From positions 19,894-83,893 of the forward strand of contig CACDOF010000001.1 in NCBI GenBank assembly GCA_902554315.1: a stretch of 64,000 nt of DNA, given 5' to 3'. Within the stretch, counting starts at the first letter, position 1. The number at the start of each line of letters is the position of its first letter. The DNA is from an uncultured Pelagibacteraceae bacterium (GTDB lineage Bacteria; Pseudomonadota; Alphaproteobacteria; Pelagibacterales; Pelagibacteraceae). The notes beneath the pieces were generated by a model, which worked only from the letters and a program-made list of their open reading frames with translations, had not been told where the DNA came from and did no database searches. A program made the translations under genes and the position numbers. This document shows positions 1 through 64,000 of this stretch, one piece after another.

Positions 1-602
1 TTTTTAATTAAATTAGGCTTGGCACTAACTGAATTTTTTTTTTCATAAGAAATTTTATTCTCTTCAATTTTAAATTTTGACTTTTCTGCTAATATATTTC
101 TGGGAAGATTAATAGATACAGGTCCTTTTCTTGGAGACATCGCTAATTTGAAGGCTTCACTAAAAGTTTCAGGTATTCTTTTTACATTTTTTACTAACCA
201 TGTTTTTTTTGTAATTGGTTTGAATAATGATTGTTGGTCAAGCCCTTGAAAAGCATCCTCCATTTTATCATTCGTAGAATATGAACCTGCAATTGATACA
301 ACTGGTGAAAAAGCTGCTTTAGCTTGAGCAATTCCTGTTACAAGATTAGTTGCTCCAGGACCATTTTGTCCTGCAAGAAATACTCCTGGCCCATTAGATG
401 CTCTAGCATACCCATCTGCCATATGAGTTCCTGTTCTTTCATCTCGAACTCCAATAAATTTTATTTTTTTTTCATGGTAAAGGGCATCAAACATTTCCAT
501 TGTTGCTGAACCAATTAATCCAAAAACATGTTTAATTTTTTCTTTTTTTAATGATTTAACCGCAGCTTGACCCCCAGATAAGATCTTTTTTGATTTGATC
601 AC
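1..602 (-). CDS. ThDP-dependent enzyme, acetolactate synthase/sulfoacetaldehyde acetyltransferase (Xsc)-like; partial, runs off the left edge
   Basis: Not in the ORF track. Manual translation from GTG at 602 (GTGA overlap with the upstream stop) gives MIKSKKILSGGQAAVKSLKKEKIKHVFGLIGSATMEMFDAL...GVRDERTGTHMADGYARASNGPG...GQNGPGATN. FGxIGSA and QNGPG are Xsc-like. Confidence 0.8.
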   Translation of the reverse strand, partial: MIKSKKILSGGQAAVKSLKKEKIKHVFGLIGSATMEMFDALYHEKKIKFIGVRDERTGTHMADGYARASNGPGVFLAGQNGPGATNLVTGIAQAKAAFSPVVSIAGSYSTNDKMEDAFQGLDQQSLFKPITKKTWLVKNVKRIPETFSEAFKLAMSPRKGPVSINLPRNILAEKSKFKIEENKISYEKKNSVSAKPNLIK

Positions 603-1768
603 GAAACTTTTTTAACTTCAGTATTTACTTTGTCTTTAAATTTAGGGATTACTTTTTCTGTGAATAATTTTATACTTTTCATGCAATCATCATGTTTAAC
701 ACCTGGAAAATTAGACCAAACTTGAAGATTTTGAAGATTAAGTTCTGATTTTAATTCATGAATTTTATCAATTACATATTCTGGTGTCCCAAAAAGCATA
801 TTTCTTTTATGTAAAAAATCATAATTTAATAAATCTAATTTACCTTTTGTTTCTGGCAACTCTTCTTCTGGATCCATATGATTCCCAAGACCTCGCCAGT
901 GACAAACCCATCTCATATAATTTACCATATGTTCGCCAGCTTTTTCTTTAGCCTCTTCCATTGTATCTGCAACAAACATGTCTCTTACTAAAGTTACCCC
1001 TTCTCCTAAGTCAACATTTCTTTTCTCTTTTTCAGATCTAGCATTTTTATAAGCTTCAAATTTAATTTTTAATGCTTTTACCGTAGGTATCCACATTATA
1101 ACGTTTATTCCATTTTGAGCAGCCCACTCGATAGATCTTATACCATCCACAACTTGGTGAATTGGAGGATGAGGTGATTGATAGGGTTTAGGTACAACGC
1201 TAATTTTTTTTATAGTGTTATCTTCCATATTTATAAATTCTTCACTTGGTGGACTCATATCATGCTGCCAAACATGGTTTGGATGAGGATAATTATAAAA
1301 TTCTCCTTGATGGCTAAAGAATTTTTCTGTCCACGCTTTTTTAAGTATTTCTAGAGTTTCTGAGAATAGTCTAAAATTTTTTGCTTGATCTTTAAGGTCG
1401 GCTTCTACATTTAAATTTATTGCTTCTCTGCCATAAATTCCTCTAGCAACTCCTACTTCTACTCTACCTTTTGAAAGTTGATCTAAAGTAGCTATATCTT
1501 CAGCTAATCTAATTGGATTATGAAATGTAATAACATTTGCAGCTTGTCCAATTCTAATTTTTTTAGTTCTAGCAGCAGCATCAGCGCCTAACATCAATGG
1601 ATTAGTACATGACTCCATTCCTTCATGATTAAAATGATGCTCGGTAAACCAAATAGAATTCCAATTATTTTGATCACAATATTCAGTTATTTCTTTCGTT
1701 TCATCTAACAATTGATGATAGGGCTTGTGAGTCCAATTTGTAGTATTACAAAAATAACCAAACTTCAT
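599..1768 (-). CDS. Luciferase-like (LLM class) flavin-dependent monooxygenase
   Basis: MKFGYF start, WFTEHHF, PIRLAEDIATLDQLSKGRVEVGVARG, PKPYQSPHPP. Start reassigned to ATG 1768, which follows the SD AAAGGAG. Confidence 0.9.
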   Translation of the reverse strand: MKFGYFCNTTNWTHKPYHQLLDETKEITEYCDQNNWNSIWFTEHHFNHEGMESCTNPLMLGADAAARTKKIRIGQAANVITFHNPIRLAEDIATLDQLSKGRVEVGVARGIYGREAINLNVEADLKDQAKNFRLFSETLEILKKAWTEKFFSHQGEFYNYPHPNHVWQHDMSPPSEEFINMEDNTIKKISVVPKPYQSPHPPIHQVVDGIRSIEWAAQNGINVIMWIPTVKALKIKFEAYKNARSEKEKRNVDLGEGVTLVRDMFVADTMEEAKEKAGEHMVNYMRWVCHWRGLGNHMDPEEELPETKGKLDLLNYDFLHKRNMLFGTPEYVIDKIHELKSELNLQNLQVWSNFPGVKHDDCMKSIKLFTEKVIPKFKDKVNTEVKKVS

Positions 1769-1771
1769 AAA

Positions 1772-1848
1772 GTCTCCTTTAAAATCAAATTTAAAGACGA
1801 CCGATCCCACTTTCGTATATGAAATAACGACGAGTTATGTATCGCTTT
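1772..1848 (-). promoter_or_regulatory. Candidate structured 5' leader RNA (riboswitch-like) upstream of the LLM gene
   Basis: GC-enriched intergenic segment. Hairpin GUCGUCUUUAAA-UUUGAU-UUUAAAGGAGAC covers the SD. A competing 5' strand AAAGCGAU and inner hairpins AUAAC-UCGUC-GUUAU and UAC-GAAA-GUG lie upstream. Confidence 0.5.
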
Positions 1849-1868
1849 ATTTAACAACTTTATTATTA

Positions 1869-2834
1869 CTACCTTTGATATTCAACAAATTTCTTTAAGG
1901 AACTATTTAAAAATTTTTCATAAATTTGACCTTTATTTAAAGTTTTTCTATTCATTAAATATGAGGGGTGCATTTTAAAATCGAAAGATGGCTCAAAAAA
2001 AAATGGAATAGACATTCTTTTAGATCTGTTCCACAAAACACGATGATTTGTTGCTTTAAATTTTCCTTTAGTTAAGTATTCCAAAGCTCTTCCTGTATTG
2101 ACTACAAAAGCCTTTTTATTAAATGGCATATCGTACCACTTTTTATTTTTACGGTTTTGAACTTGTAATCCACCTTTTTTATCCTGGTATAGAACAGTAA
2201 ATATTCCACTATCAACATGTGTTTCACAACCCAGTGCAACACCATCTTGTCTCGAAATTTCCACAGGCCTTCTTTGATTTGGATAGTAATTAAATCTCAA
2301 TGTGCTCAATGTTTTCAGTCTAGAAAAAGCCTGATTTGAAATAGACGGATCTTTTTTATAGTAAATGATTATACTTTTAAAAAGTATTTCGCTTAGGTTA
2401 AAAATATCATCAAAATAATTATTTATTTTTTTAATTGAATGTTCTTTAAAACATTTTTGAAGATTTAAATATTCAATGTATTGGTTTCGAATATTATTTG
2501 AATATTTCTTTGATACTTTTAGGTCTCCTAAATCTAAACCTTCTTTTCCATTCACATCATTAGGAAAATATCCTCTATAAACATTCTTATTTTTTCTATT
2601 CCATTTTTTTGGAGATAATTTTCTTTTATATTCATCAGTCATATTGAAGAATTTATTTCCTACAGTGCATATATTTTTAATATCTTTTGTTTTTAACCCA
2701 TGCCCTACAACTTGAAAAAACCCTATCTCTATACAAGCTTTTTTAATTTCTTGAATAGTTTTTCTAGACTCTTTTGAAATAAATTTTCCATCTAATAGTG
2801 ATGATATATTTATTGTTGGTATATATGATTTCAT
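1869..2834 (-). CDS. Fe(II)/2-oxoglutarate dioxygenase, isopenicillin N synthase-like family
   Basis: IPTINIS...ACIEIGFFQVVGHG N-terminus; HVDSG...HRV...RMS facial triad and 2OG-binding motif. Confidence 0.9.
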   Translation of the reverse strand: MKSYIPTINISSLLDGKFISKESRKTIQEIKKACIEIGFFQVVGHGLKTKDIKNICTVGNKFFNMTDEYKRKLSPKKWNRKNKNVYRGYFPNDVNGKEGLDLGDLKVSKKYSNNIRNQYIEYLNLQKCFKEHSIKKINNYFDDIFNLSEILFKSIIIYYKKDPSISNQAFSRLKTLSTLRFNYYPNQRRPVEISRQDGVALGCETHVDSGIFTVLYQDKKGGLQVQNRKNKKWYDMPFNKKAFVVNTGRALEYLTKGKFKATNHRVLWNRSKRMSIPFFFEPSFDFKMHPSYLMNRKTLNKGQIYEKFLNSSLKKFVEYQR

Positions 2835-3781
2835 TATCTATTAGGTGTATCAGTTGCAATCATCTGACCTCTTACTTTTTCTCTAAAGTAAATATACACA
2901 CCTGCTCCGATGATAATACTTGCTCCAAAAAATGTTCTTGGAACAGGAATAGTTTCAAATAAAATGTAACCTGCTAGCACTGCCCAAACTAAGTATGAAT
3001 ACTCAAATAAAGAGACAACTGAAGGTGATGCAATACTGTAGGCTGTAAATACACAAAAGAAAGAAATTGAAGCAACAATTCCCATAATTAAAACATAAGG
3101 CCAGGCATACGATGGATTAGTAAACCATTCTCTAACTATAAATTGCATTGTAGGATCGGTAAAAGTATTAAATTTGCCGTCACCACTTACAGCAAATATT
3201 ATTAAGCCTGCAATCAACGCAAAAATATAAAGCCAGGACATTTGTGTATAAATATTATCTTTTTGTGAAGTATATTTAGTTATTGTCATTGAAATAGAAT
3301 AACAAAGTGAACAAGCAACAGGAGCTAATTTAAAAAAGTTAAAGTCTTCTAATGTTGGATTTAATACAATTAGCACACCAATAAATCCAACAACAATTGC
3401 ACTCCATCTTCTAATACCTATTTTTTCTTTCAAAAAAATTTTAGCAAAAATAGACATAAAAAATGGACAAGAAAAAAATAGCGCACTTGTCATAGCAAGC
3501 GTCATGAAGGTTAATGAAATATAAAAAAAACTAAAACCAAAGAAAAAACAAACAACTCTCACCAATGTTAAAAATGGATAGTGAGTTTTTAAAGATATTG
3601 TTTTCCTTGTTATAAGAACAAAGCATAATAAAAATATTGTTTGAATAAGTGTTCTTCCAAAATAAAGTTCAAATAAAGCAATATCTTCAAATATAAATTT
3701 TATTAAAGAATCTTGTATTGAAAAAAAAGCCATACCAGTCATTATAAAAAATATGCCTTTGGTATTTTGATTTACGTCCAT
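2834..3781 (-). CDS. DMT/EamA family transporter
   Basis: About 10 hydrophobic helices; LKEKIGIRRWSAIVVGFIGVLIVLNP signature. Confidence 0.9.
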   Translation of the reverse strand: MDVNQNTKGIFFIMTGMAFFSIQDSLIKFIFEDIALFELYFGRTLIQTIFLLCFVLITRKTISLKTHYPFLTLVRVVCFFFGFSFFYISLTFMTLAMTSALFFSCPFFMSIFAKIFLKEKIGIRRWSAIVVGFIGVLIVLNPTLEDFNFFKLAPVACSLCYSISMTITKYTSQKDNIYTQMSWLYIFALIAGLIIFAVSGDGKFNTFTDPTMQFIVREWFTNPSYAWPYVLIMGIVASISFFCVFTAYSIASPSVVSLFEYSYLVWAVLAGYILFETIPVPRTFFGASIIIGAGVYIYFREKVRGQMIATDTPNR

Positions 3782-3816
3782 CAGACACCTATATCAAATC
3801 AGATATGATTATAATA

Positions 3817-5400
3817 TTAATTATTAAGAATGGCTTCAGAACCTTTTTCAGCAATCATAAGGGTAGGGGCATTTAAGTTTGCACTAGGGATTTCAGGAAT
3901 AACCGACGCATCAATTACCCTTAAATTTCCAATTCCATTTACTTTTAAATCTTGATCTACAACTGCCATATCATCCGCTCCCATTTTGCAAGTTCCACAA
4001 GGATGATAAGCGGTATCAGCTTTAGATCTGATATATTCGTTTAATTCATCATCTGACTGAGCATCAAAACCTGGCCCAACTTCATCTCCTGCATGTTCGG
4101 CAAGGGCGGGTTGAGATAGGATTTTTCTTGCAACATGTATACATTCTCTTGTTTGTTTAAGGTCTTCTTCCTCTTTTAAATAATTAAATAAAATTTTAGG
4201 ATAGTCATATGGATTAGATGAATTAAGAGTTATCTCTCCTCTACTTTTTGGATGATTTGGGCTTGCATGCAATTGGTAGCCATGTGAGTCTGGCTCCTCA
4301 AGTCCATGATTTATTACAAAAGATGGAAAAAAATGAAATTGAATATTAGCAACTTTTCTTTCAGGCGAGGATTTAGCAAAACCTCCAGCTTCTAAAAATG
4401 ATTTTGAACATGGTCCAGATTTGAACATAAACCATTGCATACCAGCTAAAATTTTAGGTAGTAATTTTGTATAAGTATAAAGAGTATTTGGCGTTTTACA
4501 TTTTTGCTGTATGTAAGTTTCAAGATGATCTTGTAAATTTTTTCCTACACCTTTTGAATTATGGACTACTTTAATACCATTATCTTTAAGATGTGCTTCA
4601 TCACCAACCCCAGATAACATTAATAATTGAGGGGAATTTATAGATCCTCCGCTTAAAATTACTTCTTTATTTGCATAAATCTTTTCAACTTTATTTTTAA
4701 TCTTTACTTCAAGACCCACAGCTTTTTTTCCTTCAAATAATATCTTTTCTACAAATGAATTTTTTAAAATACTTAAGTTTTTTCTATTTTTTACAGGATT
4801 TAAATAATATTTAGCAACACCTGCTCTTTCACCTTGATGCATTGTAGTATCAAACATACCAAATCCTTCTTGTTCTTTTCCATTCATATCTATATTTGTT
4901 TTGTGACCCGCTTCAGCAGCTGCTTCAATAAATGCTTTAAATAAAGGATTTGAGTTTTTTGATAAATTTATTGGAAGAGGACCTAAAGAGCCTCTAAATT
5001 GATTTTCTCCCTCTGACCAAGTTTCAATTTTTTTAAAGTAGGGAAGTACTTTTTCATAAGACCACTTATTTAAACCAAAATTTTCCCATCTCGTATAATC
5101 ATCTCTGTTTCCTCTAACATAAACCATCCCATTATGAGAAGAACATCCTCCTATCATTTTTCCTCTTGGACAAAATATACGTCTATTATTTAAATATGGT
5201 TCAGGTTCTGAATAATATTTCCAATTATATTTGGGGTCATGCATTGTATAAAGAAGAGCTAATGGCATTTTAACTTTCCAAATATCACTGGATCCACCTG
5301 CCTCAAAAATTGCAACTGAATTATTAGAATTTTCTGATAACCTATTTGCAACTACACATCCGGCAGAACCTGCCCCAACTATAAGATAATCAAAATTCAT
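3817..5400 (-). CDS. betA: Choline dehydrogenase/oxidase (GMC oxidoreductase, BetA-like)
   Basis: FDYLIVGAGSAGCV, PRGKMIGGCSSHNGMVYVRG, VGKNLQDHLE, TAYHPCGTCKMG, ANLNAPTLMIAEK. Confidence 0.8.
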   Translation of the reverse strand: MNFDYLIVGAGSAGCVVANRLSENSNNSVAIFEAGGSSDIWKVKMPLALLYTMHDPKYNWKYYSEPEPYLNNRRIFCPRGKMIGGCSSHNGMVYVRGNRDDYTRWENFGLNKWSYEKVLPYFKKIETWSEGENQFRGSLGPLPINLSKNSNPLFKAFIEAAAEAGHKTNIDMNGKEQEGFGMFDTTMHQGERAGVAKYYLNPVKNRKNLSILKNSFVEKILFEGKKAVGLEVKIKNKVEKIYANKEVILSGGSINSPQLLMLSGVGDEAHLKDNGIKVVHNSKGVGKNLQDHLETYIQQKCKTPNTLYTYTKLLPKILAGMQWFMFKSGPCSKSFLEAGGFAKSSPERKVANIQFHFFPSFVINHGLEEPDSHGYQLHASPNHPKSRGEITLNSSNPYDYPKILFNYLKEEEDLKQTRECIHVARKILSQPALAEHAGDEVGPGFDAQSDDELNEYIRSKADTAYHPCGTCKMGADDMAVVDQDLKVNGIGNLRVIDASVIPEIPSANLNAPTLMIAEKGSEAILNN

Positions 5401-5428
5401 ATTATTTTATCAATAATATTCATGAAGT

Positions 5429-6262
5429 TTATACTGGATGATCACCTTCGATTGCTATTCTATCCATTATTCTTTCATAACCTAGTCCTCTTCCAGGATA
5501 AAAGTCTGCTATTGCAAAATGGATTACACTTCTATTATCCCAAATACAAACTGTATTTTCTGTCCATGTAAATCTACAGGTTAACTCAAGCCTAGATTGA
5601 TGTTCAAATATTTTTTTTAAAATTTCATCGCTTTCTTTTTTATCCATGCCAACTATTTCTTTTGTATAGGTCCAATTGACAAAAAGTATTTTTTTGCCAG
5701 TTTCTGGATGGGTTCTCACGATAGGGTGTTCATTAGAATATTCGTCATAATTTCTTTTTTTATTGCCTTCCATTTTTTTATAACTTTCTATAAAAAATTC
5801 TGCTCCTAGAGAGCTGTGAATAGCTTTTTTGTCTTTAATTTTTTCTTTTATTTCTTCATCTAAAGTTTCCCAGGCTAGTTCCATATTTGAAAAACAAGTA
5901 TCCCCACCAACTGGAGGAATTTTAATTGATTTTAATATGACTGCTTTAGTAGGTTTTGCATTGTAACTCACATCACTATGCCAATTTTCTCCCCATTGAT
6001 TTTGTTCATCTTCAGCTTTAATTATTCTTACTATTTCTGGATGATCATTTAATCCTTTTACATATGCGTGTGTTTCTAAAGGTCCAAATTTCTCTGCTAA
6101 AGCCTTATGTTCTTCAGAATTTATTATTTGGTCTCTAAAAAAAATAACTTTGTGTTCTAATAACAAATCATTAATTTTTTTTATATTTTCATCAGAAGTA
6201 TCTTTCAGATTAATACCTTTAATTTCAGCTCCCAATGCACCTGATAATAGTTTTGTTTCCAT
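5429..6262 (-). CDS. TauD/TfdA-family 2OG dioxygenase (taurine dioxygenase/alkylsulfatase-like)
   Basis: LGAEIKG, WHSDVSY, GGDT, HPIVRTHPETGKK, WDNRSVIH. Confidence 0.9.
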   Translation of the reverse strand: METKLLSGALGAEIKGINLKDTSDENIKKINDLLLEHKVIFFRDQIINSEEHKALAEKFGPLETHAYVKGLNDHPEIVRIIKAEDEQNQWGENWHSDVSYNAKPTKAVILKSIKIPPVGGDTCFSNMELAWETLDEEIKEKIKDKKAIHSSLGAEFFIESYKKMEGNKKRNYDEYSNEHPIVRTHPETGKKILFVNWTYTKEIVGMDKKESDEILKKIFEHQSRLELTCRFTWTENTVCIWDNRSVIHFAIADFYPGRGLGYERIMDRIAIEGDHPV

Positions 6263-6264
6263 GG

Positions 6265-6732
6265 TTATTTTTTTAGCTTACCAGATAATACTAAATTTTC
6301 TGAATTAAAATTCTTTTTATTTTCTTCAATAAATTTATCCATAATTTCTATTTTATCTTGTTCAAACTCAGTAACTTTTCTTTTTTCAAGATCTATATAA
6401 AGGGATAAACTTTCCATAGTTGCAGCAAGTTTCTTTGTTTTTTTTTCGTACATTTCACATCTTAAATGTAATCTTTTTTTATCATGATCAAAGAATTTAC
6501 AAAAAACTTCAACTTCCTCGTTTTCTTTAACTTCATTATTGTATGTGGTACGAGTCTCTACAACCATTGTACTTCTTTTATTAATTTGTGCATTTGCACC
6601 ACCCATATGAAATTTGTTTAGCATTGTTTCCCACGCCTCATCAAAAATTAGCACGTAGTAAGCCATATTCATATGCTCATTATAATCGGTCCAATCTTTA
6701 ATTATTTTTCTAGTTGCAAGATGCACTGACAT
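6265..6732 (-). CDS. cdhB: Hot-dog thioesterase, CdhB-like (betainyl-CoA thioesterase)
   Basis: WTDYNEHMNMAYY and DKKRLHL motifs; sits near cdhC/cdhA. Start moved to ATG 6732, just after the aldolase stop. Confidence 0.7.
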   Translation of the reverse strand: MSVHLATRKIIKDWTDYNEHMNMAYYVLIFDEAWETMLNKFHMGGANAQINKRSTMVVETRTTYNNEVKENEEVEVFCKFFDHDKKRLHLRCEMYEKKTKKLAATMESLSLYIDLEKRKVTEFEQDKIEIMDKFIEENKKNFNSENLVLSGKLKK

Positions 6733-6733
6733 T

Positions 6734-7462
6734 TTAATTTTTATAACTAGGGTCTTCTTGGTCAAGAATTGATCTAATAGCTTTTAAATGTAAATCTTTA
6801 GAGTCGGTTGAATAATCTTCCCATTCTTGAGCAGTTTTTTCTGCAACTTCATCGCTAACTATTTTAAGTTTTTTATTTGTAGATAGAGCAGTTAAATAAG
6901 TCTCGCAAGCTCTTTCAAAATAGTATAATTCATCAAACGCTTCAGCTACGGTTTGGCCAGCTGTTAAAACACCATGATTAGACATTAGCAAAACTTTTTT
7001 ATTTCCAATTTTGGTAGCCATTTTTTCAGACTCTTCTTCAAAACCCATACCACCAAAATCTCTATAAACTCCAACTCTATTAAAAAATCTCATTGAATTT
7101 TGATCTATTGGGGGCAAGGTTGGATCATCTAAAGCTGAAAGAGCTGTTGCATATTTAGAATGAACATGGAGTATACATCTTGCGTGCGGTACTTTTTTAT
7201 GAATTGCTCCATGTATGTATAGTGCTGTTGGGTCAACTAGTTCAGGTTTATTTTTAAGCTCATCCATCTTACTTTTTTCAACTAAGAATAAGTCACTTGC
7301 TTTTATATTGCTGAAGTGCATACCAGTACCATTTACGTAAAAATCTTCATTTGAACCTGGCACACATACGCTAAAATGATTTGCAATTGCTTCATGCATG
7401 TTCAATTTTGCAGTCCATCTAAAAACAGCCGCTAAATCTTCCAAAATTTCTAATTTATCCAT
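6734..7462 (-). CDS. Class II aldolase/adducin family protein
   Basis: EAIANHFS, IHGAIH, CILHVH, LMSNHGV metal-binding histidines. Confidence 0.9.
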   Translation of the reverse strand: MDKLEILEDLAAVFRWTAKLNMHEAIANHFSVCVPGSNEDFYVNGTGMHFSNIKASDLFLVEKSKMDELKNKPELVDPTALYIHGAIHKKVPHARCILHVHSKYATALSALDDPTLPPIDQNSMRFFNRVGVYRDFGGMGFEEESEKMATKIGNKKVLLMSNHGVLTAGQTVAEAFDELYYFERACETYLTALSTNKKLKIVSDEVAEKTAQEWEDYSTDSKDLHLKAIRSILDQEDPSYKN

Positions 7463-7494
7463 AAGCTTTATGATAGTATAAATATAAAAATAAA

Positions 7495-8382
7495 ATGAAC
7501 AATAAAGTTTTTATCTCATGTGCGGTTACTGGATCTGGCGACACTGCCGCTAAACACCCAGATTTGCCTAAAACACCAGAGCAAATCGCAACTGCAGCAA
7601 TAGAAGCGGCAAAAGCAGGTGCTGCTATAGCACATATTCATGTAAGAGAAGAGGATGGAACACCTAGTAGAAGATTAGAATTATATAAGGAAGTTGTAGA
7701 TAGAGTAAGATCCAGCGAAACAGATGTTATATTAAATTTAACAACTGGCATGGGTGGTGATTTAGATATTGGACAAGGAGCAAATCCATTAGAATTTGGA
7801 CCTTTCACAGATATGGCAAATGTTATGGAAAGAATTGCAAATGCAGAACAATTTTTACCTGAAATTTGTACTTTAGATTGTGGCACTCTAAATTTTGGAG
7901 ATAGCTCTGTAATTACAGTAAATACCCCAAACGATTTAAGAAAAGCTGCAAAAAAATTACAAGAAATAAAAGTTAAACCAGAAATCGAAGCATTTGATTT
8001 AGGAAATATGTGGTTTGGCGCACAACTTTACAAAGAAGGATTGCTTGACGATCCTCCAATGTTTCAAATGTGTTTAGGAATTCCTTGGGGAGCTCCAGCG
8101 ACACCCTTAGCAATGCAAGCAATGAAAGATATTATGCCAGAAGAGGGTGTGTGGTCTGGTTTTGCTATATCAAGAAATGAAATGCCATTTGTTGCTCAAA
8201 CTGTCGTTATGGGAGGAAATCCAAGAGTAGGTCTTGAAGATAATTTATATTTATCAAAAGGAAAATTAGCAACCAATGCTCAATTAGTTGAAAAAGCAAT
8301 TAGAATCGTAACAGATCTTGGGGCTTCTATTATGACCCCAGAAGAAACAAGAGAAAAACTTAAACTTGTAAAACACAAGTAA
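7495..8382 (+). CDS. cdhC: Beta-keto acid cleavage enzyme (BKACE), 3-dehydrocarnitine cleavage enzyme-like
   Basis: ISCAVTG, AHIHVR, PEICTLDCGTLNFG, RVGLEDN; translationally coupled to carnitine dehydrogenase. Confidence 0.85.
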   Translation: MNNKVFISCAVTGSGDTAAKHPDLPKTPEQIATAAIEAAKAGAAIAHIHVREEDGTPSRRLELYKEVVDRVRSSETDVILNLTTGMGGDLDIGQGANPLEFGPFTDMANVMERIANAEQFLPEICTLDCGTLNFGDSSVITVNTPNDLRKAAKKLQEIKVKPEIEAFDLGNMWFGAQLYKEGLLDDPPMFQMCLGIPWGAPATPLAMQAMKDIMPEEGVWSGFAISRNEMPFVAQTVVMGGNPRVGLEDNLYLSKGKLATNAQLVEKAIRIVTDLGASIMTPEETREKLKLVKHK

Positions 8383-9326
8383 TGTCAAATATAAAAAAAG
8401 TGGCAGTAGTAGGCACTGGTGTTATTGGTGCTGGATGGATAATAAGATTTTTGGCCCATGGAAAAATTGTACATGCTTACGATAAAAATTTAAAATTAAA
8501 AAGAAATTTATTATTAGAAATAAAAAGGACCTGGCCTTTTGTTAAGAAACTTTTTAATAAAAAAAAATTAGATTTAAAAAATTTTAAATGTTTTATATCT
8601 TTGAAAGAAACTTTAAATGATGTTGACTTTGTTCAAGAATGCGCTCCAGAAAATTATTCAATTAAAATTAAATTAATTAAATTAATATCGAAAAGTATAA
8701 AAAAAAATATTATAATTTCTTCAAGTTCTTCTGGTTTACTACCTTCAAAAATTTTTTCTAAATCCTTACACCCTGAAAGAGGAATAATTGGACATCCTTT
8801 TAATCCTGTTTACTTGTTACCACTTGTCGAAATAGTTCCTGGAAAAAAAACAAATAAGAAATATTTAAACATTGCAAAAAAATTTTATCAATCAATTTCT
8901 ATGAATCCAATAATAGTCAAAAAAGAATTACCAGGTTATTTATCAGATAGACTTCAAGAAGCTTTATGGAGAGAAGCTCTTCATATAATAAACGAAGGTT
9001 ATGCAACAACTGAGGACCTTGATAGAGCTATAGAAGACGGACCTGGATTAAGATACTCTTTAATGGGAACATTTTTGACGTTTCATCTTGCTGGAGGAAA
9101 AACAGGCATGAAGCATATGTTGGAACAGTTCGGACCAGCATTAAAATTACCTTGGACAAAATTAAAAGCTCCTCTATTGACAAAAAAATTATCAAATAGA
9201 CTTATTCATGGAACAAAAAAACAAGCTAAAGGAAAGTCAGTTAGTATGCTATCAAATATAAGAGATGAGTATCTTGTAAATCTTCAAAAATTAAGAAAAA
9301 AATATGAAATCAAAATAAGAAAATGA
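8382..9326 (+). CDS. cdhA: L-carnitine 3-dehydrogenase
   Basis: GTGVIGAGW, SSSSGLLPS, GHPFNPVYLLPLVE, DRLQEALWRE, QFGPALKLPWTKL. Confidence 0.9.
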   Translation: MSNIKKVAVVGTGVIGAGWIIRFLAHGKIVHAYDKNLKLKRNLLLEIKRTWPFVKKLFNKKKLDLKNFKCFISLKETLNDVDFVQECAPENYSIKIKLIKLISKSIKKNIIISSSSSGLLPSKIFSKSLHPERGIIGHPFNPVYLLPLVEIVPGKKTNKKYLNIAKKFYQSISMNPIIVKKELPGYLSDRLQEALWREALHIINEGYATTEDLDRAIEDGPGLRYSLMGTFLTFHLAGGKTGMKHMLEQFGPALKLPWTKLKAPLLTKKLSNRLIHGTKKQAKGKSVSMLSNIRDEYLVNLQKLRKKYEIKIRK

Positions 9327-9736
9327 CTATGGAAAAAAAGTTTGTAACAAAAACTGGAGGATGTATTTGTGGAGAAATAATTTTTAAAGTTAAGCTAGAT
9401 GAAGTTCCAAGAGTTTTTAATTGTCATTGTGTAGATTGTAGAAAGAAAATAGGAGGAATGATTACAATTATTGATCTAAGAGAAGGGGCAATTGATATTG
9501 ATAAAACTAAACTAGGTATTTTTGAACATAAGGCCGGAAGTGGTCAAATAATCAAAAAACATTATTGTAAAAAATGTACTGCACCAGTTTTAACTTATGT
9601 TGAAAAATATAATAAATATTATCTTTATGCTGGAATGTTAGATGATATTAGTATTTTAAAAAAAGCTAAAAATATTTGGTATAAAGACTCTCATTTTCCA
9701 TTCATGGAAATATCTGACGAAAAGTTAAAAACTTAA
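9323..9736 (+). CDS. GFA (glutathione-dependent formaldehyde-activating) family protein
   Basis: GGCICG, CHCVDC and CKKC zinc motifs. Confidence 0.85.
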   Translation: MTMEKKFVTKTGGCICGEIIFKVKLDEVPRVFNCHCVDCRKKIGGMITIIDLREGAIDIDKTKLGIFEHKAGSGQIIKKHYCKKCTAPVLTYVEKYNKYYLYAGMLDDISILKKAKNIWYKDSHFPFMEISDEKLKT

Positions 9737-9739
9737 ATT

Positions 9740-10525
9740 TTAATCCATTCTAAAAGTATTTCCATCAACACTAATAATTTGTCCCGAAACTCTTGAAGCA
9801 TCATCTGAAATTAAATATCCACATGTTTTTGCAATATCCTCTTCATAAATCCAGGTATTCATCGATGTCATTGATATATATTCTTTTTCTACAAATTTTT
9901 TTGGAACCTTTAAAAACTTTGCTTTAGCGCTTATTACTCTATTCATTCTATCACCTTTAATAGTGCCAGGACAGATTGCATTAACTCGTATTTTAAATTT
10001 TCCTAATTCCATAGCTAAAGTCTTTGTGACTCCAACCACAGCCCATTTACTAGCTGCATAAGGAGACCTTAATGGGAAACCATGTATTCCTGCCGTAGAT
10101 GATAAATTAATTATTGATCCACCTTTATTTTTTTTAAGCATAGGAATTGCAAGTTTTGAAAAATAAAAATGACTTATTACATTTATTTTAAGAGTTTGCT
10201 CCCAATCTTTTGACTTAAGTTTTTCCAAAGTTCCAGTAGGACCGGCAATACCAACATTGTTAATAAGTGCATCAACTTTTTTTGTTTTTTTTAAAATTTT
10301 TGTAAAAAAATTGGAAACTTCTTTTTCATGAGAAGCATCACATTCATAAGAAAAAAGTTTCTTATTACTCAAAGGATGCTTTTTTGATTTATTAATAAAT
10401 TTTTTGTTTACATCACAAATAAATACAGTTGCACCGTTTTTTAGACACTCTTTTGTAGTTGTCCATCCAATACCAGAGGCCCCTGCTGAAATTATAATTT
10501 TTTTATTTTTTAGTTTTAAACTCAC
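9740..10525 (-). CDS. Short-chain dehydrogenase/reductase
   Basis: AGASGIG, NNVGIAGP, YAASK, RVNAICPG; GTG start. Confidence 0.9.
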   Translation of the reverse strand: MSLKLKNKKIIISAGASGIGWTTTKECLKNGATVFICDVNKKFINKSKKHPLSNKKLFSYECDASHEKEVSNFFTKILKKTKKVDALINNVGIAGPTGTLEKLKSKDWEQTLKINVISHFYFSKLAIPMLKKNKGGSIINLSSTAGIHGFPLRSPYAASKWAVVGVTKTLAMELGKFKIRVNAICPGTIKGDRMNRVISAKAKFLKVPKKFVEKEYISMTSMNTWIYEEDIAKTCGYLISDDASRVSGQIISVDGNTFRMD

Positions 10526-10530
10526 TATTT

Positions 10531-11382
10531 TTAATCAGCCAAACCATCTGATCTAGCTTTATTCCTTTCTATGTGTATTGGTAAAACTTTACCATAAATT
10601 GCTTTCGAGTGCTCAGGGGTATTTACTCTCCAGGGGTCCAAAACATACGCTGGAATACACATATATCTAGGTAGATTTCCTTCTATTTTTGTTACTCTGT
10701 GCAAAGTAAATCTTCCTTTAAAAATTTGTAAATCGCCAGGTTCTAATTTTAGTTGTTTAACTCTTGCTCGATCACCATTAATTACTTTTCTGACTTCATC
10801 AAAGTTTTCATCACCTGGTTTTCTTATATTTGGACAATATTCAAATATTCCACCATTTTCTGGCTTTTGTATCATCAAACTTAATGTAAATTCACAACTA
10901 TCAAAATGCCAAGGTAAAATTCCTTCAGGTCTCATTACATTATATGCATGACAAGCTAATGGATCTGCCCATCTATAAATTGGAGAAATTCCTAAGCATG
11001 AAGATACAAATTTTAAAAGCTCATCAGTTTCATAGAGAAACTTCATTTCAGAGTCTTTGGGGAAACAATCAGAATTTAAATAACCATTATAACGATTCAT
11101 AAATAATCTTTTTGGATGATCTTTAGGAAGAGCAGGGTCATCTTCAGAATATAAATAAGCATTAATACTTTCTTTTGACATATAAACTTCATCAATTTGT
11201 TTTTCCAATTCATCATTCATAATTTTAAGAGATTTAGGCAAAATAAAATTTGGAAGTGTTGAACAGCTATCTTCGTCTAGTTCTGATTTACACTTTTCTA
11301 AAATTTTTTTTATTTCTGGAGATTTTAAGTTATGTATTGGATATTTATTTAGGTTAACTATATCTTTTAATCTTTTTGTCAT
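10531..11382 (-). CDS. Fe(II)/2OG dioxygenase, HalD/BesD-like family; HxD triad indicates a hydroxylase
   Basis: LPWHFD...PENGGIFEYCPNIR...PGDLQIFKGRFTLHRVT...R. Confidence 0.65.
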   Translation of the reverse strand: MTKRLKDIVNLNKYPIHNLKSPEIKKILEKCKSELDEDSCSTLPNFILPKSLKIMNDELEKQIDEVYMSKESINAYLYSEDDPALPKDHPKRLFMNRYNGYLNSDCFPKDSEMKFLYETDELLKFVSSCLGISPIYRWADPLACHAYNVMRPEGILPWHFDSCEFTLSLMIQKPENGGIFEYCPNIRKPGDENFDEVRKVINGDRARVKQLKLEPGDLQIFKGRFTLHRVTKIEGNLPRYMCIPAYVLDPWRVNTPEHSKAIYGKVLPIHIERNKARSDGLAD

Positions 11383-11398
11383 AACTATTAGAATAAAA

Positions 11399-12424
11399 TT
11401 ATGATTTTGATAAAGAATTTTGCAACTCTTTATTAGTTATAAAACCTTTTGTATTTCCTTGTTTATCAACCACCTCAACATTAGAATTGCTACAGACAAC
11501 TTGAGGTAGAAATTCCTCAATAAATTGATCTTCTTCTACTTTTAATAAATTACTTTTATCAATTCCATCTGCGTCATTAACTGATGTCATTATAATTTTT
11601 GCTTTAATTACTTTTGTTCTATTTACATCTTTAACAAAAGCAGCAACATATTCATCTGCTGGATTCATTATTATATCTACTGGGGTTCCTACTTGTACAA
11701 GTTTTCCCGCATTTAAAATTCCAATGTGATCTCCTAGTCTTAAAGACTCATCTAAGTCGTGAGTTATAAATACTATAGTTTTTTTTAATTCTGCCTGTAA
11801 ATCTAATAATTGTTTTTGCATATCGCTTCTAATCAGCGGATCTAAAGCAGAAAATGCTTCGTCCATTAACATTATATCTGTATCTGTAGCTAAAGCTCTT
11901 GCAAGACCAACTCTTTGTTGCATACCCCCTGAAAGTTGAGCAGGATATTGATTTTCAAATCCTATTAAACCAACTGACTCAATTTTTTCCATTGCAACTG
12001 AATTTCTTTTTTCAATTTCAATTCCTTGCATCTCTAAACCATAACCTACATTTTGTAATACAGTTTTATGTGGAAATAACCCAAATCTTTGGAAAACCAT
12101 GCTCATTTTTTGTCTTCTAAAATTTATAAGCTCATCTTTTTTAAGAGTTGTTACATCTTTTCCTTCTACTAGAATTTGTCCAGCCGTCGGATCTATCAAT
12201 CTATTTAGATGTCTAATTAATGTAGACTTTCCCGAACCAGAAAGCCCCATACAAACAAATGTCTCTCCCTCTTCTATTTTAAGAGTCACATCATCAAGCC
12301 CAACAGTGTGGCCTGTTTTATCTAAGACTTCTTCTTTGCTAGCTCCATCTTTAACCATCTGAAGTACATCTGAGGGTTTTGGTCCAAAAATTTTATAAAC
12401 ATTATTTATTTCTATTTTTGACAT
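11399..12424 (-). CDS. Quaternary-amine (ProV/OpuAA-type) ABC transporter ATPase, copy 1
   Basis: GLSGSGKS, LSGGMQQRVGLARALA, MDEAFSALDPLIR, ITHD. Confidence 0.92.
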   Translation of the reverse strand: MSKIEINNVYKIFGPKPSDVLQMVKDGASKEEVLDKTGHTVGLDDVTLKIEEGETFVCMGLSGSGKSTLIRHLNRLIDPTAGQILVEGKDVTTLKKDELINFRRQKMSMVFQRFGLFPHKTVLQNVGYGLEMQGIEIEKRNSVAMEKIESVGLIGFENQYPAQLSGGMQQRVGLARALATDTDIMLMDEAFSALDPLIRSDMQKQLLDLQAELKKTIVFITHDLDESLRLGDHIGILNAGKLVQVGTPVDIIMNPADEYVAAFVKDVNRTKVIKAKIIMTSVNDADGIDKSNLLKVEEDQFIEEFLPQVVCSNSNVEVVDKQGNTKGFITNKELQNSLSKS

Positions 12425-12556
12425 TGTTATTATTTATGTTTCTTATAATAAATTCTATTTCTACCAAAACTTCAAAGTAAATATAAAAAAATTAAATATT
12501 TATTTTACAACTAATAATTGAATTGCAATAAATAGTCTTTTATATAATCATCAAAT

Positions 12557-13681
12557 ATGAGTTCGATTTCAAAAATAGAAAAAAATAGCTCCTATTTAAA
12601 AATTATCTGGAATGACGGGGAGGAAAGTAAGTTTAATTATATGTGGTTAAGAGATAATTGTCCTACAGCTCACGACAAAGATTCAAGACATAGAATGTTT
12701 AACATTTTAGAAGTTTCTCAAGAAATTAATCCAAAAAACTATTCTATAAATAATGATGGTAAATTAGAAATAGAATGGAGCGAAGGAAATCACAAAAGTT
12801 ATTATGATCCTAAATGGCTAAGAGATAATTGTTACACTATAAAAAATAATAACAAATATGTTTCGCCTTACCAACTTTGGGACAAATCTTTAGAAAATAA
12901 TTTTGACTCAATTTGTATAAATTATGATGAGATTCTTTCTTCTGATGAAGGTTTAATAAAATGGCTGGAACTACTTCATCATAAAGGTATTGCGATTGTT
13001 AAGAATTCACCGGTAGAAAAAAAATCAGCTTTTCCAGTTTTAAACAGAATAAGTCATACTAGAGAAACTTTTTTTAATACACCTTTTGAGGTTATTAATG
13101 TTCCAAAACCGAACAATTCTGCATATACCGCTCATGCCTTAAGAAATCACATGGATTTACCCTGGTTTGAGTTACCACCTGGCTATCAATTTCTACATTG
13201 CTTAATTAATGCCGCAAAAGGAGGAGACTCTTCAGCAATAGATGGATTTGCAGTTGCAGATTATTTGAGAAAAAATGAAAAAGAAATTTTTGAAACTTTA
13301 GTATCTATTCCTCTTAAATTTAGAGACAAAGATTATACTCAAGAGTCACACAGAAGTTTTCATGCGCCAGCAATAAGCTTAACAAAAGATAAAGACTACC
13401 ACGATATTAGATTCAGCGTTGCTACAATGGACGCTTTAGATTGTCATCCAGATGTTATGGAAAAAGTTTATAAAGCACATCATAGATTCGGAAATCTTTT
13501 ACATGATGATAAATTTCAAATAAATTTTAGATTAGAACCTGGAGATATTTTTTCTTTTAATAATAGACGGGTATTACATGGAAGAACAGCTTTTGATCCA
13601 AACTCAGGACATAGACATCTACAAGGCTACTATATGGATCGGGATGAGATTATAGGAAGATTAAATTTTTTAAAGAAATAA
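12557..13681 (+). CDS. Gamma-butyrobetaine dioxygenase-like (BBOX/TMLH family)
   Basis: N-terminal WLRDNC...WSEGNHKSYY zinc domain; HMDLP; NRRVLHGRTAFDPNSGHRHLQGYYMD. Confidence 0.85.
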   Translation: MSSISKIEKNSSYLKIIWNDGEESKFNYMWLRDNCPTAHDKDSRHRMFNILEVSQEINPKNYSINNDGKLEIEWSEGNHKSYYDPKWLRDNCYTIKNNNKYVSPYQLWDKSLENNFDSICINYDEILSSDEGLIKWLELLHHKGIAIVKNSPVEKKSAFPVLNRISHTRETFFNTPFEVINVPKPNNSAYTAHALRNHMDLPWFELPPGYQFLHCLINAAKGGDSSAIDGFAVADYLRKNEKEIFETLVSIPLKFRDKDYTQESHRSFHAPAISLTKDKDYHDIRFSVATMDALDCHPDVMEKVYKAHHRFGNLLHDDKFQINFRLEPGDIFSFNNRRVLHGRTAFDPNSGHRHLQGYYMDRDEIIGRLNFLKK

Positions 13682-13712
13682 AAAAAAAGGGCTCTGTTTT
13701 CACAAAGCCCTT
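13681..13712 (-). terminator. Intrinsic terminator after the betaine-type SBP gene, probably bidirectional
   Basis: Minus strand AAGGGCTTTGT-GAAA-ACAGAGCCCTT followed by a T-run, between convergent genes. Confidence 0.85.
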
Positions 13713-13736
13713 AATTTAAATTAATTTAAAAAAGTG

Positions 13737-14747
13737 TTATTTTAACCAAGACTTCCATTTATTTGGATTATTGTCTAACCACTCATTAACTACTTCTTTA
13801 ACATCTCTTTTTTTAATATCGACTTCAACTAACATTTTAGCTTGGTCAATATTTTGTAAAGACATATTCTCGAAGAATTTTTTAGCATCAGCGTGTTCAG
13901 GTTTAGCAAATGTAGCTGGATTACCATAGTTCATTGTATAATCCTTTGCCCAACCAGTTGCTGGCCATCCTTTTGTTCCACAATCTTTCCAGTTTCCTGC
14001 TTCAGTAAATGTGTCAGGATCACAAACTTTGTGATCTGGAAGTTGAACTCCAACCATGTCAAATTCACCAAAGAACCAGTGCGGTGACCATAGATATAAC
14101 ATGAACGGTTCTTTTCTCATATAAGCTGCTTTTGCTTCTGCAATAGCTGCCGCTTCAGTACCTAGCTCATCTGCTTGGAAATCAATTCCTAAAAGATCAA
14201 GTCTTTTTTGGTCATGACAGTTCCAACCTGCAACAGGACATGCTATCAATCTTCCTCTATTACCAGTCTCGATTGTAGCAAATTCTTTTTTATGATTGTT
14301 TAAATCTTTCCAAGTTTTGATGCCAAACTTTTCAGCAGCGTATCTTGGTATCCAATAATCTGAAAGACCAATGATACCAGCTGTACCCAAAAGATCTACG
14401 CTTCCATCTCCGCTGTAAGAGCCCACAACTTTGCCTTCGTATATTAAATCTTCATTAAGCATAACTGAGTCTGCCTCAGCATAACTTGGCCAACTTTCAC
14501 AAGCAAAATCTAATTCACCAGCAGCAATTGCTTCCCATAAGCCAGTTCCTGATGGAAATACGGTTTGTTTAATTTTATAACCATATTCTCTTTCAAGAAT
14601 TGCTACAGCTACTTCACATGTAATTATCCCACCAGTCCAATCTGCTATTGCTGCATGAAGTCTTTTAGCTGCATTAGCATGACCAAAAGTTCCAATTAAC
14701 AGCACTAAAGATAGAATTAGTGTTGATATTTTTTTTGATAACTTCAT
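13737..14747 (-). CDS. Glycine betaine/quaternary-amine ABC substrate-binding protein (ProX/OpuAC/TmoX superfamily)
   Basis: Signal peptide, DWTG, ESWP, CPVAGWNC, YLWSPHW; strong SD (GAGGGG). Confidence 0.85.
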   Translation of the reverse strand: MKLSKKISTLILSLVLLIGTFGHANAAKRLHAAIADWTGGIITCEVAVAILEREYGYKIKQTVFPSGTGLWEAIAAGELDFACESWPSYAEADSVMLNEDLIYEGKVVGSYSGDGSVDLLGTAGIIGLSDYWIPRYAAEKFGIKTWKDLNNHKKEFATIETGNRGRLIACPVAGWNCHDQKRLDLLGIDFQADELGTEAAAIAEAKAAYMRKEPFMLYLWSPHWFFGEFDMVGVQLPDHKVCDPDTFTEAGNWKDCGTKGWPATGWAKDYTMNYGNPATFAKPEHADAKKFFENMSLQNIDQAKMLVEVDIKKRDVKEVVNEWLDNNPNKWKSWLK

Positions 14748-14846
14748 TTTTTATTTCCCCTCTTTTAATTAATTAAAACTTATTTTAGATCAAAAACGCA
14801 TGTAATGTAAAGGTGTCAAAAAACTCTAATCTTTTCTTTAGAATGG

Positions 14847-16961
14847 TTATAAACCCAAGGCTTCTCTTTGTTTTTTTGTCCAAGCAAGCGAAATTCTATC
14901 AATAATTATAGCCAATAAAACAATTCCTATACCTGCAGCAAGTCCTCTTCCAGTATCAGACCTAGCTAAACCATTGAAAACTTCTAATCCTAGACCCTTT
15001 CCTCCAATTAGAGGTGTTACAATTTGCATTGCAAAAGCCATTATAACTGTTTGATTAAATCCTATTACCAAACTTGGAATTGCTAGAGGAAATTTAACTT
15101 TATTTAAAGTTTGTAAAAGTGTACCTCCAAAGGATCTTGATACCTCAGAATATGTACCTGATACTTGTGTTAAACCTAATGCTGTTAATCTTATAATTGG
15201 TGGGATCGAATAAATAACTGTTGCTAAGACTGCTGAAACAATACCTCCACCAAAAAACATTAAAACTGGAATTAGATAACAGAAATAAGGAAGTGTTTGC
15301 ATCGCATCCAACACAACATTTTGAATATTTCTAAATCTCTCGTTGTAAGAAGCTATTATTCCAAGAGGTACTCCAATAACAAAACACAAAATAACAGATA
15401 CCAAAACAGAAGAAAGAGTTATCATCGACTGGGGCCAAATTCCACAAGCTCCAATAAAAAGCAACAACAGTGCAGTTATAATTGCAAATCTTATACCGAC
15501 AGTAAAGTATGAGATTGCAACAAACACACCCAATGTATACCACCATGGAATATGTGTTAAAAAGATATCTAGAGGACGTAAAAGATTAAGATACACAAAT
15601 GCCCTTAAACCTTTCGTAAAAGCAATAAATCCAGGATTCACAGTCAAAGCTTCTACTGAATTTGTTATTGGTTGACGTATTGACAATCTCCATTCCTCAG
15701 GAAAAGAACCAAAGGTGAAAATATAAGAGTCGACAAAAGCAATTGCAAAAAAAATAAAAAAGGATGGTATTATATAATATCGTCTACTTATAAATTCTCC
15801 AATATCATTACCAATCTTCTTATTAAAAATTGAAATTAAAAATTCAGAAATGTATGCAGTAAAATTTGTAATTTTTAAGCAAATATAATTTATAAAATTA
15901 TAACTTAAACTTAATGGTTTTTCTAAGATTCTAGCAATTGAGTATTTTTCCCAACTTTGGGGAAGTAAATAAAATTTTTGAACATCAGATGGTAGTTTTT
16001 CTACAGATTTGCTAAAAGACATACTAAATCTATCAAACATTATAGCCATGAACAAAATACAAAGTCCACCTTCCATTGCCCATCCAACATCGAGTCTTCT
16101 TATTGCTTGCCAAACTTGTCCACCTATGCCTTCGGCCCCTATGAAACATGCCAATACGACAAGAGCAAGAGCCATCATTATAACTTGATTAATTCCCATC
16201 ATTATACTTGGCAAAGATAAAGGTATTTTTATTTTAAATAAAAGTTGCAATTTGCTTGAACCAAATGAAGTAGCCGATTCAATTGTTTCGCTAGAAACTT
16301 GCCTTATACCTGTATTTGTTAGTCTTATTATTGGCGGCATTGCATAAATCATTGTTGCTAAAATTGCAGGAGCTCCACCAATTCCAAAAAAGAATAAAGC
16401 TGGAAATAGATATACAAATGCAGGCATTACTTGCATAGTATCTAAAATCGGTTTCATGAAATTTTCAAATTTATCACTTTGAGAACATAGAACTCCTAAT
16501 ATGACTCCAAAAAAAACACACATTAAAACTGACAAGCCCATTAAGGCCACAGTCTGCAAAGATGGTTCCCACATTCCTGTTGCGCCCCAAAAATAAACTA
16601 CAAATAGTGAATATAATCCTAACCTTAAACCACCAGCTATCAAACAAGGTAAAAAAATAATTGAGGTAATTAATATCCAAGGTGAGTCAATTAAAAAATC
16701 CTCAACAAAGTAATAAGCTCCTTTAATATAACTTGCGATAATCTTAGTTATCCATCTGTAATTTTTTTTAAGATAATCTTCGCCTTCATTTACCCATGCA
16801 GTAAAAGTAAATTCATCTGTTACGACTTTGGGAAATTTTGATGGACCCTCACTTTGGGATGACAACCAAAGTGAAACTAGGAATATTAGCAATATTATAG
16901 AATATGTTACTAATTTTTTTGATTGATTAGGTTTCTCTAAAATTTCTACACCATTTGCCAT
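14847..16961 (-). CDS. ProW/OpuAB-type ABC permease with two fused membrane domains
   Basis: Two repeats: PILDTMQVMPAFVYLFP...PPIIRLTNTGIRQV and VLDAMQTLPYFCYLIP...PPIIRLTALGLTQV. Confidence 0.9.
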   Translation of the reverse strand: MANGVEILEKPNQSKKLVTYSIILLIFLVSLWLSSQSEGPSKFPKVVTDEFTFTAWVNEGEDYLKKNYRWITKIIASYIKGAYYFVEDFLIDSPWILITSIIFLPCLIAGGLRLGLYSLFVVYFWGATGMWEPSLQTVALMGLSVLMCVFFGVILGVLCSQSDKFENFMKPILDTMQVMPAFVYLFPALFFFGIGGAPAILATMIYAMPPIIRLTNTGIRQVSSETIESATSFGSSKLQLLFKIKIPLSLPSIMMGINQVIMMALALVVLACFIGAEGIGGQVWQAIRRLDVGWAMEGGLCILFMAIMFDRFSMSFSKSVEKLPSDVQKFYLLPQSWEKYSIARILEKPLSLSYNFINYICLKITNFTAYISEFLISIFNKKIGNDIGEFISRRYYIIPSFFIFFAIAFVDSYIFTFGSFPEEWRLSIRQPITNSVEALTVNPGFIAFTKGLRAFVYLNLLRPLDIFLTHIPWWYTLGVFVAISYFTVGIRFAIITALLLLFIGACGIWPQSMITLSSVLVSVILCFVIGVPLGIIASYNERFRNIQNVVLDAMQTLPYFCYLIPVLMFFGGGIVSAVLATVIYSIPPIIRLTALGLTQVSGTYSEVSRSFGGTLLQTLNKVKFPLAIPSLVIGFNQTVIMAFAMQIVTPLIGGKGLGLEVFNGLARSDTGRGLAAGIGIVLLAIIIDRISLAWTKKQREALGL

Positions 16962-17043
16962 AGTTTATATTGAGTTTAAATAAATTATTTTACTTTTAAA
17001 GGAAAATATTGTCTATTTTAATTATAATATTTTATTAATTATC

Positions 17044-18090
17044 ATGAGTAATAATGAAAAAATTACATGCTCAAATATTTGGAAACTTTTTGGGCCTGAC
17101 GAAAAAAGAATTATCAAAGAATTAGATAAAAGTTTATCTATAAAAGAGGTTCAAGAAAAGACAGGTCATGTCGTTGCAGTAAAAGATGTTAGCTTTTCAA
17201 TACAAAAGGGAGAAACATTTGTTGTTATGGGTTTGTCCGGAAGTGGCAAATCAACATTAGTAAGATGTATTTCGAGATTAATTGAGCCAACATCAGGAAC
17301 GGTTAAAATGGATGATACTGATGTAACCAAAATGAGTGCCAAAGATTTGCTGGATCTCAGAAGGAATAAAATGAGTATGGTATTTCAACATTTTGGTCTT
17401 TTTCCCCACAGAACAGTAGTAGATAATATTGGCTATGGTTTAGAAATAAGAGGAAGTAAAAAACAAGAGCGTATTGATAAATCAATGGAAGTTCTAAAAA
17501 TGGTTGGTTTAGACGGTTGGCAAAATAATTATCCAAGAGAATTATCAGGCGGTATGCAACAAAGAGTTGGTCTAGCCAGAGCATTAGCTGTCGATCCTGA
17601 AATTTTAATTTTCGACGAACCTTTTTCCGCTTTAGATCCTCTGATTAGAAGAGAGATGCAAGATGAGCTTTTAAAAATTCAAGAAAAATTGCAGAAGACA
17701 ATGGTTTTTATTACCCACGATTTTTTAGAAGCAATTAAAATGGGAGATCATATTGCAATTATGAAAGATGGAGAAGTTTCTCAAGTAGGAACCCCAGAAG
17801 AAATTGTTGCAAATCCTAAAGATCAATATGTAAAAGACTTTTGTGAAGATGTTCCAAAATACAAAGTTTTAAGTGCAAGTAAAGTAATGAGAGAAGAATG
17901 TTGTGAAGATACAAAAAAAATGTTCAAAAATGGATCTAATAATATTGATCAAAATTCAAAGATTGAAACTTTAATAGATAAACTTGTAGATACAGATCAG
18001 AAATTTCCAGTAGTTAATAGCGAGACAGGGGAGCTAGTTGGTGAAATTGACAGAGCAATTGTCATGAAATCAATGAAATCTACTAATTAA
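17044..18090 (+). CDS. Quaternary-amine (ProV/OpuAA-type) ABC transporter ATPase, copy 2
   Basis: GLSGSGKS, LSGGMQQRVGLARALA, FDEPFSALDPLIRREMQ, ITHD. Confidence 0.92.
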   Translation: MSNNEKITCSNIWKLFGPDEKRIIKELDKSLSIKEVQEKTGHVVAVKDVSFSIQKGETFVVMGLSGSGKSTLVRCISRLIEPTSGTVKMDDTDVTKMSAKDLLDLRRNKMSMVFQHFGLFPHRTVVDNIGYGLEIRGSKKQERIDKSMEVLKMVGLDGWQNNYPRELSGGMQQRVGLARALAVDPEILIFDEPFSALDPLIRREMQDELLKIQEKLQKTMVFITHDFLEAIKMGDHIAIMKDGEVSQVGTPEEIVANPKDQYVKDFCEDVPKYKVLSASKVMREECCEDTKKMFKNGSNNIDQNSKIETLIDKLVDTDQKFPVVNSETGELVGEIDRAIVMKSMKSTN

Positions 18091-19015
18091 TTTCTCTACT
18101 TACCCTAGTACTTTTTTGTTTTACCTTATCTCTCCAAATTATAATCATACCCGCAAACACAATTACAAAAACCCCAGGGAATAACTGCTCCCATGGTGCT
18201 TCATTAAAAAATAACCAACCTAAAATAAATGAAGAAGGAATACCAAAATATTCAAACGATGCCATCTTGCTTGCTGATATTAGTCGATAAGCATAAATAA
18301 AAAGTATTGCAGCGGTTCCTCCAAGAATTCCAGTTAATGTCATGAGAAAAAAGTCATCAGTGCTTTTAATTTCTGAGTGTCCTGTTGTGATTAAAAATAA
18401 TATTACTGCACCTATTACATTAAATATTAATGTATATAATTGAATTTTAGCTGTTGAATGTCCATCAGGAATAAACTTTAAAATTATAACTGTAAAAGCC
18501 CATGCAATCGCGGTTAAAATTGGAAAAATAGAATAATAACTAAATATATCACTTGTTGGCTGCACGATAAGAACAACTCCAAAAAATCCAATAAAAATTG
18601 CTGACCATCTGTAAATACCCACCTTATCCTTCAAGAAAAGTATTGATAGAATTACAATAAAAAAAGGAGATGAAAAAGTTAAAACCATCGCGGTAGCAAA
18701 ATCTAGGTTAATAACAGAAATAAATATAAAAATATTCATAGATAAAAAACCCAATCCTCTAAGAAAACTTAAAATAATAAATTTACTGTTTAAATATTTA
18801 AAAACCGAAATGTACTCTTTGGTAAATAAAATAAGTAAAATTAAAGGAATTATACCTGCAATATTTCTAAAAACCGCAAGCTGAATTACAGTGTATTCAT
18901 CACCTAAGAACTTTATTACAACCATATACATGTCCACACATAGAATTGCTAAGAGCATTGTAACTATTGCTAAGTAAGTTTTTTTTAAATCTGCTTTTTC
19001 TGAAGAAATATTCAT
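18083..19015 (-). CDS. DMT/EamA family transporter
   Basis: About 10 TM helices; LKDKVGIYRWSAIFIGFFGVVLIVQP. Confidence 0.9.
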   Translation of the reverse strand: MNISSEKADLKKTYLAIVTMLLAILCVDMYMVVIKFLGDEYTVIQLAVFRNIAGIIPLILLILFTKEYISVFKYLNSKFIILSFLRGLGFLSMNIFIFISVINLDFATAMVLTFSSPFFIVILSILFLKDKVGIYRWSAIFIGFFGVVLIVQPTSDIFSYYSIFPILTAIAWAFTVIILKFIPDGHSTAKIQLYTLIFNVIGAVILFLITTGHSEIKSTDDFFLMTLTGILGGTAAILFIYAYRLISASKMASFEYFGIPSSFILGWLFFNEAPWEQLFPGVFVIVFAGMIIIWRDKVKQKSTRVSREIN

Positions 19016-19051
19016 TTATAATTTTTTAAAATTGTATACTTTATAAATAAA

Positions 19052-20242
19052 ATGCAAAGTTTTAAACTGAATGAAGCTGATATTCTATCCAATCAAGATT
19101 GGACATTTCCGACTAATATTGCATACGGTCCAGGTAGATTGAAAGAAATAGGAGGTATTTGTAATAATTTAGATATTAAAAACCCTTTAATTGTTACAGA
19201 TAAAGGCAGCACAAAATTACCATTTATAATTAATTTACAAAATTATTTAAAAAGTTCTGATGTAAAATCCGATTTATTTTTTGATATATCTCCAAATCCA
19301 AGAGAAGATGAGGTTTCAAATGGTGTTAGTAAATTTAAAGATGGAAACCATGATGCTATAATTGCAATCGGTGGAGGCAGTGCTATGGATGGAGGAAAAT
19401 TAATTTGCCTCACAGCAAACAATGACGTTCCATTAAGAGATTTTGAGTTTGAATTAACTCCGCCTAAAATTAGCAAGGATAACCCATTCCCAAAAATTAT
19501 AACTATTCCAACAACTGCTGGAACTGGAGCTGAAACAGAAATTTCAGCTATGGTTACTTATTTAAAAGAAGGCATGAAATTTTGTATGTGGCATCCAGAT
19601 GTTAGACCTTCATTAGCATTGTTAGATCCAGAACTAACTATTGGATTGCCAGCAAATTTAACGGCATGGACTGGTGCAGATGCTTTAATCCATGGTATAG
19701 AAGGTTATTGCGTTCCTGGTTTCAATCCAATGTGTGATGGTGCTGCTTTAGAAGGATTATCATTGATTTCAAAATCTTTGGTCACAGCTGTAGAAGACCC
19801 TAGCAATATAGTTGCAAGAGGTGGAATGCATGTTGGATCTTGTTTAGCAGGAATTTCTTTTTTAAAAGGTTTAGGATTAGTACATGCTATTGCTCATATG
19901 GTTGGAGCCGAATACAATACTCATCATGGTTTAACCAATGCAATTATATTACCTGTTGTTCTAAAATATAATCTACCAGGTATGGAAGAAAAAGTTAAAA
20001 GAATGTCAGAGGCTATGCAATTTAAAGATCATTCTGTAGATGCTTTTATATCAAACATTGAAAATATTCTTGATAGAATTAAAATTCCAAAAAGTTTAAG
20101 CGAAATTGGAGTACCTGAAGATTGTGTTGATAGAATTGCTGAAAAATCAATGAAAGATCAAGCCTATGCACAAAATCCTAGAAAAGCAACTTTAGAAGAA
20201 ATAAAGGAAATTACTCTAGCATCCATTAAAAAGGCTAGGTAA
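19052..20242 (+). CDS. Iron-containing alcohol dehydrogenase
   Basis: GGGSAMD, IPTTAGTGAE, DALIHGIE, GLVHAIAH, HHGLTNA. Confidence 0.92.
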   Translation: MQSFKLNEADILSNQDWTFPTNIAYGPGRLKEIGGICNNLDIKNPLIVTDKGSTKLPFIINLQNYLKSSDVKSDLFFDISPNPREDEVSNGVSKFKDGNHDAIIAIGGGSAMDGGKLICLTANNDVPLRDFEFELTPPKISKDNPFPKIITIPTTAGTGAETEISAMVTYLKEGMKFCMWHPDVRPSLALLDPELTIGLPANLTAWTGADALIHGIEGYCVPGFNPMCDGAALEGLSLISKSLVTAVEDPSNIVARGGMHVGSCLAGISFLKGLGLVHAIAHMVGAEYNTHHGLTNAIILPVVLKYNLPGMEEKVKRMSEAMQFKDHSVDAFISNIENILDRIKIPKSLSEIGVPEDCVDRIAEKSMKDQAYAQNPRKATLEEIKEITLASIKKAR

Positions 20243-20254
20243 TAGTAAATTCTC

Positions 20255-21673
20255 ATGCTTGAAAATAAATCAGTTAAAGAAATTATTTCTTTAATTAAGA
20301 AAAAGGATGTTTCAGTAAAAGAAATAGTTGGCTTATATTTTGAAAGAATAAAAAAATTTAATCCATCTTTGAATGCTATTGTTTCAATTAAGGATGAAGA
20401 AGAAATAATTAAAGAAGCTGAGATTAAGGACAAAAATTTTGACGAGAATAAGCCATTATTTGGCTTACCTCTTGCCTCTAAAGATTTGCTAGATGTAGTT
20501 GGTTTTCCAACCACTTATGGTTTTCCTGGATATAAAGATTATTTTCCAAAAAAAAATTCTATAATTGTTGATCGTCAAATAGATGCCGGTGGAATAATAA
20601 TTGGAAAAACAAACACTGCTGAATTAGGAGTGGGCGCTCATACAGCGAATAGATTATTTGGAATAACACCAAACATTTATGGAAATAGTCAATCATCTGG
20701 TGGATCAAGTGGTGGAGCTGGTGTTGCAGTTGCATCAAATTTACTGCCATTTGCTGATGGTACAGATATGATGGGTTCTTGTAGAACACCTGCTGCTTAT
20801 GCAAATGTTTACGGTTTTAGACTAACACCAGGATTACTTCCCGATTATCGAACAAATGAAAAAAAGAAAAATCTTCCGGTTATTTCAACACCAGGATGTC
20901 TTGCAAGAACACCTGATGATATGTCTATTCTTTTAGATGTTATAGCTGGAGAACATAAAGAAGATCCAATTTCTTTTAGTTTAAATAGTTCATTTAGAGA
21001 AACTAATTTAAGTGACCAAGATTTTTCAAAAATAAAAATTGGATGGTTATCTAATATGAATGATAATTACCAATATGATCTTGAATTAATCGAAATATGT
21101 AACAAAAAGTTAAAAAGTCTTGAAAAAAATAAAATTACAATTGAATACTTAAAACCAAAATTAGATGTCCATAAATTGTGGAACTGTTGGGGAACATTAA
21201 GAGCCAAAAGTATTTATGAAGATATTATTACTATGAATATCAAAGACATTAATGAAATGACATCGCAGGCAATATGGGAATACAATAAAGGCATCAAGCT
21301 TTCAGAGGAAGATGTAAAATCTGCTCTTGATTCTAGAATTGAACTATCAAATGATGTAAATAATTTATTTGGTAATTTTGATTTTTTAGCTTTACCATCT
21401 CAACAAGCATTTCCTTTTGATAAAAATTTAAAATACCCAGAGAAGATTAATGATAGCCCCATGGATACTTATCATAGGTGGATTGAAATACATATATTTG
21501 CAAGTCTTTTTTATTTACCCTCAATATCAATTCCTATAGGATTTAATAAAGATGGATATCCAATCGGTATACAAATTATTGGTAAGCGAAGTGAAGATTT
21601 AAAAGTATTAGCTTTTGCAAAAAAATATGAAGAAATATATCAATACTCAAAAATTAAACCAAATTTATCATAA
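20255..21673 (+). CDS. Amidase (amidase-signature family)
   Basis: KD, GKTN, GGSSGG, GTDMMGSCR (Ser-cisSer-Lys triad). Confidence 0.9.
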   Translation: MLENKSVKEIISLIKKKDVSVKEIVGLYFERIKKFNPSLNAIVSIKDEEEIIKEAEIKDKNFDENKPLFGLPLASKDLLDVVGFPTTYGFPGYKDYFPKKNSIIVDRQIDAGGIIIGKTNTAELGVGAHTANRLFGITPNIYGNSQSSGGSSGGAGVAVASNLLPFADGTDMMGSCRTPAAYANVYGFRLTPGLLPDYRTNEKKKNLPVISTPGCLARTPDDMSILLDVIAGEHKEDPISFSLNSSFRETNLSDQDFSKIKIGWLSNMNDNYQYDLELIEICNKKLKSLEKNKITIEYLKPKLDVHKLWNCWGTLRAKSIYEDIITMNIKDINEMTSQAIWEYNKGIKLSEEDVKSALDSRIELSNDVNNLFGNFDFLALPSQQAFPFDKNLKYPEKINDSPMDTYHRWIEIHIFASLFYLPSISIPIGFNKDGYPIGIQIIGKRSEDLKVLAFAKKYEEIYQYSKIKPNLS

Positions 21674-22569
21674 TGGCTAGACACCCTCATCACTACAAAA
21701 TTGCAATAGCCTTAGCAATTTCTGCAGGAGCCTGGGGAATTTATTGGTTGCCGCAAAGAATTTTAGAAGAAGGTGGACTAACGGGAGGCTGGGGCACAAT
21801 TGCACAAATGGTAATTGGTGTATTGCTTTTAACGCCTATTTCAATCTGGAGAAAATTTAAAGGAAGAACTTCAGGTTTAGAATTACCTTTCACTGGATTT
21901 CTTATTGGCTCAGGTTTTATTTGTTATGCATTAAGTTTTCTTTTAACAGATGTTGTTCGTGCATTGATCCTTTTTTATATGACACCTGTCTGGACAACTA
22001 TTTTTGAAATTTTATTTTTAAAGAAAAGACCAGGACTAGAAAGAATTTTAACTCTACTTTTGGCTCTTGGAGGTTTGTGGATTGTTTTTAGCAAACAAAC
22101 TATTTTTCCATTGCCTGAAAATTCTGGTGATTGGCTAGCATTTGCAGGAGGCATATTATTTGCGGGTGGAATGATACGTTTAGAGGTAGTTAAATACGAT
22201 GGTGTATTTCCTTTAATTTATTCTTTCTTTGTTTATGGCGCTATATTTAATATCTTTGCTGGTTTTTTGTTATCTGAATATTTGGGTCCTATGCCAGGTG
22301 CCGAAGCGTTCATATCAATGGCTTCATTTTTAATTATTATTTCCGTTTTTTATTTTATTCCAACAGGTATAGTTATCCTTTGGTCTCCAAGTAAATTAGG
22401 CGCAGGATTATGTTCAATTCTTTTTCTTTCAGAGATTATTGTTGGAGTAATTAGCTCAAGCATATTAACCGACGAACCATTTGGTTGGCGTGAAATTATT
22501 GGTAGCTCTATGATTGTAATTGGAGGAGTTTTAGCTGTTGTGCTTGCTCCAAATGAAAAAACTAAATAA
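21673..22569 (+). CDS. DMT/EamA family transporter
   Basis: WGIYWLP, LFYMTPVW, about 10 TM helices. Confidence 0.85.
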   Translation: MARHPHHYKIAIALAISAGAWGIYWLPQRILEEGGLTGGWGTIAQMVIGVLLLTPISIWRKFKGRTSGLELPFTGFLIGSGFICYALSFLLTDVVRALILFYMTPVWTTIFEILFLKKRPGLERILTLLLALGGLWIVFSKQTIFPLPENSGDWLAFAGGILFAGGMIRLEVVKYDGVFPLIYSFFVYGAIFNIFAGFLLSEYLGPMPGAEAFISMASFLIIISVFYFIPTGIVILWSPSKLGAGLCSILFLSEIIVGVISSSILTDEPFGWREIIGSSMIVIGGVLAVVLAPNEKTK

Positions 22570-23013
22570 TTAATGACAAGAAATATTAAACTTTTTTAAT
22601 CTCCAATAATTATATGGCCAAGGAGTCAGGAAACCTACTGTTAACATTATAGGCACAACCCACCAATTTAAAACCGCTCCACCAGTAAGAATAACATCTG
22701 TGATATTCATTGTTAACTCCATACCAATCATAGAAATAAAACTCATTCCTATTGCTGTATTAAAGGCTTTGGAAAAGTTAAAATTTTGCCTCATTAATAT
22801 AAATGTTTCAAGAATTATACTTGTTATAAGTCCATTTATAATTGCCAAAGTCATTATAGCTATAACTGGAAAGGGTATATTTGATATTTGAAAAAATAAA
22901 ATTGTTCCAAAATCGCCTATCGCACACCCTAATAGACACCATAGTGTGTTCTTTGCACTTTTTTTCCAGGTGTGTTTACAGTTCCAATTAAAATTTAAAG
23001 CTTCAGAACTCAT
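22570..23013 (-). CDS. DUF4396-like membrane protein
   Basis: TLWCLLGCAIGDFG, SMIGME, GFLTPWPYNYW. Confidence 0.7.
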   Translation of the reverse strand: MSSEALNFNWNCKHTWKKSAKNTLWCLLGCAIGDFGTILFFQISNIPFPVIAIMTLAIINGLITSIILETFILMRQNFNFSKAFNTAIGMSFISMIGMELTMNITDVILTGGAVLNWWVVPIMLTVGFLTPWPYNYWRLKKFNISCH

Positions 23014-23022
23014 AACTATTAA

Positions 23023-24186
23023 TTAATAGTTTTTATTAACAATTTCAATTAGCATATTTATCATATCAGTTTTGTAAATTTCATTTGTTGCAGACTTAGT
23101 TTCAAGAACAGAAAAGAATGCTGCAACATTTCCATTTTTTAAGTTAATTGCTAAGAACTGACCACCATAACCTGAATGACCTATCATATTTCCTGATACC
23201 ATAGTTGAATTTGAATAGTATAAATATTTATCCTTAGATAACTTCATATATTTTGGGCCTACATTCTTAATAGTTTTATTTAAAAAAGAAGAAGAACCAA
23301 TTTTTCTATTTCCTACACCTTTACCTTTTCTTGCAAACAAAAGTCCCATCCTTAAAAAGTCACGAGTAATTAAACATCCACCACCAGACATCCAAGGCAT
23401 TCCAAATCTATCTGATGCTATATATAAACCATCTTCAAAACCTGCAGCTTCAACAGCCGACAAAATCCAATCTCTTAATGTTTTACCACTTACTTTTTCT
23501 ACAATTAATCCTACTACATCTGTATTTGCAGATTTATAATATGCATATTCAGAATTATTTTTTAAATTTCGATTTTTTAAAGATTTAATTGTATTTAAAT
23601 ATTTTTCTTGGCTTAAGGTAATATTGCCAACTTTAGGTAGTCTCCATCCACCAACAGGTTCATGAAGAAAAGATGATGAAAAAGCTTTTTTATAATCTTC
23701 TGTATAAGAATTAACAATATTCATATTTAAAACATCTTGCACTTTTGCTTCTGCATAACCACTCCCAATTTTAGGAAGATAATAAGAAACTTTTTTATTT
23801 AAATTTATAGATTTATTTTTTACTAGTTCACCTATAAATAAATTTACAAACATTTTTGTTATCGACATTATTGTTTGTGGCTGAATATTGGAAAAGTCTT
23901 TAGCATATTTTTCATATAAAATATTTTGACCATTTCCAACAATTAGAGAACAAAACGACTTATGATTTGTCATTTTTTTTACTAATAAATTTTTCCCAAT
24001 TTTTTGATTTTTTTTTGTTTTAAGCTTTAGCACTAAATCTGATCTTAAGAAAAGTCCATATCTATTGATTTTGTGTAAATTTCTATAACCATACCTTCTT
24101 GTTTTCGGAAGATTCCAAAGAGCCTTATTATCTTTAAGTGTTATTAGCTGAGGATTAGGAATGGAAGTTATTTTTTTATTTTTCAA
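23023..24186 (-). CDS. Serine hydrolase, beta-lactamase/NylB-like family
   Basis: SxxK (SITK), YKSANT, GHSGYGGQ. Confidence 0.8.
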   Translation of the reverse strand: MKNKKITSIPNPQLITLKDNKALWNLPKTRRYGYRNLHKINRYGLFLRSDLVLKLKTKKNQKIGKNLLVKKMTNHKSFCSLIVGNGQNILYEKYAKDFSNIQPQTIMSITKMFVNLFIGELVKNKSINLNKKVSYYLPKIGSGYAEAKVQDVLNMNIVNSYTEDYKKAFSSSFLHEPVGGWRLPKVGNITLSQEKYLNTIKSLKNRNLKNNSEYAYYKSANTDVVGLIVEKVSGKTLRDWILSAVEAAGFEDGLYIASDRFGMPWMSGGGCLITRDFLRMGLLFARKGKGVGNRKIGSSSFLNKTIKNVGPKYMKLSKDKYLYYSNSTMVSGNMIGHSGYGGQFLAINLKNGNVAAFFSVLETKSATNEIYKTDMINMLIEIVNKNY

Positions 24187-24635
24187 TATTTTAAAGATTT
24201 TTTTTGTTCGTATTTTTGATGATAACCTTCAGCTTTACAGTAATTTTTTTCTTTTGATATTTTGGTAGAAACTTTGCCATCTAATTTTTTATTCATTTCA
24301 TTCAATACTTTTTCAGCAATATTTTTTTCATCTTCAGTATTATAAAATATTTCTGATCTATATTGAATTCCAACATATGTTCCTTGACGATTTACTTGTG
24401 TTGAATCATGTAATTTAAAAAATAATCTTACCATTTCTTCATATGATTTTATTTTTTCATCATATTCTACTTTTACGACTTCAATATGTCCTGTATCTCC
24501 ACCACATACAGCTTTGTAGGTTACATTTGGATCTTCTCCACCACAATAACCACATTCTGTTGAGATTATACCTGCTATACCATCGTATTTAGCTTCATCC
24601 CAAAAGCAACCGATACCACCAATAAATATTTTCAT
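24183..24635 (-). CDS. msrA: Methionine-S-sulfoxide reductase A, short variant
   Basis: GCFW, GYCGG, TYKAVCGGDTGHIE, QYRS, AEGYHQKY. Confidence 0.88.
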   Translation of the reverse strand: MKIFIGGIGCFWDEAKYDGIAGIISTECGYCGGEDPNVTYKAVCGGDTGHIEVVKVEYDEKIKSYEEMVRLFFKLHDSTQVNRQGTYVGIQYRSEIFYNTEDEKNIAEKVLNEMNKKLDGKVSTKISKEKNYCKAEGYHQKYEQKKSLKY

Positions 24636-24664
24636 AGATTTTAATATTTTTCAGCATTTATACT

Positions 24665-25576
24665 TTAATCTTTTAAAATTGAAATTGCTTTAATTTCCTC
24701 AACTCCCACACCACAACATCCACCTATAATTTTAACTCCATTTTCGACCCAAGATCTAGCTTCATTCAAATAATCTTCAGGGCTCATATTGTCTACAAAT
24801 TTCCAATGAGGTTTTTCATAGTAACCTCTATTTGGATAAACTCCTAAAACTCCATTGAAATTATTTTTAGCAGTTTTTACAGCATGTCCTGTAACATTAA
24901 TATCAGAGTGCGCTATTAAAATTGGTCCTTTATGCAATTTACTAAAATTTTTTATAGCTACCTCAAAACTTTCATAGATATGTGTATCTGAGTCAACTGT
25001 ATCGTTGTAGCCAAGCATCACTTTTTTATTTTTATCTTCCATTACACACGAAATAGATAGCCAAACAGGTAAATTTATATTTGATGAGCATTCAATAATT
25101 GTCTCTACTATGTCAGCTTGAGAAGACATAGCTTCTAATATAATTAGATCGACTCCTTCTTCAGATAAAATTTTAATTTGTTCTTTAAATCCTGGGATCA
25201 TAGCTTTAAGACCTAGTTTATAAAAACTTCCAAAAGTTGAAACACTTCCGGCAACAGCAACATTTTTATTTTTTGATGCATCTTTTGCTATTTGAACACT
25301 TTTTTTATTATATTCCTCAATTAAATTATCATAACCATAATGCTTCATTGATATAGGGGTAGTTCCATAAGTGTTTGTAGTTATTACATCAGCTCCTGCA
25401 TCAATATAATTTTCATGAACTTTCTTAACTAATTCTGGATTGTCTACAGAACATTTTCCACACCATAAATCTTTATCCATATTAGCACCATTTTTTTCAA
25501 GTTCTGCGCCAATCCCTCCATCAAGAATAATAATTTTTCCTTGATCAAGTCTTTGTTTTATAAATGAATAAGACAT
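24665..25576 (-). CDS. Homocysteine S-methyltransferase family protein (BHMT/MmuM-like)
   Basis: ILDGGIGAEL, AGADVITTNTY, GVYPN, IGGCCG. Confidence 0.88.
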   Translation of the reverse strand: MSYSFIKQRLDQGKIIILDGGIGAELEKNGANMDKDLWCGKCSVDNPELVKKVHENYIDAGADVITTNTYGTTPISMKHYGYDNLIEEYNKKSVQIAKDASKNKNVAVAGSVSTFGSFYKLGLKAMIPGFKEQIKILSEEGVDLIILEAMSSQADIVETIIECSSNINLPVWLSISCVMEDKNKKVMLGYNDTVDSDTHIYESFEVAIKNFSKLHKGPILIAHSDINVTGHAVKTAKNNFNGVLGVYPNRGYYEKPHWKFVDNMSPEDYLNEARSWVENGVKIIGGCCGVGVEEIKAISILKD

Positions 25577-25956
25577 TAATTATTTGTGAAAGAACAAATT
25601 TTATTATTATCCAAATCACGAATATAAGAATAATAAACACCAGAGCCTTCTGGCCTTTCTCCTCCGCTACCTTCGCTTTTTCCACCTGCTTTTAAACCAA
25701 CTTCATGAAATTTATCTACTATTTCTCTCGACGATGTAATAAATGAGACTTGTGTACCATTTCCAAAAGTTGCTTTCTCTTTATTCACTGGTTCAGTTAC
25801 ATAAAACTCAACAGTTCCGTCTCCATTTTTTTGTGCATAACCTGCGCAAACTTCATCAGTATAGTTTCTTTCCAGATTTAAAACTTTCAAAACCTCATCA
25901 TAAAAAATGATTGCTTTTTTCAAATTATTAGTTCCGACCATTACATAACCAAGCAT
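25576..25956 (-). CDS. VOC/glyoxalase family protein
   Basis: GYVMVGTN, ATFGNGTQVSF, YIRDLDNNKIC. Confidence 0.88.
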   Translation of the reverse strand: MLGYVMVGTNNLKKAIIFYDEVLKVLNLERNYTDEVCAGYAQKNGDGTVEFYVTEPVNKEKATFGNGTQVSFITSSREIVDKFHEVGLKAGGKSEGSGGERPEGSGVYYSYIRDLDNNKICSFTNN

Positions 25957-26131
25957 AAATATTTCATTCTATTAAAAAAATTTACAACTAAAGATTGTTT
26001 TTTTTTTTAATTTTTCCATTTTACTAGTAATTATGAATATCATTTTAATATAAATTTAAACATTAAGTAATTAAAATTTAATAAAAAATAATTAGAACAA
26101 TTTAATTATAAATAATTAAAGAGAGGAAATA

Positions 26132-27439
26132 ATGAAAAAAATAATATCAATATTAGCGTTATTATTTACATTTTCTTTTTCATCAACTAGTTACTCTAAG
26201 ACTGAAATTCACTGGTGGTATGGTAATAGTGGTTTCCTAGGTGATGTTATTATTGAAATTGCAAATAGATTTAATGCTTCTCAAAATGAATACACAGTAA
26301 TTCCTACAGGTAAAGGAAGTTACGAAGATAACATGGCAGCAACAATTGCTGCTTTTAGAGCAGGAGATCAACCGCACTATTCACAAGTTTATGATGCCGG
26401 CGCTGCAATTATGGTAGCACAGGTAAAAAATGGTGTTGTTATCGGTTTTGAAGAAATGGCAGAGAAATATGGAATCAAAGTAGATGCCGACAATTATATT
26501 CCAGGTATTAAAAATTTCTATGCAGACTCTAATGGAAAAATGATTGGTGTACCTTTTAATAGTTCAACATGTTTAATGTACGCTAACATGGATATCTTAA
26601 AAAAAGTAGGTATTGAAGCAGTTCCAAAAACTTATGAAGAATTTGAGGCTATGGCTCCAAAAATTAAAGCAGCTGGATACATTCCTTTAGTTCAAAGTCA
26701 CTTCCCATGGATTTGGACTGAAAATTTCTTTTCAAGACATAACTTACTAATGACTGATGGAAATAATGGCTACGATGCTGTTCCTACTAAAACTTTATTT
26801 GCTGAAACAGATGCATTTGTAATGCACTGGAAAAAAGTTAAAGAATGGTATGACAGTGGTTTATATGGTTATAAGGGTAGAGCATGGGGAGATAATCAAG
26901 CTCCTTTTATAGCTGGTGAAGCTGCTTTTTGGTTTGGTTCTGCAGCATCATTTGGTGGAATGAAAGGTGTTGTGCCTAACTTTTCAGTTAATCATATTCC
27001 TTATTGGGATTCAGTAACTGGAGGTAAAGAGTATCCAACATTTATTGGTGGTGCCGCTAACTGGATCTTAAATGGTCATACAGAAGAAGAATACAAAGGA
27101 CTTGCTAAATTTATAGAATTTATGGGTTCTCCTGAAATGGATTTATATTATCACAACATGACAGGTTATTCTGCTGTTACTAAAGGTGGTATAGCGTTAG
27201 CTGAGACTATTAACTTTTATAGAACTTCTCCTTATCACAAAGCTGTTGGTGAACAACTAAGCTTGGAAGGTTCGACAATTCCAGGAGGATATAGAGCTGG
27301 TAACTGGCCACAAATTCGTGAAGTAATTTATGAAAATGTTGAGCCTATGTTAAATGGTAAGATATCTATCGAAAAAGGATTGAAAAACATGGATAAGGGT
27401 GCAGCTAAGTTGTTAAAACAATTTGCTAAAACTCTATAA
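26132..27439 (+). CDS. ugpB: Glycerol-3-phosphate/glycerophosphodiester ABC substrate-binding protein
   Basis: Signal peptide, FNASQ, KGSYE, AAFRAG, PFNSST, ENFFSRHN, IGGAANW. Confidence 0.85.
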   Translation: MKKIISILALLFTFSFSSTSYSKTEIHWWYGNSGFLGDVIIEIANRFNASQNEYTVIPTGKGSYEDNMAATIAAFRAGDQPHYSQVYDAGAAIMVAQVKNGVVIGFEEMAEKYGIKVDADNYIPGIKNFYADSNGKMIGVPFNSSTCLMYANMDILKKVGIEAVPKTYEEFEAMAPKIKAAGYIPLVQSHFPWIWTENFFSRHNLLMTDGNNGYDAVPTKTLFAETDAFVMHWKKVKEWYDSGLYGYKGRAWGDNQAPFIAGEAAFWFGSAASFGGMKGVVPNFSVNHIPYWDSVTGGKEYPTFIGGAANWILNGHTEEEYKGLAKFIEFMGSPEMDLYYHNMTGYSAVTKGGIALAETINFYRTSPYHKAVGEQLSLEGSTIPGGYRAGNWPQIREVIYENVEPMLNGKISIEKGLKNMDKGAAKLLKQFAKTL

Positions 27440-27454
27440 ATAACAATTTAAATT

Positions 27455-27478
27455 AGGAGGGTATTAATTTACCCTCCT
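27455..27478 (+). terminator. Stem-loop between ugpB and ugpA (partial terminator or mRNA stabiliser)
   Basis: Inverted repeat (A)GGAGGGTA-ttaatt-TACCCTCC(T) followed by a T-rich tract. Confidence 0.75.
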
Positions 27479-27491
27479 TATTTTTATTTGT

Positions 27492-28370
27492 ATGAAAAAA
27501 GTTCAATTCAAATCCAGTTATTCGCAATATTTATTTTTAGCTCCACAGCTAGGAATTTTATTAATTTTTCTATATTGGCCAATAATACAAACTTTTAAAG
27601 ATGCATTTACAATGCAAGATGCATTTGGATTTGGAGCTAAGTTTGTAGGATTTGATAATTTTTTATTTATTTTCGATGATCCGGCTTATTTCATAGCTTT
27701 TAAATTTACTATTATTTATAGCTTTGTAATAACACTTGTTACTGGATCCATTGGATTGTTACTTGCTGTTCAAGCAAATAATGTGATGCGTGGTAAAAGT
27801 GCATATAAAACCTTTCTAATTTGGCCTTATGCAATTGCACCTGCCGTAGTGGGAGTTATGGCAAATTACTTTTTTAGTGAAAGATTTGGACTTCTTTATC
27901 ATTTATTTAATAATTTATGGGGCTTTAATTGGTACGAAAGTGTTTTTGACGCTTATATTTATGTGATCATAGCTGGTGCCTGGAAACAGATTAGTGCTAA
28001 TTTTATTTTTTTCTTAGCAGGACTTCAAGCCATACAAAAATCTGTAATAGAAGCATCCATGATTGACTGCAAAAATAGTTTTAGAAGATTTTGGACTATT
28101 ACATTTCCTTTATTAATGCCTACTACATTTTTCTTAATCATTATTAATATAACTTATGCTTTTTTTGATACATTTGGAATTATTGATACTACAACGATAG
28201 GCGCTCCATCAGGTGAAACAAGAACTCTTGTTTATAAAGCTTACATGGATGGATTTAGAGGATTGGATTTAGGAAGTGCTGGCGCTCAATCAATAATGAT
28301 GATGTTGATTGTTTTAGTAATTACAATTTTTCAATTCAGATATATTGAAGGGAAAATACATTATAATTAA
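27492..28370 (+). CDS. ugpA: Glycerol-3-phosphate ABC permease UgpA
   Basis: IWPYAIAPAV, WKQISANFIFFLAGLQAI, YAFFDTFGIID. Confidence 0.9.
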   Translation: MKKVQFKSSYSQYLFLAPQLGILLIFLYWPIIQTFKDAFTMQDAFGFGAKFVGFDNFLFIFDDPAYFIAFKFTIIYSFVITLVTGSIGLLLAVQANNVMRGKSAYKTFLIWPYAIAPAVVGVMANYFFSERFGLLYHLFNNLWGFNWYESVFDAYIYVIIAGAWKQISANFIFFLAGLQAIQKSVIEASMIDCKNSFRRFWTITFPLLMPTTFFLIIINITYAFFDTFGIIDTTTIGAPSGETRTLVYKAYMDGFRGLDLGSAGAQSIMMMLIVLVITIFQFRYIEGKIHYN

Positions 28371-29191
28371 TGACTAGATTTTTTACATCAGGTTTTTCAC
28401 ATTTAATTTTATTCATAGGAATATTTATTATGATAGCTCCTGTTTGGATGATTTTTGCAAGCTCAACGCACACAAGTTCAATTATCAACATGGATGGTTT
28501 ACAATTATTTTTAGGTGATAGTTTTTATGAAAACTACTTAAGAGTTTTATTATATCAGGGAGGTTTTTTTAAAGAAATTACTGCTTTAAAAATGTTTTTT
28601 AACAGTTTTATAATGGCGACGGGAGTAGCGTTATTATCAGTTGTGACTTCTTTAATGGCTGCATACGCTTTAGTTTATTATAGAATAAAATATGCAACAT
28701 TATTATTTTGGATAATCTTCATTACTATTTTGGTTCCATTAGAGTTAAGAATTTTTCCTACATATTCTGTTATGGCTGAACTTAATCTAGTAAATTCCTA
28801 TTTTGGATTAATAGTTCCTATTTCTGCATCAGCTATAGCAACTTTATTTTTTAGACAATTTTATAAAACTGTTCCAGATGAAATGCTTGAGTCTGCAAAA
28901 CTTGATGGTGTAAATACTTGGAGGTTTTTTATTGATTTTTTAGTTCCTTTATCAAAAACAATGATTGTAGCTATGCTAATATTTATGTTTGTATTCGGCT
29001 ATAACCAATATCTATGGCCATTATTGGTGACATCCTCTGAACAATATTGGACAGTAGTTATGGGATTAAAGATGATGTCAGGATCGATTGTGCATCGATT
29101 TGCTTTTGTAATGATGTCTATGGTGCCGCCAATTTTAATTATAATTATTTTACAAAAACATTTTATTAAAGGAGTTTTTCAAGATAAATGA
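28370..29191 (+). CDS. ugpE: Glycerol-3-phosphate ABC permease UgpE, copy 1
   Basis: PLELRIFPTY, ASAIATLFFRQFY, NQYLWPL. Confidence 0.85.
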   Translation: MTRFFTSGFSHLILFIGIFIMIAPVWMIFASSTHTSSIINMDGLQLFLGDSFYENYLRVLLYQGGFFKEITALKMFFNSFIMATGVALLSVVTSLMAAYALVYYRIKYATLLFWIIFITILVPLELRIFPTYSVMAELNLVNSYFGLIVPISASAIATLFFRQFYKTVPDEMLESAKLDGVNTWRFFIDFLVPLSKTMIVAMLIFMFVFGYNQYLWPLLVTSSEQYWTVVMGLKMMSGSIVHRFAFVMMSMVPPILIIIILQKHFIKGVFQDK

Positions 29192-30039
29192 AAATTAAAC
29201 CTCTTCAGATAGTTGCTCATATCATTCTTATATTGGGAGTCTTATTAATGGTTGTTCCAATCTGGATATCTTTTGCTAGTTCTTCACATGAATCGGTAAC
29301 GATACTTACCGAAGGTATGAAGTTTCATTTAGGAGATCAACTTACAAGGAACTATAATGAAGTTTTAAATGAGAAAGGTGGTTGGTCAGAAGAAGTTACA
29401 GCTGCAAAAATGTTTATTAATAGTTTTATAATGGCATTAGGAATTGCAACTCTTAAAGTGGTTATTTCTGCAATGTCTGCATATGCTTTAGTTTATTTCA
29501 GATTTAAATTAGCAGTGCCAATTTTTTGGGTAATTTTTATTACTTTACTTGTACCTTTGGAGGTAAGAATTTTTCCTAGCTATAAGATTGTATCAGATTT
29601 AGGTTTAACAAACTCTTATACAGGTCTTATTCTTCCACTGGTTGCATCTGCAACAGCAACATTTTTCTTTAGACAATTTTATAAGACAATCCCAGACGAA
29701 CTTTTGGAGTCAGCAAAGTTAGATGGTGCCAATAGTTGGAGATTTTTCATAGATTTTTTAGTTCCATTATCTAAAACTATGATTGCAGCAATGTTTATAT
29801 TTATGTTTGTGTATGGGTATAGCCAATATCTATGGCCATTAATCATGACTACAGCCGAAGAATACTGGACTGTAGTTATGGGAATGAAAATTATATACAC
29901 AGAAAGCTATGAAGGTGTTGCTCTTCCAAGAACAGCAGAGAGATTTGCTTATATTATTTTATCAATGATACCTCCAGTTTTAGTGGTGGTATTTTTACAA
30001 AAATGGTTCATAAAAGGACTAATTCAAACGGAGAAATAA
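29188..30039 (+). CDS. ugpE: Glycerol-3-phosphate ABC permease UgpE, copy 2
   Basis: PLEVRIFPSY, ASATATFFFRQFY, QYLWPL, QKWFIKGLIQTEK. Confidence 0.88.
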   Translation: MKIKPLQIVAHIILILGVLLMVVPIWISFASSSHESVTILTEGMKFHLGDQLTRNYNEVLNEKGGWSEEVTAAKMFINSFIMALGIATLKVVISAMSAYALVYFRFKLAVPIFWVIFITLLVPLEVRIFPSYKIVSDLGLTNSYTGLILPLVASATATFFFRQFYKTIPDELLESAKLDGANSWRFFIDFLVPLSKTMIAAMFIFMFVYGYSQYLWPLIMTTAEEYWTVVMGMKIIYTESYEGVALPRTAERFAYIILSMIPPVLVVVFLQKWFIKGLIQTEK

Positions 30040-31092
30040 ATGAGTTTTTTAGAATTAAATAAAGTTACCAAGGTATATCCAAACGGAACAAAAGCTGTTC
30101 ATGAGACAAGTATGAATGTTGAGGATGGTGAATTTATGGTTTTTGTTGGTCCAAGTGGATGTGGAAAGTCAACATTATTAAGAATGATTGCAGGATTAGA
30201 AGATATAACCGAAGGAGATATAAATCTTGATGGAAAATTAATAAATAAAGTTGACCCTTCAGAAAGGGATGTTGCAATGGTTTTCCAAAACTATGCGCTT
30301 TATCCTCACATGAATGTTTATAACAATCTTGCATATGGATTAAAAAACAGAGGTATTGATAAAAAATCTATTGAACAAAAAGTAAATGATGCGGCAAAAC
30401 TTTTACAGATTTCTGAATTCTTGCAAAGAAAGCCATCAATGTTATCTGGTGGACAAAGACAGCGAGTTGCAATGGGAAGAGCAATAGTGAGAAATCCTAA
30501 AATATTTTTATTTGATGAGCCATTGTCTAATTTAGATGCAAAACTAAGAATACAAATGAGACTTGAAATTAAAAAACTTCAACAAAAAGTTGGGGTTACT
30601 AGTATTTTTGTAACTCATGACCAAGTAGAAGCTATGACTTTAGCTGATAGATTAGCAGTAATTAATAATGGTATAATAGAACAACTAGGTACTCCTATTG
30701 AAATTTATAACAATCCTAAATCGTTATTTGTTGCAGGATTTATTGGATCGCCCCAAATGAATTTTATTGATGGAGAATTAAAAAACAAAACTTTATTTGC
30801 TGAAGGTTTTGAAATTAAAAATGTTCAAAGTGATTTCAACGGTGAAATTACATTGGGTATAAGGCCTGAACACATGTCACAATCTGATAATGGTTTGATA
30901 AATTTATCTGTAGATTTAGTTGAACAATTAGGATCTGATAATCTTATTTATGGTGAATTAAAAAATAAAAAAGATTTTTGTTATAGATGTCCTGGAAATC
31001 AAGTAGTTGAAAAAGGTAGTAAATTATCACTAAATATCAATGACAATAATTATTATGTTTTTGATAAAAGTAGCGGTAACAGAGTTAATTAA
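30040..31092 (+). CDS. ugpC: Glycerol-3-phosphate ABC ATPase UgpC
   Basis: GPSGCGKS, LSGGQRQRVAMGRAIVR, NLAYGLKNRG. Confidence 0.92.
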   Translation: MSFLELNKVTKVYPNGTKAVHETSMNVEDGEFMVFVGPSGCGKSTLLRMIAGLEDITEGDINLDGKLINKVDPSERDVAMVFQNYALYPHMNVYNNLAYGLKNRGIDKKSIEQKVNDAAKLLQISEFLQRKPSMLSGGQRQRVAMGRAIVRNPKIFLFDEPLSNLDAKLRIQMRLEIKKLQQKVGVTSIFVTHDQVEAMTLADRLAVINNGIIEQLGTPIEIYNNPKSLFVAGFIGSPQMNFIDGELKNKTLFAEGFEIKNVQSDFNGEITLGIRPEHMSQSDNGLINLSVDLVEQLGSDNLIYGELKNKKDFCYRCPGNQVVEKGSKLSLNINDNNYYVFDKSSGNRVN

Positions 31093-31094
31093 AT

Positions 31095-32018
31095 TTGATT
31101 TTATCTAAACCAAATCATATTAAAATTTATGGTCATCGGGGAGCTAGAGGCGATCTTCCTGAGAATACTTTAGAAAGTTTTAAATATCTTTTTGAAAATA
31201 ATATAAGTGCTTTTGAAACGGATATTTTAATCTCTGAGGATTTAGTTCCAGTCATAACCCATGACTTTCGTTTAGATATTAGCATGACAAAAGATGCTAA
31301 TGGTGACTGGATAAATAATGAAAATATTAAAATTTATGATTTAACATATGATGAAATTCAAAATTATGATGTTGGTTCTATAAATAAATTATCAAAGTAT
31401 GGTAGGAGATTTTTAAATCAAAAAAACCTTCCCGATCAAAGAATACCAAAATTAAGCGAAATTTTTGATTTAATAAATTCAATAAATATAAAAGATTTAA
31501 TTTTAAATTTGGAAGTAAAGTCAACTCCAGTTGAGGATGATTTGACGCCACCCCCAGATGAAATGGTTAAAATTATTATGAGTGATATTGAAAAATCTAA
31601 TCTAACTAAAAATATTCTAGTATCATCATTTGACTGGAGAATATTAAAAGAATTCAAAATACAAGCTCCAGAATTGACAAGGGGTTATTTATCTTACCAA
31701 CAAAACTCGGGAGTTAAAATTTCAAACACGATATATAAAAATTCTCCCTGGATGGATTTAGCTCTTTCATTTAATGAATTTGAATTACCACATCTAATTA
31801 AAGATCTAGGGGGAAAAGCATGGTGTCCTTTTTATAAAGATATTCAAAAAAAAGATATTGAGGAGGCACACAATCAAGGCTTAGTAGTAAATGTTTGGAC
31901 TGTAAACAAAGAAAACGACATGATGAGGATGATTGAATATGGAGTTGATGGAATAATTACAGACTATCCTTTAAAGTTAAAAGAGCTCTGTGAGAGAAAA
32001 AATATAAATTGGTTCTAG
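31095..32018 (+). CDS. ugpQ: Glycerophosphodiester phosphodiesterase
   Basis: GHRGARGDLPENT, ETD, THD, NLEVK, WTVN, GVDGIITDYP. Confidence 0.9.
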   Translation: MILSKPNHIKIYGHRGARGDLPENTLESFKYLFENNISAFETDILISEDLVPVITHDFRLDISMTKDANGDWINNENIKIYDLTYDEIQNYDVGSINKLSKYGRRFLNQKNLPDQRIPKLSEIFDLINSINIKDLILNLEVKSTPVEDDLTPPPDEMVKIIMSDIEKSNLTKNILVSSFDWRILKEFKIQAPELTRGYLSYQQNSGVKISNTIYKNSPWMDLALSFNEFELPHLIKDLGGKAWCPFYKDIQKKDIEEAHNQGLVVNVWTVNKENDMMRMIEYGVDGIITDYPLKLKELCERKNINWF

Positions 32019-32028
32019 TTTATTTTTA

Positions 32029-32733
32029 ATGGATATAAATATAATCAATAATGAAGAAAAATTTTTATCAGGAAATTTCGAAGGTTATGATTTAAGAGGC
32101 GCAGAGAATAAGTTTGATATAGAAGGAAATCCTTTGCCTTCTCCAGGATGTACAATCGTTTGTGACATTCCATCAAACAGCGATCTATCAAATGAGATAA
32201 CTAATTTTCAAACAAGATTAAAAGATTTTAATCCCGAAAAGTCTTATGTTTATTTGCCACCTACAAGTTTTCATATGACTTTGTTTGACTGTTGTAATTT
32301 TAATACAAAAAACACAAAATATTGGCCAGAAAATATTGATAAAAATTTAAATTACAACCAAATAGCAATAGAATTAAATAAAAGAATAAAAAATTTTGTT
32401 TTTCCGAGAGAGTTAAATATGAAATTAAAAATATTTTATGGCGGCTATAGTATTGTTCTAGAGCCCTTTTCAGCAAAAGATGAAAAAATCCTTAGGGAAT
32501 GCAGAGACGAATTGAGTAAATTATTAAGAATTAAATTTGAAAATCATGAAAGATATACTTTTCATATTACATTAGCGTATATTTTAAGAGAATTAGCACA
32601 AGCTGAAATTAAAAAATTATTAGAATTTAACAAAAATTTATTTATAGAATTTAATAAAAAATTTCCCAAAATTGTTTTAAGCAAACCTGAAATGTGTACT
32701 TTTGAAAATATGTTGGCTTTTAAAAAAATTTAA
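32029..32733 (+). CDS. 2H phosphoesterase (DUF1868-like)
   Basis: KFDIEGNPL..PGCTIVC plus two HxT motifs (SFHMTL, FHITLAY). Confidence 0.75.
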   Translation: MDINIINNEEKFLSGNFEGYDLRGAENKFDIEGNPLPSPGCTIVCDIPSNSDLSNEITNFQTRLKDFNPEKSYVYLPPTSFHMTLFDCCNFNTKNTKYWPENIDKNLNYNQIAIELNKRIKNFVFPRELNMKLKIFYGGYSIVLEPFSAKDEKILRECRDELSKLLRIKFENHERYTFHITLAYILRELAQAEIKKLLEFNKNLFIEFNKKFPKIVLSKPEMCTFENMLAFKKI

Positions 32734-32736
32734 TAT

Positions 32737-34167
32737 TTAGTTCCAACCCGTAATAGCTTTAACTTCTAAAAATTCGTTAAAACCCCAAACTCCACCTTCT
32801 CGACCATTTCCAGATTGTTTATATCCACCAAAAGGTGCACCGGTATCGGTTCCTTGACCATTAATGTAAACTGTTCCAGCTCTAACTTTACGTGCAACTC
32901 TTTTTGCTTTTTCTTTGTCCTCAGTTTGTAAATAATTTCCTAGTCCATAAGATGTGTCATTTACTATTTTAATAGCCTCATCTTCAGTTTCAAATGGTAT
33001 AATAGAAAGAACTGGTCCAAATATTTCTTCTCTTGCAATTCTCATATCATTATTAACATCTGTGAAAATTGTGGGTTTAACAAAATATCCCTTGTTTAAA
33101 CCATTTGGTAAATCTGGTCCTCCTGCAGCTAATGTTGCTCCTTCTTTTATTCCAGCATTTATAAGATTTATTACTTTGTCATACTGAACTTTTGAAACTA
33201 AAGGTCCTATGTGATCTCCTTTTTTTGAAGCTAAATCTACTTTAATTTTATTTGCTTCATCAACAGCTTCCTTGACAGCTCTTTCATAAATTGATTTTTC
33301 AACAAGCATTCTGGTTGGAGCATCACAAGATTGTCCTGAATTACTCATTATATTTTTCACTCCATCTCTTACTGCATCTGGATAAGAATCTGCAAAAACT
33401 ATGTTTCCACCTTTTCCACCTAATTCAAGAGTGACTTTTTTAATTGTGTCAGCTGCATTCTTTTGAATTAATTTTCCAGCTCTTGTCGAACCAGTAAATG
33501 AAACCATGTCTATATCAGGATGTCCTGAGATGTGATTTCCAACAACTTCTCCGTTTCCATTTACTAAGTTAAAAACTCCTGGAGGAAAACCAGCTTCATC
33601 AATCATTTCAGCAAATAAAACTCCTGATACAGGAGCAATTTCAGAAGGTTTTAATATCATTGTACAACCTGCAGCTAAAGCAGGAATAACTTTTAATACG
33701 ATTTGGTTCATTGGAAAATTCCACGGCGTTATTAATCCACACACTCCAATTGGCTCATATCTTATCTGATTATTGGACTTAGGGTCAAACTGATGTTCAA
33801 AATTAAAATCTTTTAATATTTCTATTGTATTTTTCGAAATATCAGCACCCATTTTTGTGTGAGTTTCTGAGGCAAAATCAAGAGGAGCACCCATTTCAGT
33901 TGATTGAGCTTTAACCATTTCATCCCATCTTCTATTATAAATTTCATCAAATTTTTCTAATAACTTTAATCTTTCTTCTTTCGTAGTTTCTCTCCAACTT
34001 TCAAAAGCTATTTTAGCAGCGTTGATTGCTTTGTCGGCATCCTCTTTAGATCCAAGAGAAATTATCGCAAAAGATTCTTCAGTTGATGGGTCAATTACTT
34101 CAAAGTCATTTGGTTTTGTAGGAGAAACCCATTTACCGTTTATATAAAAATTTTTTTTCTCAATCAT
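32737..34167 (-). CDS. Aldehyde dehydrogenase
   Basis: ITPWNFP, FTGSTRAG, LELGGKG, GQSC, EEIFGPV. Confidence 0.93.
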   Translation of the reverse strand: MIEKKNFYINGKWVSPTKPNDFEVIDPSTEESFAIISLGSKEDADKAINAAKIAFESWRETTKEERLKLLEKFDEIYNRRWDEMVKAQSTEMGAPLDFASETHTKMGADISKNTIEILKDFNFEHQFDPKSNNQIRYEPIGVCGLITPWNFPMNQIVLKVIPALAAGCTMILKPSEIAPVSGVLFAEMIDEAGFPPGVFNLVNGNGEVVGNHISGHPDIDMVSFTGSTRAGKLIQKNAADTIKKVTLELGGKGGNIVFADSYPDAVRDGVKNIMSNSGQSCDAPTRMLVEKSIYERAVKEAVDEANKIKVDLASKKGDHIGPLVSKVQYDKVINLINAGIKEGATLAAGGPDLPNGLNKGYFVKPTIFTDVNNDMRIAREEIFGPVLSIIPFETEDEAIKIVNDTSYGLGNYLQTEDKEKAKRVARKVRAGTVYINGQGTDTGAPFGGYKQSGNGREGGVWGFNEFLEVKAITGWN

Positions 34168-34173
34168 AAAAAT

Positions 34174-34182
34174 ATTGTAACA
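34174..34182 (-). promoter_or_regulatory. Extended -10 element (TGtTACAAT) 6 nt before the ALDH start; probable leaderless promoter
   Basis: Minus strand TGTTACAAT-attttt-ATG with no SD. Confidence 0.5.
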
Positions 34183-34188
34183 TATTAT

Positions 34189-35130
34189 TTAAATTTCATA
34201 ACCTTTTTCTTCAGGTTCATTATCAGTTAATTCTTCTGGGAAACCATCGGCCCTAAATTCTATATTATTCAAATCTTCCATTCTTTTAACTATCATTGAA
34301 GACCAGGCTCTCGAACCATATTTTTTCTCTCCATCTTTAAAAATATCTACAATCATCGGAGAAATTTCTAAAGATGAATTAAGTTTCTTGGCTATTTCAT
34401 TAAAAATTCCAGTGTCTTTTAAAACAAGATCCATTGTAAAATTTATATTATATGATCCATTTAAAATTACCTGACTTTCAGTTTCATGAACAAAAGAATT
34501 TCCAGAAGATGCAGCTATTCCTTTATAAGCTTTAGATAAATCAAGTTTTGATTTTTTTGCTACTGTCCAAGCTTCCCCTAATGCTACTAAATGAACTGAT
34601 GCTAGATAATTTGTTATAACTTTTAATATTGATGCAGAACCAAGTTCTCCGGTATGTAATATTTTTCTTCCCATAATGGTAAGCACAGGTAATATTTTTT
34701 CAAAAATCTTTCTTTCTCCTCCAACAAAAATTGCTATATTTCCTGTTGAAGCCCTATGACACCCTCCACTAACTGGCCCATCTAAAGGAATTGCTTTTTT
34801 TTCTATTACTTTTTTTCCTAGTCTTTTAACTTCTGCCTCATCAGTTGTACTCATCTCCAACCAAATTTTATTTTCTGAAAGACCGTTTATTATCCCATTT
34901 TCACTTTCCATGACCTCTGCGCATATTTCAGGAGAAGGAAGACAAGTAATGATAAGATCAACTTGTTTTGCTAATTCTTTAGGAGAATTTGCTACTTTAG
35001 CACCTAACTTTTCAAATTTATTAGTTAAATTTTTCTCTAAATCTCTTACAGTTAAATCAAATTTATTTCTCAACAAACTACCTGCCAATTTTCCACCAAC
35101 ATTTCCAAGCCCTATAAAACCAATTTTCAT
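34189..35130 (-). CDS. NAD(P)-dependent beta-hydroxyacid dehydrogenase (3-hydroxyisobutyrate dehydrogenase family)
   Basis: GFIGLGNVG, EMSTT, DGPVSGG, KVITNYL; SD AAGGAG. Confidence 0.88.
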   Translation of the reverse strand: MKIGFIGLGNVGGKLAGSLLRNKFDLTVRDLEKNLTNKFEKLGAKVANSPKELAKQVDLIITCLPSPEICAEVMESENGIINGLSENKIWLEMSTTDEAEVKRLGKKVIEKKAIPLDGPVSGGCHRASTGNIAIFVGGERKIFEKILPVLTIMGRKILHTGELGSASILKVITNYLASVHLVALGEAWTVAKKSKLDLSKAYKGIAASSGNSFVHETESQVILNGSYNINFTMDLVLKDTGIFNEIAKKLNSSLEISPMIVDIFKDGEKKYGSRAWSSMIVKRMEDLNNIEFRADGFPEELTDNEPEEKGYEI

Positions 35131-35189
35131 TATAATCTCCTTAATTTTGATGATTATTCAAAAACGAATGATATATTTGTTTTTAAAAA

Positions 35190-35936
35190 ATGCACTCTGT
35201 AAAAATAGAACCTAAATACATTACAAAATCAAATCCAAGAATTGGTCTAATTGCTTTAGCAAGTGATTTTATGATTGAAAAAGACTTCATAAATGTAATT
35301 AAAAACAAAGATATAGATTTTTTTGTTAATAGAATTGAATGTTACAACCCTTTGACAAAGGAAAATTTGATTAAAATGTCAGAAAAAGTAACAGAAGTAA
35401 CTAACGATATACTACCAGATCAAAACATAGATTGTGTTGTATATGCTTGCACTTCTGGAACAATTGCTGCCGGATATGAATCTATTGAGAGAAAAGTTAA
35501 ACTGGCAAAACCTGAGGCAAAAGTAACAACACCTAGTACTGCCGCTATAAAAGCCCTAAAAAAATTTGATATAAAAAAATTATGTATTTTCACTCCATAC
35601 AGTAAAGAATTAAATGATGAAGTTGTTGAACATTTTAAAAATCAAGGTTACGATATTACCTCTAATTCATATTTCGATATTCAATCAGATTATGATATTG
35701 GAAAAGTAGATCAAAATTATTTGTACGATGTCTTATCTGAAATTGATTTGAAAGATGCAGATGCTCTTTTCATTTCATGCACGGCTTTACCTGCTTTACC
35801 TATAATAGAAAAACTAGAAAAAAGATTAAATAAAATTGTTTTATCTAGTAACCAAGCTTTAATATGGGATACTTTAGAACGAATTGGAAAAAATGATTCA
35901 ATTGCAGGTTTCGGAAAATTATTTAAATCAAATTAA
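35190..35936 (+). CDS. eutA: Maleate cis-trans isomerase/Asp-Glu racemase family, EutA-like
   Basis: RIGLIALASD, YACTSG, FTPY, FISCTALP, SSNQAL; directly upstream of doeA. Confidence 0.7.
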   Translation: MHSVKIEPKYITKSNPRIGLIALASDFMIEKDFINVIKNKDIDFFVNRIECYNPLTKENLIKMSEKVTEVTNDILPDQNIDCVVYACTSGTIAAGYESIERKVKLAKPEAKVTTPSTAAIKALKKFDIKKLCIFTPYSKELNDEVVEHFKNQGYDITSNSYFDIQSDYDIGKVDQNYLYDVLSEIDLKDADALFISCTALPALPIIEKLEKRLNKIVLSSNQALIWDTLERIGKNDSIAGFGKLFKSN

Positions 35937-35938
35937 TT

Positions 35939-37108
35939 ATGCTTTTCAATAAAGAAGAATACAAACAAAGATTAAAAAAAGTTAAGTCAATGATGCAAGA
36001 AAAGGGCATTGAGTTGCTAATTTCTCATGACACAAACAATATGAATTATTTAACAGGATATGATGCTTGGTCTTTTTATTATGCTCAGTGTGCAATAGTT
36101 CATGTAAATTCTGATGAACCTCTTTGTTTTGTAAGAGCGCAGGATGCTGGAGGAGCTTACATAAAAACATACTTAAGAAATGATAATATAATTGTATATG
36201 ATGAGAATTATATTCATACTTGGCCAAAACACCCTTACGATTATTTAGTTGAAATTATCAAAGAAAGAAAATGGGATAAGTTATCAATTGGGCTAGAAAT
36301 GGATGCTCATTATTTTACAGCTTTTTGTTATGAAAAAATAAAACAAGGTTTACCCAATGCAAAAATTAAAGATTCAGAAAGACTAGTTAATTGGGCAAGA
36401 TTGGTAAAATCTGATGAAGAAATCCAATTTATGAAATCAGCAGCTATAATTTCTGAAAAAGGAATGAAGACTGCAATGGAAGTTATTAATCCAGGTGTAA
36501 GACAGTGTGATGCCGTTGGAGAAATTCAAAAATCTTTGTTTTATGGAACAGAAGAGTACGGCGGTGAATATTCAAGTATTGCAACACTGCTTCCAACAGG
36601 AAAAGGGACTTCTGCTTCCCACTTAACAGCTACTCAAGACAAATTTGTAAGTGGAGAGGCAACAATAATTGAACTTTCTGGTGTTTATAAAAGATATCAT
36701 GCGCCAATGGCTAGGACGATATTACTAGGAAAACCAGATCAAAAAAAAATTGATACAATGAACAAAACTATTGAAGCTCTTCAAGCAGGAATAGATGCAA
36801 CAAAACCAGGCAATACTGCAAATGATGTAGCACAGGCATTTTGGAAAATATTAGACAAATATGGAATAGAAAAAAAATCTAGAACAGGATACTCCATAGG
36901 AATTGGTTACCCTCCAGACTGGGGAGAGCATACTTTAAATATTTACAAAGGTGATATGACCAATCTAGAGAAAAATGTGTGTTTTCATATGATAGCGGTC
37001 ATGCAATTTGGTGATTGGGGGGTAGAAGCTTCAGAAGCAATACGAGTTACTGATAATGGATGTGAATTATTCTGTAATTATCCAAAAGAACTATATATTA
37101 AAAGCTAA
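35939..37108 (+). CDS. doeA: Ectoine hydrolase DoeA/EutD (M24 fold)
   Basis: NMNYLTGYDAWSFY, GLEMDAHYF, VNWARLVKS, RTGYSIGIGYPPDWGEHT. Confidence 0.85.
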   Translation: MLFNKEEYKQRLKKVKSMMQEKGIELLISHDTNNMNYLTGYDAWSFYYAQCAIVHVNSDEPLCFVRAQDAGGAYIKTYLRNDNIIVYDENYIHTWPKHPYDYLVEIIKERKWDKLSIGLEMDAHYFTAFCYEKIKQGLPNAKIKDSERLVNWARLVKSDEEIQFMKSAAIISEKGMKTAMEVINPGVRQCDAVGEIQKSLFYGTEEYGGEYSSIATLLPTGKGTSASHLTATQDKFVSGEATIIELSGVYKRYHAPMARTILLGKPDQKKIDTMNKTIEALQAGIDATKPGNTANDVAQAFWKILDKYGIEKKSRTGYSIGIGYPPDWGEHTLNIYKGDMTNLEKNVCFHMIAVMQFGDWGVEASEAIRVTDNGCELFCNYPKELYIKS

Positions 37109-37152
37109 TTAACTATTGCAAATAATTTAAACAAATGTTTTAAAAACCTTTT

Positions 37153-38238
37153 ATGTCTAAAAAAAATGCATTCGTAAAATTTGAAAAAGTAGATAAGAGT
37201 TATGATGGAAAACTCTTAGTTGTAAAAGATCTTAATCTCGATATAGCCGAAGGTGAGTTTATCACTATGTTGGGGCCATCTGGTTCTGGAAAAACAACTT
37301 GTTTAATGATGCTTGCAGGATTTGAAACACCAACTAATGGAGAAATTTTTTTAGATTCAAATCCGATTTCAAATATTCCTCCTCATAAAAGAGGTATAGG
37401 AATGGTATTTCAAAACTATGCTTTATTTCCACATATGACTGTTTATGAAAACTTAGCTTTTCCATTAAAGGTAAGAAAAATTTCAAAAGATGACATAGAT
37501 AAAAAAGTTGATAAAGCTTTAAGTATGGTTTCTTTGTCAGGCTTTGAAAATAGAATGCCAGGACAATTATCGGGAGGACAACAACAAAGGGTAGCCGTAG
37601 CAAGAGCATTAGTGTTTGATCCTGCTGTAGTTCTAATGGATGAACCCCTTGGAGCGTTAGATAAAAATTTAAGAGAAAGCATGCAATATGAAATTAAACA
37701 CATCCACGAAAGTATTGGAGTAACAGTTGTCTATGTAACTCATGACCAAAGTGAAGCTTTAACAATGTCAAATCGTATTGCAGTATTTAATGATGGTAAA
37801 GTTCAACAACTTTCAAGCCCCGATAAATTATATGAAGAACCAGAAAACTCATTTGTTGCAGAATTTATTGGAGAGAATAATAGATTTGATGGAGAAGTCT
37901 TAGATGTGTCTAATGGTGTTTGTAAGGTAAAAATAGGACAGAGTGAAATATTAGCAAATCCAATTTCAGTAAAATCTAAAGGTGAAAAAACAAAAGTGTC
38001 TATTAGACCAGAAAGAGCCTTAATTAATCCAAAAGATAAAATGGATAATAATCAAAAAGGCAAAATTGAAGAAGTAATTTACCACGGAGATCACACAAGG
38101 GTTAGAATAAATTTACTTGGAAATTCTGACTTTATATTAAAGGTTCCTAACAGTTCGCAAAATTTAGATATAAAACTTGGCAACGATATAAGTATAGGCT
38201 GGAATAGCCAAGATGCTAGAGCTTTAGACCCTAAATAG
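37153..38238 (+). CDS. PotA-type ABC ATPase
   Basis: GPSGSGKTT, LSGGQQQR, MDEPLGALDKNLRE, C-terminal TOBE domain. Confidence 0.92.
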   Translation: MSKKNAFVKFEKVDKSYDGKLLVVKDLNLDIAEGEFITMLGPSGSGKTTCLMMLAGFETPTNGEIFLDSNPISNIPPHKRGIGMVFQNYALFPHMTVYENLAFPLKVRKISKDDIDKKVDKALSMVSLSGFENRMPGQLSGGQQQRVAVARALVFDPAVVLMDEPLGALDKNLRESMQYEIKHIHESIGVTVVYVTHDQSEALTMSNRIAVFNDGKVQQLSSPDKLYEEPENSFVAEFIGENNRFDGEVLDVSNGVCKVKIGQSEILANPISVKSKGEKTKVSIRPERALINPKDKMDNNQKGKIEEVIYHGDHTRVRINLLGNSDFILKVPNSSQNLDIKLGNDISIGWNSQDARALDPK

Positions 38239-38274
38239 CTTCGATAATTATAATAGTTTTATTAAAATCAGCTG

Positions 38275-38303
38275 TTGACTCTCTATTCCTATGTTGCTGT
38301 AAT
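38275..38303 (+). promoter_or_regulatory. Candidate internal sigma70 promoter for the SBP gene
   Basis: TTGACT-17 nt-TGTAAT upstream of the SD GGAGG. Confidence 0.45.
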
Positions 38304-38338
38304 CCCGTTTTTATAAAAAACGTTTAAACGGAGGATAA

Positions 38339-39454
38339 ATGAGAAAATTAAGTAAATTATTACTTACTCTAACTTTTGCTCTTTCAATAACTTCATCTGC
38401 ATTTGCAGTTACTGTTGCATCTTGGGGTGGAGCTTATACAGAGTCACAAAAGTTAGGATACGGTGATCCTACTGCCAAAGCTTTAGGCATTGAAATTAAC
38501 TGGGTAGATTACTCAGGTGGATTATCAGAAATTAAAGCACAACAAGAAGCAGGTGCTGTTAACTGGGACATTATGGACGTTTTCGCAATGGACACTATTA
38601 CTGGATGCGACGAAGGTATATTTGTTGAATTTGATTTTGACAAAGACTTCCCACCAGCTCCAGATGGAACTCCAGCAAGTGAAGACTTCTTTACTAGCAT
38701 GCCTTCTAAATGTGCTGTAGGAAATATTTTGTATTCTTGGAACTATGCTTACAATAGCGAAAATTTAGCAAATAGCCCTAAGACTATAAAAGATTTCTTT
38801 AATACAAAAAGATTTCCTGGAAAAAGAGCTATCTACAAGAGTGCTTTGACGAATTTAGAAATCGCTTTAGCTGCTGACGGTGTAAAAATGGGTAAAGGTG
38901 GAGATTTTCTTTACAAAAAATTAGAAGCCGACGGTGGTGTTGATAGAGCAATAGCTAAAATTAAAAAACTTTGCACAGATCCTAATGGAGGATGTGTATT
39001 TTGGTCTGCAGGTGCTCAACCACCAGAATTGTTAATGAGCGGTGAAGTTGTAATGGCTACTGGTTGGAATGGTAGATTCTTTAATGCTACAATTGGTGAA
39101 GGTGCTCCTATTGTTCAAGTTTGGGACGGACAAGGTCTTGACTATGAATATTTTGCACTTGTAAAAGGTGGTCCAGATGAAGCAAATGCTAAAAAAGCAC
39201 TTGCCATGATGACTAACACTGAGATGTTAGCAGGAAGTGCTAAGTATATTGCTTACGCTCCTTGGAGAAAATCTTCAATTGCAGTTATGGAAGCAGGAGA
39301 GCCTTGGTATAAAGATGGTAAAACTAACATGGTACCTCATATGCCTACAGCTCCAGCTAACTTAAAAAAATACTTCTTAGTTAACGCAGATTTTTGGGCT
39401 GATAACAGTGCTGAGATCGGTGAAAAATGGGAAGCTATGAAAGCAGGACTATAA
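38339..39454 (+). CDS. PotD-family ABC substrate-binding protein (polyamine/osmolyte)
   Basis: Signal peptide, VASWGGAYTESQ, FPGKRA, WNGRFF, WDGQ. Confidence 0.88.
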   Translation: MRKLSKLLLTLTFALSITSSAFAVTVASWGGAYTESQKLGYGDPTAKALGIEINWVDYSGGLSEIKAQQEAGAVNWDIMDVFAMDTITGCDEGIFVEFDFDKDFPPAPDGTPASEDFFTSMPSKCAVGNILYSWNYAYNSENLANSPKTIKDFFNTKRFPGKRAIYKSALTNLEIALAADGVKMGKGGDFLYKKLEADGGVDRAIAKIKKLCTDPNGGCVFWSAGAQPPELLMSGEVVMATGWNGRFFNATIGEGAPIVQVWDGQGLDYEYFALVKGGPDEANAKKALAMMTNTEMLAGSAKYIAYAPWRKSSIAVMEAGEPWYKDGKTNMVPHMPTAPANLKKYFLVNADFWADNSAEIGEKWEAMKAGL

Positions 39455-39490
39455 TTTAAGTTTTAAAGACTAAAATTATATATTATATTT

Positions 39491-39520
39491 AGGGCGGTTA
39501 TTTTTAACCGCCCTTTTTTT
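39491..39520 (+). terminator. Terminator-like hairpin between the SBP and permease genes
   Basis: AGGGCGGTTA-T-rich loop-TAACCGCCCT-TTTTTT directly before the permease ATG. Confidence 0.85.
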
Positions 39521-40774
39521 ATGAGCAGCGAAACACAAAAAATTTTAACAACAGACGGAATTCCTTTAGAGGAAAGCTTAAAAAAAGCTGAAAGGAAAAA
39601 TAAGATTAAAGCATTTTTGCTAGTATCACCATTATTACTTTATTTATTAATTACTTATATTTTTCCAATAGGAGATATGTTTTTAAGAAGTATAGACGAT
39701 AAGATGGTTACCAAAATGCTTCCTAAAACATTTATAGCAATGGAAAAATGGGATGGAAATGAACTTCCTGAAGAGGAGGTTTTTGAAGCTTTTTATCTTG
39801 ATTATAAAATACTAGTTAAAGAAAAAACTTTTGGAAAATTAGCTACCCAGCTTAATTATGAAAAGAATGGTTTTAAAAGTATTCTTAAAAAATTAGCCAG
39901 AAAACAAAAGAAATTTACAGAAGGTAATTATAAAGAGCAGATTATGAAAGTTCACAAAAGGTGGGCTAACGTTGATTACTGGAGAGCAATTAAGAGGAGA
40001 GCTCCAAATTATACATATTCCAAATATTTAAAAGGAGTTGATATGTATGAAGACGAGAATGGTAAAATAGTCCAAGTAGAAGAAAGCAGAAGAGTTCATA
40101 AAAAATTGTGGATGAGGACTTTAGAAATTGCATTTTTTGTAACAGTATTTTGCTTTCTAATGGCTTATCCAATAGCCCATTTGCTAGCAACTTTACCAAT
40201 GAAATATAGTAATTTGCTTATGATTTGTGTACTTCTTCCATTTTGGACTTCTCTATTAGTTAGAACGGCGAGCTGGATGATTTTATTGCAACAGCAAGGT
40301 ATCGTAAACGACTTTTTTGTTTGGATAGGACTGGTGGCTGATGAGAACAGGCCTGAAATGATGTACAACAAAACAGGCACATATGTTGCAATGACACAAA
40401 TTCTTTTACCTTTTATGGTTTTGCCTTTGTACAGTGTGATGAAAACTATTTCCCCAAGTTTAATGAGAGCAGGAAAATCACTTGGAGGAACTCCATTCGT
40501 TGCTTTTTGGAAAATATATTTTCCATTAACTATACCTGGTATTGGAGCAGGATGTTTGCTTGTGTTTATTCTTGCGATTGGATATTACATCACTCCTGCA
40601 TTAGTTGGGGGAGCATCAGGAACTCTTATAAGTAACCAAATAGCCTACCATATGAAAAGTACTTTAGATTGGAGTTTTGCATCAGCAATGGGTTTAATGC
40701 TTCTGCTAGGAGTGTTAGCAATCTATTGGGTTTATAATAAACTTGTAGGAATTGATAATATAAAATTAGGATAA
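39521..40774 (+). CDS. PotB-type ABC permease with a large periplasmic insertion
   Basis: LLPFWTSLLVRT, LPFMVLPLYSVM, GYYITPALVGG. Confidence 0.9.
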   Translation: MSSETQKILTTDGIPLEESLKKAERKNKIKAFLLVSPLLLYLLITYIFPIGDMFLRSIDDKMVTKMLPKTFIAMEKWDGNELPEEEVFEAFYLDYKILVKEKTFGKLATQLNYEKNGFKSILKKLARKQKKFTEGNYKEQIMKVHKRWANVDYWRAIKRRAPNYTYSKYLKGVDMYEDENGKIVQVEESRRVHKKLWMRTLEIAFFVTVFCFLMAYPIAHLLATLPMKYSNLLMICVLLPFWTSLLVRTASWMILLQQQGIVNDFFVWIGLVADENRPEMMYNKTGTYVAMTQILLPFMVLPLYSVMKTISPSLMRAGKSLGGTPFVAFWKIYFPLTIPGIGAGCLLVFILAIGYYITPALVGGASGTLISNQIAYHMKSTLDWSFASAMGLMLLLGVLAIYWVYNKLVGIDNIKLG

Positions 40775-40780
40775 ATATTT

Positions 40781-41635
40781 ATGGCTTTACCAAAGTATAC
40801 CGAAACTCATTATAGAATATGGCACTATTTTTATTTGCTTATTTGTACTGCTGTATTTATATTTTTGATTGCTCCTTTGTTTGTTATTTTTCCACTTTCA
40901 TTTAATGCAGAAGAGTTTTTAGTTTTCTCAGATGGTATGAAAAGACTTGATCCAGATGCATTTTCTTTAAGATGGTATCACGATATGGTTTATGGTACCA
41001 AAAATCCTTGGGGGCTTGCTGCAAAAAATAGTTTTATAATTGCAATTTTTGCAACCTTAGGGTCAGTTTTGCTTGGAACCGTTGCAGCTTTAGGTTTAAG
41101 TAGTAGGCATATGCCATATAAAGCCTTGATTATGGCAATTTTAATTTCTCCTATGATTGTTCCTCTTATTATTTCTGGAGTTGCTATTTTTTTCTTTATA
41201 GCAAAAGTTGGTTTAGCAGGAACTCATCTAGGAATTATTTTATCACACATAATACTTGGAACTCCATTTGTAGTTATAACTGTTACAGCCACACTTTCTG
41301 GTTTTGATCACAGCGTAACTAGAGCAGCTTCTAGTCTTGGAAGCGATCCAGTCAATACTTTTATGAAGATTACTTTGCCTTTAATTTTACCAGGTGTAAT
41401 TTCAGGCGGATTGTTTGCATTTGTAACATCTTTTGACGAAGTAGTTGTTGTTTTGTTTTTAGCTGGACTTGAAAATACAACAATTCCAATACAAATGTGG
41501 ACTGGTTTAAGAGAACAATTAAGTCCGACTATATTAGCGGTGGCAACATGTTTAATCGTTCTTTCAGTATTAATACTTGTAACAGCTGAACTTTTAAGAA
41601 GAAGATCTGAAAGATTGAGAGGAATTAATAGTTAA
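40781..41635 (+). CDS. PotC-type ABC permease
   Basis: FSLRWY, SPMIVP, FAFVTSFDEVVV. Confidence 0.9.
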   Translation: MALPKYTETHYRIWHYFYLLICTAVFIFLIAPLFVIFPLSFNAEEFLVFSDGMKRLDPDAFSLRWYHDMVYGTKNPWGLAAKNSFIIAIFATLGSVLLGTVAALGLSSRHMPYKALIMAILISPMIVPLIISGVAIFFFIAKVGLAGTHLGIILSHIILGTPFVVITVTATLSGFDHSVTRAASSLGSDPVNTFMKITLPLILPGVISGGLFAFVTSFDEVVVVLFLAGLENTTIPIQMWTGLREQLSPTILAVATCLIVLSVLILVTAELLRRRSERLRGINS

Positions 41636-42067
41636 TTATAAACTGTTTATTAAATCTGGTGCAATTTTTTTTGATTTAGAGGAAAATCTTAATTTTTTTA
41701 TCTGTTCTAGATTAGATTTATCTTCTCCAACTACCACAAAACCTATCATTCCCATATTTTTATGCGGTGTACACCAATAAGCGTAAATTCCAGGAGTTGC
41801 GAACTTATACTCAGCATCTTTGTTATATTTTGATTTAAATTTACCAACGCCTTCTGGAACTCCTTTTTTTATGAATTCGACATTGTGACCTTTATCAGTA
41901 GCTTTCCATAATACTGTGTCACCCACGTTTACTCTCACGATTTTTGGCTCAAATACCATAGACTCTTTGTTTAGTCTGTTAAGCATTTCTACAGTTTGGT
42001 CTGCAGCAATGGCAAAACTTGAAAATAGTAAATAAGCAAAAAATGTTAATATTATTTTTATTTTCAT
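41636..42067 (-). CDS. Pseudoazurin (blue copper protein)
   Basis: Signal peptide from ATG 42067; VEMLN, KGHNVE, YWCTPHKNMGM type-1 copper ligands. Confidence 0.88.
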   Translation of the reverse strand: MKIKIILTFFAYLLFSSFAIAADQTVEMLNRLNKESMVFEPKIVRVNVGDTVLWKATDKGHNVEFIKKGVPEGVGKFKSKYNKDAEYKFATPGIYAYWCTPHKNMGMIGFVVVGEDKSNLEQIKKLRFSSKSKKIAPDLINSL

Positions 42068-42167
42068 ATTAAATGTTTTTTTGAATAACCCATAAAAGCT
42101 ATATGGATATAAAAGTTTTAATATCAATAAAGATTTATGTAACAAGTTGCCACACAAAGAATATTTT

Positions 42168-43292
42168 TTAATTAATTGCCTCAATGATAGTTGCGATGCC
42201 CATGCCCAAGCCTATACATTGAGTAGATAGAGCGTATTTTTTATTTTCTCTTTTCAATAATTCAGCAGCTTTACCTGTAATTCTTGCTCCAGTAGCTCCA
42301 AGCGGATGACCTAATGCTAAAGCTCCACCATCTATGTTAACTTTTTTTTCATTTAGGTTTAAATCTTTAATACAAGCTAAGGATTGTGATGCAAATGCTT
42401 CGTTTAGTTCAACAATATCAATTTCGTTTGGGGATAATTTTGCTCTCTCTAAAGCTTTTTTAGATGCACCTATTGGTCCTAATCCCATATAATCAGGCTC
42501 ACAACCTTGCACCGCTGTAGAAACTATTCTTCCTAATATTTCTAAATTATTTTCTTTAGCAAACTGTTCTTCACATATCAAAGTCGCAGCAGCTCCATCA
42601 GTTAATGGAGAAGACGTTGCAGCTGTAACAGTTCCATTTTGATCGAATGCAAGCTTTAATCCATCCAAAGTTTCATGATTACTGTTTGGTCTTATATTGC
42701 CGTCTTTAGAACAGTTTCCTATTACTGTAATTTCATTATTAAAATTTCCCTTTGATTGTGCTTGAAATGCTTTATGATGACTTAATATAGCAAAATCTTG
42801 CTGTTCTTTTCTGCTAATATTATATTTTTTTGCAACATTTTCTGCAGTAATTCCCATTGAAAAATAAACATTTGGGTTTTCTTTATCAGAATATGGATAA
42901 GGTATAGAGTTAAATCCTGTAGTCACTCGCGTCATACTTTCAACTCCTCCACAAATAAAAGCTTTGCCTGATCCCATAGCGATCTTCCCAGCCGCTATAT
43001 GTATAGCTTCCATTGAGGATCCACACCATCTATCAACTGTCATCCCAGAAGTTCTGATATCCATTCCAGTTAAAAACGTTACTAGTTTTCCAATATTGAA
43101 ACATTGTTCGCCAACTTGAAATGCGCATCCAATAACAATATCCTCTATATCATTTGGGTTCACTTTAGATTTTGAAACAAGATTTTTTATAACTTCAGCT
43201 AATAAATTTACTGGCTTAACATCTATTAATTCGCCCTTTTTTGCCATTGTAAAAGGTGATCTTGAATATCCTGCTATTACTGATCTATACAT
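42168..43292 (-). CDS. Acetyl-CoA C-acyltransferase (thiolase)
   Basis: DRWCGSS, NEAFA, GHPLGATG, CIGLGMG. Confidence 0.93.
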   Translation of the reverse strand: MYRSVIAGYSRSPFTMAKKGELIDVKPVNLLAEVIKNLVSKSKVNPNDIEDIVIGCAFQVGEQCFNIGKLVTFLTGMDIRTSGMTVDRWCGSSMEAIHIAAGKIAMGSGKAFICGGVESMTRVTTGFNSIPYPYSDKENPNVYFSMGITAENVAKKYNISRKEQQDFAILSHHKAFQAQSKGNFNNEITVIGNCSKDGNIRPNSNHETLDGLKLAFDQNGTVTAATSSPLTDGAAATLICEEQFAKENNLEILGRIVSTAVQGCEPDYMGLGPIGASKKALERAKLSPNEIDIVELNEAFASQSLACIKDLNLNEKKVNIDGGALALGHPLGATGARITGKAAELLKRENKKYALSTQCIGLGMGIATIIEAIN

Positions 43293-43312
43293 TTTTCTTT
43301 ATACTTATAAGA

Positions 43313-44458
43313 TTATTTTGGAAATGGTAAAGTAGTTATAATGCCTTTTCTTTTTTTTCCATCATAAGTTTCAACATTTAATTTTTGACCAATATCCCAA
43401 TAATCTTTTAAAATCATTGATAGACCAATATTTTTCTTTAATCTAGGCGAATATATGCCTGAAGCAATCTGACCAATTTTTTTATTTTTTTCTGAATATA
43501 CTGAAAGCGGTTTTCCTGTTGCTAAACATGGCTCGCCTTCAAACAAAATCCCTCTCATCTTTTGTTTAATGCCTTCTAATTTAATTTTTTTTAAAGCTTC
43601 TCTTCCAATAAATTCGTGGTTTTCACATTCAGAACAATATTTTTCTAGATTACATTCTAGAGGATTGTTCTCTTTAGTAAAATCATTGCCATATGAAAGT
43701 AGGCCAGCTTCGATTCTATCTATTAAATTGGGACAACCAGGAGAAATATTAAACTTTTGTCCTGCTTTCCAAATTATATCCCAAAGTTTTTCTCCTAACT
43801 CGACTCCGTTAAAGTGTTCTTCAAAACCTTTAAAATAAATTTCAAACCCATCTTGTCTGCTATACCCCGATCTTGCTATAATTTGTTTTGTTCCTAAAAA
43901 ATCAAATATTTTAAAATTAAAAAACTTTATTTTTTTTATATCTTCTCCAAATATGGATACCATTAATGCTTCTGATTTGGGACCTTGAACTGCCAAAGGA
44001 TAGACATCAGGTTCAACTATATTTACGTCAAAATTAGATCCTAACGCAAGACCTTTTGCCCACAACAAAATGTCAGAGTCAGCAATAGAAATCCAAAACA
44101 TATCATCATCAAGTTTAAGTAAAACAGGATCATTTATCATTCCTGCATTTTCATCAATTATTGGAATATAAAAACATTTACCTGTTGCCATATTTTTAAT
44201 TGAACGTGGTGTCATTTTTTGTACTAGTTTTTGAGCATCAGGACCACTTATTTGTACTTGTCTTTGGCATGAGACATCCCAAATTTGAACATGTTCATTA
44301 AGGTGCCAGTAATCTTCTTCTACAGATTTTTTAAAACCTTTTGGTAAAAGCATATGATTTACAACAGTAAAATCTGAAACGCCACACTGTTCAACTTTAT
44401 TAGTAAAAGGTGTTCTTCTTATACGTCTTGACATATTTAATTTTATATTTTTTTTCAT
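43313..44458 (-). CDS. dmdA: DMSP demethylase DmdA homologue (GcvT family)
   Basis: SRRIRRTPF, NHMLLP, HVQIWDV, NDPVLLKL, WISIADSD, PGCPNLIDRIEAGLLSYGND. Confidence 0.8.
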   Translation of the reverse strand: MKKNIKLNMSRRIRRTPFTNKVEQCGVSDFTVVNHMLLPKGFKKSVEEDYWHLNEHVQIWDVSCQRQVQISGPDAQKLVQKMTPRSIKNMATGKCFYIPIIDENAGMINDPVLLKLDDDMFWISIADSDILLWAKGLALGSNFDVNIVEPDVYPLAVQGPKSEALMVSIFGEDIKKIKFFNFKIFDFLGTKQIIARSGYSRQDGFEIYFKGFEEHFNGVELGEKLWDIIWKAGQKFNISPGCPNLIDRIEAGLLSYGNDFTKENNPLECNLEKYCSECENHEFIGREALKKIKLEGIKQKMRGILFEGEPCLATGKPLSVYSEKNKKIGQIASGIYSPRLKKNIGLSMILKDYWDIGQKLNVETYDGKKRKGIITTLPFPK

Positions 44459-44481
44459 AACTGAAGTTTTAATTGCTAATT

Positions 44482-44817
44482 TTAATCAGACCACCAAATT
44501 GAGTAGCCATTGGGTGATACAATTATTGGTATATGATATTTTTTATCTGGGTCTGTCATTTTAAATTTAATTGTAATTTCTGAAACTATTTTTTTTTCAG
44601 AAAAATAATCTCCAGTTTTACAAACCATTTCATACTCAGATTTACAGTCATCATCACTAAGGTTAAATTCTTTTAAAACCCTACCTCCATCATCAGTTTT
44701 AGTTTTGCAGAAAATTTTTTTTTCACCATTTGATTTAATTTGATAGATAATTATATCTACATTGCTTGCGTGAGTACCGTTAACTGAATTTAATAAATGT
44801 GAAGATAAAGTTGCCAT
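44482..44817 (-). CDS. Transthyretin-like/5-hydroxyisourate hydrolase family protein with an atypical C-terminus
   Basis: LSSHLLN..GTHA, TDDGGR, YHIPIIVSPNGYS; ends in WWSD rather than YRGS. Confidence 0.8.
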   Translation of the reverse strand: MATLSSHLLNSVNGTHASNVDIIIYQIKSNGEKKIFCKTKTDDGGRVLKEFNLSDDDCKSEYEMVCKTGDYFSEKKIVSEITIKFKMTDPDKKYHIPIIVSPNGYSIWWSD

Positions 44818-44819
44818 AA

Positions 44820-46559
44820 TTATTCTATTGATGACTTTTCTCTTTTTGTTGCAACAGCAGCAACTATTGGGCTCAATACAGGCTTTGCTTTAACATTTAC
44901 ACATGCAGTTTTACCACTTTCTATTGCTCTTTTTAAAGCTGGAGCAAGTTCTTCTCTTTTTGTAACGAGTTCACCATGTCCTCCAAAACCTTGAAAGATT
45001 TTATGGAAAGGAATATCTCTAAAGTCAGTTGCTACACGTTTTCCACTTTTAAATAACCTTTCTTGTTGCTGTCCTATAGAAGCCAAACCCTCATTATTAT
45101 CTATTACAACAGTAATTGGTTTTTTTTCATAAAAAGCTGCCTCTATTGACATTCCACCAGATAAAAAAGCTCCATCTCCACTTATAAGAACAACATTTGA
45201 ATTAGGATTATTATTTTTTGCGGATAAAGCAAAAGATACTCCAACACCCAGCATACTAAAAGTACCAGGGTGTAAAATTCCTCCAAGCTTTTTTCCTTTT
45301 GCTCCAGCAATATTTATGGCAATTTCTGACCAAAAATGAGTGTTTCCTCCATCAATTACTAACCAATCCTTTTCTCCCATTGCATCTTGAACATCTAAAG
45401 CGAGTTGAAGAGGATGTATTTTACCACCATTTTTTTTTGCTTTTTCTGCTTCTAAACTTAAATCTTTTAATGAACTTTCAACCCATTCATTTTTTTTAAC
45501 TTTATTTTGATCAAACCATTTACTGTCTAAATTCCATTTATTATTTTTTTTTAAATTTTTTAAAGTATCTAAGAAAACTCCTGGGTCACATAAAAGATTA
45601 ATATCCGCAGCTCTATTGATTTCTATTTCTTCATGAGAACCATTTATGCATACTAATTTAGTAGATTTTGGAAAAAAGGGAGGATTGCCAAAATTCATTT
45701 GATTATCCAATCTTGCCCCAACCATTAAAACTAAATCGGAGTTATTTAATGCAAACTGTGATGGAGGGAATTGATGAATATCAGCTAAACCCATGTAGGC
45801 GTTGGCCTCTTCCCCTAATAATTTTTGATGATAAGGAATATTAAAAATTGGAATATTCAAATTATTGCCAGCTTCTTCTAAATTTTTTTCAGATTTAGAC
45901 CACCATACTCCATGACCTCCGATTAATACTGGCTTTTTTGCACTACAAGCAAGTTCTAAAATTTCAGAAATTGAATTTGGATCGGGCCAAGCTTTCGCAA
46001 TAGGTTTTGCTTTATGAGAAAATGGTCTTTCTTCTAATCCTGCCTCTTCTGGAAACGAAGAAAACATTATATCAACAGGTAAACTTAAATGAACAGCGCC
46101 TGGATATCCATTTGTTGCAATTCTATAAGCCTTATCTACAAATTCTCTTATTCTATTTCCGTCAGTAATACTTGCGCTGTATTTTGTTAATGGTGCAGCT
46201 ATTGAAACATCGTCTATTTCTTTAAATCCACCTGAACCCTGCCTTTTTAGACTACTTGATCCGGTAATATAAATTATTGGTGTTCTTTCTCCCCAGGCCT
46301 CCATCATGGAAGGAACGGCATTTGCAAATCCTTCCGGACCAACTAAACAAACAGATGGTTTTCTTGTTATTCTAGTATGCCCATCAGCTAAATGTCCAGC
46401 AATTTGTTCGTGAGGACAATTAATAACTTCCATTTGGCATTCCATAAAACCTTCAATTGCTGGATTACAAAAACCCCCAGATAAAGTAAAAACTTTATCA
46501 ATACCTTTGTCTCTTAACGCTCTAGCTATTAATGCTCCACCTCTAATTTTTTTGTCCAT
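44820..46559 (-). CDS. ThDP-dependent enzyme (acetolactate synthase/2-hydroxyacyl-CoA lyase-like)
   Basis: HEQIAGHLADG, PGTFSMLGVG, GDGAF...DNN. Confidence 0.88.
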   Translation of the reverse strand: MDKKIRGGALIARALRDKGIDKVFTLSGGFCNPAIEGFMECQMEVINCPHEQIAGHLADGHTRITRKPSVCLVGPEGFANAVPSMMEAWGERTPIIYITGSSSLKRQGSGGFKEIDDVSIAAPLTKYSASITDGNRIREFVDKAYRIATNGYPGAVHLSLPVDIMFSSFPEEAGLEERPFSHKAKPIAKAWPDPNSISEILELACSAKKPVLIGGHGVWWSKSEKNLEEAGNNLNIPIFNIPYHQKLLGEEANAYMGLADIHQFPPSQFALNNSDLVLMVGARLDNQMNFGNPPFFPKSTKLVCINGSHEEIEINRAADINLLCDPGVFLDTLKNLKKNNKWNLDSKWFDQNKVKKNEWVESSLKDLSLEAEKAKKNGGKIHPLQLALDVQDAMGEKDWLVIDGGNTHFWSEIAINIAGAKGKKLGGILHPGTFSMLGVGVSFALSAKNNNPNSNVVLISGDGAFLSGGMSIEAAFYEKKPITVVIDNNEGLASIGQQQERLFKSGKRVATDFRDIPFHKIFQGFGGHGELVTKREELAPALKRAIESGKTACVNVKAKPVLSPIVAAVATKREKSSIE

Positions 46560-46562
46560 TAT

Positions 46563-47723
46563 TTAATATTTCATATCCTTAAAAAACTTCTGAGCTATAA
46601 TATCAGATGTAATTTCATTAATATCAGTTAATCCTACTAAACCAAGTGTTGTGCTCAATTCTCCTTTAATAATATTTAAGATTTTTCTCAAACCTTTTGC
46701 TCCATCAGCTCCTATGGCGTACATTAATGGCCTACCAATCATGACATAATCTGCACCGAAAGCAAGAGCTCTAACTATATCGCCACCACTTCTTATACCA
46801 CTATCAAAAAGTAATGGAAATTCTTTCCCTAAAGCTTTTCTTATCAAAGGCAAAGCATTAATCGCAGATGTTGCGCTTTCCAATTGTCTTCCTCCATGAT
46901 TTGAAACTTGTATTCCATCTGCACCTAACTCTTTTATTTTTATAGCATCCTCTTGAGACATAACACCTTTAACAATTAATTTTCCTTTCCAAGCACTTCT
47001 GATCCGTTTTAATGTATCCCAATCAGTAGAGCCTCTGCTTTCACTTCTCACAAATTTATTTCCCTTTTTTGAAGTTTCGTAGTTCATTGGTTTTGGTATT
47101 CCATATAATAGAGTTGAGATAGACCAATTTGGATGAGTTGCAAAATCATAAAATTGTTTAGGTCCAATCTTAAATGGAACTGTAAAGCCATTTTTATCAT
47201 CTTTGGCTCTTCTAAATTGAATTGGAACATCTACAGTTAATATCAATACTTGATAGCCAGTTTTTTCCGCTCTTTCTAAAAGTTCCATCACAAAATCTTC
47301 ATCTTGAAATATATATAACTGCAGCCAAGAATTACCTTCTGATAAATCAAACATTTTTTCTAGGGAAGTAGATGAAGCCATGGATACACATGTTGGAATA
47401 TTGTTAATTACACTTTCTTTTGCAAGCATTGTGTCTGCGCCCGGCCAAGTTAAATTACACATTCCCATAGGCGCAAAACCAAAAGGCAGATCATACTTAA
47501 TTTTAAAAAATTCTTTACTTAAATTTCTTTTTTCAACATTCCTAAGAACTTTTGGTTCAAGTCTTATCTGGTCTAATGCTGTACTGTTTAATTCACAAAG
47601 TTTTTCATCTCCTGAAGCACCATCTACAAAATCAAAAAACATTTTTGGAAGTCTTTTTTTGGCAAGTTTACGTGCATCCTCAAGACTATGTATTTTTTTA
47701 CTTGGTGTAATTTTTTCACTCAT
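46563..47723 (-). CDS. FMN-dependent alpha-hydroxy-acid oxidase/dehydrogenase
   Basis: LAKKRLP..FFDFVDG, WLQLY, LTVDVP, SNHGGRQLE, DSGIRSGGD. Confidence 0.92.
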   Translation of the reverse strand: MSEKITPSKKIHSLEDARKLAKKRLPKMFFDFVDGASGDEKLCELNSTALDQIRLEPKVLRNVEKRNLSKEFFKIKYDLPFGFAPMGMCNLTWPGADTMLAKESVINNIPTCVSMASSTSLEKMFDLSEGNSWLQLYIFQDEDFVMELLERAEKTGYQVLILTVDVPIQFRRAKDDKNGFTVPFKIGPKQFYDFATHPNWSISTLLYGIPKPMNYETSKKGNKFVRSESRGSTDWDTLKRIRSAWKGKLIVKGVMSQEDAIKIKELGADGIQVSNHGGRQLESATSAINALPLIRKALGKEFPLLFDSGIRSGGDIVRALAFGADYVMIGRPLMYAIGADGAKGLRKILNIIKGELSTTLGLVGLTDINEITSDIIAQKFFKDMKY

Positions 47724-48412
47724 AAACTATTTTTTATATGTTCTTTTAGACTAATTTTTTTATTTTTATCTATAAAATAAGCATCATGATTTTTTCTTGA
47801 AGAATAAACTTCTGATGGTTTTCCGTCAATAAAAAGCACTGCTACGCCATCATCAATGGCAATTCCTTTGGGCATCTCGCTATTTTCAATGTCATTTTTG
47901 AACTTTTTTAATCTTTCATTTTCTGATGAATGAGGCGTACAACTTCCTGAAATTAAATTTATACCCCTTAACGCTTTTAATCCTATACCTTCTGAGTCTG
48001 ACAATATCCAATCAAACCAGCATATTGCCCCTGCACTTACTCCAGATAAAATTATTCCTTTATTGTAAGCTTCTCTAAAAATTTCTATTAAATTATTTTT
48101 TTTCCAAATTTCAAGCATATATGAAGTATTTCCTCCACCAACATAGATAATGTCTTTGCTTAAAATCCAATCCTTAAAACCTTCTACTTTTGAGCAGAGG
48201 TTAAAATGTGACAATTGTAAGTAATTACTTTCAAATCTTTTATAAAATAAATCAATTTTTTTTTTATCATCTTTGCTTGCGGTAGGTAAAAATCCAATTT
48301 TAAAGTTTTTTATATTTACTTGATTTAAAACAAATTGATCTAGACTTTCATCTGTTTCATTAGTAAAGCCACCTCCGCCAATCGAAATTATTTTTTTTTT
48401 ATTCCTGTCCAT
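47720..48412 (-). CDS. Peptidase E (S51) family
   Basis: IGGGG, FLPTAS, YVGGGNT, GVSAGA, CTPH. Confidence 0.85.
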   Translation of the reverse strand: MDRNKKKIISIGGGGFTNETDESLDQFVLNQVNIKNFKIGFLPTASKDDKKKIDLFYKRFESNYLQLSHFNLCSKVEGFKDWILSKDIIYVGGGNTSYMLEIWKKNNLIEIFREAYNKGIILSGVSAGAICWFDWILSDSEGIGLKALRGINLISGSCTPHSSENERLKKFKNDIENSEMPKGIAIDDGVAVLFIDGKPSEVYSSRKNHDAYFIDKNKKISLKEHIKNSL

Positions 48413-49614
48413 GGATTGGGTTTATTAGGAATATCTTTATTTTTTCCTCGAACTATTTCTCCTTTGAAGTCATACATTGGAAGTTTGCACAATTCACCTT
48501 TATATGTATTACCATTTGTGCAATCAACATCAAGAATTGTTCCAGGACCTAAGTTACTATTTTGCATATGAACAATTCCTACGCCACAAACTTGATAAGG
48601 CGACCATGTGCTTGAAGTAACTTCTCCAACAATTTTTCCATTTATTTTCAAACTTTTTCCTCTTATAGCAGTTCCTTTTTCAACACGTATACCCCAAGTT
48701 AAACATTCTTTATTAGATTTTTCTAAGGCTTCTTTGCCAATAAAATTATTTTTATTTATGTCAATGAATCTTCCAAGTCCTACAGAATATGGGTTCGTTT
48801 TATTTGTAAAATCTTGACCAGCTGAAAGAAGACCTGCTTCAATTCTTCTACAACGAAAAACTGGAGTAGCCGTTAAGATCATTCCAATCTTTTTACCTTC
48901 TTCAAGTATTAAATCTCCCAATTTTTCTATATTATTTTCTGGGCGAAAATATATTTCCCATCCAAGCTCGTTACTAAATCCGGAGCGACTTATTATAATT
49001 TTTTCTCCTGACATGCTTACTTCTTTCCAGTCAAAATATTTCCAATCTGAAGATATATTAGACTCTGTTAAAAAATCTAAAAGTTGCATTGATTTTGGAC
49101 CTTGTATTTGACTTACCCAAACATTAGGTTCGGTAATATTTACATTTAAACCTTCTGCCTGAGCTTTATACCAAGAAAACATATCGCCCTCAGCTTGAGC
49201 AAACCAGTATTTGTTTTGATCTAGCCTCAACAATACTCCATCAGTGATCATCCCACCATCATGATAACAAGCAAATTGATAAGAACATCTTCCTATTTTA
49301 ACTTTTGAAACATCTCTAGGAAAAATTTTTTGTAAAAGTTTTAGTGCATCAGATCCAGATATCTCATAAGGATGCTCTCCTGTATGTCTAAAAATTAATT
49401 CCTGTCTTATTTTCCAATACATTTCTTCTGCAGAAGCATTAGAAAGTTTTTCTGGTGTAAGTCGACCTGCATAAATAGAATACTCTGGATCAAAAGGTAA
49501 TTCTTGATAAGTTAAAGGATGTAAACCTATAGTTCTTGCTAACTCTAAAGCACTTTCTCCTTCAGAAATTATTGGTTTAACAGAAAATCTGAACTTACTT
49601 AAGTTTTTATTCAT
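48388..49614 (-). CDS. THF-dependent aminomethyltransferase/demethylase (GcvT family, DmdA-related paralogue)
   Basis: EISGSDA, GGMITDGVLLRL, QIQGPKS, SRSGFSNELGWEIY, RRIEAGLLS. Confidence 0.85.
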   Translation of the reverse strand: MNKNLSKFRFSVKPIISEGESALELARTIGLHPLTYQELPFDPEYSIYAGRLTPEKLSNASAEEMYWKIRQELIFRHTGEHPYEISGSDALKLLQKIFPRDVSKVKIGRCSYQFACYHDGGMITDGVLLRLDQNKYWFAQAEGDMFSWYKAQAEGLNVNITEPNVWVSQIQGPKSMQLLDFLTESNISSDWKYFDWKEVSMSGEKIIISRSGFSNELGWEIYFRPENNIEKLGDLILEEGKKIGMILTATPVFRCRRIEAGLLSAGQDFTNKTNPYSVGLGRFIDINKNNFIGKEALEKSNKECLTWGIRVEKGTAIRGKSLKINGKIVGEVTSSTWSPYQVCGVGIVHMQNSNLGPGTILDVDCTNGNTYKGELCKLPMYDFKGEIVRGKNKDIPNKPNPWTGIKKK

Positions 49615-49685
49615 TTATTTAATATATTTAGGCAAGTTAGTTTAACTATTTAATACAATCAATAAAAACGTAACAAATTTGACTG

Positions 49686-49714
49686 TTGCCATAAAGGTAT
49701 TGAATTGTTAACTT
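49686..49714 (+). promoter_or_regulatory. Candidate sigma70 promoter for the family-5 ABC operon
   Basis: TTGCCA-17 nt-TAACTT with TGn before the -10; SD GAGAGGG downstream. Confidence 0.45.
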
Positions 49715-49741
49715 TCTTTTTTTTAATAGAGAGGGAAATAT

Positions 49742-51229
49742 ATGAAAAACATTTTTAAATTGATATCATTTTACTTGATATCACTATTTTTATCATTTTC
49801 TTTAGCCAATGCATCAAGTGGGGTTTTTAAACTATCACATGACCTTGGATTTGGAAAAGATACAAATTTAGATGCGATAACTAAAGGTCGTTTGTTTCAA
49901 GTTGTTATAATGACACAAAACCGTTTAGTTAGAAAAAACCTTGACGGAGTAACTTCGCCGGAATTAGCAACTGACTGGACAGGTAATGCAGATGCTACAG
50001 AGTGGACATTTAATCTTCGTAAAGGAGTTAAATTTCATGATGGTTCTGACTTTGATGCAGAAGATGTAAAATACTCTTTAATGAGAGTTAAAGATCCTGA
50101 CATTGGATCGCCTGCTAAAAAAAGTATGAGCTCAGTTACAGATATAGAAGTTGTAGATTCACACACAGTTAAAATGAAGTTAAATACTTCTTTTGCAGAT
50201 TTTCCACTTCTATTAACAGATTATAGGTTAAGAATGATACCTTCTGGTTCTGGTGACACAATAGGAAAAACAGGTATTGGAACTGGTCCTTTTATTGTCG
50301 ATAAATTTGATGCAGAAGGAACAACTATTCTTAAAGCAAATCCTAATTATTGGGAAGGAGCTCCAAAAATTGCTGAGGTTCATGTAATTGCCATACCTGA
50401 TGGTGAAGCAAGAGTGCAAGCTCTCCTTACTGGACAGATTGATATGAACAGATATGTTAAATTTAATCAGAAAAAAATATTTGATGGTAATTCCAAGTTT
50501 AATGTTTCTGTAATACCCACAGGGAATTGGAGAGGTATGGTTATGAGAACAGACACTGCTCCTTTTGATAACCCTAAAGTTAGAAAAGCTGTACGTTTGG
50601 CAGTAGACAGACAAGAGCTTGTTGATCTTGTAATGGATGGAGCAGCAACTGTATCATGCGATACTCCAGTTGCACCATCTGATCAATATCGTCTAGATAT
50701 GGATTGCCCTCAGGATATTAGTAAAGCCAAAAACTTATTAAGAGAAGCGGGATATCCAAATGGAATAGAAATGGTTATCCATGTTTCAACTAAAGAGCCT
50801 ACTTGGCCAACAATTGGTGAGGTACTTCAACAACAATTTGCAAAAGCTGGAATAAAGGCTGAAGTTAAAATGACTCCATCAAAAAGTTATTGGAAAGAAA
50901 CTTGGATGAAAAAAGCAGTATCAATGACTCGTTGGAATGAAAGACCAGCCGATAGTATACTACATGAAGCTTATCATAGTGGAGCAAAATGGAATGAATC
51001 TTTTTATAAAAGTTCATCATTTGATAAAAATCTAGCAAATGCTAGAGGACAGCTTGACTTTAATAAGAGAAAAGCAGCTTATCAAAATGCTCAAAAGACT
51101 TTATGGGAAGAAGCTGGAACAATGATTCCATACCATGTATCGAGATTAGTTGTAACTTCTTCAAGAGTAAAAAATCTTGATGAAGTAGAATTTTTCTCAA
51201 TTAGATGGCATACATTATCAGTAGATTAA
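49742..51229 (+). CDS. Family-5 (Dpp/Opp-like) ABC substrate-binding protein
   Basis: PELATDW, WTFNLRKGVKFHDGS, GTGPF, PFDNPKVRKA. Confidence 0.92.
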   Translation: MKNIFKLISFYLISLFLSFSLANASSGVFKLSHDLGFGKDTNLDAITKGRLFQVVIMTQNRLVRKNLDGVTSPELATDWTGNADATEWTFNLRKGVKFHDGSDFDAEDVKYSLMRVKDPDIGSPAKKSMSSVTDIEVVDSHTVKMKLNTSFADFPLLLTDYRLRMIPSGSGDTIGKTGIGTGPFIVDKFDAEGTTILKANPNYWEGAPKIAEVHVIAIPDGEARVQALLTGQIDMNRYVKFNQKKIFDGNSKFNVSVIPTGNWRGMVMRTDTAPFDNPKVRKAVRLAVDRQELVDLVMDGAATVSCDTPVAPSDQYRLDMDCPQDISKAKNLLREAGYPNGIEMVIHVSTKEPTWPTIGEVLQQQFAKAGIKAEVKMTPSKSYWKETWMKKAVSMTRWNERPADSILHEAYHSGAKWNESFYKSSSFDKNLANARGQLDFNKRKAAYQNAQKTLWEEAGTMIPYHVSRLVVTSSRVKNLDEVEFFSIRWHTLSVD

Positions 51230-51240
51230 TATAAAATAGT

Positions 51241-51272
51241 GTTTTACAGGCCTAGTTAAAGGCCTGTAAAAC
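51241..51272 (+). terminator. Stem-loop after the SBP gene
   Basis: Perfect 13-bp stem GTTTTACAGGCCT-agttaa-AGGCCTGTAAAAC. Confidence 0.8.
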
Positions 51273-51324
51273 TTGTTTCATTTATTAATAATTAATTTTA
51301 AAATCGAGACTAGTAATCTTAATT

Positions 51325-52281
51325 ATGTTGTTTTTAATTATTAAAAGAATTTTATTAGGCTTTATAACCTTATTTATTGTATCGTTAATTACTTTTGTAG
51401 GTACAGAAGTGTTACCAGGGGATGCCTGCACAACTTATCTTGAAAGAGAAGCTTATGGTGCAGCATTAGAAGCTTGTTACAAAAGATTAGGATTGGATAT
51501 TCCTGCTTATGAAAGATATTTATCATGGGCATATAATGTTATCCAAGGAGATTTTGGGTATTCATTAAGCGGTCAAATGCCAATTAATGAAGTTTTAGGA
51601 CCGAGAATAAAAAATTCAATGGTTTTAGCATCTGCTGCAATAATTATAGGAATACCATTAGCTTTAATACTAGGAATAATCACAGCTCTTTGGAGAGATA
51701 AACTGCCTGATTTAGCAATTTCAACAATAACCATTTTTGCAATGACAATTCCAGAATTTATAAGTGCAACTTTGCTAATTTTAATAGTTGCTATTTGGCT
51801 GCAATGGTTGCCAGGGATTGTGATAGTACCCACAGACGTTACGTTTTTTGAATTACTTCCAAATATAATACTGCCAGTCATAGCTATTGCTATGATAATG
51901 ACAGCACATATGGCTCGAATGGTTAGGTCAAGCGTCATTCAAGTTATGGCAAGTGATTATATACAAATGGCAATTTTAAAAGGTGTACCATATTGGAAAA
52001 TGGTTTTTAAACATGTTTTACCCAATGCATTATTACCAGCAATTAATGTTGTGGCGTTAACTATTGCTTGGCTTTTAGGAGGAGTTGTAGTTACAGAAGT
52101 TGTATTTAATTATCCAGGTCTTGGTAGACTTGTTATAGAATCTATTTCAAATAGAGACTTACCAACTGTACAGGCGTTAGCAATTATTCTTGCTTCAATT
52201 TATGTGAGTATAAACTTAATTGCAGATTTATTGACATTAGCATTAAACCCTAGATTAAAGAGTTTACAAATAAGAAAATAA
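51325..52281 (+). CDS. DppB-like ABC permease
   Basis: LPGD, GDFGYS, RMVRSS, HVLPNA, VFNYPGLG. Confidence 0.92.
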   Translation: MLFLIIKRILLGFITLFIVSLITFVGTEVLPGDACTTYLEREAYGAALEACYKRLGLDIPAYERYLSWAYNVIQGDFGYSLSGQMPINEVLGPRIKNSMVLASAAIIIGIPLALILGIITALWRDKLPDLAISTITIFAMTIPEFISATLLILIVAIWLQWLPGIVIVPTDVTFFELLPNIILPVIAIAMIMTAHMARMVRSSVIQVMASDYIQMAILKGVPYWKMVFKHVLPNALLPAINVVALTIAWLLGGVVVTEVVFNYPGLGRLVIESISNRDLPTVQALAIILASIYVSINLIADLLTLALNPRLKSLQIRK

Positions 52282-52283
52282 AT

Positions 52284-53177
52284 ATGGATATAGATAAAAT
52301 TTCTGAAGAAGAACAAAAAAATTCACTTTCAAAAGTTTTAGAGGTATTAAAAACAATGGCCTCAAAACCCTCAGGCTTTATTGGTTTATTTATTTTAGTT
52401 TTTCACGTTGTTTTAGCATCTGTAAGTCCTTTTTTGGCACCTTATGATTATAAAGCAATCGATCCTACACTTATGCTTCAAGCACCATCTTCAGAATATT
52501 GGTTTGGCACTGATAGTTTAGGTAGAGATGTTTTCACAAGAACAATAATGGGCGGAAGAACTGCTCTGACCATAACTTTCTTTGGCTCTCTTATAGCTTT
52601 GCTTTGGGGAGGTTTGTTAGGAATATTTTGTGGATTGGTAGGTGGAAAAATTGATGATGTTGTAATGAGAATAGTGGATGCTTTCTTATCTATACCATGG
52701 ATATTAGCAATGTTATTGATAGTATCTCTTCTAGGAACATCTACAGAAGTATTAATTCCTGCTCTTGGTTTTTTTTATGGTAAAGGAATAGTAAGAGTGG
52801 CGAGAGCCGCAACTCACGATGTAATTGCAAAAGATTTTATTGTTTCTGCTCGTGCCAGAGGACATAGTAATATGTCAATTATTTGGAATGAAATTATACC
52901 AAATGTCAGAGATGCAATTTTAGTTGAAGGTGCTATGAGATGGTCATGGATGTTACTTGGATTTAGTTCCTTGTCTTTTTTAGGATTTGGTGTGAGCCCA
53001 CCAACACCAGACTGGGGACTAATGATTTCAAACGCAAGAGGATTAATGTCATTTGCTTATTGGGCTGTTATAGCACCAGTAGTAGGGTTAAGTAGCTTAA
53101 TTATTGGAATAAATTTGACAGCCGATGCATTTGCAAAAGCACTTGGTATTGATAGATCAACCAAAGCACCAGTTTAA
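52284..53177 (+). CDS. DppC-like ABC permease
   Basis: WFGTDSLGRDVF, SLSFLGFGVSPPTPDWG. Confidence 0.92.
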   Translation: MDIDKISEEEQKNSLSKVLEVLKTMASKPSGFIGLFILVFHVVLASVSPFLAPYDYKAIDPTLMLQAPSSEYWFGTDSLGRDVFTRTIMGGRTALTITFFGSLIALLWGGLLGIFCGLVGGKIDDVVMRIVDAFLSIPWILAMLLIVSLLGTSTEVLIPALGFFYGKGIVRVARAATHDVIAKDFIVSARARGHSNMSIIWNEIIPNVRDAILVEGAMRWSWMLLGFSSLSFLGFGVSPPTPDWGLMISNARGLMSFAYWAVIAPVVGLSSLIIGINLTADAFAKALGIDRSTKAPV

Positions 53178-53181
53178 TTTT

Positions 53182-55206
53182 ATGAGCGATATAATTCAAA
53201 AAGTTAAAAATCTTTCAATTGGTTTCAGAAGTAAAAAAGGTGAAGAAATTCTTATTCTTAGAAATATTTCAACAAATATCAAAAAGGGTGAAACAGTGGG
53301 CATAGTAGGAGAGTCTGGTTCTGGAAAGAGCACATTAGCTTTGGCTATGATGGGATATGTAAAACAAGGCCTTTATACTATTGATGGAGAATGTTTATTT
53401 GAGTCTTCCAATTTGCTTAAAAAAAATAATAGAGAACTAGAAAAAATTAGAGGGAGAAAAATAGCAATGATACCTCAAAATGCAGGTCAATCTTTAACTC
53501 CAAATTTAAAAATAGGATATCAAATAGACGAAGCATTAAGATTACACACAAACTTGAAAAATATTGACAGAGATAAAAGAATTTCCGAATTATTAAAAAA
53601 AGTAAGACTACCTTCGCCTGAAACAATTGCTTTGAGATATCCTCATGAGCTTTCAGGAGGTCAACAACAAAGAGTTGCAGTAGCAATGGCTTTGGCAGGC
53701 AATCCAGAATTGTTATTGTTAGATGAGCCTACAACAGGATTAGATGTAACAACTCAAGCTCATGTTTTAGAATTATTAAATTTTATTGCAAAAGATACTG
53801 GCACATCAATGGTATACGTTAGTCATGATCTTGGTGCAATAGCACAAGTTAGTGACAGAATTATAGTTATGTACTCTGGAGAGATTGTTTTAGAAGGCCC
53901 TTCAAGAAGTATACTAAAAAAACCAATTCATCCTTATACTTATGGACTTTTAAAGTCTATACCTAAACTTTCATTGGCTGGATTACCCGACTCAATGCCG
54001 GGCAGTCAACCACAGCCAGGAAGTATATTAAAAGGATGTAGTTTTTTTAGTAGATGCAATATAGGAGAAGACAAATGTAAAAATAATTCACCTGAACTTG
54101 AGTATATAAGCGATTTAAAAACTAGCGTTAGATGTTTTAATTATAAAAGTTTGAAAAATAAAGATGATATTTCTAGCTCAATATCAAGAAACGAGGCAAT
54201 TATTAATGAAAAAGAAATTTTAAATTTAACCAATGTATCAATTAGCTATGCAAAACAAAAATTAATTGACCAAATCTTTAATAAAACAGTAGACACAAAC
54301 CCAACTGTTAAAGATATTAACATTAATATAAATAAAGGAGAAACAATTGCGTTAGTTGGAGAGTCGGGAAGTGGTAAATCTACTATTTTAAAATCTATTG
54401 CTGGATTACTTAAAACAAAAGATGGAAAAATTAGGTTTGAAAAAGATAGAGATTTATCTTCAAATTTAAAACAAAGAAAACCAAATGATCTTCGAGCTAT
54501 TCAATTAATTTTTCAAAATCCTGATGAATCATTAAATCCAAATCACAACGTTGAAGAAATACTTTCACAACCTTTGAAATTATATTTTGGACTATCAGGC
54601 AAAGAATTAAATAAAAATATTATTGAATTGCTTGAAAAGGTAAGGCTTGGAGAATTTTATATGTCTAGATATCCTAGACAATTATCTGGAGGTGAAAAAC
54701 AAAGAGTTGCAGTTGCTAGAGCATTTGCTGCAAAACCAGATATAATTTTGTGTGATGAAGTTACATCTGCTTTAGATGTTTCAGTTCAGGCAGCAGTATT
54801 AAATCTTTTACAAAAACTTAAAGATGATTTTGGTACGACCTATATCTTTGTTTCACATGATCTTGCTGTTGTTAGAGCTATAAGTGATAGAGTAGCTGTA
54901 TTATATCAAGGAAGATTATGCGAAATTGGTCCTTCAAAAAATGTATATCAATTTCCTTCACATCCTTATACGGAGGTTTTGCTTGGAGCTGTATTAGAAC
55001 CAGATCCAGATATAAAACCAAAACTTGTGGCAGAAGACATTGTTGAAGAAAAACCACCTGAGCAAGGCTGTTCTTTTCAAGGCAGGTGTTCAAGGATATT
55101 GGGGGAAAAATGCAAAAAAGAAACACCTCCATGGCAAATTACCAAAAGTGGTAACGCTATTAAATGCCATATAAATGTAAATGATTTAGAAAAACTACAA
55201 TCATAA
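53182..55206 (+). CDS. Fused DppD/DppF ABC ATPase
   Basis: Two GESGSGKS/LSGG cassettes, each with HPYT and a Cys-rich tail. Start reassigned to ATG 53182. Confidence 0.92.
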   Translation: MSDIIQKVKNLSIGFRSKKGEEILILRNISTNIKKGETVGIVGESGSGKSTLALAMMGYVKQGLYTIDGECLFESSNLLKKNNRELEKIRGRKIAMIPQNAGQSLTPNLKIGYQIDEALRLHTNLKNIDRDKRISELLKKVRLPSPETIALRYPHELSGGQQQRVAVAMALAGNPELLLLDEPTTGLDVTTQAHVLELLNFIAKDTGTSMVYVSHDLGAIAQVSDRIIVMYSGEIVLEGPSRSILKKPIHPYTYGLLKSIPKLSLAGLPDSMPGSQPQPGSILKGCSFFSRCNIGEDKCKNNSPELEYISDLKTSVRCFNYKSLKNKDDISSSISRNEAIINEKEILNLTNVSISYAKQKLIDQIFNKTVDTNPTVKDINININKGETIALVGESGSGKSTILKSIAGLLKTKDGKIRFEKDRDLSSNLKQRKPNDLRAIQLIFQNPDESLNPNHNVEEILSQPLKLYFGLSGKELNKNIIELLEKVRLGEFYMSRYPRQLSGGEKQRVAVARAFAAKPDIILCDEVTSALDVSVQAAVLNLLQKLKDDFGTTYIFVSHDLAVVRAISDRVAVLYQGRLCEIGPSKNVYQFPSHPYTEVLLGAVLEPDPDIKPKLVAEDIVEEKPPEQGCSFQGRCSRILGEKCKKETPPWQITKSGNAIKCHINVNDLEKLQS

Positions 55207-55255
55207 AAAAAATACTAAACATTTTTAATTATCTATGTTTTAATAGATTAAGTTT

Positions 55256-55822
55256 ATGAAAAATAATGCCATACTAATTAAACAAATTCTTTCAGATTAT
55301 AAAATTAATCTTTATTTTAAAAATTTTTCCATAATTCTATTTGGTACTTTATTTTTAGCATTATCATCCAAAGTTCAAGTTCCATTCTGGCCAGTTCCAA
55401 TGACAATGCAAACTTTTGTAGTTTTTATTATAGGTATGGCGTATGGCACCAAGTTGGCTTTTTTTACTCTTATTTTTTATCTTATCGAAGGAGCTTTAGG
55501 TTTGCCTGTTTTTGCTAAAGGAGGTGGGTTATTGTATTTGACAGGACCAACAGCAGGTTACTTATACGGGATGACAATTGCCGCAGGTGTAATTGGTTAT
55601 TTTGCTGAACGTGGTTACAACGAGTCATATTTTAAAAGCTTTATATCTTTGACAGTTGGAACTTTTATAATTTTTTTATTTGGAGTTGGCTATCTAGGAT
55701 CGGTAATAGGATACGACAAAGCATTAGCAGGAGGATTATATCCTTTTATTCCAAGTGAATTTTTTAAAATAGGCTTAGCGATAGCAATTATTCCATCGAT
55801 AAATAAATATATTAATAAATAA
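55256..55822 (+). CDS. bioY: Biotin transporter BioY
   Basis: PVPMTMQTF, GLPVFA, GPTAGYL. Confidence 0.92.
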   Translation: MKNNAILIKQILSDYKINLYFKNFSIILFGTLFLALSSKVQVPFWPVPMTMQTFVVFIIGMAYGTKLAFFTLIFYLIEGALGLPVFAKGGGLLYLTGPTAGYLYGMTIAAGVIGYFAERGYNESYFKSFISLTVGTFIIFLFGVGYLGSVIGYDKALAGGLYPFIPSEFFKIGLAIAIIPSINKYINK

Positions 55823-55890
55823 AATTTAGTTTTTTTATTTTCTTTAAGTTGCTCTGAAATGAATATTTTACTATAAGCATTGTTTAAAAT

Positions 55891-58113
55891 ATGAAAATTA
55901 AAAATGTAGTAGTAATAGGATCAGGCACTATGGGTTGTGGAATAGCTGCACAGCTTTGTAATGCAAACATTCCAGTAACTTTATTAGATTTAACTACCGA
56001 AATAACTGAAAAAGCAAAAGAAAGAATCTTTAAATCAAGACCTCCATTATTAATAGATAAATCAAAAATTGATAATATAAGTATAGGCAATATCAATGAT
56101 AATTTTGATACAGTAAGTCAGGCTGACTGGATAGTTGAAGCGGTAGTTGAAAGAATTGATATTAAACATAATATTTATGAAAAGATTTTTAAATCAAGAA
56201 AAAATGGATCGATAGTTTCATCTAATACTTCGTCAATTCCTATTAAAATACTTTCAGAAAAATTAAGCGAAGACGAAAAAAAAGATTTTTGTATAACTCA
56301 TTTCTTTAATCCAGTTAGATATATGGATCTTTTAGAAATTGTTAAAAGTGAAAATAATGATTTAGAAAAAATTAATTCTTTAAAAACATTTTGTGAAAAA
56401 GATTTAGGCAAAGGAACAATAGTTTGCAATGATACACCTGGCTTCTTAGGAAATAGGATAGGTGTTTTTGCAATGCAAGTCGCTATGACTGAAGCATTTA
56501 GGATGAAGCTTACTATAGAAGAAGCAGATGCTGTATTTGGAAGGCCAATGGGAATACCTAAAACAGGAGTTTTTGGCTTATATGATTTGATAGGAATAGA
56601 TTTGATGGCCGATGTTTTGAAAAGCTTTATAAAAGAATTACCTGAAAACGACGAATTCCAAAAAGTAGCAAAGGAAATACCTTTGGTAAAAAAACTTATA
56701 GAAACTGGTTATACGGGAAGAAAAGGCAAAGGTGGTTTTTATAGAATAAATAAAACGGATAATAAAAAGACTTTAGAAGGAATTAATTTAGAAAATGGTG
56801 AATATTCTATATCAAAAAAATTTAATTTAGGTTCAGAGAGAATGGACATTGTAAATTTGATTAACAGAGATGATAAATATGGAGAATATGCATGGTCAGT
56901 TATTTCCAAAATAATTAAGTATGCATCTTCGCTAGTGCCAGGAATTACTGATAAATTTAATGATATTGATGAAGCAATGAGGCTGGGTTTCAATTGGACC
57001 AAAGGGCCTTTCGAAATGCTAAAAGAGATAGGAGTCAAAAATTTTTTTGATAAAATTGATTCTTTTGAAAATAATAAATTTTTAGAAAATCTTTCAAAAA
57101 CTAAAGATGAAAATTTTTATGGTGAAAGACAATTATATACAGATCTAGAGACACTTGGTAAAATTAAACCGAAGGCAACAAAAATAGATAAAAATAATTC
57201 AGCTGAAATTTATAGATTTAATGATTTCAATATTGTTGAATTTACAACAAAAGCTAATGCATTAGATTACGACTCTATGGATAGTCTAAAAAATGCTACC
57301 GACAAACCTTTAATAATTATTAATGAAGCAATGCAATTTTCTGCGGGTGTAAATTTATCATATACAATGGACTTTGCTGACAAGGGAGATTTTAAATCAA
57401 TTGAAAAATTTGTAAAATATTTTCAAGAGACCTGCAAACACTTAAAGTATTCTAAGTATCCCGTGGTATCAGCTCCATCTGGTTTGGCACTTGGAGGAGG
57501 TTTTGAAGTTCTTTGCCAAAGTAACTTCGTTGTATCCCATACCAATATTGTTGTGGGACTTGTAGAAACTATTGTTGGTTTAATTCCTGCAGGAGGCGGA
57601 TGTAAAGAAATGTTATGGAGATGGTCGCAAACAGACGAAGCAAGAAATGACCCAGATTATGCACCACTAAAAGTTTTTGAAATTATAGGTTATGCCAAAA
57701 CTGCAACTTCACCTATAGAAGCTGAACCTTTCAAGTATTTAAAACCAGATGACAAAAAGATTATGAGTAGAAATAGTTTGTTGTCAGTTTCAAAAAAAAT
57801 TATTGAACAAAATAAAGATTTTAAAATCCCACAAGAAGCCAGTTTTCAATTTTCTGGAAAAGTAGTTTATGAAAAAATGATCAAGATGTTAGAAAAATTA
57901 TATAATGATAAAACTATATTAGACCATGGAGTGCAAGTTGGAAAAGAACTGGCATATGTATTAAGCGGCGGAGATACAACTGTTGATAAAAAATTAAGTG
58001 AAGACGATCTTTACAAGTTAGAATTAGATGCTTTTATGAGATTAATAGAAACTCAAAAAACTCAAGATAGAATTAAACATACTTTGGCAACCAGCAAACC
58101 CTTGGTAAACTAA
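55891..58113 (+). CDS. 3-hydroxyacyl-CoA dehydrogenase/enoyl-CoA hydratase (FadN-like)
   Basis: GSGTMG, SNTSSIP, HFFNPVRYM, FSAGVNL, ALGGGFE, GLIPAGGG. Confidence 0.92.
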   Translation: MKIKNVVVIGSGTMGCGIAAQLCNANIPVTLLDLTTEITEKAKERIFKSRPPLLIDKSKIDNISIGNINDNFDTVSQADWIVEAVVERIDIKHNIYEKIFKSRKNGSIVSSNTSSIPIKILSEKLSEDEKKDFCITHFFNPVRYMDLLEIVKSENNDLEKINSLKTFCEKDLGKGTIVCNDTPGFLGNRIGVFAMQVAMTEAFRMKLTIEEADAVFGRPMGIPKTGVFGLYDLIGIDLMADVLKSFIKELPENDEFQKVAKEIPLVKKLIETGYTGRKGKGGFYRINKTDNKKTLEGINLENGEYSISKKFNLGSERMDIVNLINRDDKYGEYAWSVISKIIKYASSLVPGITDKFNDIDEAMRLGFNWTKGPFEMLKEIGVKNFFDKIDSFENNKFLENLSKTKDENFYGERQLYTDLETLGKIKPKATKIDKNNSAEIYRFNDFNIVEFTTKANALDYDSMDSLKNATDKPLIIINEAMQFSAGVNLSYTMDFADKGDFKSIEKFVKYFQETCKHLKYSKYPVVSAPSGLALGGGFEVLCQSNFVVSHTNIVVGLVETIVGLIPAGGGCKEMLWRWSQTDEARNDPDYAPLKVFEIIGYAKTATSPIEAEPFKYLKPDDKKIMSRNSLLSVSKKIIEQNKDFKIPQEASFQFSGKVVYEKMIKMLEKLYNDKTILDHGVQVGKELAYVLSGGDTTVDKKLSEDDLYKLELDAFMRLIETQKTQDRIKHTLATSKPLVN

Positions 58114-58170
58114 CCTCTGTAAGTCAATATTACTCATTTAAGCATTTTTAATAATTTGTATAATGATTAA

Positions 58171-58299
58171 ATGACAAAAAAATTAACAAAAAAACAAATA
58201 AAAAATGCATCAGATATTTTGATTTCTTGGAAGAAGAAAATGCCTTTTTACTATGCTACAGCAATAATAATTGTTTTTTTAATAGTTCTATTTCAGTAA
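58171..58299 (+). CDS. Putative 42-aa small membrane protein (below the ORF-track cutoff)
   Basis: MTKKLTKKQIKNASDILISWKKKMPFYYATAIIIVFLIVLFQ: basic N-terminus plus one C-terminal TM helix; TATAAT 6 nt upstream. Confidence 0.55.
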   Translation: MTKKLTKKQIKNASDILISWKKKMPFYYATAIIIVFLIVLFQ

Positions 58300-58932
58300 T
58301 TTAAAATAATTTATATAATCTGGCCTTAAAACATATTCAGATTTTGCTGCTGACTTAATTTTTTTTAAAGCATCCAATCCATAAATTACTTTACCAACAG
58401 GTGTAAACTCACCATTGAATAAGGGTATATTTTTTAAGATTATAAAAAATTCACTATCTTCGGTATTTAAACCATCACGTCTAGCAAGCGCTAAAGTTCC
58501 TTCTTCAAAATTATATTTATTACTGAGTTCTGATTGCAAATTTCCAAGACCCGATTTACCACTTCCAATTTTAAAATAATTTATATTATCAATATTTCCA
58601 TATTCTAAGTCACCTGCTTGTATTAATGTATCTTTTAAGACTCTGTAGAACGCTGAACGATCATATGATCCTTTTTCAATAAGACTTTTAAATCTTTTAA
58701 CTGAGTTTGGAGAAGTATTTGAAAAAAGTTCAATTATAACATTTCCACATTCAACATTCATCACTACAATATTTTCAGATTTACTAAATTGAATTTTTTC
58801 AAGATCAACTTTTTTAACAAAAAAACATTTATTTTTAGTTATAAAAAAAAAGCTAAAGGAAAATATTCCTAAAGTAATTAAAAATAATAATAAAAATTTT
58901 TCAGAAAGTGATGCTTTTACTTTTTTTATCAT
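58288..58932 (-). CDS. Cyclophilin-type peptidyl-prolyl isomerase with N-terminal membrane anchor
   Basis: GNVIIELF, FYRVLKDTLIQAGD, SEFFI, FTPVGKVIYG. Confidence 0.8.
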   Translation of the reverse strand: MIKKVKASLSEKFLLLFLITLGIFSFSFFFITKNKCFFVKKVDLEKIQFSKSENIVVMNVECGNVIIELFSNTSPNSVKRFKSLIEKGSYDRSAFYRVLKDTLIQAGDLEYGNIDNINYFKIGSGKSGLGNLQSELSNKYNFEEGTLALARRDGLNTEDSEFFIILKNIPLFNGEFTPVGKVIYGLDALKKIKSAAKSEYVLRPDYINYFKLLK

Positions 58933-58936
58933 TTAT

Positions 58937-59659
58937 TTAAAAATTATAAATTTTATTAATTCCATCTTCTATAAATTTAATTTTGTTAAATAATATCAAA
59001 TCTTTTTTAGACTTATTTTTTATATTAATTTTATTTGTAATTAAAAAAGAATAAACTTCGGCCATATCCTCAGAAGGTATAGATTTAGAATATTCTGTTA
59101 AAAAACCATTTGTTTCATCATAAAGATTTAATGCCAATCTATCTGAACAGGTCGAACATTCTGCATATTGAAATTCCTTATTGTTAAAATTTGACCAAAT
59201 TTCTTCATCAAAAATATTTTTAAAACTATCATTTATTATATGAAATACTTCATGGTGCAATACTCTTTCAAAATATTTTTCATTAAAATTTAAATCTAAA
59301 ATTAATGTTCTTTTTTTATGATCTGGTATTCCTGCAGTATTAATTTTAGATATAAATAAATTTTCACACAAAACTATAAATCTTAAATTAATTTTTTTTA
59401 GAAATTCAGATTTATAAATGTCTAAATTTTTTTTAATTAAGGGAAATTTTTTTTTTAAAAGTTCTTTAGTTGTTTTATCACAAGTTATGTTGTTATTAGT
59501 TCCAATCCTAAAATTTTTATAAGTATTTAAATATTTTAATCCGTTGGCATTATTTAATTTATAAGTCTTTAAGTTTGGAATATTCAACAAATAATTAATT
59601 TCGTTAGCCTTTAATAAATTTGTTTGTAATAATAAAAGTAAAATTAATAATAATCTCAT
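58937..59659 (-). CDS. Exported putative zinc metallopeptidase (HExxH)
   Basis: Signal peptide, HHEVFH, GFLTEYS, EDMAEVY. Confidence 0.65.
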   Translation of the reverse strand: MRLLLILLLLLQTNLLKANEINYLLNIPNLKTYKLNNANGLKYLNTYKNFRIGTNNNITCDKTTKELLKKKFPLIKKNLDIYKSEFLKKINLRFIVLCENLFISKINTAGIPDHKKRTLILDLNFNEKYFERVLHHEVFHIINDSFKNIFDEEIWSNFNNKEFQYAECSTCSDRLALNLYDETNGFLTEYSKSIPSEDMAEVYSFLITNKINIKNKSKKDLILFNKIKFIEDGINKIYNF

Positions 59660-59712
59660 TAAATAAATATAGACGAATTCGTTTAGATAATATTATCTTA
59701 GATTATTATAAA

Positions 59713-60672
59713 ATGAAAAAAGAAAGAAATAAAAACCCTATTCAGCCCGTAAGTGGAACTAAAGTTCCAAGGTATGCTGGACCAAACACCTTTGCGAGAC
59801 TTCCTGAATTAAGAGATGTTAAGAGTTGTGATGTTGCAATAGTAGGTGTGCCATTTGACTCTGGAACAAGTTATAGACCGGGTGCTAGATTTGGTCCACA
59901 AAGTATAAGACAAGCTTCAAGACATTTAAGAACTAATTACCATCCAAATTATGATGTTGAACCATTTAAAGTACAACAAGTAGCAGATGCTGGAGATATC
60001 GCATGCAATCCATTTAATATAGACGAAGCAATTAAACAAATTGAAGTAGGAGCAACTGATTTATTAAATAAAGTCGGTGGTATTATTAGTTTAGGGGGAG
60101 ATCATACAATTGCTGTACCTTTATTAAGAGCTGCTAATAAAAAAAATAATGGTCCAGTTTCTTTAGTCCATTTTGATGCACATCTAGATACTTGGGATAC
60201 ATATTTTGGAGCACCCTATACTCATGGAACTCCTTTTAGAAGGGCACGTGAAGAAAATTTATTTTTAGATGACGCATCTATGCATGTCGGTATAAGAGGT
60301 CCACTATACAGCAGAGACGATATAAAAAATGATGAAAGTTTTGGATTTAAAATTATTCATTGTGATGAATTTCAAACTGAAGGGACAGATAAGATCGCCG
60401 AAAGAATAAAAAAAAGAGTAGGCGAAAATGCTCTATATCTTTCAATTGATATTGATGTTTTAGATCCTGCATTTGCTCCAGGAACAGGAACACCAGAAAT
60501 TGCAGGAATGACTACAAGAGAAATGGTAAATGTCCTAAGAGGATTATCTGGTTTAAATTTAATTTCTGCAGATGTTGTCGAGGTTGCCCCAGCTTATGAT
60601 CACGCAGAGGTTACATCTTTAGCTGCAGCTACAATTGTATATGAGTTAACTAATTTATTTGCAAAAACTTAA
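59713..60672 (+). CDS. speB: Ureohydrolase (agmatinase/guanidinobutyrase)
   Basis: PRYAG, RPGARFGP, GGDHT, DAHLD, HGTPF, SIDIDVLDP. Start reassigned to ATG 59713. Confidence 0.82.
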   Translation: MKKERNKNPIQPVSGTKVPRYAGPNTFARLPELRDVKSCDVAIVGVPFDSGTSYRPGARFGPQSIRQASRHLRTNYHPNYDVEPFKVQQVADAGDIACNPFNIDEAIKQIEVGATDLLNKVGGIISLGGDHTIAVPLLRAANKKNNGPVSLVHFDAHLDTWDTYFGAPYTHGTPFRRAREENLFLDDASMHVGIRGPLYSRDDIKNDESFGFKIIHCDEFQTEGTDKIAERIKKRVGENALYLSIDIDVLDPAFAPGTGTPEIAGMTTREMVNVLRGLSGLNLISADVVEVAPAYDHAEVTSLAAATIVYELTNLFAKT

Positions 60673-60692
60673 GGAAAGGATAGCTTCAAAAA

Positions 60693-62126
60693 ATGTTAGA
60701 AAAAAGAAATTTTTACATTAATGGTGAATGGGTTGCTTCAAAAAATCAAAAAGATATAGAAGTTATTAACCCAGCTAATAGTAAAAGTTGTGCCGTAATA
60801 TCTTTAGGAGGCAAGGAAGACATAAATGATGCAGTCACAGCAGCAAAAAAATCTTTCGCTACTTGGGGTTATTCAAAAAAAGAAGAAAGATTGACTCTAT
60901 TAGAAAAGTTTTATGAGCTTTATAAAAAAAGATGGAATGATATTACAGAAGCAATAATGTTAGAAATGGGTGCACCTAAAGATTTTGCATCAAAGTTACA
61001 AACTGGAACTGGAGCTAGTCATACAAAGTCTTTCATAAGATATCTAAAGTCTTTTGAATTTGAAAAATCATTAGGAGACCATGCAGAAGATCAAAGAATT
61101 ATATACGAACCAAAAGGAGTTTGTGCATTAATTACTCCATGGAATTGGCCAATGAATCAGGTTTGTTTAAAGGTAATTCCTGCTCTAGCTGCTGGATGCA
61201 CAATGGTCTTAAAACCATCTGAATTGGCTCCACTTTCTTCAATGATACTTGCTGAATTAATTGATGAAACTAAATTTCCTAAAGGAGTATTTAATTTAGT
61301 TAATGGCGATGGTGCAATTACAGGAGACGCATTAACAAGTCATCCTGATGTAAACATGATATCTTTTACCGGCTCTACAAGAGCAGGAGCTTTAATTTCA
61401 AAAAATGCAGCAAAAGATTTTAAAAGAGTCAGTCTTGAACTTGGTGGCAAAGGTGCAAATATTGTGTTTAAAGATGCAGATAATGAAGCTATTGAAAGAG
61501 GAGCTCTTAGATGTTTTAGAAATTCAGGACAATCTTGCAATGCTCCTACAAGAATGTTGGTTGAAAAATCAATATATAGCGATGCTTTAGAAAGATTAAA
61601 AAAATATGCAGATGAATTTAAAGTTGATACACCTGACAAAGAAGGAGATCATATTGGTCCTGTAATTTCTGAAACTCAATATAATAAAATTCAAACACTT
61701 ATAAAAAAAGGAGTTGAAGAAGGTGCTAAATTGATTTCAGGAGGTCCTGGAAAACCCGAAGGATTAGAAGCAGGATATTATGTTAAGCCAACAGTTTTTG
61801 CTGATGTCAAAAACAGTATGGAGATAGCAAGAACAGAAATTTTTGGACCAGTATTATCAGTCATACCATTTGAAACAGAAGAAGAAGCAATAGAAATAGC
61901 AAATGATACTCCTTATGGTTTGACAAATTATATTCAAAGTGAAGATCAAGAAAAAGTCAAAAGAGTTGCAAGAAAATTAAGATCTGGAATGATTGTTGCA
62001 AATACAGCATCACTTGCTGTAGATGCTCCTTTTGGAGGTTTTAAACATTCTGGTATAGGAAGAGAAGGGGGCAAAGAAGGTTTGTTAGAATTCTTAGAAT
62101 TAAAATCAATCGGAGGCTGGAACTAA
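60693..62126 (+). CDS. Aldehyde dehydrogenase, paralogue of 32737-34167
   Basis: ITPWNWP, FTGSTRAG, LELGGKG, GQSC, EIFGPV. Confidence 0.93.
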   Translation: MLEKRNFYINGEWVASKNQKDIEVINPANSKSCAVISLGGKEDINDAVTAAKKSFATWGYSKKEERLTLLEKFYELYKKRWNDITEAIMLEMGAPKDFASKLQTGTGASHTKSFIRYLKSFEFEKSLGDHAEDQRIIYEPKGVCALITPWNWPMNQVCLKVIPALAAGCTMVLKPSELAPLSSMILAELIDETKFPKGVFNLVNGDGAITGDALTSHPDVNMISFTGSTRAGALISKNAAKDFKRVSLELGGKGANIVFKDADNEAIERGALRCFRNSGQSCNAPTRMLVEKSIYSDALERLKKYADEFKVDTPDKEGDHIGPVISETQYNKIQTLIKKGVEEGAKLISGGPGKPEGLEAGYYVKPTVFADVKNSMEIARTEIFGPVLSVIPFETEEEAIEIANDTPYGLTNYIQSEDQEKVKRVARKLRSGMIVANTASLAVDAPFGGFKHSGIGREGGKEGLLEFLELKSIGGWN

Positions 62127-63310
62127 TTTATTGATTTGTTTTTTACACCTTCTAAAAAAACTAAACATTTTTTTAATTCGTCTAATTTAATAAATTCATC
62201 AATTTTGTGAGCTTGTTCTATTGAGCCAGGTCCACATACGACAGTGCTAATCCCAATCTCTTGAAAAAGACCAGCTTCTGTGCCAAATGAAACAACTTCT
62301 CTTGAATTATCTCCTGTAATACTTGAAACAAACTCACAAGCTTCAGAATTTTTAATTCTATCAAATGCTATTATTTCACCAATAATATGTTTTTTGATAG
62401 ATGAATTGGGATAAACTTTTTTCATCTCAGGCAAAAGAACTTCATTTGCATATTTATCTATTTCTTTATTTAAATAAATTCCATCTTCTTTGGCAACAGG
62501 TCTAGTTTCCCAATTAACATGACATTTATCAGCTATAACATTATGAGCAATACCACCAAAAATTCCTCCAACTTGTAGAGTGGAGTATGGGGGGTTAAAT
62601 ATTGAGTCTTTAGGCTCTCTTTCTTTAAGTTTTTCTCTTAATTCAACCAGTTTATTTGTGTATCTCGCAGCATATTCTACCGCACTAACTCCTTTATTGG
62701 GTTCAGAACTATGTCCCGCCAAACCTTCGAAATAAGTTGTATATTCATAGCAGCCTTTATGAGAATCTATGATTTTCATATTTGTAGGCTCTCCAACGAT
62801 GCATATTCCATTTACAATTCCTCTTTTTTTTAATTCTTTAATTAAAATTGGAGCTCCAATACAAGCGGTCTCTTCATCAAAAGTGAAAGAAAAGTGTATA
62901 TCACGATCTAAATTGGAATTTGAAAGAATTGGTGCATAAGCTAATGCGCATGCAATAAAACCCTTCATATCGCAAGATCCTCTACCATATAGCTTATCAT
63001 CTTTAATTGTTGCTAAGAAAGGATCTGTAGACCATCCTTTAGAAACTGGCACAACATCAGTATGACCAGATAGTATTATTGGCTTTTTTTCACTTTTTTT
63101 TTTAGATTTTAAAGTTGAAAAAAGGTTTACTCTTTTTTTTTCATCGTCATAGGTTCTAAAACTTTCAGCGCCCAAAGATTTTAATATATTTTCACAATAA
63201 TCAATTAAAGGGGAATTATTTTCACCAGATATAGTTTTGAAAGCAATTAAATCTGTTAATATTTTAATTGAATTCTCATATAAGTTTTGCAAATTATTTT
63301 CTGTACTCAT
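62123..63310 (-). CDS. argE: Acetylornithine deacetylase ArgE (M20 family)
   Basis: SGHTDVVP, GRGSCDMKGF, DEE, GEPT, FGTEAG, GPGSIEQAHKIDEF. Confidence 0.85.
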   Translation of the reverse strand: MSTENNLQNLYENSIKILTDLIAFKTISGENNSPLIDYCENILKSLGAESFRTYDDEKKRVNLFSTLKSKKKSEKKPIILSGHTDVVPVSKGWSTDPFLATIKDDKLYGRGSCDMKGFIACALAYAPILSNSNLDRDIHFSFTFDEETACIGAPILIKELKKRGIVNGICIVGEPTNMKIIDSHKGCYEYTTYFEGLAGHSSEPNKGVSAVEYAARYTNKLVELREKLKEREPKDSIFNPPYSTLQVGGIFGGIAHNVIADKCHVNWETRPVAKEDGIYLNKEIDKYANEVLLPEMKKVYPNSSIKKHIIGEIIAFDRIKNSEACEFVSSITGDNSREVVSFGTEAGLFQEIGISTVVCGPGSIEQAHKIDEFIKLDELKKCLVFLEGVKNKSIN

Positions 63311-63335
63311 TTATATTTAATTATATATTAATTTT

Positions 63336-63677
63336 ATGAAAGAACAAATAACCTATGATATATTTGATAAAGTAGATATTAGAATTGGAACAGTAATATC
63401 AGTTAAGAAAAATGAAAAAGCTAGAAAACCTTCTTTGGTAATCGAAGTTGATTTTGGAAATGATATAGGAATCAAGGAGTCTTCCGCGCAAATAACTCAT
63501 TATTATGATGAAGATAATTTAAAAGGAAAACAGGTTGTTGGAGTTTGTAATTTTCCTGAAAAAAATATAGCGGGAATTAAATCTCAATTTTTAGTATTAG
63601 GAGCAATTGAGAAAGATGGAAAAGTTGTTTTGTTACATCCTTCTCAGCCAACTAAAAATGGTTTGCAAATAGCATAA
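63336..63677 (+). CDS. csaA: CsaA tRNA-binding/export chaperone
   Basis: FDKVDIRIGT, ARKPS, SSAQIT, NFPEKNIAG. Confidence 0.88.
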   Translation: MKEQITYDIFDKVDIRIGTVISVKKNEKARKPSLVIEVDFGNDIGIKESSAQITHYYDEDNLKGKQVVGVCNFPEKNIAGIKSQFLVLGAIEKDGKVVLLHPSQPTKNGLQIA

Positions 63678-63683
63678 ACATTA

Positions 63684-64000
63684 ATGATACATTCTGATTT
63701 AATAGCTTTTATTTTATTTTGTTCAGCTGCTGCATTTTCGCCTGGGCCAAATAACTTTATGGCATCTTATTCAGCATTTAATTTTGGTATAAAAAAAACT
63801 CTTCCAATAATATATGGCGTAACTTTTGGTTTTCCATTACTTATAATTTGTATAAATTTTGGTTTATCTATTATCTTTAAAAAATATCCAGATATACAAA
63901 ATATTATTACAGTAGCTGGAACTATTTTTCTTGTTTATATGGCATATAAAATTGCAACTACAAAAAATACTCAAAATAAAGAATCTAAAAATCCTGCAAC
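63684..64000 (+). CDS. LysE/RhtB family exporter; partial, runs off the right edge
   Basis: Manual translation MIHSDLIAFILFCSAAAFSPGPNNFMAS...GTIFLVYMAYKIA. Confidence 0.85.
   Translation, partial: MIHSDLIAFILFCSAAAFSPGPNNFMASYSAFNFGIKKTLPIIYGVTFGFPLLIICINFGLSIIFKKYPDIQNIITVAGTIFLVYMAYKIATTKNTQNKESKNPA

Follow-up and report, generated by a model that had tools for sequence, protein, structure and literature searches.

Organization of the locus

The window analysed here, a 64,000-nt stretch of contig CACDOF010000001.1 (assembly GCA_902554315.1), comes from an AT-rich genome of the Pelagibacter type, about 1 Mb in size and with a GC content of 0.31. Its minus strand carries a run of genes for a TauD-like dioxygenase, a GMC oxidoreductase, an EamA transporter and a 2OG-Fe(II) oxygenase, the last of which stops at 1869, just before a 100-nt spacer that separates it from the gene of a luciferase-like monooxygenase (LLM) (Table 1). 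The sole full-length solved relative of this LLM is 3,6-diketocamphane monooxygenase. Beyond the window, the operon headed by the LLM gene continues with genes for a DUF1185 protein (PF06684), an alpha/beta hydrolase, an ALDH, a second EamA protein and a binding protein, and its core comprises LLM, DUF1185, alpha/beta hydrolase and ALDH. The ThDP enzyme that stands between LLM and DUF1185 here was present in only part of the genomes that bear the leader motif described below, and in many of those without it LLM, DUF1185, hydrolase and ALDH lie directly in a row.

Table 1 Features of the spacer and the adjoining genes, in window coordinates.
Feature	Position	Strand	Details
Luciferase-like monooxygenase (LLM)	599..1768	-	389 aa; first gene of the operon, putatively regulated by the leader; start ATG 1768-1766
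ALS/Xsc-like ThDP enzyme (its start)	3..602	-	Second operon gene
Possible sigma-70-type promoter	1857..1885	-	TTGAAT 1885-1880, 17-nt spacer, TAAAGT 1862-1857; read by eye, 8/12
P1 5' strand	1841..1848	-	AAAGCGAU; pairs with 1801-1793
Junction J1/2	1835..1840	-	ACAUAA; invariant in 19/19 protein-anchored orthologue leaders and in an alignment of relatives
P2, overall	1806..1834	-	P2a, AAG bulge, P2b and variable loop
P2a	1834-1831 with 1809-1806	-	CUCG with UGGG; consensus CUCR/YGGG, invariant
AAG bulge	1812-1810	-	Invariant
P2b	1830-1827 with 1816-1813	-	UCGU with ACGA; covaries
P2b variable loop	1826-1817	-	
Junction J2/1	1802..1805	-	AUCG; AUC invariant, fourth base G or A (AUCR)
Switching strand	1793..1801	-	GUCGUCUUU; P1 3' strand (U1797 bulged) and 5' arm of the SD hairpin
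SD-sequestering hairpin	1772..1801	-	Arms 1801-1790 / 1783-1772; loop 1789-1784; SD AAGGAG 1779-1774

An earlier note on this DNA, made from the sequence alone, had quoted the mRNA strand of the spacer, and this quotation matches the DNA at its coordinates. The same note had called the spacer conspicuously GC-rich for the window. With a GC content of 0.29, the spacer in fact lies below the window as a whole (0.309), but it does stand out from the other 20 spacers (median 0.22), and the 56-nt core described below reaches 0.39. Three other spacers also showed relatively high GC (0.27-0.30), at 10142-10530 (389 nt), 31093-31283 and 38239-38338. None of these three had an Rfam match at gathering thresholds, and they may hold unannotated genes or RNAs.

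The open reading frame called for the LLM (599-1810) opens at a GTG at 1810, which is in frame with the LLM and inside the 56-nt core, and automatic annotation could in this way lengthen the protein by 14 codons. This GTG is not conserved, the conserved LLM start being the ATG at 1768. A leader peptide or longer reading frame beginning at GTG 1810 was rejected because the distance from the GTG to the ATG shifts by 1-2 nt among relatives, indicating that this interval is noncoding.

Upstream of the core, the -35 hexamer of the possible promoter in Table 1 overlaps the terminal part of the 2OG-Fe(II) oxygenase gene and lies wholly within it. A promoter scan of window positions 1500-2300 with a threshold of 9/12 matches returned none. 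Relatives carry TTGAAT-17-TAATAT at the same position, and a locus of the second family introduced below (L015) has TTGAAA-17-TATAAT, which matches at 11/12 positions, includes a TG and ends about 9 nt before the first helix of the core (P1). From these hexamers, the leader may have its own transcription start near 1850, 1-3 nt before P1; in the window's genome it may be intercistronic. The translational control proposed below would be compatible with a read-through transcript too.

The leader is conserved and linked to the LLM gene

When 61 related genomes were searched at the protein level for LLM orthologues, 19 loci with upstream DNA were recovered, 14 of them from the same genus (78-94% identity) and 5 from another family (57%). 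The leader was present at all 19 loci, despite differing upstream genes. Conservation and covariation in orthologue leaders had been named beforehand as a check in the earlier note; the first is seen in these 19 leaders and the second in helices P1 and P2b, as detailed below.

Comparison of the two families, whose LLM proteins share 57% amino acid identity, showed that the third codon positions of the LLM gene were 47% identical, while the 21-nt core of the leader (ACAUAACUCR + AAGYGGGAUCN) was 90% identical. The P1 strands were 62% identical between the families, with their complementarity kept. The core pattern matched once in the window and not at all in 100 shuffles, and the motif is single-copy in the window's own genome.

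We then scanned for the pattern using one genome per species and obtained at least 121 matches in at least 120 stretches. Four matches outside SAR11 (in Bifidobacteriaceae, Desulfomonile, Cloacimonetes and one alphaproteobacterial MAG) lacked the flanks and were rejected by the covariance model, and we discarded them as chance. Among the matches listed, 117 were true copies; almost all were from Pelagibacteraceae, with the remainder in a HIMB59-type genome, a 'MarineAlpha5' genome and one genome labelled gammaproteobacterial. Also among the matches listed, 113 of the 117 true copies sit directly before an LLM gene. In 151 sampled genomes of the order, the covariance model detected the motif in 75 and the protein search detected the LLM in 76, these being the same genomes, and the sole LLM-bearing genome without the motif has its LLM cut at a contig end. 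The motif is therefore found in about half of the sampled SAR11 genomes, and it is limited mainly to Pelagibacterales. One copy (L087:7859-7923) is followed by a 100-aa reading frame with an LLM-like start (MKF) and a remainder resembling the ALDH C-terminus, a hybrid that could be a deletion or an assembly join.

In GC-rich Alphaproteobacteria, searches with filters off gave no motif match at LLM homologues (35-45% identity) or at DUF1185 orthologues (49-61% identity). At three such loci (L196, L199 and L202), a promoter-like TTGACAT followed by a GGTATACCA palindrome was seen about 60-100 nt before the DUF1185 gene, an arrangement that looks like a protein operator. The lack of a motif match at these operons, together with this palindrome, would fit an RNA that replaces a protein regulator in streamlined genomes.

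Covariation defines an irregular hairpin domain

The conserved part of the spacer is a 56-nt hairpin-type RNA domain (window 1848-1793, minus strand) with an 8-bp P1 and the elements given in Table 1. The segment between CUCR and AAG, which contains the P2b stems and loop, spans about 10 to about 50 nt among relatives. The fold stability of the spacer alone is unremarkable (z = -1.47), so the case for this structure rests on the relatives.

Across 35 diverse sequences, 87.5% of cells were paired, compared with 33-47% when the partners were slid, and double changes occurred in 9 of the 16 pairs, which 5 of 500 shuffles equalled, although such shuffle controls overstate significance because the sequences are closely related. 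An alignment of 85 distinct sequences made with the covariance model gave 91.7% paired and 10 pairs with double changes, equalled by 0 of 500 shuffles; these values are to be read with the provisos that most of the aligned sequences were gathered by pattern or covariance-model search with the core fixed and that alignments fitted with the model favour it. Changes on both sides were found in 6 of the 8 P1 pairs in the smaller set and 7 of the 8 in the larger, and in 3 of the 4 P2b pairs.

The individual substitutions illustrate these counts. In P1, C-G and G-U pairs are replaced by A-U among relatives, the A-C mismatch is replaced by G-C in L014, and one A-U pair is missing from both strands in L017. 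In P2b, UCG/CGA becomes UCA/UGA in three lineages, and a U-A pair becomes C-G in family 2. These results indicated that P1 and P2b are supported by compensatory changes. P2a, the AAG bulge and the two junctions are all invariant, and the pairing drawn for them is thus a prediction beyond the reach of covariation; the R:Y pair at the top of P2a occurs as G-U, A-U, G-C or A-C, the last in about 10 lineages. U-G is invariant in P2a, and a U-G also closes P1.

Part of this structure had been anticipated. The earlier note had paired AAAGCGAU with GUCG-u-CUUU, the helix that we call P1, which can indeed form and shows compensatory changes in relatives. The interior that it had drawn fared otherwise. 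We rejected its three-way-junction fold, since the AUAAC/GUUAU hairpin was 67% paired with zero compensatory changes in relatives, and its GNRA hairpin UAC-GAAA-GUG fails in the second family. UCGU and ACGA, put forward as a possible tertiary contact, do pair with each other, but as the base of P2b, an ordinary secondary-structure helix. A closing helix between CGAU and AUCG is possible in the OFF state described below; it showed zero compensatory changes and was not retained.

P1 is predicted to compete with a hairpin that masks the SD

The 3' strand of P1 has a second potential partner. Pairing of GUCGUCUUUAAA with UUUAAAGGAGAC at 11 of 12 positions, including one U-G, had been proposed to bury the SD, and we found that this pairing covers the SD as described and forms the core of the minimum-free-energy fold of the window RNA. 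When the 3' part of each leader was folded alone, the SD was paired in 109 of the 114 leaders with a recognisable SD, and its partner was the P1 3' strand in 112 of the 114. Since RNAalifold gave no consensus on a MAFFT alignment of the platforms, owing to misaligned arms, we relied on per-sequence folding with shuffled controls. Among 56 unique platforms, the SD was paired in 91%, compared with 52% when the upstream part was shuffled, and the mean minimum free energy was -9.5 kcal/mol, compared with -4.3 kcal/mol in the shuffles.

The arms of the platform differ in sequence between lineages (UCUUUAAA/UUUAAAGG, UCUUAGAU/AUUUAAGG and CUUUUUAUUG/UAAUAAAAGG), which indicates that the pairing is conserved and the sequence is not. 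L014 and L091 carry GUUUUCUU as their switching strand, which forms a perfect helix with an altered P1 5' strand, AAGAAGAC, and keeps its pairing with AAGGAGG. The change is compatible across all three elements (P1 5' strand, switching strand and SD). The SD lies 14-27 nt downstream of P1 among the leaders. For the window RNA, the unconstrained fold, which contains the SD hairpin, has a free energy of -18.5 kcal/mol, against -12.5 kcal/mol with the aptamer enforced, suggesting that the SD-masked state would be the default. The mutual exclusion of aptamer and SD hairpin, as claimed in the earlier note, extends beyond this genome to nearly all relatives, in which both competing pairings are preserved.

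By itself the SD hairpin reaches about -10.7 kcal/mol, a stable fold that is also the ground state, and a thermometer has been proposed for groES in SAR11. Both points would suit a constitutive leader, in which the SD hairpin acts as an RNA thermometer, a translation damper or a stability element and the upstream hairpin merely aids folding or processing. An upstream domain with invariant junctions and a P1 3' strand that covaries with two partners are, however, features that a thermometer does not require, and we regard a constitutive role as improbable.

The candidate aptamer coincides with an integration site for islands

Some genomes contain 2-4 copies of the motif within 2-19 kb. In L176 (1965-11679), an element of about 9.6 kb lies between a truncated and a complete copy. 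The first copy breaks off after GGGAUCGAUCG; next to it lie a gene for a 535-aa tyrosine integrase (PF00589) and then genes for a DUF5906/VapE-like protein and an ssDNA-binding protein, along with further small genes. The second, complete copy stands before the LLM. The two copies have the blocks AGCGATACATAACTC and CGAAAGTGGGATCGATCG in common, differ in their P2b hairpins and diverge fully after the second block, with the crossover at the end of an 18-nt identical block. Four copies occur within 11 kb in L175 (2482-13411), three of them truncated at the same point and with TPR/radical-SAM genes as cargo between the copies, and the same multi-copy pattern was seen in L069, L084 and L098. The arrangement of these copies indicates that the aptamer is an integration hotspot, used as an attachment site by integrase-bearing islands, with the island supplying a replacement for its 5' part. 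To our knowledge, a riboswitch-like leader would be an unusual integration site. A phage attP counterpart was sought among four pattern matches in viral contigs; these scored only 21-24 bits with the model, the one in L187 lies inside an open reading frame, and they were dismissed as chance.

Insertion of integrase-bearing islands at the motif and the occurrence of duplicated copies raise the alternative that conservation acts on the DNA, the motif being either a transcription-factor operator or an att site that mobile elements maintain for recombination, and the CGAU...AUCG inverted repeat could be read in the same way. Several observations weigh against this. An operator of fixed geometry could not accommodate conserved blocks whose separation ranges from about 10 to about 50 nt; G-U pairs occur on the sense strand only; and the compensatory changes preserve complementarity, not sequence. 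The motif is, moreover, present in all 75 LLM-bearing genomes, most of them with a single copy and without an island, and islands normally exploit sites that are already conserved. Conservation at the DNA level therefore appears highly improbable to us.

The leader matches no Rfam 15 family

A search of the whole window against Rfam 15 gave no match at gathering thresholds, and nothing relevant emerged between 1600 and 2050 at E values up to 10 or, for the motif in five diverse relatives, at E values up to 5, where no match was found at all. Novelty with respect to Rfam had been named beforehand as a check, and no Rfam 15 family matched; the judgement by eye in the earlier note that the leader does not fit SAM-V, glycine, TPP or guanidine and bears a limited resemblance to c-di-GMP-I agrees with the lack of a gathering-threshold match to any of these, and THF-II gave no such match either. 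A tRNA-like element was likewise rejected, as ARAGORN found no tRNA or tmRNA gene in 1500-2200.

Published surveys of SAR11 RNAs were also consulted. No RNA motif linked to a luciferase-like or monooxygenase gene is reported for HTCC1062 (Meyer 2009; PMC2704228), and no motif linked to the LLM is reported in the text or Table S1 for HIMB5 (Stav 2019; PMC6429828). A search of literature full text gave no record joining a riboswitch with a luciferase-like monooxygenase. The leader is absent from Rfam and from these two SAR11 surveys.

A candidate translational ON switch

The conservation, covariation, strict gene linkage and competing pairings described above are direct observations, and we have very little doubt that the leader is a structured cis-regulatory RNA. 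Direct small-molecule binding, the ON direction and the transcription start are what we infer beyond them. That the element is a true metabolite-binding riboswitch, an orphan of the translational ON type and of an undescribed class, seems to us probable. An ON switch had been proposed in the earlier note, and leader conservation, covariation, the lack of an Rfam match and the competing folds support that proposal.

In the mechanism that we favour, the spacer would be the 5' leader of the LLM operon mRNA. The aptamer (1848-1793) would fold as a long irregular hairpin whose P1 closes an asymmetric internal loop, ACAUAA/AUCR, and the binding pocket would be built from about 20 invariant bases that are unpaired or flank the helices. 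In the OFF state, without ligand, the P1 3' strand would pair with the SD region (11/12 positions) and LLM translation would be blocked. Ligand, binding probably during transcription, would stabilise P1, remove the anti-SD strand and so leave the SD free in the ON state. With a masked default, and with an aptamer that would uncover the SD once ligand or the order in which the RNA is transcribed had helped it to form, the leader would follow the logic of an ON switch.

The same architecture could serve another regulator. If the conserved hairpin bound a protein or a trans-acting RNA, stabilisation or blocking of P1 would control access to the SD just as well; structure and platform fit either reading, a small aptamer could equally be a protein site, protein-bound leaders typically display hairpins that are small and irregular and have conserved loops, and the same alternative is given for SAR11 candidates by Stav 2019 (PMC6429828). 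Against this, no candidate RNA-binding protein was found in or beside the operon in any architecture seen, about 20 bases are kept invariant across lineages whose proteins share 57% identity, and ON logic for a catabolic operon fits the sensing of a substrate. We consider a protein or RNA partner unlikely and retain the metabolite-binding riboswitch as the preferred explanation.

Ligand and significance

By analogy of gene content, the operon core of LLM, DUF1185, alpha/beta hydrolase and ALDH can be called trigonelline-pathway-like. TgnF of Acinetobacter baylyi is described as a DUF1185 protein that works with an aldehyde dehydrogenase (PMC7913881), and a 2026 paper describes a homarine operon in SAR11 (homABCD plus a regulator) that is substrate-regulated and whose expression tracks homarine (PMC13236597). 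The trigonelline-like gene content suggests, speculatively, an N-methylpyridine carboxylate as ligand, so that the RNA might sense the compound on which the operon acts, and trigonelline and homarine are possible examples of such a substrate. We offer a trigonelline- or homarine-like ligand as a tentative suggestion that may well prove wrong. The compounds listed for probing in the earlier note (taurine derivatives, betaines, choline sulfate, DMSP and FMN) are not those to which the conserved operon points. The LLM operon is the only gene association of the motif, whereas several regulons would be needed to triangulate the ligand.

A fuller scenario would join these threads, with a new riboswitch class sensing a phytoplankton N-methylpyridinium carboxylate (trigonelline, homarine or a close relative), turning on a ring-cleavage operon in SAR11 and replacing the protein regulator of bacteria with larger genomes, and with its aptamer also used as an island attachment site; taken as a whole, this scenario is doubtful.

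SAR11 is the ocean's most abundant bacterial group and has very few protein regulators, for which reason RNA switches are thought to carry much of its regulation. If validated, the leader would add a ligand to the riboswitch repertoire and would name the inducer, and likely the substrate, of a catabolic operon found in about half of the sampled Pelagibacterales. It would also provide a direct molecular handle on how SAR11 senses one constituent of the organic matter that derives from phytoplankton. Few riboswitches follow ON logic, and an RNA of 56 nt would lend itself to testing and might serve as a sensor.

Comparison with known systems

The adenine (add) riboswitch of Vibrio vulnificus is a translational ON switch, and its purine aptamer is a three-way junction with kissing loops. 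The proposed mechanism of the SAR11 leader resembles it in that a ligand-stabilised P1 competes with a helix masking the SD or start, so that ligand turns translation on; unlike the add aptamer, the SAR11 leader consists of one irregular hairpin and shows no similarity to Rfam families. As an attachment site, the leader can be compared with tRNA and tmRNA genes, which are integration sites (attB) of genomic islands and are rebuilt by the island copy. In both cases the target would be a short conserved stretch of a structured RNA that a copy on the island rebuilds, but here the target is an mRNA leader and the island would restore the 5' part of the element.

Small size and layout bring the leader close to THF-II (the folE motif of Rhizobiales; Chen et al. 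2019, PMC6800512), likewise a small alphaproteobacterial aptamer with P1 and P2, an asymmetric loop that holds the majority of the conserved bases, and translational control via the RBS. The two differ in logic. In THF-II the RBS is located within the P1 3' shoulder, so that the switch is of the OFF type, whereas in the SAR11 leader the P1 3' strand is the anti-SD, which would give an ON switch. The leader also has no Rfam match, precedes LLM instead of folE and belongs to another clade.

Within SAR11, the leader joins the motifs reported in Meyer 2009 (PMC2704228) and the SAR11-restricted riboswitch candidates TIGR03647, fcbT1-I/II and RS05825 (Stav et al. 2019, PMC6429828), with which it shares clade restriction, a relatively GC-rich spacer in an AT-rich genome, predicted translational control and orphan status. 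RS05825, by contrast, consists of three hairpins, lies in another region and precedes a gene of unknown function.

Finally, the operon itself resembles the tgn cluster of A. baylyi ADP1 and the hom operon in combining a flavin-type monooxygenase, a DUF1185 protein, an alpha/beta hydrolase and an ALDH, a likeness of gene content. The tgn and hom systems use the protein regulators TgnR and HomR, whereas in the SAR11 operon an RNA leader would take that place.

Follow-up and report, generated by a model that had tools for sequence, protein, structure and literature searches.

Gene content and operon structure of the locus

The window (the whole stretch of DNA analysed here, 64,000 nucleotides from an uncultured Pelagibacteraceae bacterium) contains the genes listed below, where the names in quotation marks are those used for the published Arctic SAR11 genomic island (PMC12421898).

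1869–2834, minus strand: IPNS/EFE-like Fe(II)/2OG oxygenase (DIOX_N and 2OG-FeII_Oxy domains; H206-x-D208...H264...R), preceding an LLM gene
2834–3781, minus strand: EamA/DMT transporter (Pfam), ‘DMT’
3817–5400, minus strand: GMC oxidoreductase, choline dehydrogenase-like (724 bits for NF002550, cutoff 605)
5429–6262, minus strand: TauD/TfdA-family dioxygenase (Pfam), ‘BBOX(2)’
6265–6732 (ORF 6265–6765), minus strand: 4HBT-fold thioesterase, putative betainyl-CoA thioesterase (Pfam 4HBT_2)
6734–7462, minus strand: class II aldolase/adducin-fold metalloenzyme of the PRK07490 type, which heads the minus-strand operon
7495–8382, plus strand: BKACE, putative 3-dehydrocarnitine cleavage enzyme (Pfam, 314 bits)
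8382–9326, plus strand: L-carnitine dehydrogenase-like 3HCDH enzyme (CDH; best match NF005471, 344 bits)
9323–9736, plus strand: GFA-family zinc protein (Pfam), an optional member
9740–10525, minus strand: SDR, constant last gene of the importer operon
10531–11382, minus strand: HalD/BesD-fold Fe(II)/2OG hydroxylase, single copy, between ProV and SDR (W158-H159-x-D161, H228, R239)
11399–12424, minus strand: ProV-type ABC ATPase without a permease or SBP of its own
12557–13681, plus strand: GBBH/TmpA-family hydroxylase (GBBH-like_N and TauD domains; H198-x-D200...H341), ‘BBOX(1)’
13737–14747, minus strand: OpuAC-type SBP of the importer
14847–16961, minus strand: fused double ProW permease of the importer
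17044–18090, plus strand: second ProV ATPase of the importer
32743–35121, minus strand: betaine-aldehyde-dehydrogenase-like ALDH and beta-hydroxyacid dehydrogenase (NCBIfam names; 74% and 83% identical to the island copies by tblastn)

Every gene named in the first-pass annotation is present in its place, and the cluster of four Fe(II)/2OG dioxygenases that it had pointed out is confirmed, since the four lie within 11.8 kb and each of these window ORFs has an intact HxD...H...R motif. The 958-kb SAR11 (Pelagibacteraceae) assembly, which is 65% complete, encodes at least eight Fe/2OG genes (six PF02668, one PF03171 and one HalD-like), and the packing of four of them into 11.8 kb is far above the expectation from random placement. 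The gene spacing is consistent with three operons. The genes from the aldolase through the IPNS-like oxygenase are separated by gaps of 1 to 35 nt on the minus strand, and this long operon closes, past the IPNS-like gene, with an LLM monooxygenase and an Xsc/ALS-like ThDP enzyme. The BKACE-CDH-GFA operon, from which the aldolase diverges across 32 nt, has spacings of −1 and −4 nt, and the ProV-hydroxylase-SDR unit, with gaps of 16 and 5 nt, is convergent on CDH. Contigs from RNA libraries overlap most of the window genes and span two junctions, one of them between the aldolase and the thioesterase, which demonstrates presence only; the SBP had the highest depth in two RNA libraries.

The IPNS-like oxygenase is a constant island member (62–87% identity in sister loci), and in loci of the same arrangement the ProV at 11399–12424 keeps its position with 85–90% identity and the SBP/ProW/ProV block (13737–18090) is 84–89% identical. 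The GFA gene follows CDH in some island variants only, and one DNA contig joins position 9322 to 9740 without it. The ALDH (32.7–34.2 kb) and the beta-hydroxyacid dehydrogenase are island genes that are displaced from the GBBH-like gene in the window genome. The GMC oxidoreductase stays under the TIGR01810 betA cutoff (657 vs 732 bits). The TauD/TfdA-family protein reaches 225 bits against the cutoff of 313 for the taurine dioxygenase model NF007104 and is therefore not an equivalog; RdpA-type dioxygenases are just as close to it. The TauD-like gene of sister islands is directly followed by an HD-domain oxygenase of the PhnZ/TmpB type, a gene that is missing at this place in the window and was not found elsewhere in the 65%-complete window genome.

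The island gene order was reconstructed in five complete genomes (L012, L014, L015, L016 and L022). The core gene order is kept across genera, and the content of the locus is dominated by betaine-type transporters and betaine-forming enzymes.

The putative carnitine core

The route from carnitine to glycine betaine consists of L-carnitine dehydrogenase, the 3-dehydrocarnitine cleavage enzyme (BKACE) and betainyl-CoA thioesterase, as in cdhCAB of Pseudomonas aeruginosa (route cited in PMC9321204). In the window CDH, BKACE and the thioesterase are encoded together; the names cdhA, cdhB and cdhC of the earlier assignment depend on context and on scores below cutoff, the CDH-like protein being under the equivalog cutoff of NF005471 (344 vs 414 bits). 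BKACE is 77–94% identical across SAR11 and 53–58% identical to BKACEs adjoining carnitine dehydrogenases in other Pseudomonadota, and one of these dehydrogenases scores 659 bits against the same cutoff of 414. The thioesterase aligns with the C-terminal domain in PRK07531, a model of fused carnitine dehydrogenases; its start is most likely the ATG at 6732, which gives 155 aa as in the orthologs and lies one nt past the aldolase stop. Among the 201 family genomes CDH is present in 30 and BKACE in 29, with the same distribution.

The gene at 12557 had been labelled BBOX. It has GBBH-like_N and TauD domains, but no equivalog cutoff was reached, neither that of BBOX (TIGR02409, 319 vs 414.75 bits) nor those of TmpA (275 vs 400) and TMLD (198 vs 268). 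Moreover, the same gene is present in 13 complete genomes that have neither CDH nor BKACE, so that any carnitine formed there would be a dead end in the core scheme.

The HalD/BesD-fold hydroxylase

The hydroxylase matches Pfam HalD (PF23169) with 40.4 bits against a cutoff of 26, and the top Foldseek matches of its AlphaFold model (pLDDT 96) are HalD, HalB and BesD. This agrees with the label BesD-like in the first-pass annotation, but a lysine-like substrate cannot be inferred, since the identity to the lysine-acting enzymes is only 12–18%. The site has HxD (H159-F-D161) and not the HxG/A of the halogenases, which indicates a hydroxylase-type site; a radical halogenase was considered as well and rejected, as the carboxylate ligand D161 is retained. 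HxD, the distal His and the 2OG Arg are retained without exception by 56 relatives. Furthermore, Arg97 is invariant in an alignment of ten close relatives, and in a profile alignment to HalB its segment falls in the carboxylate-binding hairpin of HalB, around Arg83.

Among 80 hydroxylase loci from species-level Pelagibacteraceae genomes, 39 are in a demethylation cluster, 14 have the gene directly upstream of CDH, 20 show the arrangement of the window (hydroxylase between ProV and SDR), three have it with Ald2-CDH-FrhB and four are others. The window's variant is therefore common in single-cell genomes and not confined to the cultured Arctic strains. Most SAR11 have the hydroxylase in a cluster for betaine/dimethylglycine demethylation, close to a DddP-like M24 protein that is also its most broadly conserved neighbour, and in the window genome this usual slot is an empty 72-bp gap. 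In addition, 15 complete genomes have the hydroxylase without CDH or BKACE. The HalD-fold hydroxylase is a portable single-copy gene.

The class II aldolase-like protein

The aldolase-like protein is over the PRK07490 cutoff (333 vs 260 bits), and its three metal-binding His (HxH and a third His) are invariant among the paralogs. The scores for sugar-phosphate aldolases are far below cutoff (fucA, 35 vs 400 bits; rhamnulose-1-phosphate aldolase RhaD, 26 vs 401). The closest solved relatives are structural-genomics proteins without an assigned role, a fuculose-1-phosphate aldolase, NovR and TqaM, which are of the decarboxylase/oxygenase type, and adducin. The gene is found in eight of the 36 complete same-genus genomes, all eight of which also have CDH and BKACE, and apart from one 56%-complete genome it is confined to genomes with both. 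It accompanies the thioesterase, BKACE and CDH whether or not the hydroxylase is present. In the window it leads the operon that contains the TauD-like gene.

A probable modular island and its alternatives

The window contains a variant of the already published SAR11 quaternary-amine island, which would turn carnitine-type compounds into glycine betaine; the variant is real and widespread, and the island is not new in itself. The first-pass interpretation is partly supported: the region is a dedicated quaternary-amine locus with a core that can be read as leading from gamma-butyrobetaine and carnitine to glycine betaine, in agreement with that island (PMC12421898). The variant is probably built of separable modules and does not form one linear pathway. 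The uptake module would comprise the OpuAC SBP, the fused ProW permease and the two ProV ATPases. As suggested by families and context, the GBBH-family hydroxylase may form a 3-hydroxy trimethylammonium acid, in the simplest case L-carnitine from gamma-butyrobetaine; the CDH-like enzyme would oxidise it to the 3-keto acid, BKACE would convert this with acetyl-CoA into betainyl-CoA and acetoacetate, and the thioesterase would release glycine betaine. The GMC oxidoreductase in the island and the BADH-like ALDH 20 kb downstream could provide a choline-type branch. Accessory roles are assumed for the class II aldolase-like metalloenzyme, apparently translationally coupled to the thioesterase, for the TauD-like dioxygenase, which in sister islands but not in the window would pair with the PhnZ/TmpB-type HD oxygenase, and for the IPNS-like oxygenase toward the operon end. 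The HalD-fold hydroxylase, in the window placed between ProV and SDR and elsewhere mostly in the demethylation cluster, would in the most likely reading hydroxylate a further carboxylate-bearing onium osmolyte, with the SDR or CDH then oxidising the product. The SDR could equally act on acetoacetate or D-carnitine.

The first reading of the locus proposed that the HalD/BesD-like hydroxylase and the class II aldolase could work as a hydroxylate-then-cleave pair, feeding the BBOX/cdh route with gamma-butyrobetaine derived from trimethyllysine or a different long-chain betaine. The island contains both genes at 20 of the 80 hydroxylase loci, one partial genome (L010) has them side by side, paralogs of both families adjoin in sister lineages (H/H2-Ald2-CDH-FrhB), and the hydroxylase shares the fold of lysine- and ornithine-acting enzymes. 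Beyond SAR11, 17 of 20 genomes encode both families where about 1.5 would be expected, and four of these cases come from four different bacterial families. However, the window has the two genes in separate transcription units with the opposite-strand BKACE-CDH-GFA operon between them, the other 60 hydroxylase loci have no PRK07490-type aldolase nearby, and canonical islands have the aldolase without the hydroxylase. The proposed co-occurrence check did link the aldolase to CDH and BKACE in SAR11, but gave no enrichment of the hydroxylase, which is present in five of the eight aldolase genomes (4.7 expected by chance among the 36 complete same-genus genomes) and inside the island in only one; outside SAR11, cdh genes adjoin none of 20 aldolase loci and none of 18 hydroxylase loci, and the two genes are almost never near one another. 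Cleavage of a 3-hydroxy-alpha-amino acid needs PLP, and none of the ORFs between 1 and 24 kb encodes a PLP enzyme. Nor do the aldolase's solved relatives or the low identity of the hydroxylase to the lysine enzymes favour such a pair. Nothing points to trimethyllysine, and of the supposed analogy to eukaryotic carnitine biosynthesis, with the TMLD model below cutoff, only the ALDH is left. We therefore consider the trimethyllysine module very improbable; the hydroxylase and the aldolase-like enzyme are not dedicated partners. What survives is a looser logic: sister loci place Fe/2OG hydroxylases next to class II aldolase-like paralogs and dehydrogenases, and at the level of whole genomes the two families occur together outside SAR11. 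This co-occurrence hints at a link that the modular reading leaves unexplained. A speculative and quite unlikely idea is that Fe(II)/2OG hydroxylases of three folds (HalD-, GBBH- and TauD-like) each pass their hydroxylated onium acid to a class II aldolase-fold metalloenzyme for cleavage or decarboxylation, for example carnitine to betaine aldehyde and acetate, after which the BADH-like ALDH would give glycine betaine. In complete genomes without CDH/BKACE, the GBBH-like gene has an aldolase paralog directly beside it, with a BADH-like ALDH and a beta-hydroxyacid dehydrogenase adjoining; another paralog lies between the hydroxylase and CDH in sister loci, and the window's own copy heads the operon of the TauD-like gene. 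If true, a shunt that needs no CoA would run alongside CDH/BKACE in SAR11, and the aldolase fold would gain a reaction class new to it.

There are two other explanations. It is conceivable, yet rather doubtful, that the HalD-fold hydroxylase works with the SDR to give a second 3-keto trimethylammonium acid (e.g. from delta-valerobetaine), or that both act on gamma-butyrobetaine if the GBBH-like enzyme is TmpA-like, and that the same BKACE and thioesterase shorten the keto acid. The tight ProV-hydroxylase-SDR unit converging on CDH, the 17 further loci where a CDH ortholog follows the hydroxylase immediately or one or two genes later, the single gene run BKACE-H2-Ald2-CDH-FrhB in L108 and the conserved Arg in the carboxylate-binding hairpin are in favour of this extension, while 39 of the 80 hydroxylase loci have neither dehydrogenase nor BKACE nearby, the 15 complete genomes noted above have the hydroxylase without CDH or BKACE, and its conserved neighbour outside SAR11 is the DddP-like M24 protein and not a dehydrogenase. 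It is unlikely that the four dioxygenases have no common pathway, serving unrelated substrates (betaine, phosphonate or sulfonate, other osmolytes) and being neighbours only via recombination-prone osmolyte islands. The phylogeny of the published island is incongruent with the core genes (PMC12421898), the modules occur apart elsewhere (in a second genus BKACE/GBBH-like and hydroxylase/CDH are about 50 kb apart), the TauD-like gene is coupled to the HD oxygenase in sister islands, and the LLM monooxygenase and the Xsc/ALS-like enzyme end the same operon; the preserved gene order, the tight coupling by overlaps and gaps of 1–35 nt and the predominance of betaine-type functions argue against it. 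The modular island thus remains the best explanation.

Implications

No other marine heterotroph is as abundant as SAR11, and the major labile sources of carbon, nitrogen and methyl groups in seawater include quaternary amines such as glycine betaine, carnitine, gamma-butyrobetaine and choline. The existence of the island and its likely glycine betaine output are already published (PMC12421898). The present analysis adds a module map, the variant with an extra hydroxylase that is common in single-cell genomes, and a shortlist of enzymes (the HalD-fold hydroxylase, the PRK07490-type aldolase-like protein, the TauD-like/HD pair and the FrhB-like protein), the substrates of which would define the osmolytes that SAR11 can funnel into betaine. 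Moreover, it removes the tempting but unsupported analogy to eukaryotic carnitine biosynthesis.

Comparison with known systems

As in cdhCAB of P. aeruginosa, the same three families are adjacent in the window, but the genes are split over two divergent operons and a class II aldolase-like gene leads the one with the thioesterase. The GBBH-like protein shares the N-terminal GBBH-like domain, the TauD-fold core and the Fe ligands with TmpA and human BBOX1, and its best solved relative by sequence is TmpA (6npb, 181 bits, compared with 165 bits for BBOX1). TmpA and TmpB convert 2-trimethylaminoethylphosphonate into glycine betaine. In the alignment to human BBOX1, Asn191 is kept and Asn292 is replaced by Ser, which we take to be the substrate-carboxylate residues, and of the presumed aromatic cage Tyr194 is kept and Tyr177 and Trp181 are replaced by Phe. 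The hydroxylase superimposes on BesD, HalB, HalD and their lysine hydroxylase homolog (6nie, 7u6j, 7u6h, 7jsd) with TM 0.6–0.7 at 12–18% identity; it differs from BesD, HalB and HalD in its longer N-terminal region and in its catabolic osmolyte contexts, which are not biosynthetic clusters. The best sequence matches of the aldolase-like protein are in the adducin-like branch of the class II fold (3ocr, NovR, TqaM; PRK07490), in which, to our knowledge, no member has a betaine substrate. The closest known system to the whole locus is the ‘Arctic SAR11 genomic island’ (mBio 2025), which comprises 17–20 genes in cultures such as uisw_090 and was read as serving glycine betaine uptake and production (PMC12421898). 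The window lacks the SMR gene of that island, has the HalD-fold hydroxylase and the GFA gene, both absent from its 17-gene table, differs in the SBP and in a permease of the fused double type, and has the island's ALDH and HADH displaced by about 20 kb. Nevertheless, ten core families are common to both and stand in the same order beside betaine-type ABC genes, namely DMT, CHDH, the TauD-family ‘BBOX(2)’, thioesterase, class II aldolase, BKACE, CDH, SDR (‘ADH’), ProV and ‘BBOX(1)’.

Gene organization of the window

The source assembly, from a member of the Pelagibacteraceae (SAR11), is partial, tightly packed and low in GC (about 30%), comprising 958 kb in 44 contigs at 65% completeness. ORF calling combined with Pfam and NCBIfam searches confirmed all the genes named by the first-pass annotation at their coordinates. 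The clustering of dioxygenases that it described is also real: of the Fe/2OG genes that the assembly yielded, at least 8 in all, 4 stand in the window, and the HxD...H...R site is intact in all four. Three operon-like units were deduced from gene spacing:

Unit 1, minus strand: aldolase-like protein (7462-6734), thioesterase, TauD-like dioxygenase, GMC oxidoreductase, EamA and IPNS-like oxygenase, with gaps of 1 to 35 nt; LLM monooxygenase and ThDP enzyme follow downstream after another 58 nt
Unit 2, plus strand, divergent from unit 1 at 32 nt: putative 3-dehydrocarnitine cleavage enzyme (BKACE), carnitine-dehydrogenase-like protein (CDH) and GFA, overlapping by 1 and 4 nt
Unit 3, minus strand, convergent on unit 2: ProV, HalD-like hydroxylase (10531-11382) and SDR, spaced by 16 and 5 nt
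Beyond unit 3: GBBH-like dioxygenase, divergent from ProV with 132 nt between, then OpuAC substrate-binding protein (SBP), fused double ProW permease and second ProV

The ProV at 11399-12424 is an orphan ATPase, standing beside the fused double ProW permease and the second ProV (48% identical) in 14847-18090, and the importer may have two different ATPase subunits.

Contigs of three metatranscriptome libraries match parts of most genes, the SBP most heavily, and span the aldolase-thioesterase and CDH-GFA junctions. All four library runs consist of assembled contigs, whose depth and gaps are uninformative on expression level, and they therefore show the presence of these sequences only, not operon structure or induction. 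Two joints bypassing the hydroxylase (10512 to 11610 and 10520 to 12475) have sides shorter than 30 nt and were set aside. In addition, a metagenome DNA contig links 9322 to 9740, omitting exactly the GFA gene (the shorter side of the joint is 36 nt), and thus populations with and without this gene coexist.

Family assignment of the enzymes

None of the CDH-like, GBBH-like and TauD-like enzymes meets an equivalog cutoff. The CDH-like protein scores 344 bits against the L-carnitine dehydrogenase model (cutoff 414), the TauD-like protein 225 bits against that for taurine dioxygenase (cutoff 313), and the GBBH-like protein 319, 275 and 198 bits against the BBOX, TmpA and TMLD models (cutoffs 415, 400 and 268), respectively. 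A genuine TauD or a genuine BBOX was dropped because both scores fall below the cutoff. Among solved structures the GBBH-like protein is slightly closer to TmpA than to BBOX, and it has Ser where BBOX has Asn292.

In several sister islands, the gene next to the TauD-like gene, within 5 nt, encodes a 178-aa PhnZ/TmpB-type HD-domain oxygenase. The triplet of TauD-like, 178-aa HD oxygenase and GMC oxidoreductase genes, with a 5-nt gap and a 4-nt overlap, is seen at L009:6067-9016 and also at loci L014, L022, L106 and L108. This TauD-like/HD pair may join PhnY*/PhnZ and TmpA/TmpB as another hydroxylase/HD combination that cleaves C-P bonds oxidatively. The HD-domain oxygenase gene is not at the TauD-like position in the window and was not found in the 65%-complete assembly, for which reason phosphonate cleavage of the TmpA/TmpB type was dropped for the window.

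The structure model of the HalD-like protein is confident (pLDDT 96), and its nearest structures are HalD, HalB, BesD and a lysine hydroxylase (TM 0.6-0.7, 12-18% identity); the protein atlas labels it as HalD/BesD family and nothing further. Residues W158-H159-x-D161, H228 and R239 are invariant across 56 relatives, and this HxD-type site rules out a halogenase, so the protein is a hydroxylase. Moreover, Arg97 is invariant in the ten closest relatives, and its segment aligns with the HalB hairpin bearing the carboxylate-binding Arg83, a placement that fits a carboxylate substrate without singling one out.

The aldolase-like protein belongs to an adducin-like branch (best solved relatives 3ocr, 4xxf, NovR, TqaM and adducin) and keeps the three metal-binding His residues. 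A literature search for class II aldolases in dehydrocarnitine metabolism returned nothing relevant. There are three types of aldolase paralogs in SAR11, each adjoining a different hydroxylase: the window type stands with the thioesterase and the TauD-like gene, Ald2 lies between HalD-like genes and CDH, and Ald3 abuts a GBBH-like gene next to a BADH-like ALDH in complete genomes devoid of both CDH and BKACE. That enzymes of this fold are general cleaving partners of such hydroxylases is improbable in our estimate. The Ald3 loci in complete Pelagibacter genomes (L103:8960-10827, L104:9350-11232 and L105:9362-11244) also have a beta-hydroxyacid dehydrogenase alongside. At L071:16084-16944, the gene of a CitE/RipC-like CoA-ester C-C lyase (245 bits, cutoff 375) separates the aldolase-like gene from that of the thioesterase; this lyase is seen in some type III islands and is absent from the window.

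Linkage of the hydroxylase and the aldolase in SAR11

A single sample of 201 genomes of the family was searched with each protein, giving the HalD-like hydroxylase in 49, the GBBH-like protein in 45, CDH in 30, BKACE in 29 and the PRK07490-type aldolase in 11. The distributions of CDH and BKACE are nearly identical, and the aldolase was detected solely in genomes with both, except for one 56%-complete genome. Eight of the 36 complete genomes of the genus have the aldolase, and every one of the eight also has CDH and BKACE, at an aldolase-CDH distance of 1.6 to 8 kb. The hydroxylase is present in five of these eight, against 4.7 expected by chance, lying inside the island in one only and 80-110 kb off in the other four. 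The hydroxylase also occurs in fifteen complete genomes in which CDH and BKACE are both missing.

Orthologs of the hydroxylase, found with a 10-sequence alignment, were classified at 80 species-level loci, all of Pelagibacteraceae:

39 loci: betaine/dimethylglycine demethylation cluster (DMGDH, methyltransferase, M24, two small genes, hydroxylase, enoyl-CoA hydratase)
20 loci: arrangement of the window (ProV, hydroxylase and SDR beside CDH-BKACE and aldolase)
14 loci: hydroxylase directly upstream of a CDH ortholog
3 loci: hydroxylase followed by CDH, with a second aldolase paralog (32% identity) between them at two of these loci and an FrhB-like protein after CDH at two
4 loci: other contexts

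The usual slot of the hydroxylase in the demethylation cluster lies outside the window and is vacant in this genome, where a 72-bp spacer separates a small nucleotidyltransferase-like gene from the enoyl-CoA hydratase (G000:C1:151427-151871); the single hydroxylase copy is relocated, not duplicated. The FrhB/FdhB-like protein (404-406 aa, F420-hydrogenase beta-subunit fold) accompanies hydroxylase paralogs, Ald2, CDH and SDR, at L004:10681-11901, L018:6807-8021, L009:13265-14485 and L012:5091-6311.

Distribution outside SAR11

Because all 80 loci found with the alignment were from Pelagibacteraceae, contexts outside SAR11 were drawn from a 400-genome sample of the phylum. One member of this sample, G583, is unpublished, and none of the conclusions depends on it. 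The PRK07490-type aldolase is above cutoff in 29 of these genomes. At 20 fetched non-SAR11 loci, neither CDH nor BKACE nor the thioesterase lay within 10 kb of it, and neighbour clustering of these loci, noisy with spurious ORFs in high-GC DNA, gave no conserved metabolic partner. Members of the hydroxylase family are present in 20 of the 400 genomes, and CDH never adjoins them among 18 fetched loci. A DddP-like M24 protein (318-345 bits, cutoff 600) abuts the hydroxylase at five of the 18; this association extends from SAR11 (L017, L030) to high-GC Pseudomonadota (L131-L135) and is the broadest conserved pairing of the hydroxylase seen. In one non-SAR11 genus, each of four genes of the hydroxylase family has a single in-frame TGA (G264:C33:218503-219300, G284:C12:116784-117581, G316:C1:700279-701079 and G384:C35:24967-25770), explained perhaps by a pseudogene common to them, by a feature of the sequencing or by recoding.

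The aldolase is also present in 17 of the 20 hydroxylase genomes, where about 1.5 would be expected, and four of these cases are in four different bacterial families. The two genes are almost never close together in such genomes, and a cdh pair lies elsewhere in the genome in three of five. The co-occurrence may reflect a shared pathway, or no more than the extensive sets of osmolyte genes that marine heterotrophs carry.

Possible roles of the island

The first-pass annotation had proposed that the BesD-like hydroxylase and the aldolase could hydroxylate and then cleave trimethyllysine or another long-chain betaine to feed the BBOX/cdh route, and had made linkage to cdh genes in other genomes part of its own test. 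The trimethyllysine proposal partly fails that test: linkage to cdh genes holds for the aldolase within SAR11, and about half of the hydroxylase loci there are linked to a CDH ortholog, but hydroxylase and aldolase show no specific linkage to one another, and outside SAR11 neither is linked to cdh. Even with the genome-level co-occurrence in the phylum sample, we consider this model very improbable. An extension in which the hydroxylated product would be oxidised by the SDR or CDH and thiolysed by BKACE is to be set beside both the loci joining the hydroxylase to these genes and those within the demethylation cluster, and we regard it as unlikely. Somewhat less likely still is the co-packaging of unrelated modules. 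We lean towards a quaternary-amine island of separable modules, not one linear pathway, as the probable reading.

An 'Arctic SAR11 genomic island' of 17-20 genes has been reported (mBio 2025, PMC12421898), comprising HADH, ALDH, LGL, GPDP, BBOX(1), ABC SBP, permease, ATPase, ADH, CDH, BKACE, class II aldolase, acyl-CoA thioesterase, SMR, BBOX(2), CHDH and DMT, and its authors assign it solely to glycine betaine uptake and production. Five complete genomes from the genus of the window (L012, L014, L015, L016 and L022) showed its exact gene order. The trimethylammonium funnel suggested at first pass is a reasonable reading, but one whose gene content has already been described. The window shares a core with the published island and differs from it in lacking the SMR gene, in its SBP, in the fused permease and in the ALDH and HADH genes, which have moved to 32.7-35.1 kb; moreover, it carries the HalD-like and GFA genes, both absent from the published gene table.

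Follow-up and report, generated by a model that had tools for sequence, protein, structure and literature searches.

A 14.2-kb accessory block was found in the genome of an uncultured Pelagibacteraceae bacterium, in which a complete ABC importer is divergent from an operon carrying its own DmdA homologue. The block probably degrades a methylated sulfur compound related to DMSP. Judging from the encoded protein families and their neighbours in other taxa, it may be a catabolic island of SAR11 in which the importer and the operon serve a DMSP-related sulfonium compound, with 4-dimethylsulfonio-2-hydroxybutyrate (DMSHB) or a conjugate of it as the best candidate; I put the probability of this reading at roughly 40%. 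No paper that describes the conserved part of the operon was found in the literature, in line with the original prediction that the cluster is undescribed.

Gene organization of the locus

The window (the whole stretch of 64,000 nucleotides that was analysed) was mapped by ORFs and by Pfam and NCBIfam scans (Table 1). The minus-strand run encodes, in this order, a GcvT-like protein (GcvTL), an S51-family hydrolase, an FMN_dh enzyme, a ThDP enzyme, a transthyretin-fold protein, DmdA, a thiolase, and a pseudoazurin. The S51 gene overlaps the GcvTL gene by 25 nt and the FMN_dh gene overlaps the S51 gene by 4 nt, and the following gaps are 3 nt (FMN_dh/ThDP), 2 nt (ThDP/transthyretin), 23 nt (transthyretin/DmdA), and 20 nt (DmdA/thiolase). 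The divergent family-5 ABC system (49742-55206, plus strand) is complete, and a strong hairpin (51241-51272) lies 3′ of its SBP gene. Thus, the gene positions, the tight co-directional coupling, and the dedicated importer are as originally predicted. So is the lack of dmdB and dmdC nearby; dmdB- and dmdC-like genes adjoin the canonical dmdA on contig C27 of the same genome instead. The window's contig has neither an AMP-binding nor an acyl-CoA dehydrogenase gene.

Table 1. Features of the block, numbered from the first nucleotide of the window.
Feature	Position	Strand	Domain or model
Pseudoazurin, 182 aa	41636-42184	-	TIGR02375
Degradative thiolase, 374 aa	42168-43292	-	Thiolase_N + Thiolase_C, TIGR01930
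Module-specific DmdA, 381 aa	43313-44458	-	NF009133
W-type transthyretin-fold protein, 111 aa	44482-44817	-	Transthyretin Pfam domain
Orphan ThDP enzyme, 579 aa; module core	44820-46559	-	three TPP domains
FMN-dependent L-2-hydroxy-acid dehydrogenase/oxidase, LldD/MdlB-like, 386 aa	46563-47723	-	FMN_dh
S51-family serine hydrolase, 230 aa	47720-48412	-	Peptidase_S51
GcvTL, GcvT-like THF-binding protein, 408 aa; first gene of the operon	48388-49614	-	GCV_T + GCV_T_C
Family-5 SBP, periplasmic, 495 aa	49742-51229	+	SBP_bac_5
Two Opp/Dpp-type permeases	51325-52281, 52284-53177	+	BPD_transp_1 with OppC_N
Fused double ATPase	53125-55206	+	two ABC_tran + two oligo_HPY
BioY biotin transporter component	55256-55822	+	BioY Pfam domain

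An accessory block between potC and fadB

The unit is larger than the six genes listed in the original prediction. It spans 41636-55890 between potC and fadB, includes the thiolase and the ABC importer, and is a presence/absence unit of SAR11. In the window, a potD-like SBP gene and fadB are 16.4 kb apart. In four complete Pelagibacter genomes that lack the ThDP gene, this interval is 2.2 kb, which fits potB and potC alone, and the thiolase orthologue is absent too. The gene order, whose conservation had been proposed as a check, is identical in 80 of 80 related Pelagibacteraceae species loci, to the extent of each contig, and the same order was found in G141, G126, G006, and G019 (amino-acid identity 61-94%). 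Thus, the arrangement exceeds chance.

The block edges carry variable cargo (pseudoazurin, BioY, an aminotransferase, SBP_bac_3). The pseudoazurin (119.5 bits; cut-off 109.85) occurs in the window and in just one of the 80 related loci; potC abuts the thiolase gene in 68 of 69 loci, and in HIMB1623 a class-IV aminotransferase gene occupies the pseudoazurin position. The pseudoazurin is probably outside the pathway. BioY, detected alongside the ATPase gene at roughly half of the related loci (at ≥50% identity), is likewise edge cargo. The thiolase (TIGR01930, 409 bits; cut-off 240) is present in all of the 80 loci whose contig extends to its position, and a search of five Pelagibacteraceae genomes that lack the block did not find it. 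It belongs to the SAR11 block but not to the wider module described below.

A conserved module beyond SAR11

The conserved core is not the six-gene unit of the original prediction but FMN_dh-ThDP-transthyretin-DmdA, and the minimal core is the ThDP-transthyretin pair. The four-gene module recurs in G358, Pelagibius, a Rhizobiaceae-labelled MAG, a Methylocystis-labelled MAG, L146, and two further contigs, with the same order and a spacing of 0-25 nt in different alphaproteobacterial orders with different flanks. In these recurrent non-SAR11 settings, the DmdA identity is 59-60% and the ThDP identity is 68-71%, the latter measured against orthologues in Pelagibius and in Rhizobiaceae-, Hyphomicrobiaceae-, and Methylocystis-labelled MAGs. 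DmdA follows the ThDP-transthyretin pair in eight of the 12 genomic settings examined; the pair occurs without DmdA in G214, L143, and L145, and without the FMN enzyme in L143, L145, and L154. Only two of 400 sampled genomes of the class (G214 and G358) have the module, and no plasmid match was found in PLSDB.

The four-gene importer also lies beside the module in the L141 MAG, the P0377 contig, and HIMB1623, and the SBP gene adjoining the module of the Methylocystis-labelled MAG encodes a protein 50% identical to that of the window. Elsewhere the importer is of the TRAP or TAXI-TRAP type (Pelagibius and G214) or there is none (L146). In three lineages, an S51 gene occurs together with both the module and a family-5 ABC system. 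Other neighbours are genes for ApbA-type 2-oxo-acid reductases (three contexts), homocysteine S-methyltransferase (two), acyl-CoA ligase (two), MTTB-family proteins (four), crotonase, and ALDH, besides the class-IV aminotransferase of HIMB1623. MtnA/MtnB-like genes are also among the neighbours in other taxa, and in one context an MtnA-like isomerase is accompanied by class-II aldolases. The module dmdA of the Methylocystis-labelled MAG is followed by an MTHFR-like gene and purU, which fits a 5-methyl-THF product. Apart from the MTTB-family genes, the neighbours in other taxa suggest a chemistry of 2-hydroxy/2-oxo acids, of sulfonium or methylthio groups, and of CoA esters.

One DmdA-clade protein and a distant relative

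The original prediction regarded the two GcvT-family proteins as twin THF demethylases and proposed to place both in a DmdA tree. Only one of them falls inside the DmdA clade. The module DmdA scores 538.5 bits with NF009133 (cut-off 410) and 406 bits against P. ubique DmdA (3tfh), and is 49% identical to the canonical DmdA of the same genome. The module-linked DmdAs form a single clade (SH-aLRT 100) nested in the core DmdA clade. They have 79 invariant positions in common with canonical DmdA and differ systematically at just three conserved sites, where the module protein has F30, V33, and F260 (Y29F, Y32V, M251F). Because of this tree position and the 79 shared residues, the module-linked DmdA may well still act on DMSP. 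The canonical dmdA is retained in five of five module genomes checked, which argues for a distinct role of the module DmdA.

GcvTL reaches only 207 bits with the DmdA model, lies on a long branch outside the DmdA clade, and retains 40 of the 79 DmdA-invariant residues, so it was rejected as a DmdA. It is a distant, lineage-restricted relative, with orthologues in five of 401 genomes of the class, and is missing from most versions of the module.

The hydrolase named PepE in the original prediction does belong to the S51 family (Peptidase_S51, 122.7 bits). It fits neither the PepE nor the cyanophycinase model; both give about 27 bits, far under their cut-offs (156 for PepE). It belongs to a new subfamily, whose GxSAGA serine and histidine are kept from SAR11 through the Methylocystis-labelled MAG.

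FMN, ThDP and transthyretin-fold proteins

The predicted alpha-hydroxy-acid oxidase is indeed an FMN-dependent 2-hydroxy-acid enzyme (FMN_dh, 397 bits), closest to LldD/MdlB-type dehydrogenases. Its best curated model is L-lactate dehydrogenase (287 bits; cut-off 376). The SNHGGRQ His/Arg, RR, KG, and Tyr129 motifs are retained, and Phe replaces Tyr24 in seven of seven orthologues compared. The ThDP enzyme stays under the cut-off of all 50 curated NCBIfam models; its subfamily is present in at least 563 species genomes.

The transthyretin-fold gene is always directly 3′ of the ThDP gene, and its W-type subfamily comprises at least 100 clusters at 50% identity. The protein retains His7, Arg46, and His95, and His16 is a new invariant residue. 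It had been called HiuH-like; the HIUase model gives 74.5 bits, under the cut-off of 87.45, and the YRGS motif is absent, so it was rejected as a HIU hydrolase. Thus, the alternative of a methylated purine has lost its basis.

Possible substrate and pathway

I infer the following steps. The peptide/opine-type ABC importer would take up DMSHB or its conjugate. The module DmdA, by family membership, would move an S-methyl group to tetrahydrofolate, giving 5-methyl-THF; the FMN dehydrogenase, whose catalytic motifs are intact, would oxidise the 2-hydroxy-acid function, yielding a 2-oxo acid; and the ThDP enzyme would split the C1-C2 bond of this acid, in analogy to the mandelate pathway (MdlB/MdlC). 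The methylthio C3 unit might then enter the canonical DmdB/DmdC route encoded elsewhere in the genome, or the 2-oxo acid might instead be transaminated to methionine. The W-type transthyretin-fold protein would partner the ThDP enzyme in one step. The S51 hydrolase, GcvTL, and the thiolase may be lineage-specific add-ons, which could respectively free the acid from an amide- or ester-linked form, take off a further methyl group, and act on a CoA ester. In seawater DMSHB may be a prominent compound, and the converting enzymes of most bacteria are not known (PMC11306096).

The demethylation-oxidation-decarboxylation logic of the original prediction is still the best fit, helped by the neighbours in other taxa, including the MTHFR-like gene plus PurU. 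A strictly algal DMSHB reading predicts neither the non-marine-labelled MAGs nor the versions without DmdA. The algal precursor is no obvious nutrient for the Methylocystis-, Rhizobiaceae-, and Hyphomicrobiaceae-labelled MAGs, and the ThDP-transthyretin pair exists without DmdA or without the FMN enzyme in some genomes. Algal DMSHB is the D-enantiomer, while FMN_dh enzymes are L-specific. The DMSHB scheme leaves the transthyretin-fold protein without a role, even though no other protein accompanies the ThDP enzyme as faithfully, and the SAR11 block has no aldehyde dehydrogenase that would convert the decarboxylation product to an acid. Moreover, a free hydroxy acid needs neither a peptide/glutathione/opine-type SBP nor an S51 hydrolase. 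The MTTB-family neighbours point to quaternary amines over sulfonium, and the high ThDP identity across orders suggests a common small substrate.

Some of these points lead to a less likely reading, in which the block acts on a methylated onium compound that is peptide-like or conjugated, possibly a betaine-type quaternary ammonium rather than a sulfonium. This compound would be imported by the glutathione/dipeptide/opine-type ABC system, opened by the S51 hydrolase, and demethylated by GcvTL, the DmdA-like protein, MTTB, or homocysteine methyltransferase, and its skeleton would pass through a 2-hydroxy/2-oxo acid to the ThDP enzyme. The joint occurrence of family-5 ABC and S51 genes with the module in three separate lineages, the 50% SBP identity, the glutathione, dipeptide, or agropinic acid ligands of the nearest solved SBPs, the MTTB genes, and the OpuAC betaine-type ABC system adjoining a distant GcvTL orthologue all favour it. 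However, the GcvT-family member of the module is a true DmdA-clade protein with the 79 invariant positions, and S51 and the family-5 importer are missing from Pelagibius, G214, and L146. Direct methyl transfer to THF is known for sulfonium compounds and aryl methyl ethers, but not for quaternary amines. Somewhat more doubtful is the possibility that the pair acts on a small common 2-oxo acid or an oxalyl/formyl-type (thio)ester, such as FMN-oxidised glyoxylate or its (thio)hemiacetal, as the analogy to oxalyl-CoA decarboxylase/2-hydroxyacyl-CoA lyase would suggest. Hydrolysis of the product would fall to the transthyretin-fold protein, and DmdA would be an ordinary DMSP demethylase, co-located as both feed THF-linked C1/methanethiol metabolism. 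Oxidation of glyoxylate thiohemiacetals to oxalyl thioesters has been reported for 2-hydroxy-acid oxidases. Such a role of the pair would agree with the nearest solved ThDP relatives, the very high ThDP conservation, and the frequent CoA-related neighbours (thiolase, crotonase, acyl-CoA ligases), as well as with the pair adjoining glycolate oxidase GlcDEF in L143, lying behind three TauD/TfdA-type dioxygenases in L145, and having only a TAXI-TRAP carboxylate transporter in G214. On the other side, all OXC/HACL curated models stay under cut-off on the ThDP enzyme (214-243 against 557-600 bits), the frequency with which DmdA, in a clade of its own, follows the pair exceeds loose co-location, and the MTHFR-like gene after DmdA fits methyl transfer over formaldehyde capture.

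It is improbable that the arrangement has no pathway meaning, with a redundant DMSP demethylase and unrelated genes that travel together on a flexible island of the genome. In favour are the presence/absence pattern of the block, its variable edge cargo, and a DmdA that is above the curated threshold with nearly all DmdA-invariant residues kept; against this, the four genes keep order and spacing across orders with different flanks, and streamlined SAR11 genomes retain both DmdA copies. Even less probable is an anabolic role, in which DMSHB would undergo oxidative decarboxylation to DMSP (DDC) by the FMN enzyme, alone or together with the ThDP enzyme, and DmdA would control the pool; DMSHB taken up by the cells would then become a source of the osmolyte DMSP. 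One member of the FMN_dh family, lactate 2-monooxygenase, is an oxidative decarboxylase. The occurrence of the module in Pelagibius and in a Rhizobiaceae-labelled MAG is in favour, as is its restriction to two of 400 sampled genomes. For most bacteria and algae, the enzyme behind DDC is not identified; the activity was found in Rhizobium and L. aggregata, whereas R. pomeroyi lacked it (PMC11306096). Nevertheless, the importer and the demethylase look catabolic, and the null PLSDB result also speaks against this role.

Comparison with known systems

The SBP (SBP_bac_5, 292 bits) reaches the cut-off of no curated model; the best is GsiB, and its nearest solved structures are YliB/GsiB, HbpA, AgaA, and DppA. 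Those of the FMN enzyme are lactate oxidase and (S)-mandelate dehydrogenase, and those of the ThDP enzyme are oxalyl-CoA decarboxylase/2-hydroxyacyl-CoA lyase and benzaldehyde lyase (about 188 bits). In contrast to HIUase, which ends in the YRGS motif, the transthyretin-fold protein has the C-terminus GYSIWWSD.

Gene content and conservation of the block

The window corresponds to G000:C1:19894-83893, on contig C1 of its own genome (958 kb, 65% complete, 30% GC). The ORF list and the domain scans bore out the original prediction that a co-directional gene run is divergent from a complete family-5 ABC importer; the run is on the minus strand. The earlier labels are right in part. Curated thresholds are exceeded only by DmdA, the thiolase, and the pseudoazurin. 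The S51-family serine hydrolase (S51) lies far below the PepE cut-off, and the W-type transthyretin-fold protein (TTR) lies below that of 5-hydroxyisourate (HIU) hydrolase.

Features of the block and its surroundings (window positions)
Feature	Position	Strand or orientation	Remarks
GcvT-like protein (GcvTL)	48388-49614	-	ORF list and domain scan
S51 peptidase	47720-48412	-	overlaps GcvTL gene by 25 nt
FMN_dh flavoenzyme	46563-47723	-	overlaps S51 gene by 4 nt
ThDP enzyme	44820-46559	-	3-nt gap to FMN_dh gene
TTR	44482-44817	-	2-nt gap to ThDP gene
DmdA	43313-44458	-	23-nt gap to TTR gene
Thiolase	42168-43292	-	20-nt gap to DmdA gene
Pseudoazurin	41636-42184	-	TTG start; overlaps thiolase gene by 17 nt; at block edge
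Complete family-5 ABC importer	49742-55206	divergent from minus-strand run	domain scan
Hairpin	51241-51272		between SBP gene and first permease gene
pot-type ABC operon	37153-41635		flanks the block

Is this block common in SAR11? A degenerate-pattern scan with one genome per species found the ThDP subfamily in at least 563 genomes, the best 80 of which are all Pelagibacteraceae genomes of single-cell or metagenome origin. The original prediction depended on a conserved gene order. The same order, namely BioY/FadB-ATPase-permease-permease-SBP, divergently GcvTL-S51-FMN_dh-ThDP-TTR-DmdA-thiolase, and then potCBA, is kept in all of these best 80 loci, as judged to the end of each contig, and the count is no statistic as the genomes are kin. 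In four further genomes, the block proteins are 61-94% identical, indicating that the block has been maintained over the long term. Of 150 further genomes sampled evenly across the family, only 4 have the ThDP gene.

The limits of the block were revealed by genomes lacking it. The potD-like SBP gene and fadB are 16.4 kb apart in the window, but four complete Pelagibacter genomes that lack the ThDP gene have them 2.2 kb apart, a spacing that fits potB and potC and nothing more. A thiolase orthologue was found neither in these four genomes nor in a fifth genome from another genus of the family. Thus, positions 41636-55890 constitute a 14.2-kb presence/absence block, the thiolase gene included. 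The edges are variable. Pseudoazurin is present in the window and in one of the 80 related loci, while BioY is present in about half of them. Pseudoazurin might conceivably be linked to the operon, for instance as the electron acceptor of its flavin dehydrogenase.

I found that a cultured strain, 'Ca. Pelagibacter sp. HIMB1623' (locus L158), carries the same block. Its lineage, which also includes loci L014 and L015, has two extra genes (L158:12655-13530 and L158:5623-6351) that are absent from the 80 closest loci. One encodes a class-IV aminotransferase of the branched-chain/D-amino-acid type and sits after the thiolase gene. The other is an SBP_bac_3 gene in the opposite orientation between the GcvTL and S51 genes.

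The search for RNA elements was negative. Rfam gave nothing at the gathering threshold for the whole window and nothing at E ≤ 1 for positions 41000-56500, leaving no riboswitch clue to the ligand. A promoter/terminator scan found sites no more numerous than in shuffled sequence; the sole notable feature is the hairpin after the SBP gene. This perfect, GC-rich 13-bp hairpin may be an attenuator or stabilizer within the operon, setting a high SBP:permease ratio. The flanking pot-type operon, with one orthologue per Pelagibacter genome, encodes an ATPase with a TOBE domain, an SBP_bac_8 protein, and two permeases. If its SBP is orthologous to that of a DMSP/betaine importer, the island would lie directly beside such an importer.

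A distinct clade of DmdA

The block DmdA scores 538.5 bits (cut-off, 410) against the equivalog model NF009133 over positions 3-364 of 369, and 538 bits when the whole genome was searched. Both GcvT-family proteins were placed in trees of 44-46 GcvT-family sequences, which were quick IQ-TREE runs with SH-aLRT support only and no bootstrap, and from which biochemically proven DmdA reference strains were left out. DmdA fell inside the DmdA clade and GcvTL fell outside. Both score and placement support the DmdA label. The module-linked DmdAs of SAR11, G358 (a genome of another family), Pelagibius, the Rhizobiaceae- and Methylocystis-labelled MAGs, and locus L146 form one clade (SH-aLRT 100). This clade is nested within a core DmdA clade (SH-aLRT 99-100), which also includes the canonical SAR11 type (the genome's own copy on contig C27 and that of genome G008) and a top-scoring high-GC group. 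The branch to the module clade is not longer than the neighboring branches. Canonical and module DmdAs have 79 invariant alignment positions in common. At just three positions is each group conserved in its own way, with Tyr29, Tyr32, and Met251 of the canonical type replaced by Phe, Val, and Phe in the module type (F30, V33, and F260 in the window protein). The loss of two hydroxyls and the smaller size of one side chain would be compatible with a somewhat altered or bulkier ligand.

A canonical DmdA is also present in every module genome examined. In the window's own genome, it is 49% identical to the window copy and is followed by AMP-binding (DmdB-like) and acyl-CoA dehydrogenase (DmdC-like) genes, which is the classical dmdABC arrangement; the trio occupies C27:399-4126 (L002) on a separate, short contig. 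As had been predicted, dmdB and dmdC are not near the module: the AMP-binding and acyl-CoA dehydrogenase genes were found beside the C27 copy, and no gene for an acyl-CoA ligase (AMP-binding) or an acyl-CoA dehydrogenase was found on the window's contig. Among 30 DmdA loci fetched from a 401-genome sample of the class, a TTR gene precedes only the two module copies. The clade placement and the genomic setting together indicate that the protein truly belongs to the DmdA family and has a conserved genomic role of its own; its substrate may be DMSP or a related compound. In one MAG, an MTHFR-like gene and purU after the DmdA orthologue may point, indirectly, to methyl transfer to THF giving 5-methyl-THF.

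A third DmdA-like gene exists in genomes G126, G141, G006, and G019 (e.g., G141:C1:418775-419857), scoring about 390 bits, just below the cut-off. A SAR92 DmdA-like protein failed to complement a dmdA mutant (PMC10746254), and dmdA subclades C/2 and D have been attributed to SAR11 (PMC7370799).

The block had been described as encoding twin THF demethylases. This description was not sustained for GcvTL, which is below the cut-offs of two GcvT models (143.8 versus 300 bits and 109.9 versus 235.85 bits) and DmdA (206.8 versus 410 bits). GcvTL belongs to a separate, long-branched clade, retains 40 of the 79 DmdA-invariant residues, and is found in 5 of 401 genomes of the class. A distant GcvTL relative adjoins an OpuAC-type betaine ABC system.

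The other proteins of the block

The flavoenzyme matches the FMN_dh model with 397 bits and keeps the SNHGGRQ (His/Arg), RR, KG (Lys), and Tyr129 motifs, while it stays below two subfamily cut-offs (286.6 versus 376 bits and 240.7 versus 550 bits). The seven orthologues compared all carry Phe in place of Tyr24, and a long loop of the LldD/MdlB type is present. The enzyme, earlier named alpha-hydroxy-acid oxidase, is closest to the LldD/MdlB-type dehydrogenases. For S51, the PepE label was abandoned (27.1 versus 156 bits), and the cyanophycinase model gave 26.4 versus 126.6 bits. S51 passes the general Pfam S51 model with 122.7 bits, and its serine nucleophile motif GxSAGA and a His residue are conserved. 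The nearest solved relatives of the SBP bind glutathione, dipeptides, or agropinic acid.

TTR had been called HiuH-like. It scores 74.5 bits against TIGR02962 (cut-off, 87.45) and lacks the YRGS motif, in place of which it has W-W/Y-S-x, so the label does not apply. True HIU hydrolases in the same search have YRGS. In 11 orthologues, His7, Arg46, and His95 are invariant, as is an added His16; within the C-terminal sequence GYSIWWSD, Ser106 and Trp108 alone are invariant. A signal peptide is absent. A search of 1.8 billion representatives gave at least 100 clusters of the W-type subfamily, separate from the YRGS hydrolases. Some longer transthyretin-family proteins (260-290 aa; P0384, P0387, P0418, P0428, and others) have two matched stretches and invariably terminate in YRGS; they look like fused or tandem HIU hydrolases. 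The W-type proteins are single-domain.

None of 50 ThDP models reached its cut-off with the ThDP enzyme; the best scores were 266.9 versus 587, 243.5 versus 600, and 214.2 versus 557 bits. The enzyme is unusually conserved, with 68-71% identity between SAR11 and Rhizobiales-type genomes. No small subunit (ilvN/H), CoA ligase, or CoA transferase was found in the block. Glyoxylate carboligase and AruI-type readings of the enzyme were considered; neither model is among the 25 best curated matches listed. A complex prediction for the ThDP enzyme and TTR, both given as alignments, scored 0.00 and weighs neither way.

The module outside the SAR11 block

The ThDP-TTR pair was examined in 12 genomic settings, with the SAR11 block counted as one.

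Settings of the ThDP-TTR pair outside the SAR11 block
Setting	Gene content
G358 (other family, 31% GC)	SBP5-homocysteine S-methyltransferase-GcvTL-FMN_dh-ThDP-TTR-DmdA-OsmC-crotonase
Methylocystis-labelled MAG	family-5 importer, S51, LysR, then FMN_dh-ThDP-TTR-DmdA, weak MTHFR-like gene, purU, TctC
Pelagibius	four module genes with DctPQM TRAP system, LysR, ApbA, MTTB
Rhizobiaceae-labelled MAG	four module genes divergent from acyl-CoA ligase; LysR and ApbA present
L146	four module genes, no companions
P0208 contig	four module genes divergent from MtnA-like isomerase and class-II aldolase; nearby second aldolase, MTTB, further GcvT gene
P0377 contig	S51-MTTB-ApbA-FMN_dh-ThDP-TTR-GcvT, adjoining family-5 importer
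L154	LysR, ThDP as two ORFs, TTR, GcvT, CN_hydrolase; no flavoenzyme
G214 (59% GC)	FMN_dh-ThDP-TTR with TAXI-TRAP transporter; only DmdA-like gene 1 Mb away
L143	ThDP-TTR alone, near glcDEF
L145 (Hyphomicrobiaceae-labelled MAG)	three tandem TauD/TfdA-family dioxygenase genes directly upstream of ThDP-TTR; no flavoenzyme, no DmdA

The commonest form of the unit has the flavoenzyme gene before the ThDP-TTR pair and the DmdA gene behind it. Since the pair persists where the flavoenzyme, DmdA, or both are missing, the minimal invariant unit is the ThDP enzyme plus TTR. The family-5 importer with S51 is a recurring accessory in three lineages. The G358 version lacks S51, and its family-5 system differs from that of SAR11. 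Compared with the window, the Methylocystis-labelled MAG has an SBP of 50%, an S51 of 36%, and a DmdA of 59% identity; a homocysteine S-methyltransferase gene is also near its module. The core is much older than the SAR11 block enclosing it. A search of the PLSDB plasmids for the module gave no match.

In L154 (L154:5173-6873, from a 2.7-Mb genome), the two ThDP ORFs encode a TPP_enzyme_N domain (216 aa) and the M and C domains (331 aa). A second assembly has the gene divided in the same way, so that either a frameshift or a truly split enzyme could be involved. The dioxygenases of L145 (L145:5205-10278) may provide another entry into the same two-enzyme step.

Possible substrates

The reading I favor tentatively, with a probability of about 0.4, takes the block as an island for the breakdown of a methylated sulfonium compound that is related to DMSP and bears or yields a 2-hydroxy acid. 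DmdA would transfer a methyl group to THF, the flavoenzyme would perform an oxidation step, and the ThDP enzyme would cleave a C-C bond. The product might then enter the DmdB/DmdC route, whose genes lie elsewhere in the genome, or undergo transamination to methionine. The neighbors in other taxa support this reading: ApbA-type 2-oxo-acid reductases, homocysteine S-methyltransferases, the MtnA-like and aldolase genes, and further the MTHFR-like gene with purU, acyl-CoA ligase, crotonase, ALDH, and aminotransferase genes. 4-Dimethylsulfonio-2-hydroxybutyrate (DMSHB) is the best named candidate, although this identity is doubtful. DMSHB is possibly a prominent marine compound, and for most organisms its converting enzymes have yet to be identified (PMC11306096). 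In the most specific form, which is equally doubtful, the FMN dehydrogenase, the ThDP enzyme, and the W-type TTR would be the missing bacterial route of DMSHB conversion or consumption (its oxidative decarboxylation to DMSP, the DDC step, or a catabolic counterpart), with a welded DmdA clade acting on DMSHB or the resulting DMSP. Several points stand against the sulfonium-acid reading and keep both the general and the specific estimates low. TTR has no assigned role; the importer is of the peptide type and paired with S51; an aldehyde dehydrogenase is absent from the SAR11 block; some versions of the pair lack DmdA or the flavoenzyme; MTTB genes are nearby in four contexts; and some MAGs that carry the module have labels that do not sound marine.

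Some of these points suit other explanations. The peptide-type importer, S51, and the MTTB genes would be expected if the substrate were a peptide-like or quaternary-amine conjugate; this is unlikely, if the foremost of the alternatives. A little less probable is that the ThDP-TTR pair acts on a small 2-oxo acid or thioester, which would agree with the versions of the pair without DmdA, while the commonest form of the unit includes DmdA. It is improbable that the arrangement has no pathway meaning: edge genes do vary, but the core order recurs in the best 80 loci and in other families. An osmolyte-converting DDC role would also use the flavoenzyme and ThDP steps, and is about as improbable in a block that couples them to an importer and a DmdA. 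A purine/HIU reading was rejected, given the TTR features described and the absence of purine-catabolism genes from all 12 settings.

Significance

To follow the main fate of marine DMSP, dmdA is the usual standard marker gene, and most of its copies are in SAR11, which is sulfur-auxotrophic. Here, a distinct DmdA clade above the curated threshold is always encoded last in a ThDP/transthyretin/flavin module and occurs together with a canonical dmdA-dmdB-dmdC set. If the module DmdA acts on another sulfonium such as DMSHB, estimates of DMSP demethylation drawn from gene counts also contain another flux, and a SAR11 route to reduced sulfur and methyl groups would be uncovered. Should the most specific reading above hold, a whole dmdA clade in ocean surveys would report DMSHB rather than DMSP turnover, and the W-type TTR proteins would be a new enzyme family acting on the products of ThDP enzymes. 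Whatever the substrate, the ThDP-TTR pair is a conserved two-gene unit with unassigned chemistry in at least several hundred species.

Literature searches found no paper describing the module. New here are the delimitation of the block by potC and fadB in this lineage, the finding that the family-5 importer and S51 recur together in three lineages, the extent of the W-type TTR subfamily, the MTHFR-like/purU and MtnA-like contexts, and the cultured carrier. Also new are the monophyly of the module-linked DmdAs, including Rhizobiales-type members, and the three subfamily-specific substitutions. As HIMB1623 is cultured, the question is open to bench testing.

Comparison with known systems

The importer resembles GsiABCD, DppABCDF, and AgaA in its four components, fused double ATPase, and family-5 SBP, with GsiB/YliB and HbpA as the nearest solved proteins. 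However, its SBP is far below all curated cut-offs (GsiB, 182 versus 594 bits), and the importer is tied to the module and S51 in three lineages, not to peptide or glutathione metabolism. TTR shares the fold family, a similar length (111 aa), and the His-Arg-His positions with the HIU hydrolases and transthyretin-like proteins (PucM, E. coli, Salmonella). In contrast to them, it has GTHA (containing His16) in place of GxPA, and the purine-catabolism context is missing.

In the mandelate pathway of Pseudomonas putida, MdlB is an FMN-dependent (S)-mandelate dehydrogenase and MdlC is a ThDP-dependent benzoylformate decarboxylase. As in that pathway, the gene for an FMN L-2-hydroxy-acid dehydrogenase is directly followed by a ThDP gene, and the flavoenzyme matches full-length (S)-mandelate dehydrogenase 6bfg with 248 bits. 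The common logic would be conversion of a 2-hydroxy acid to a 2-oxo acid and then C-C cleavage. Unlike MdlC, the module ThDP enzyme is closest to OXC/HACL/BAL and does not resemble benzoylformate decarboxylase. Moreover, the module lacks a racemase, the SAR11 block lacks an aldehyde dehydrogenase, and TTR and a THF methyltransferase are added.

As in the DMSP demethylation pathway (DmdA-DmdB-DmdC-DmdD/AcuH) of 'Ca. Pelagibacter ubique' HTCC1062 and Ruegeria pomeroyi, a DmdA-family protein is encoded, here by the last core gene; it matches the solved P. ubique DmdA 3tfh with 406 bits. A crotonase or acyl-CoA ligase gene is beside the module in some lineages, as in that pathway. In contrast, the module dmdA never adjoins dmdB/dmdC, as the canonical C27 dmdA does, and its product departs from canonical DmdA by the three substitutions. 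It always comes after the ThDP enzyme and TTR, both foreign to the known route. The ThDP enzyme has its best matches in oxalyl-CoA decarboxylase, 2-hydroxyacyl-CoA lyase, and acetolactate synthase, with which it has in common a three-domain organization, a catalytic Glu, and a GDG...NN ThDP motif. Unlike these enzymes, it is below half of every curated cut-off and has no ilvN/ilvH, CoA ligase, or transferase gene with it in the SAR11 block. Rather, it belongs to a subfamily that is 68-97% identical internally and is defined by its TTR partner.
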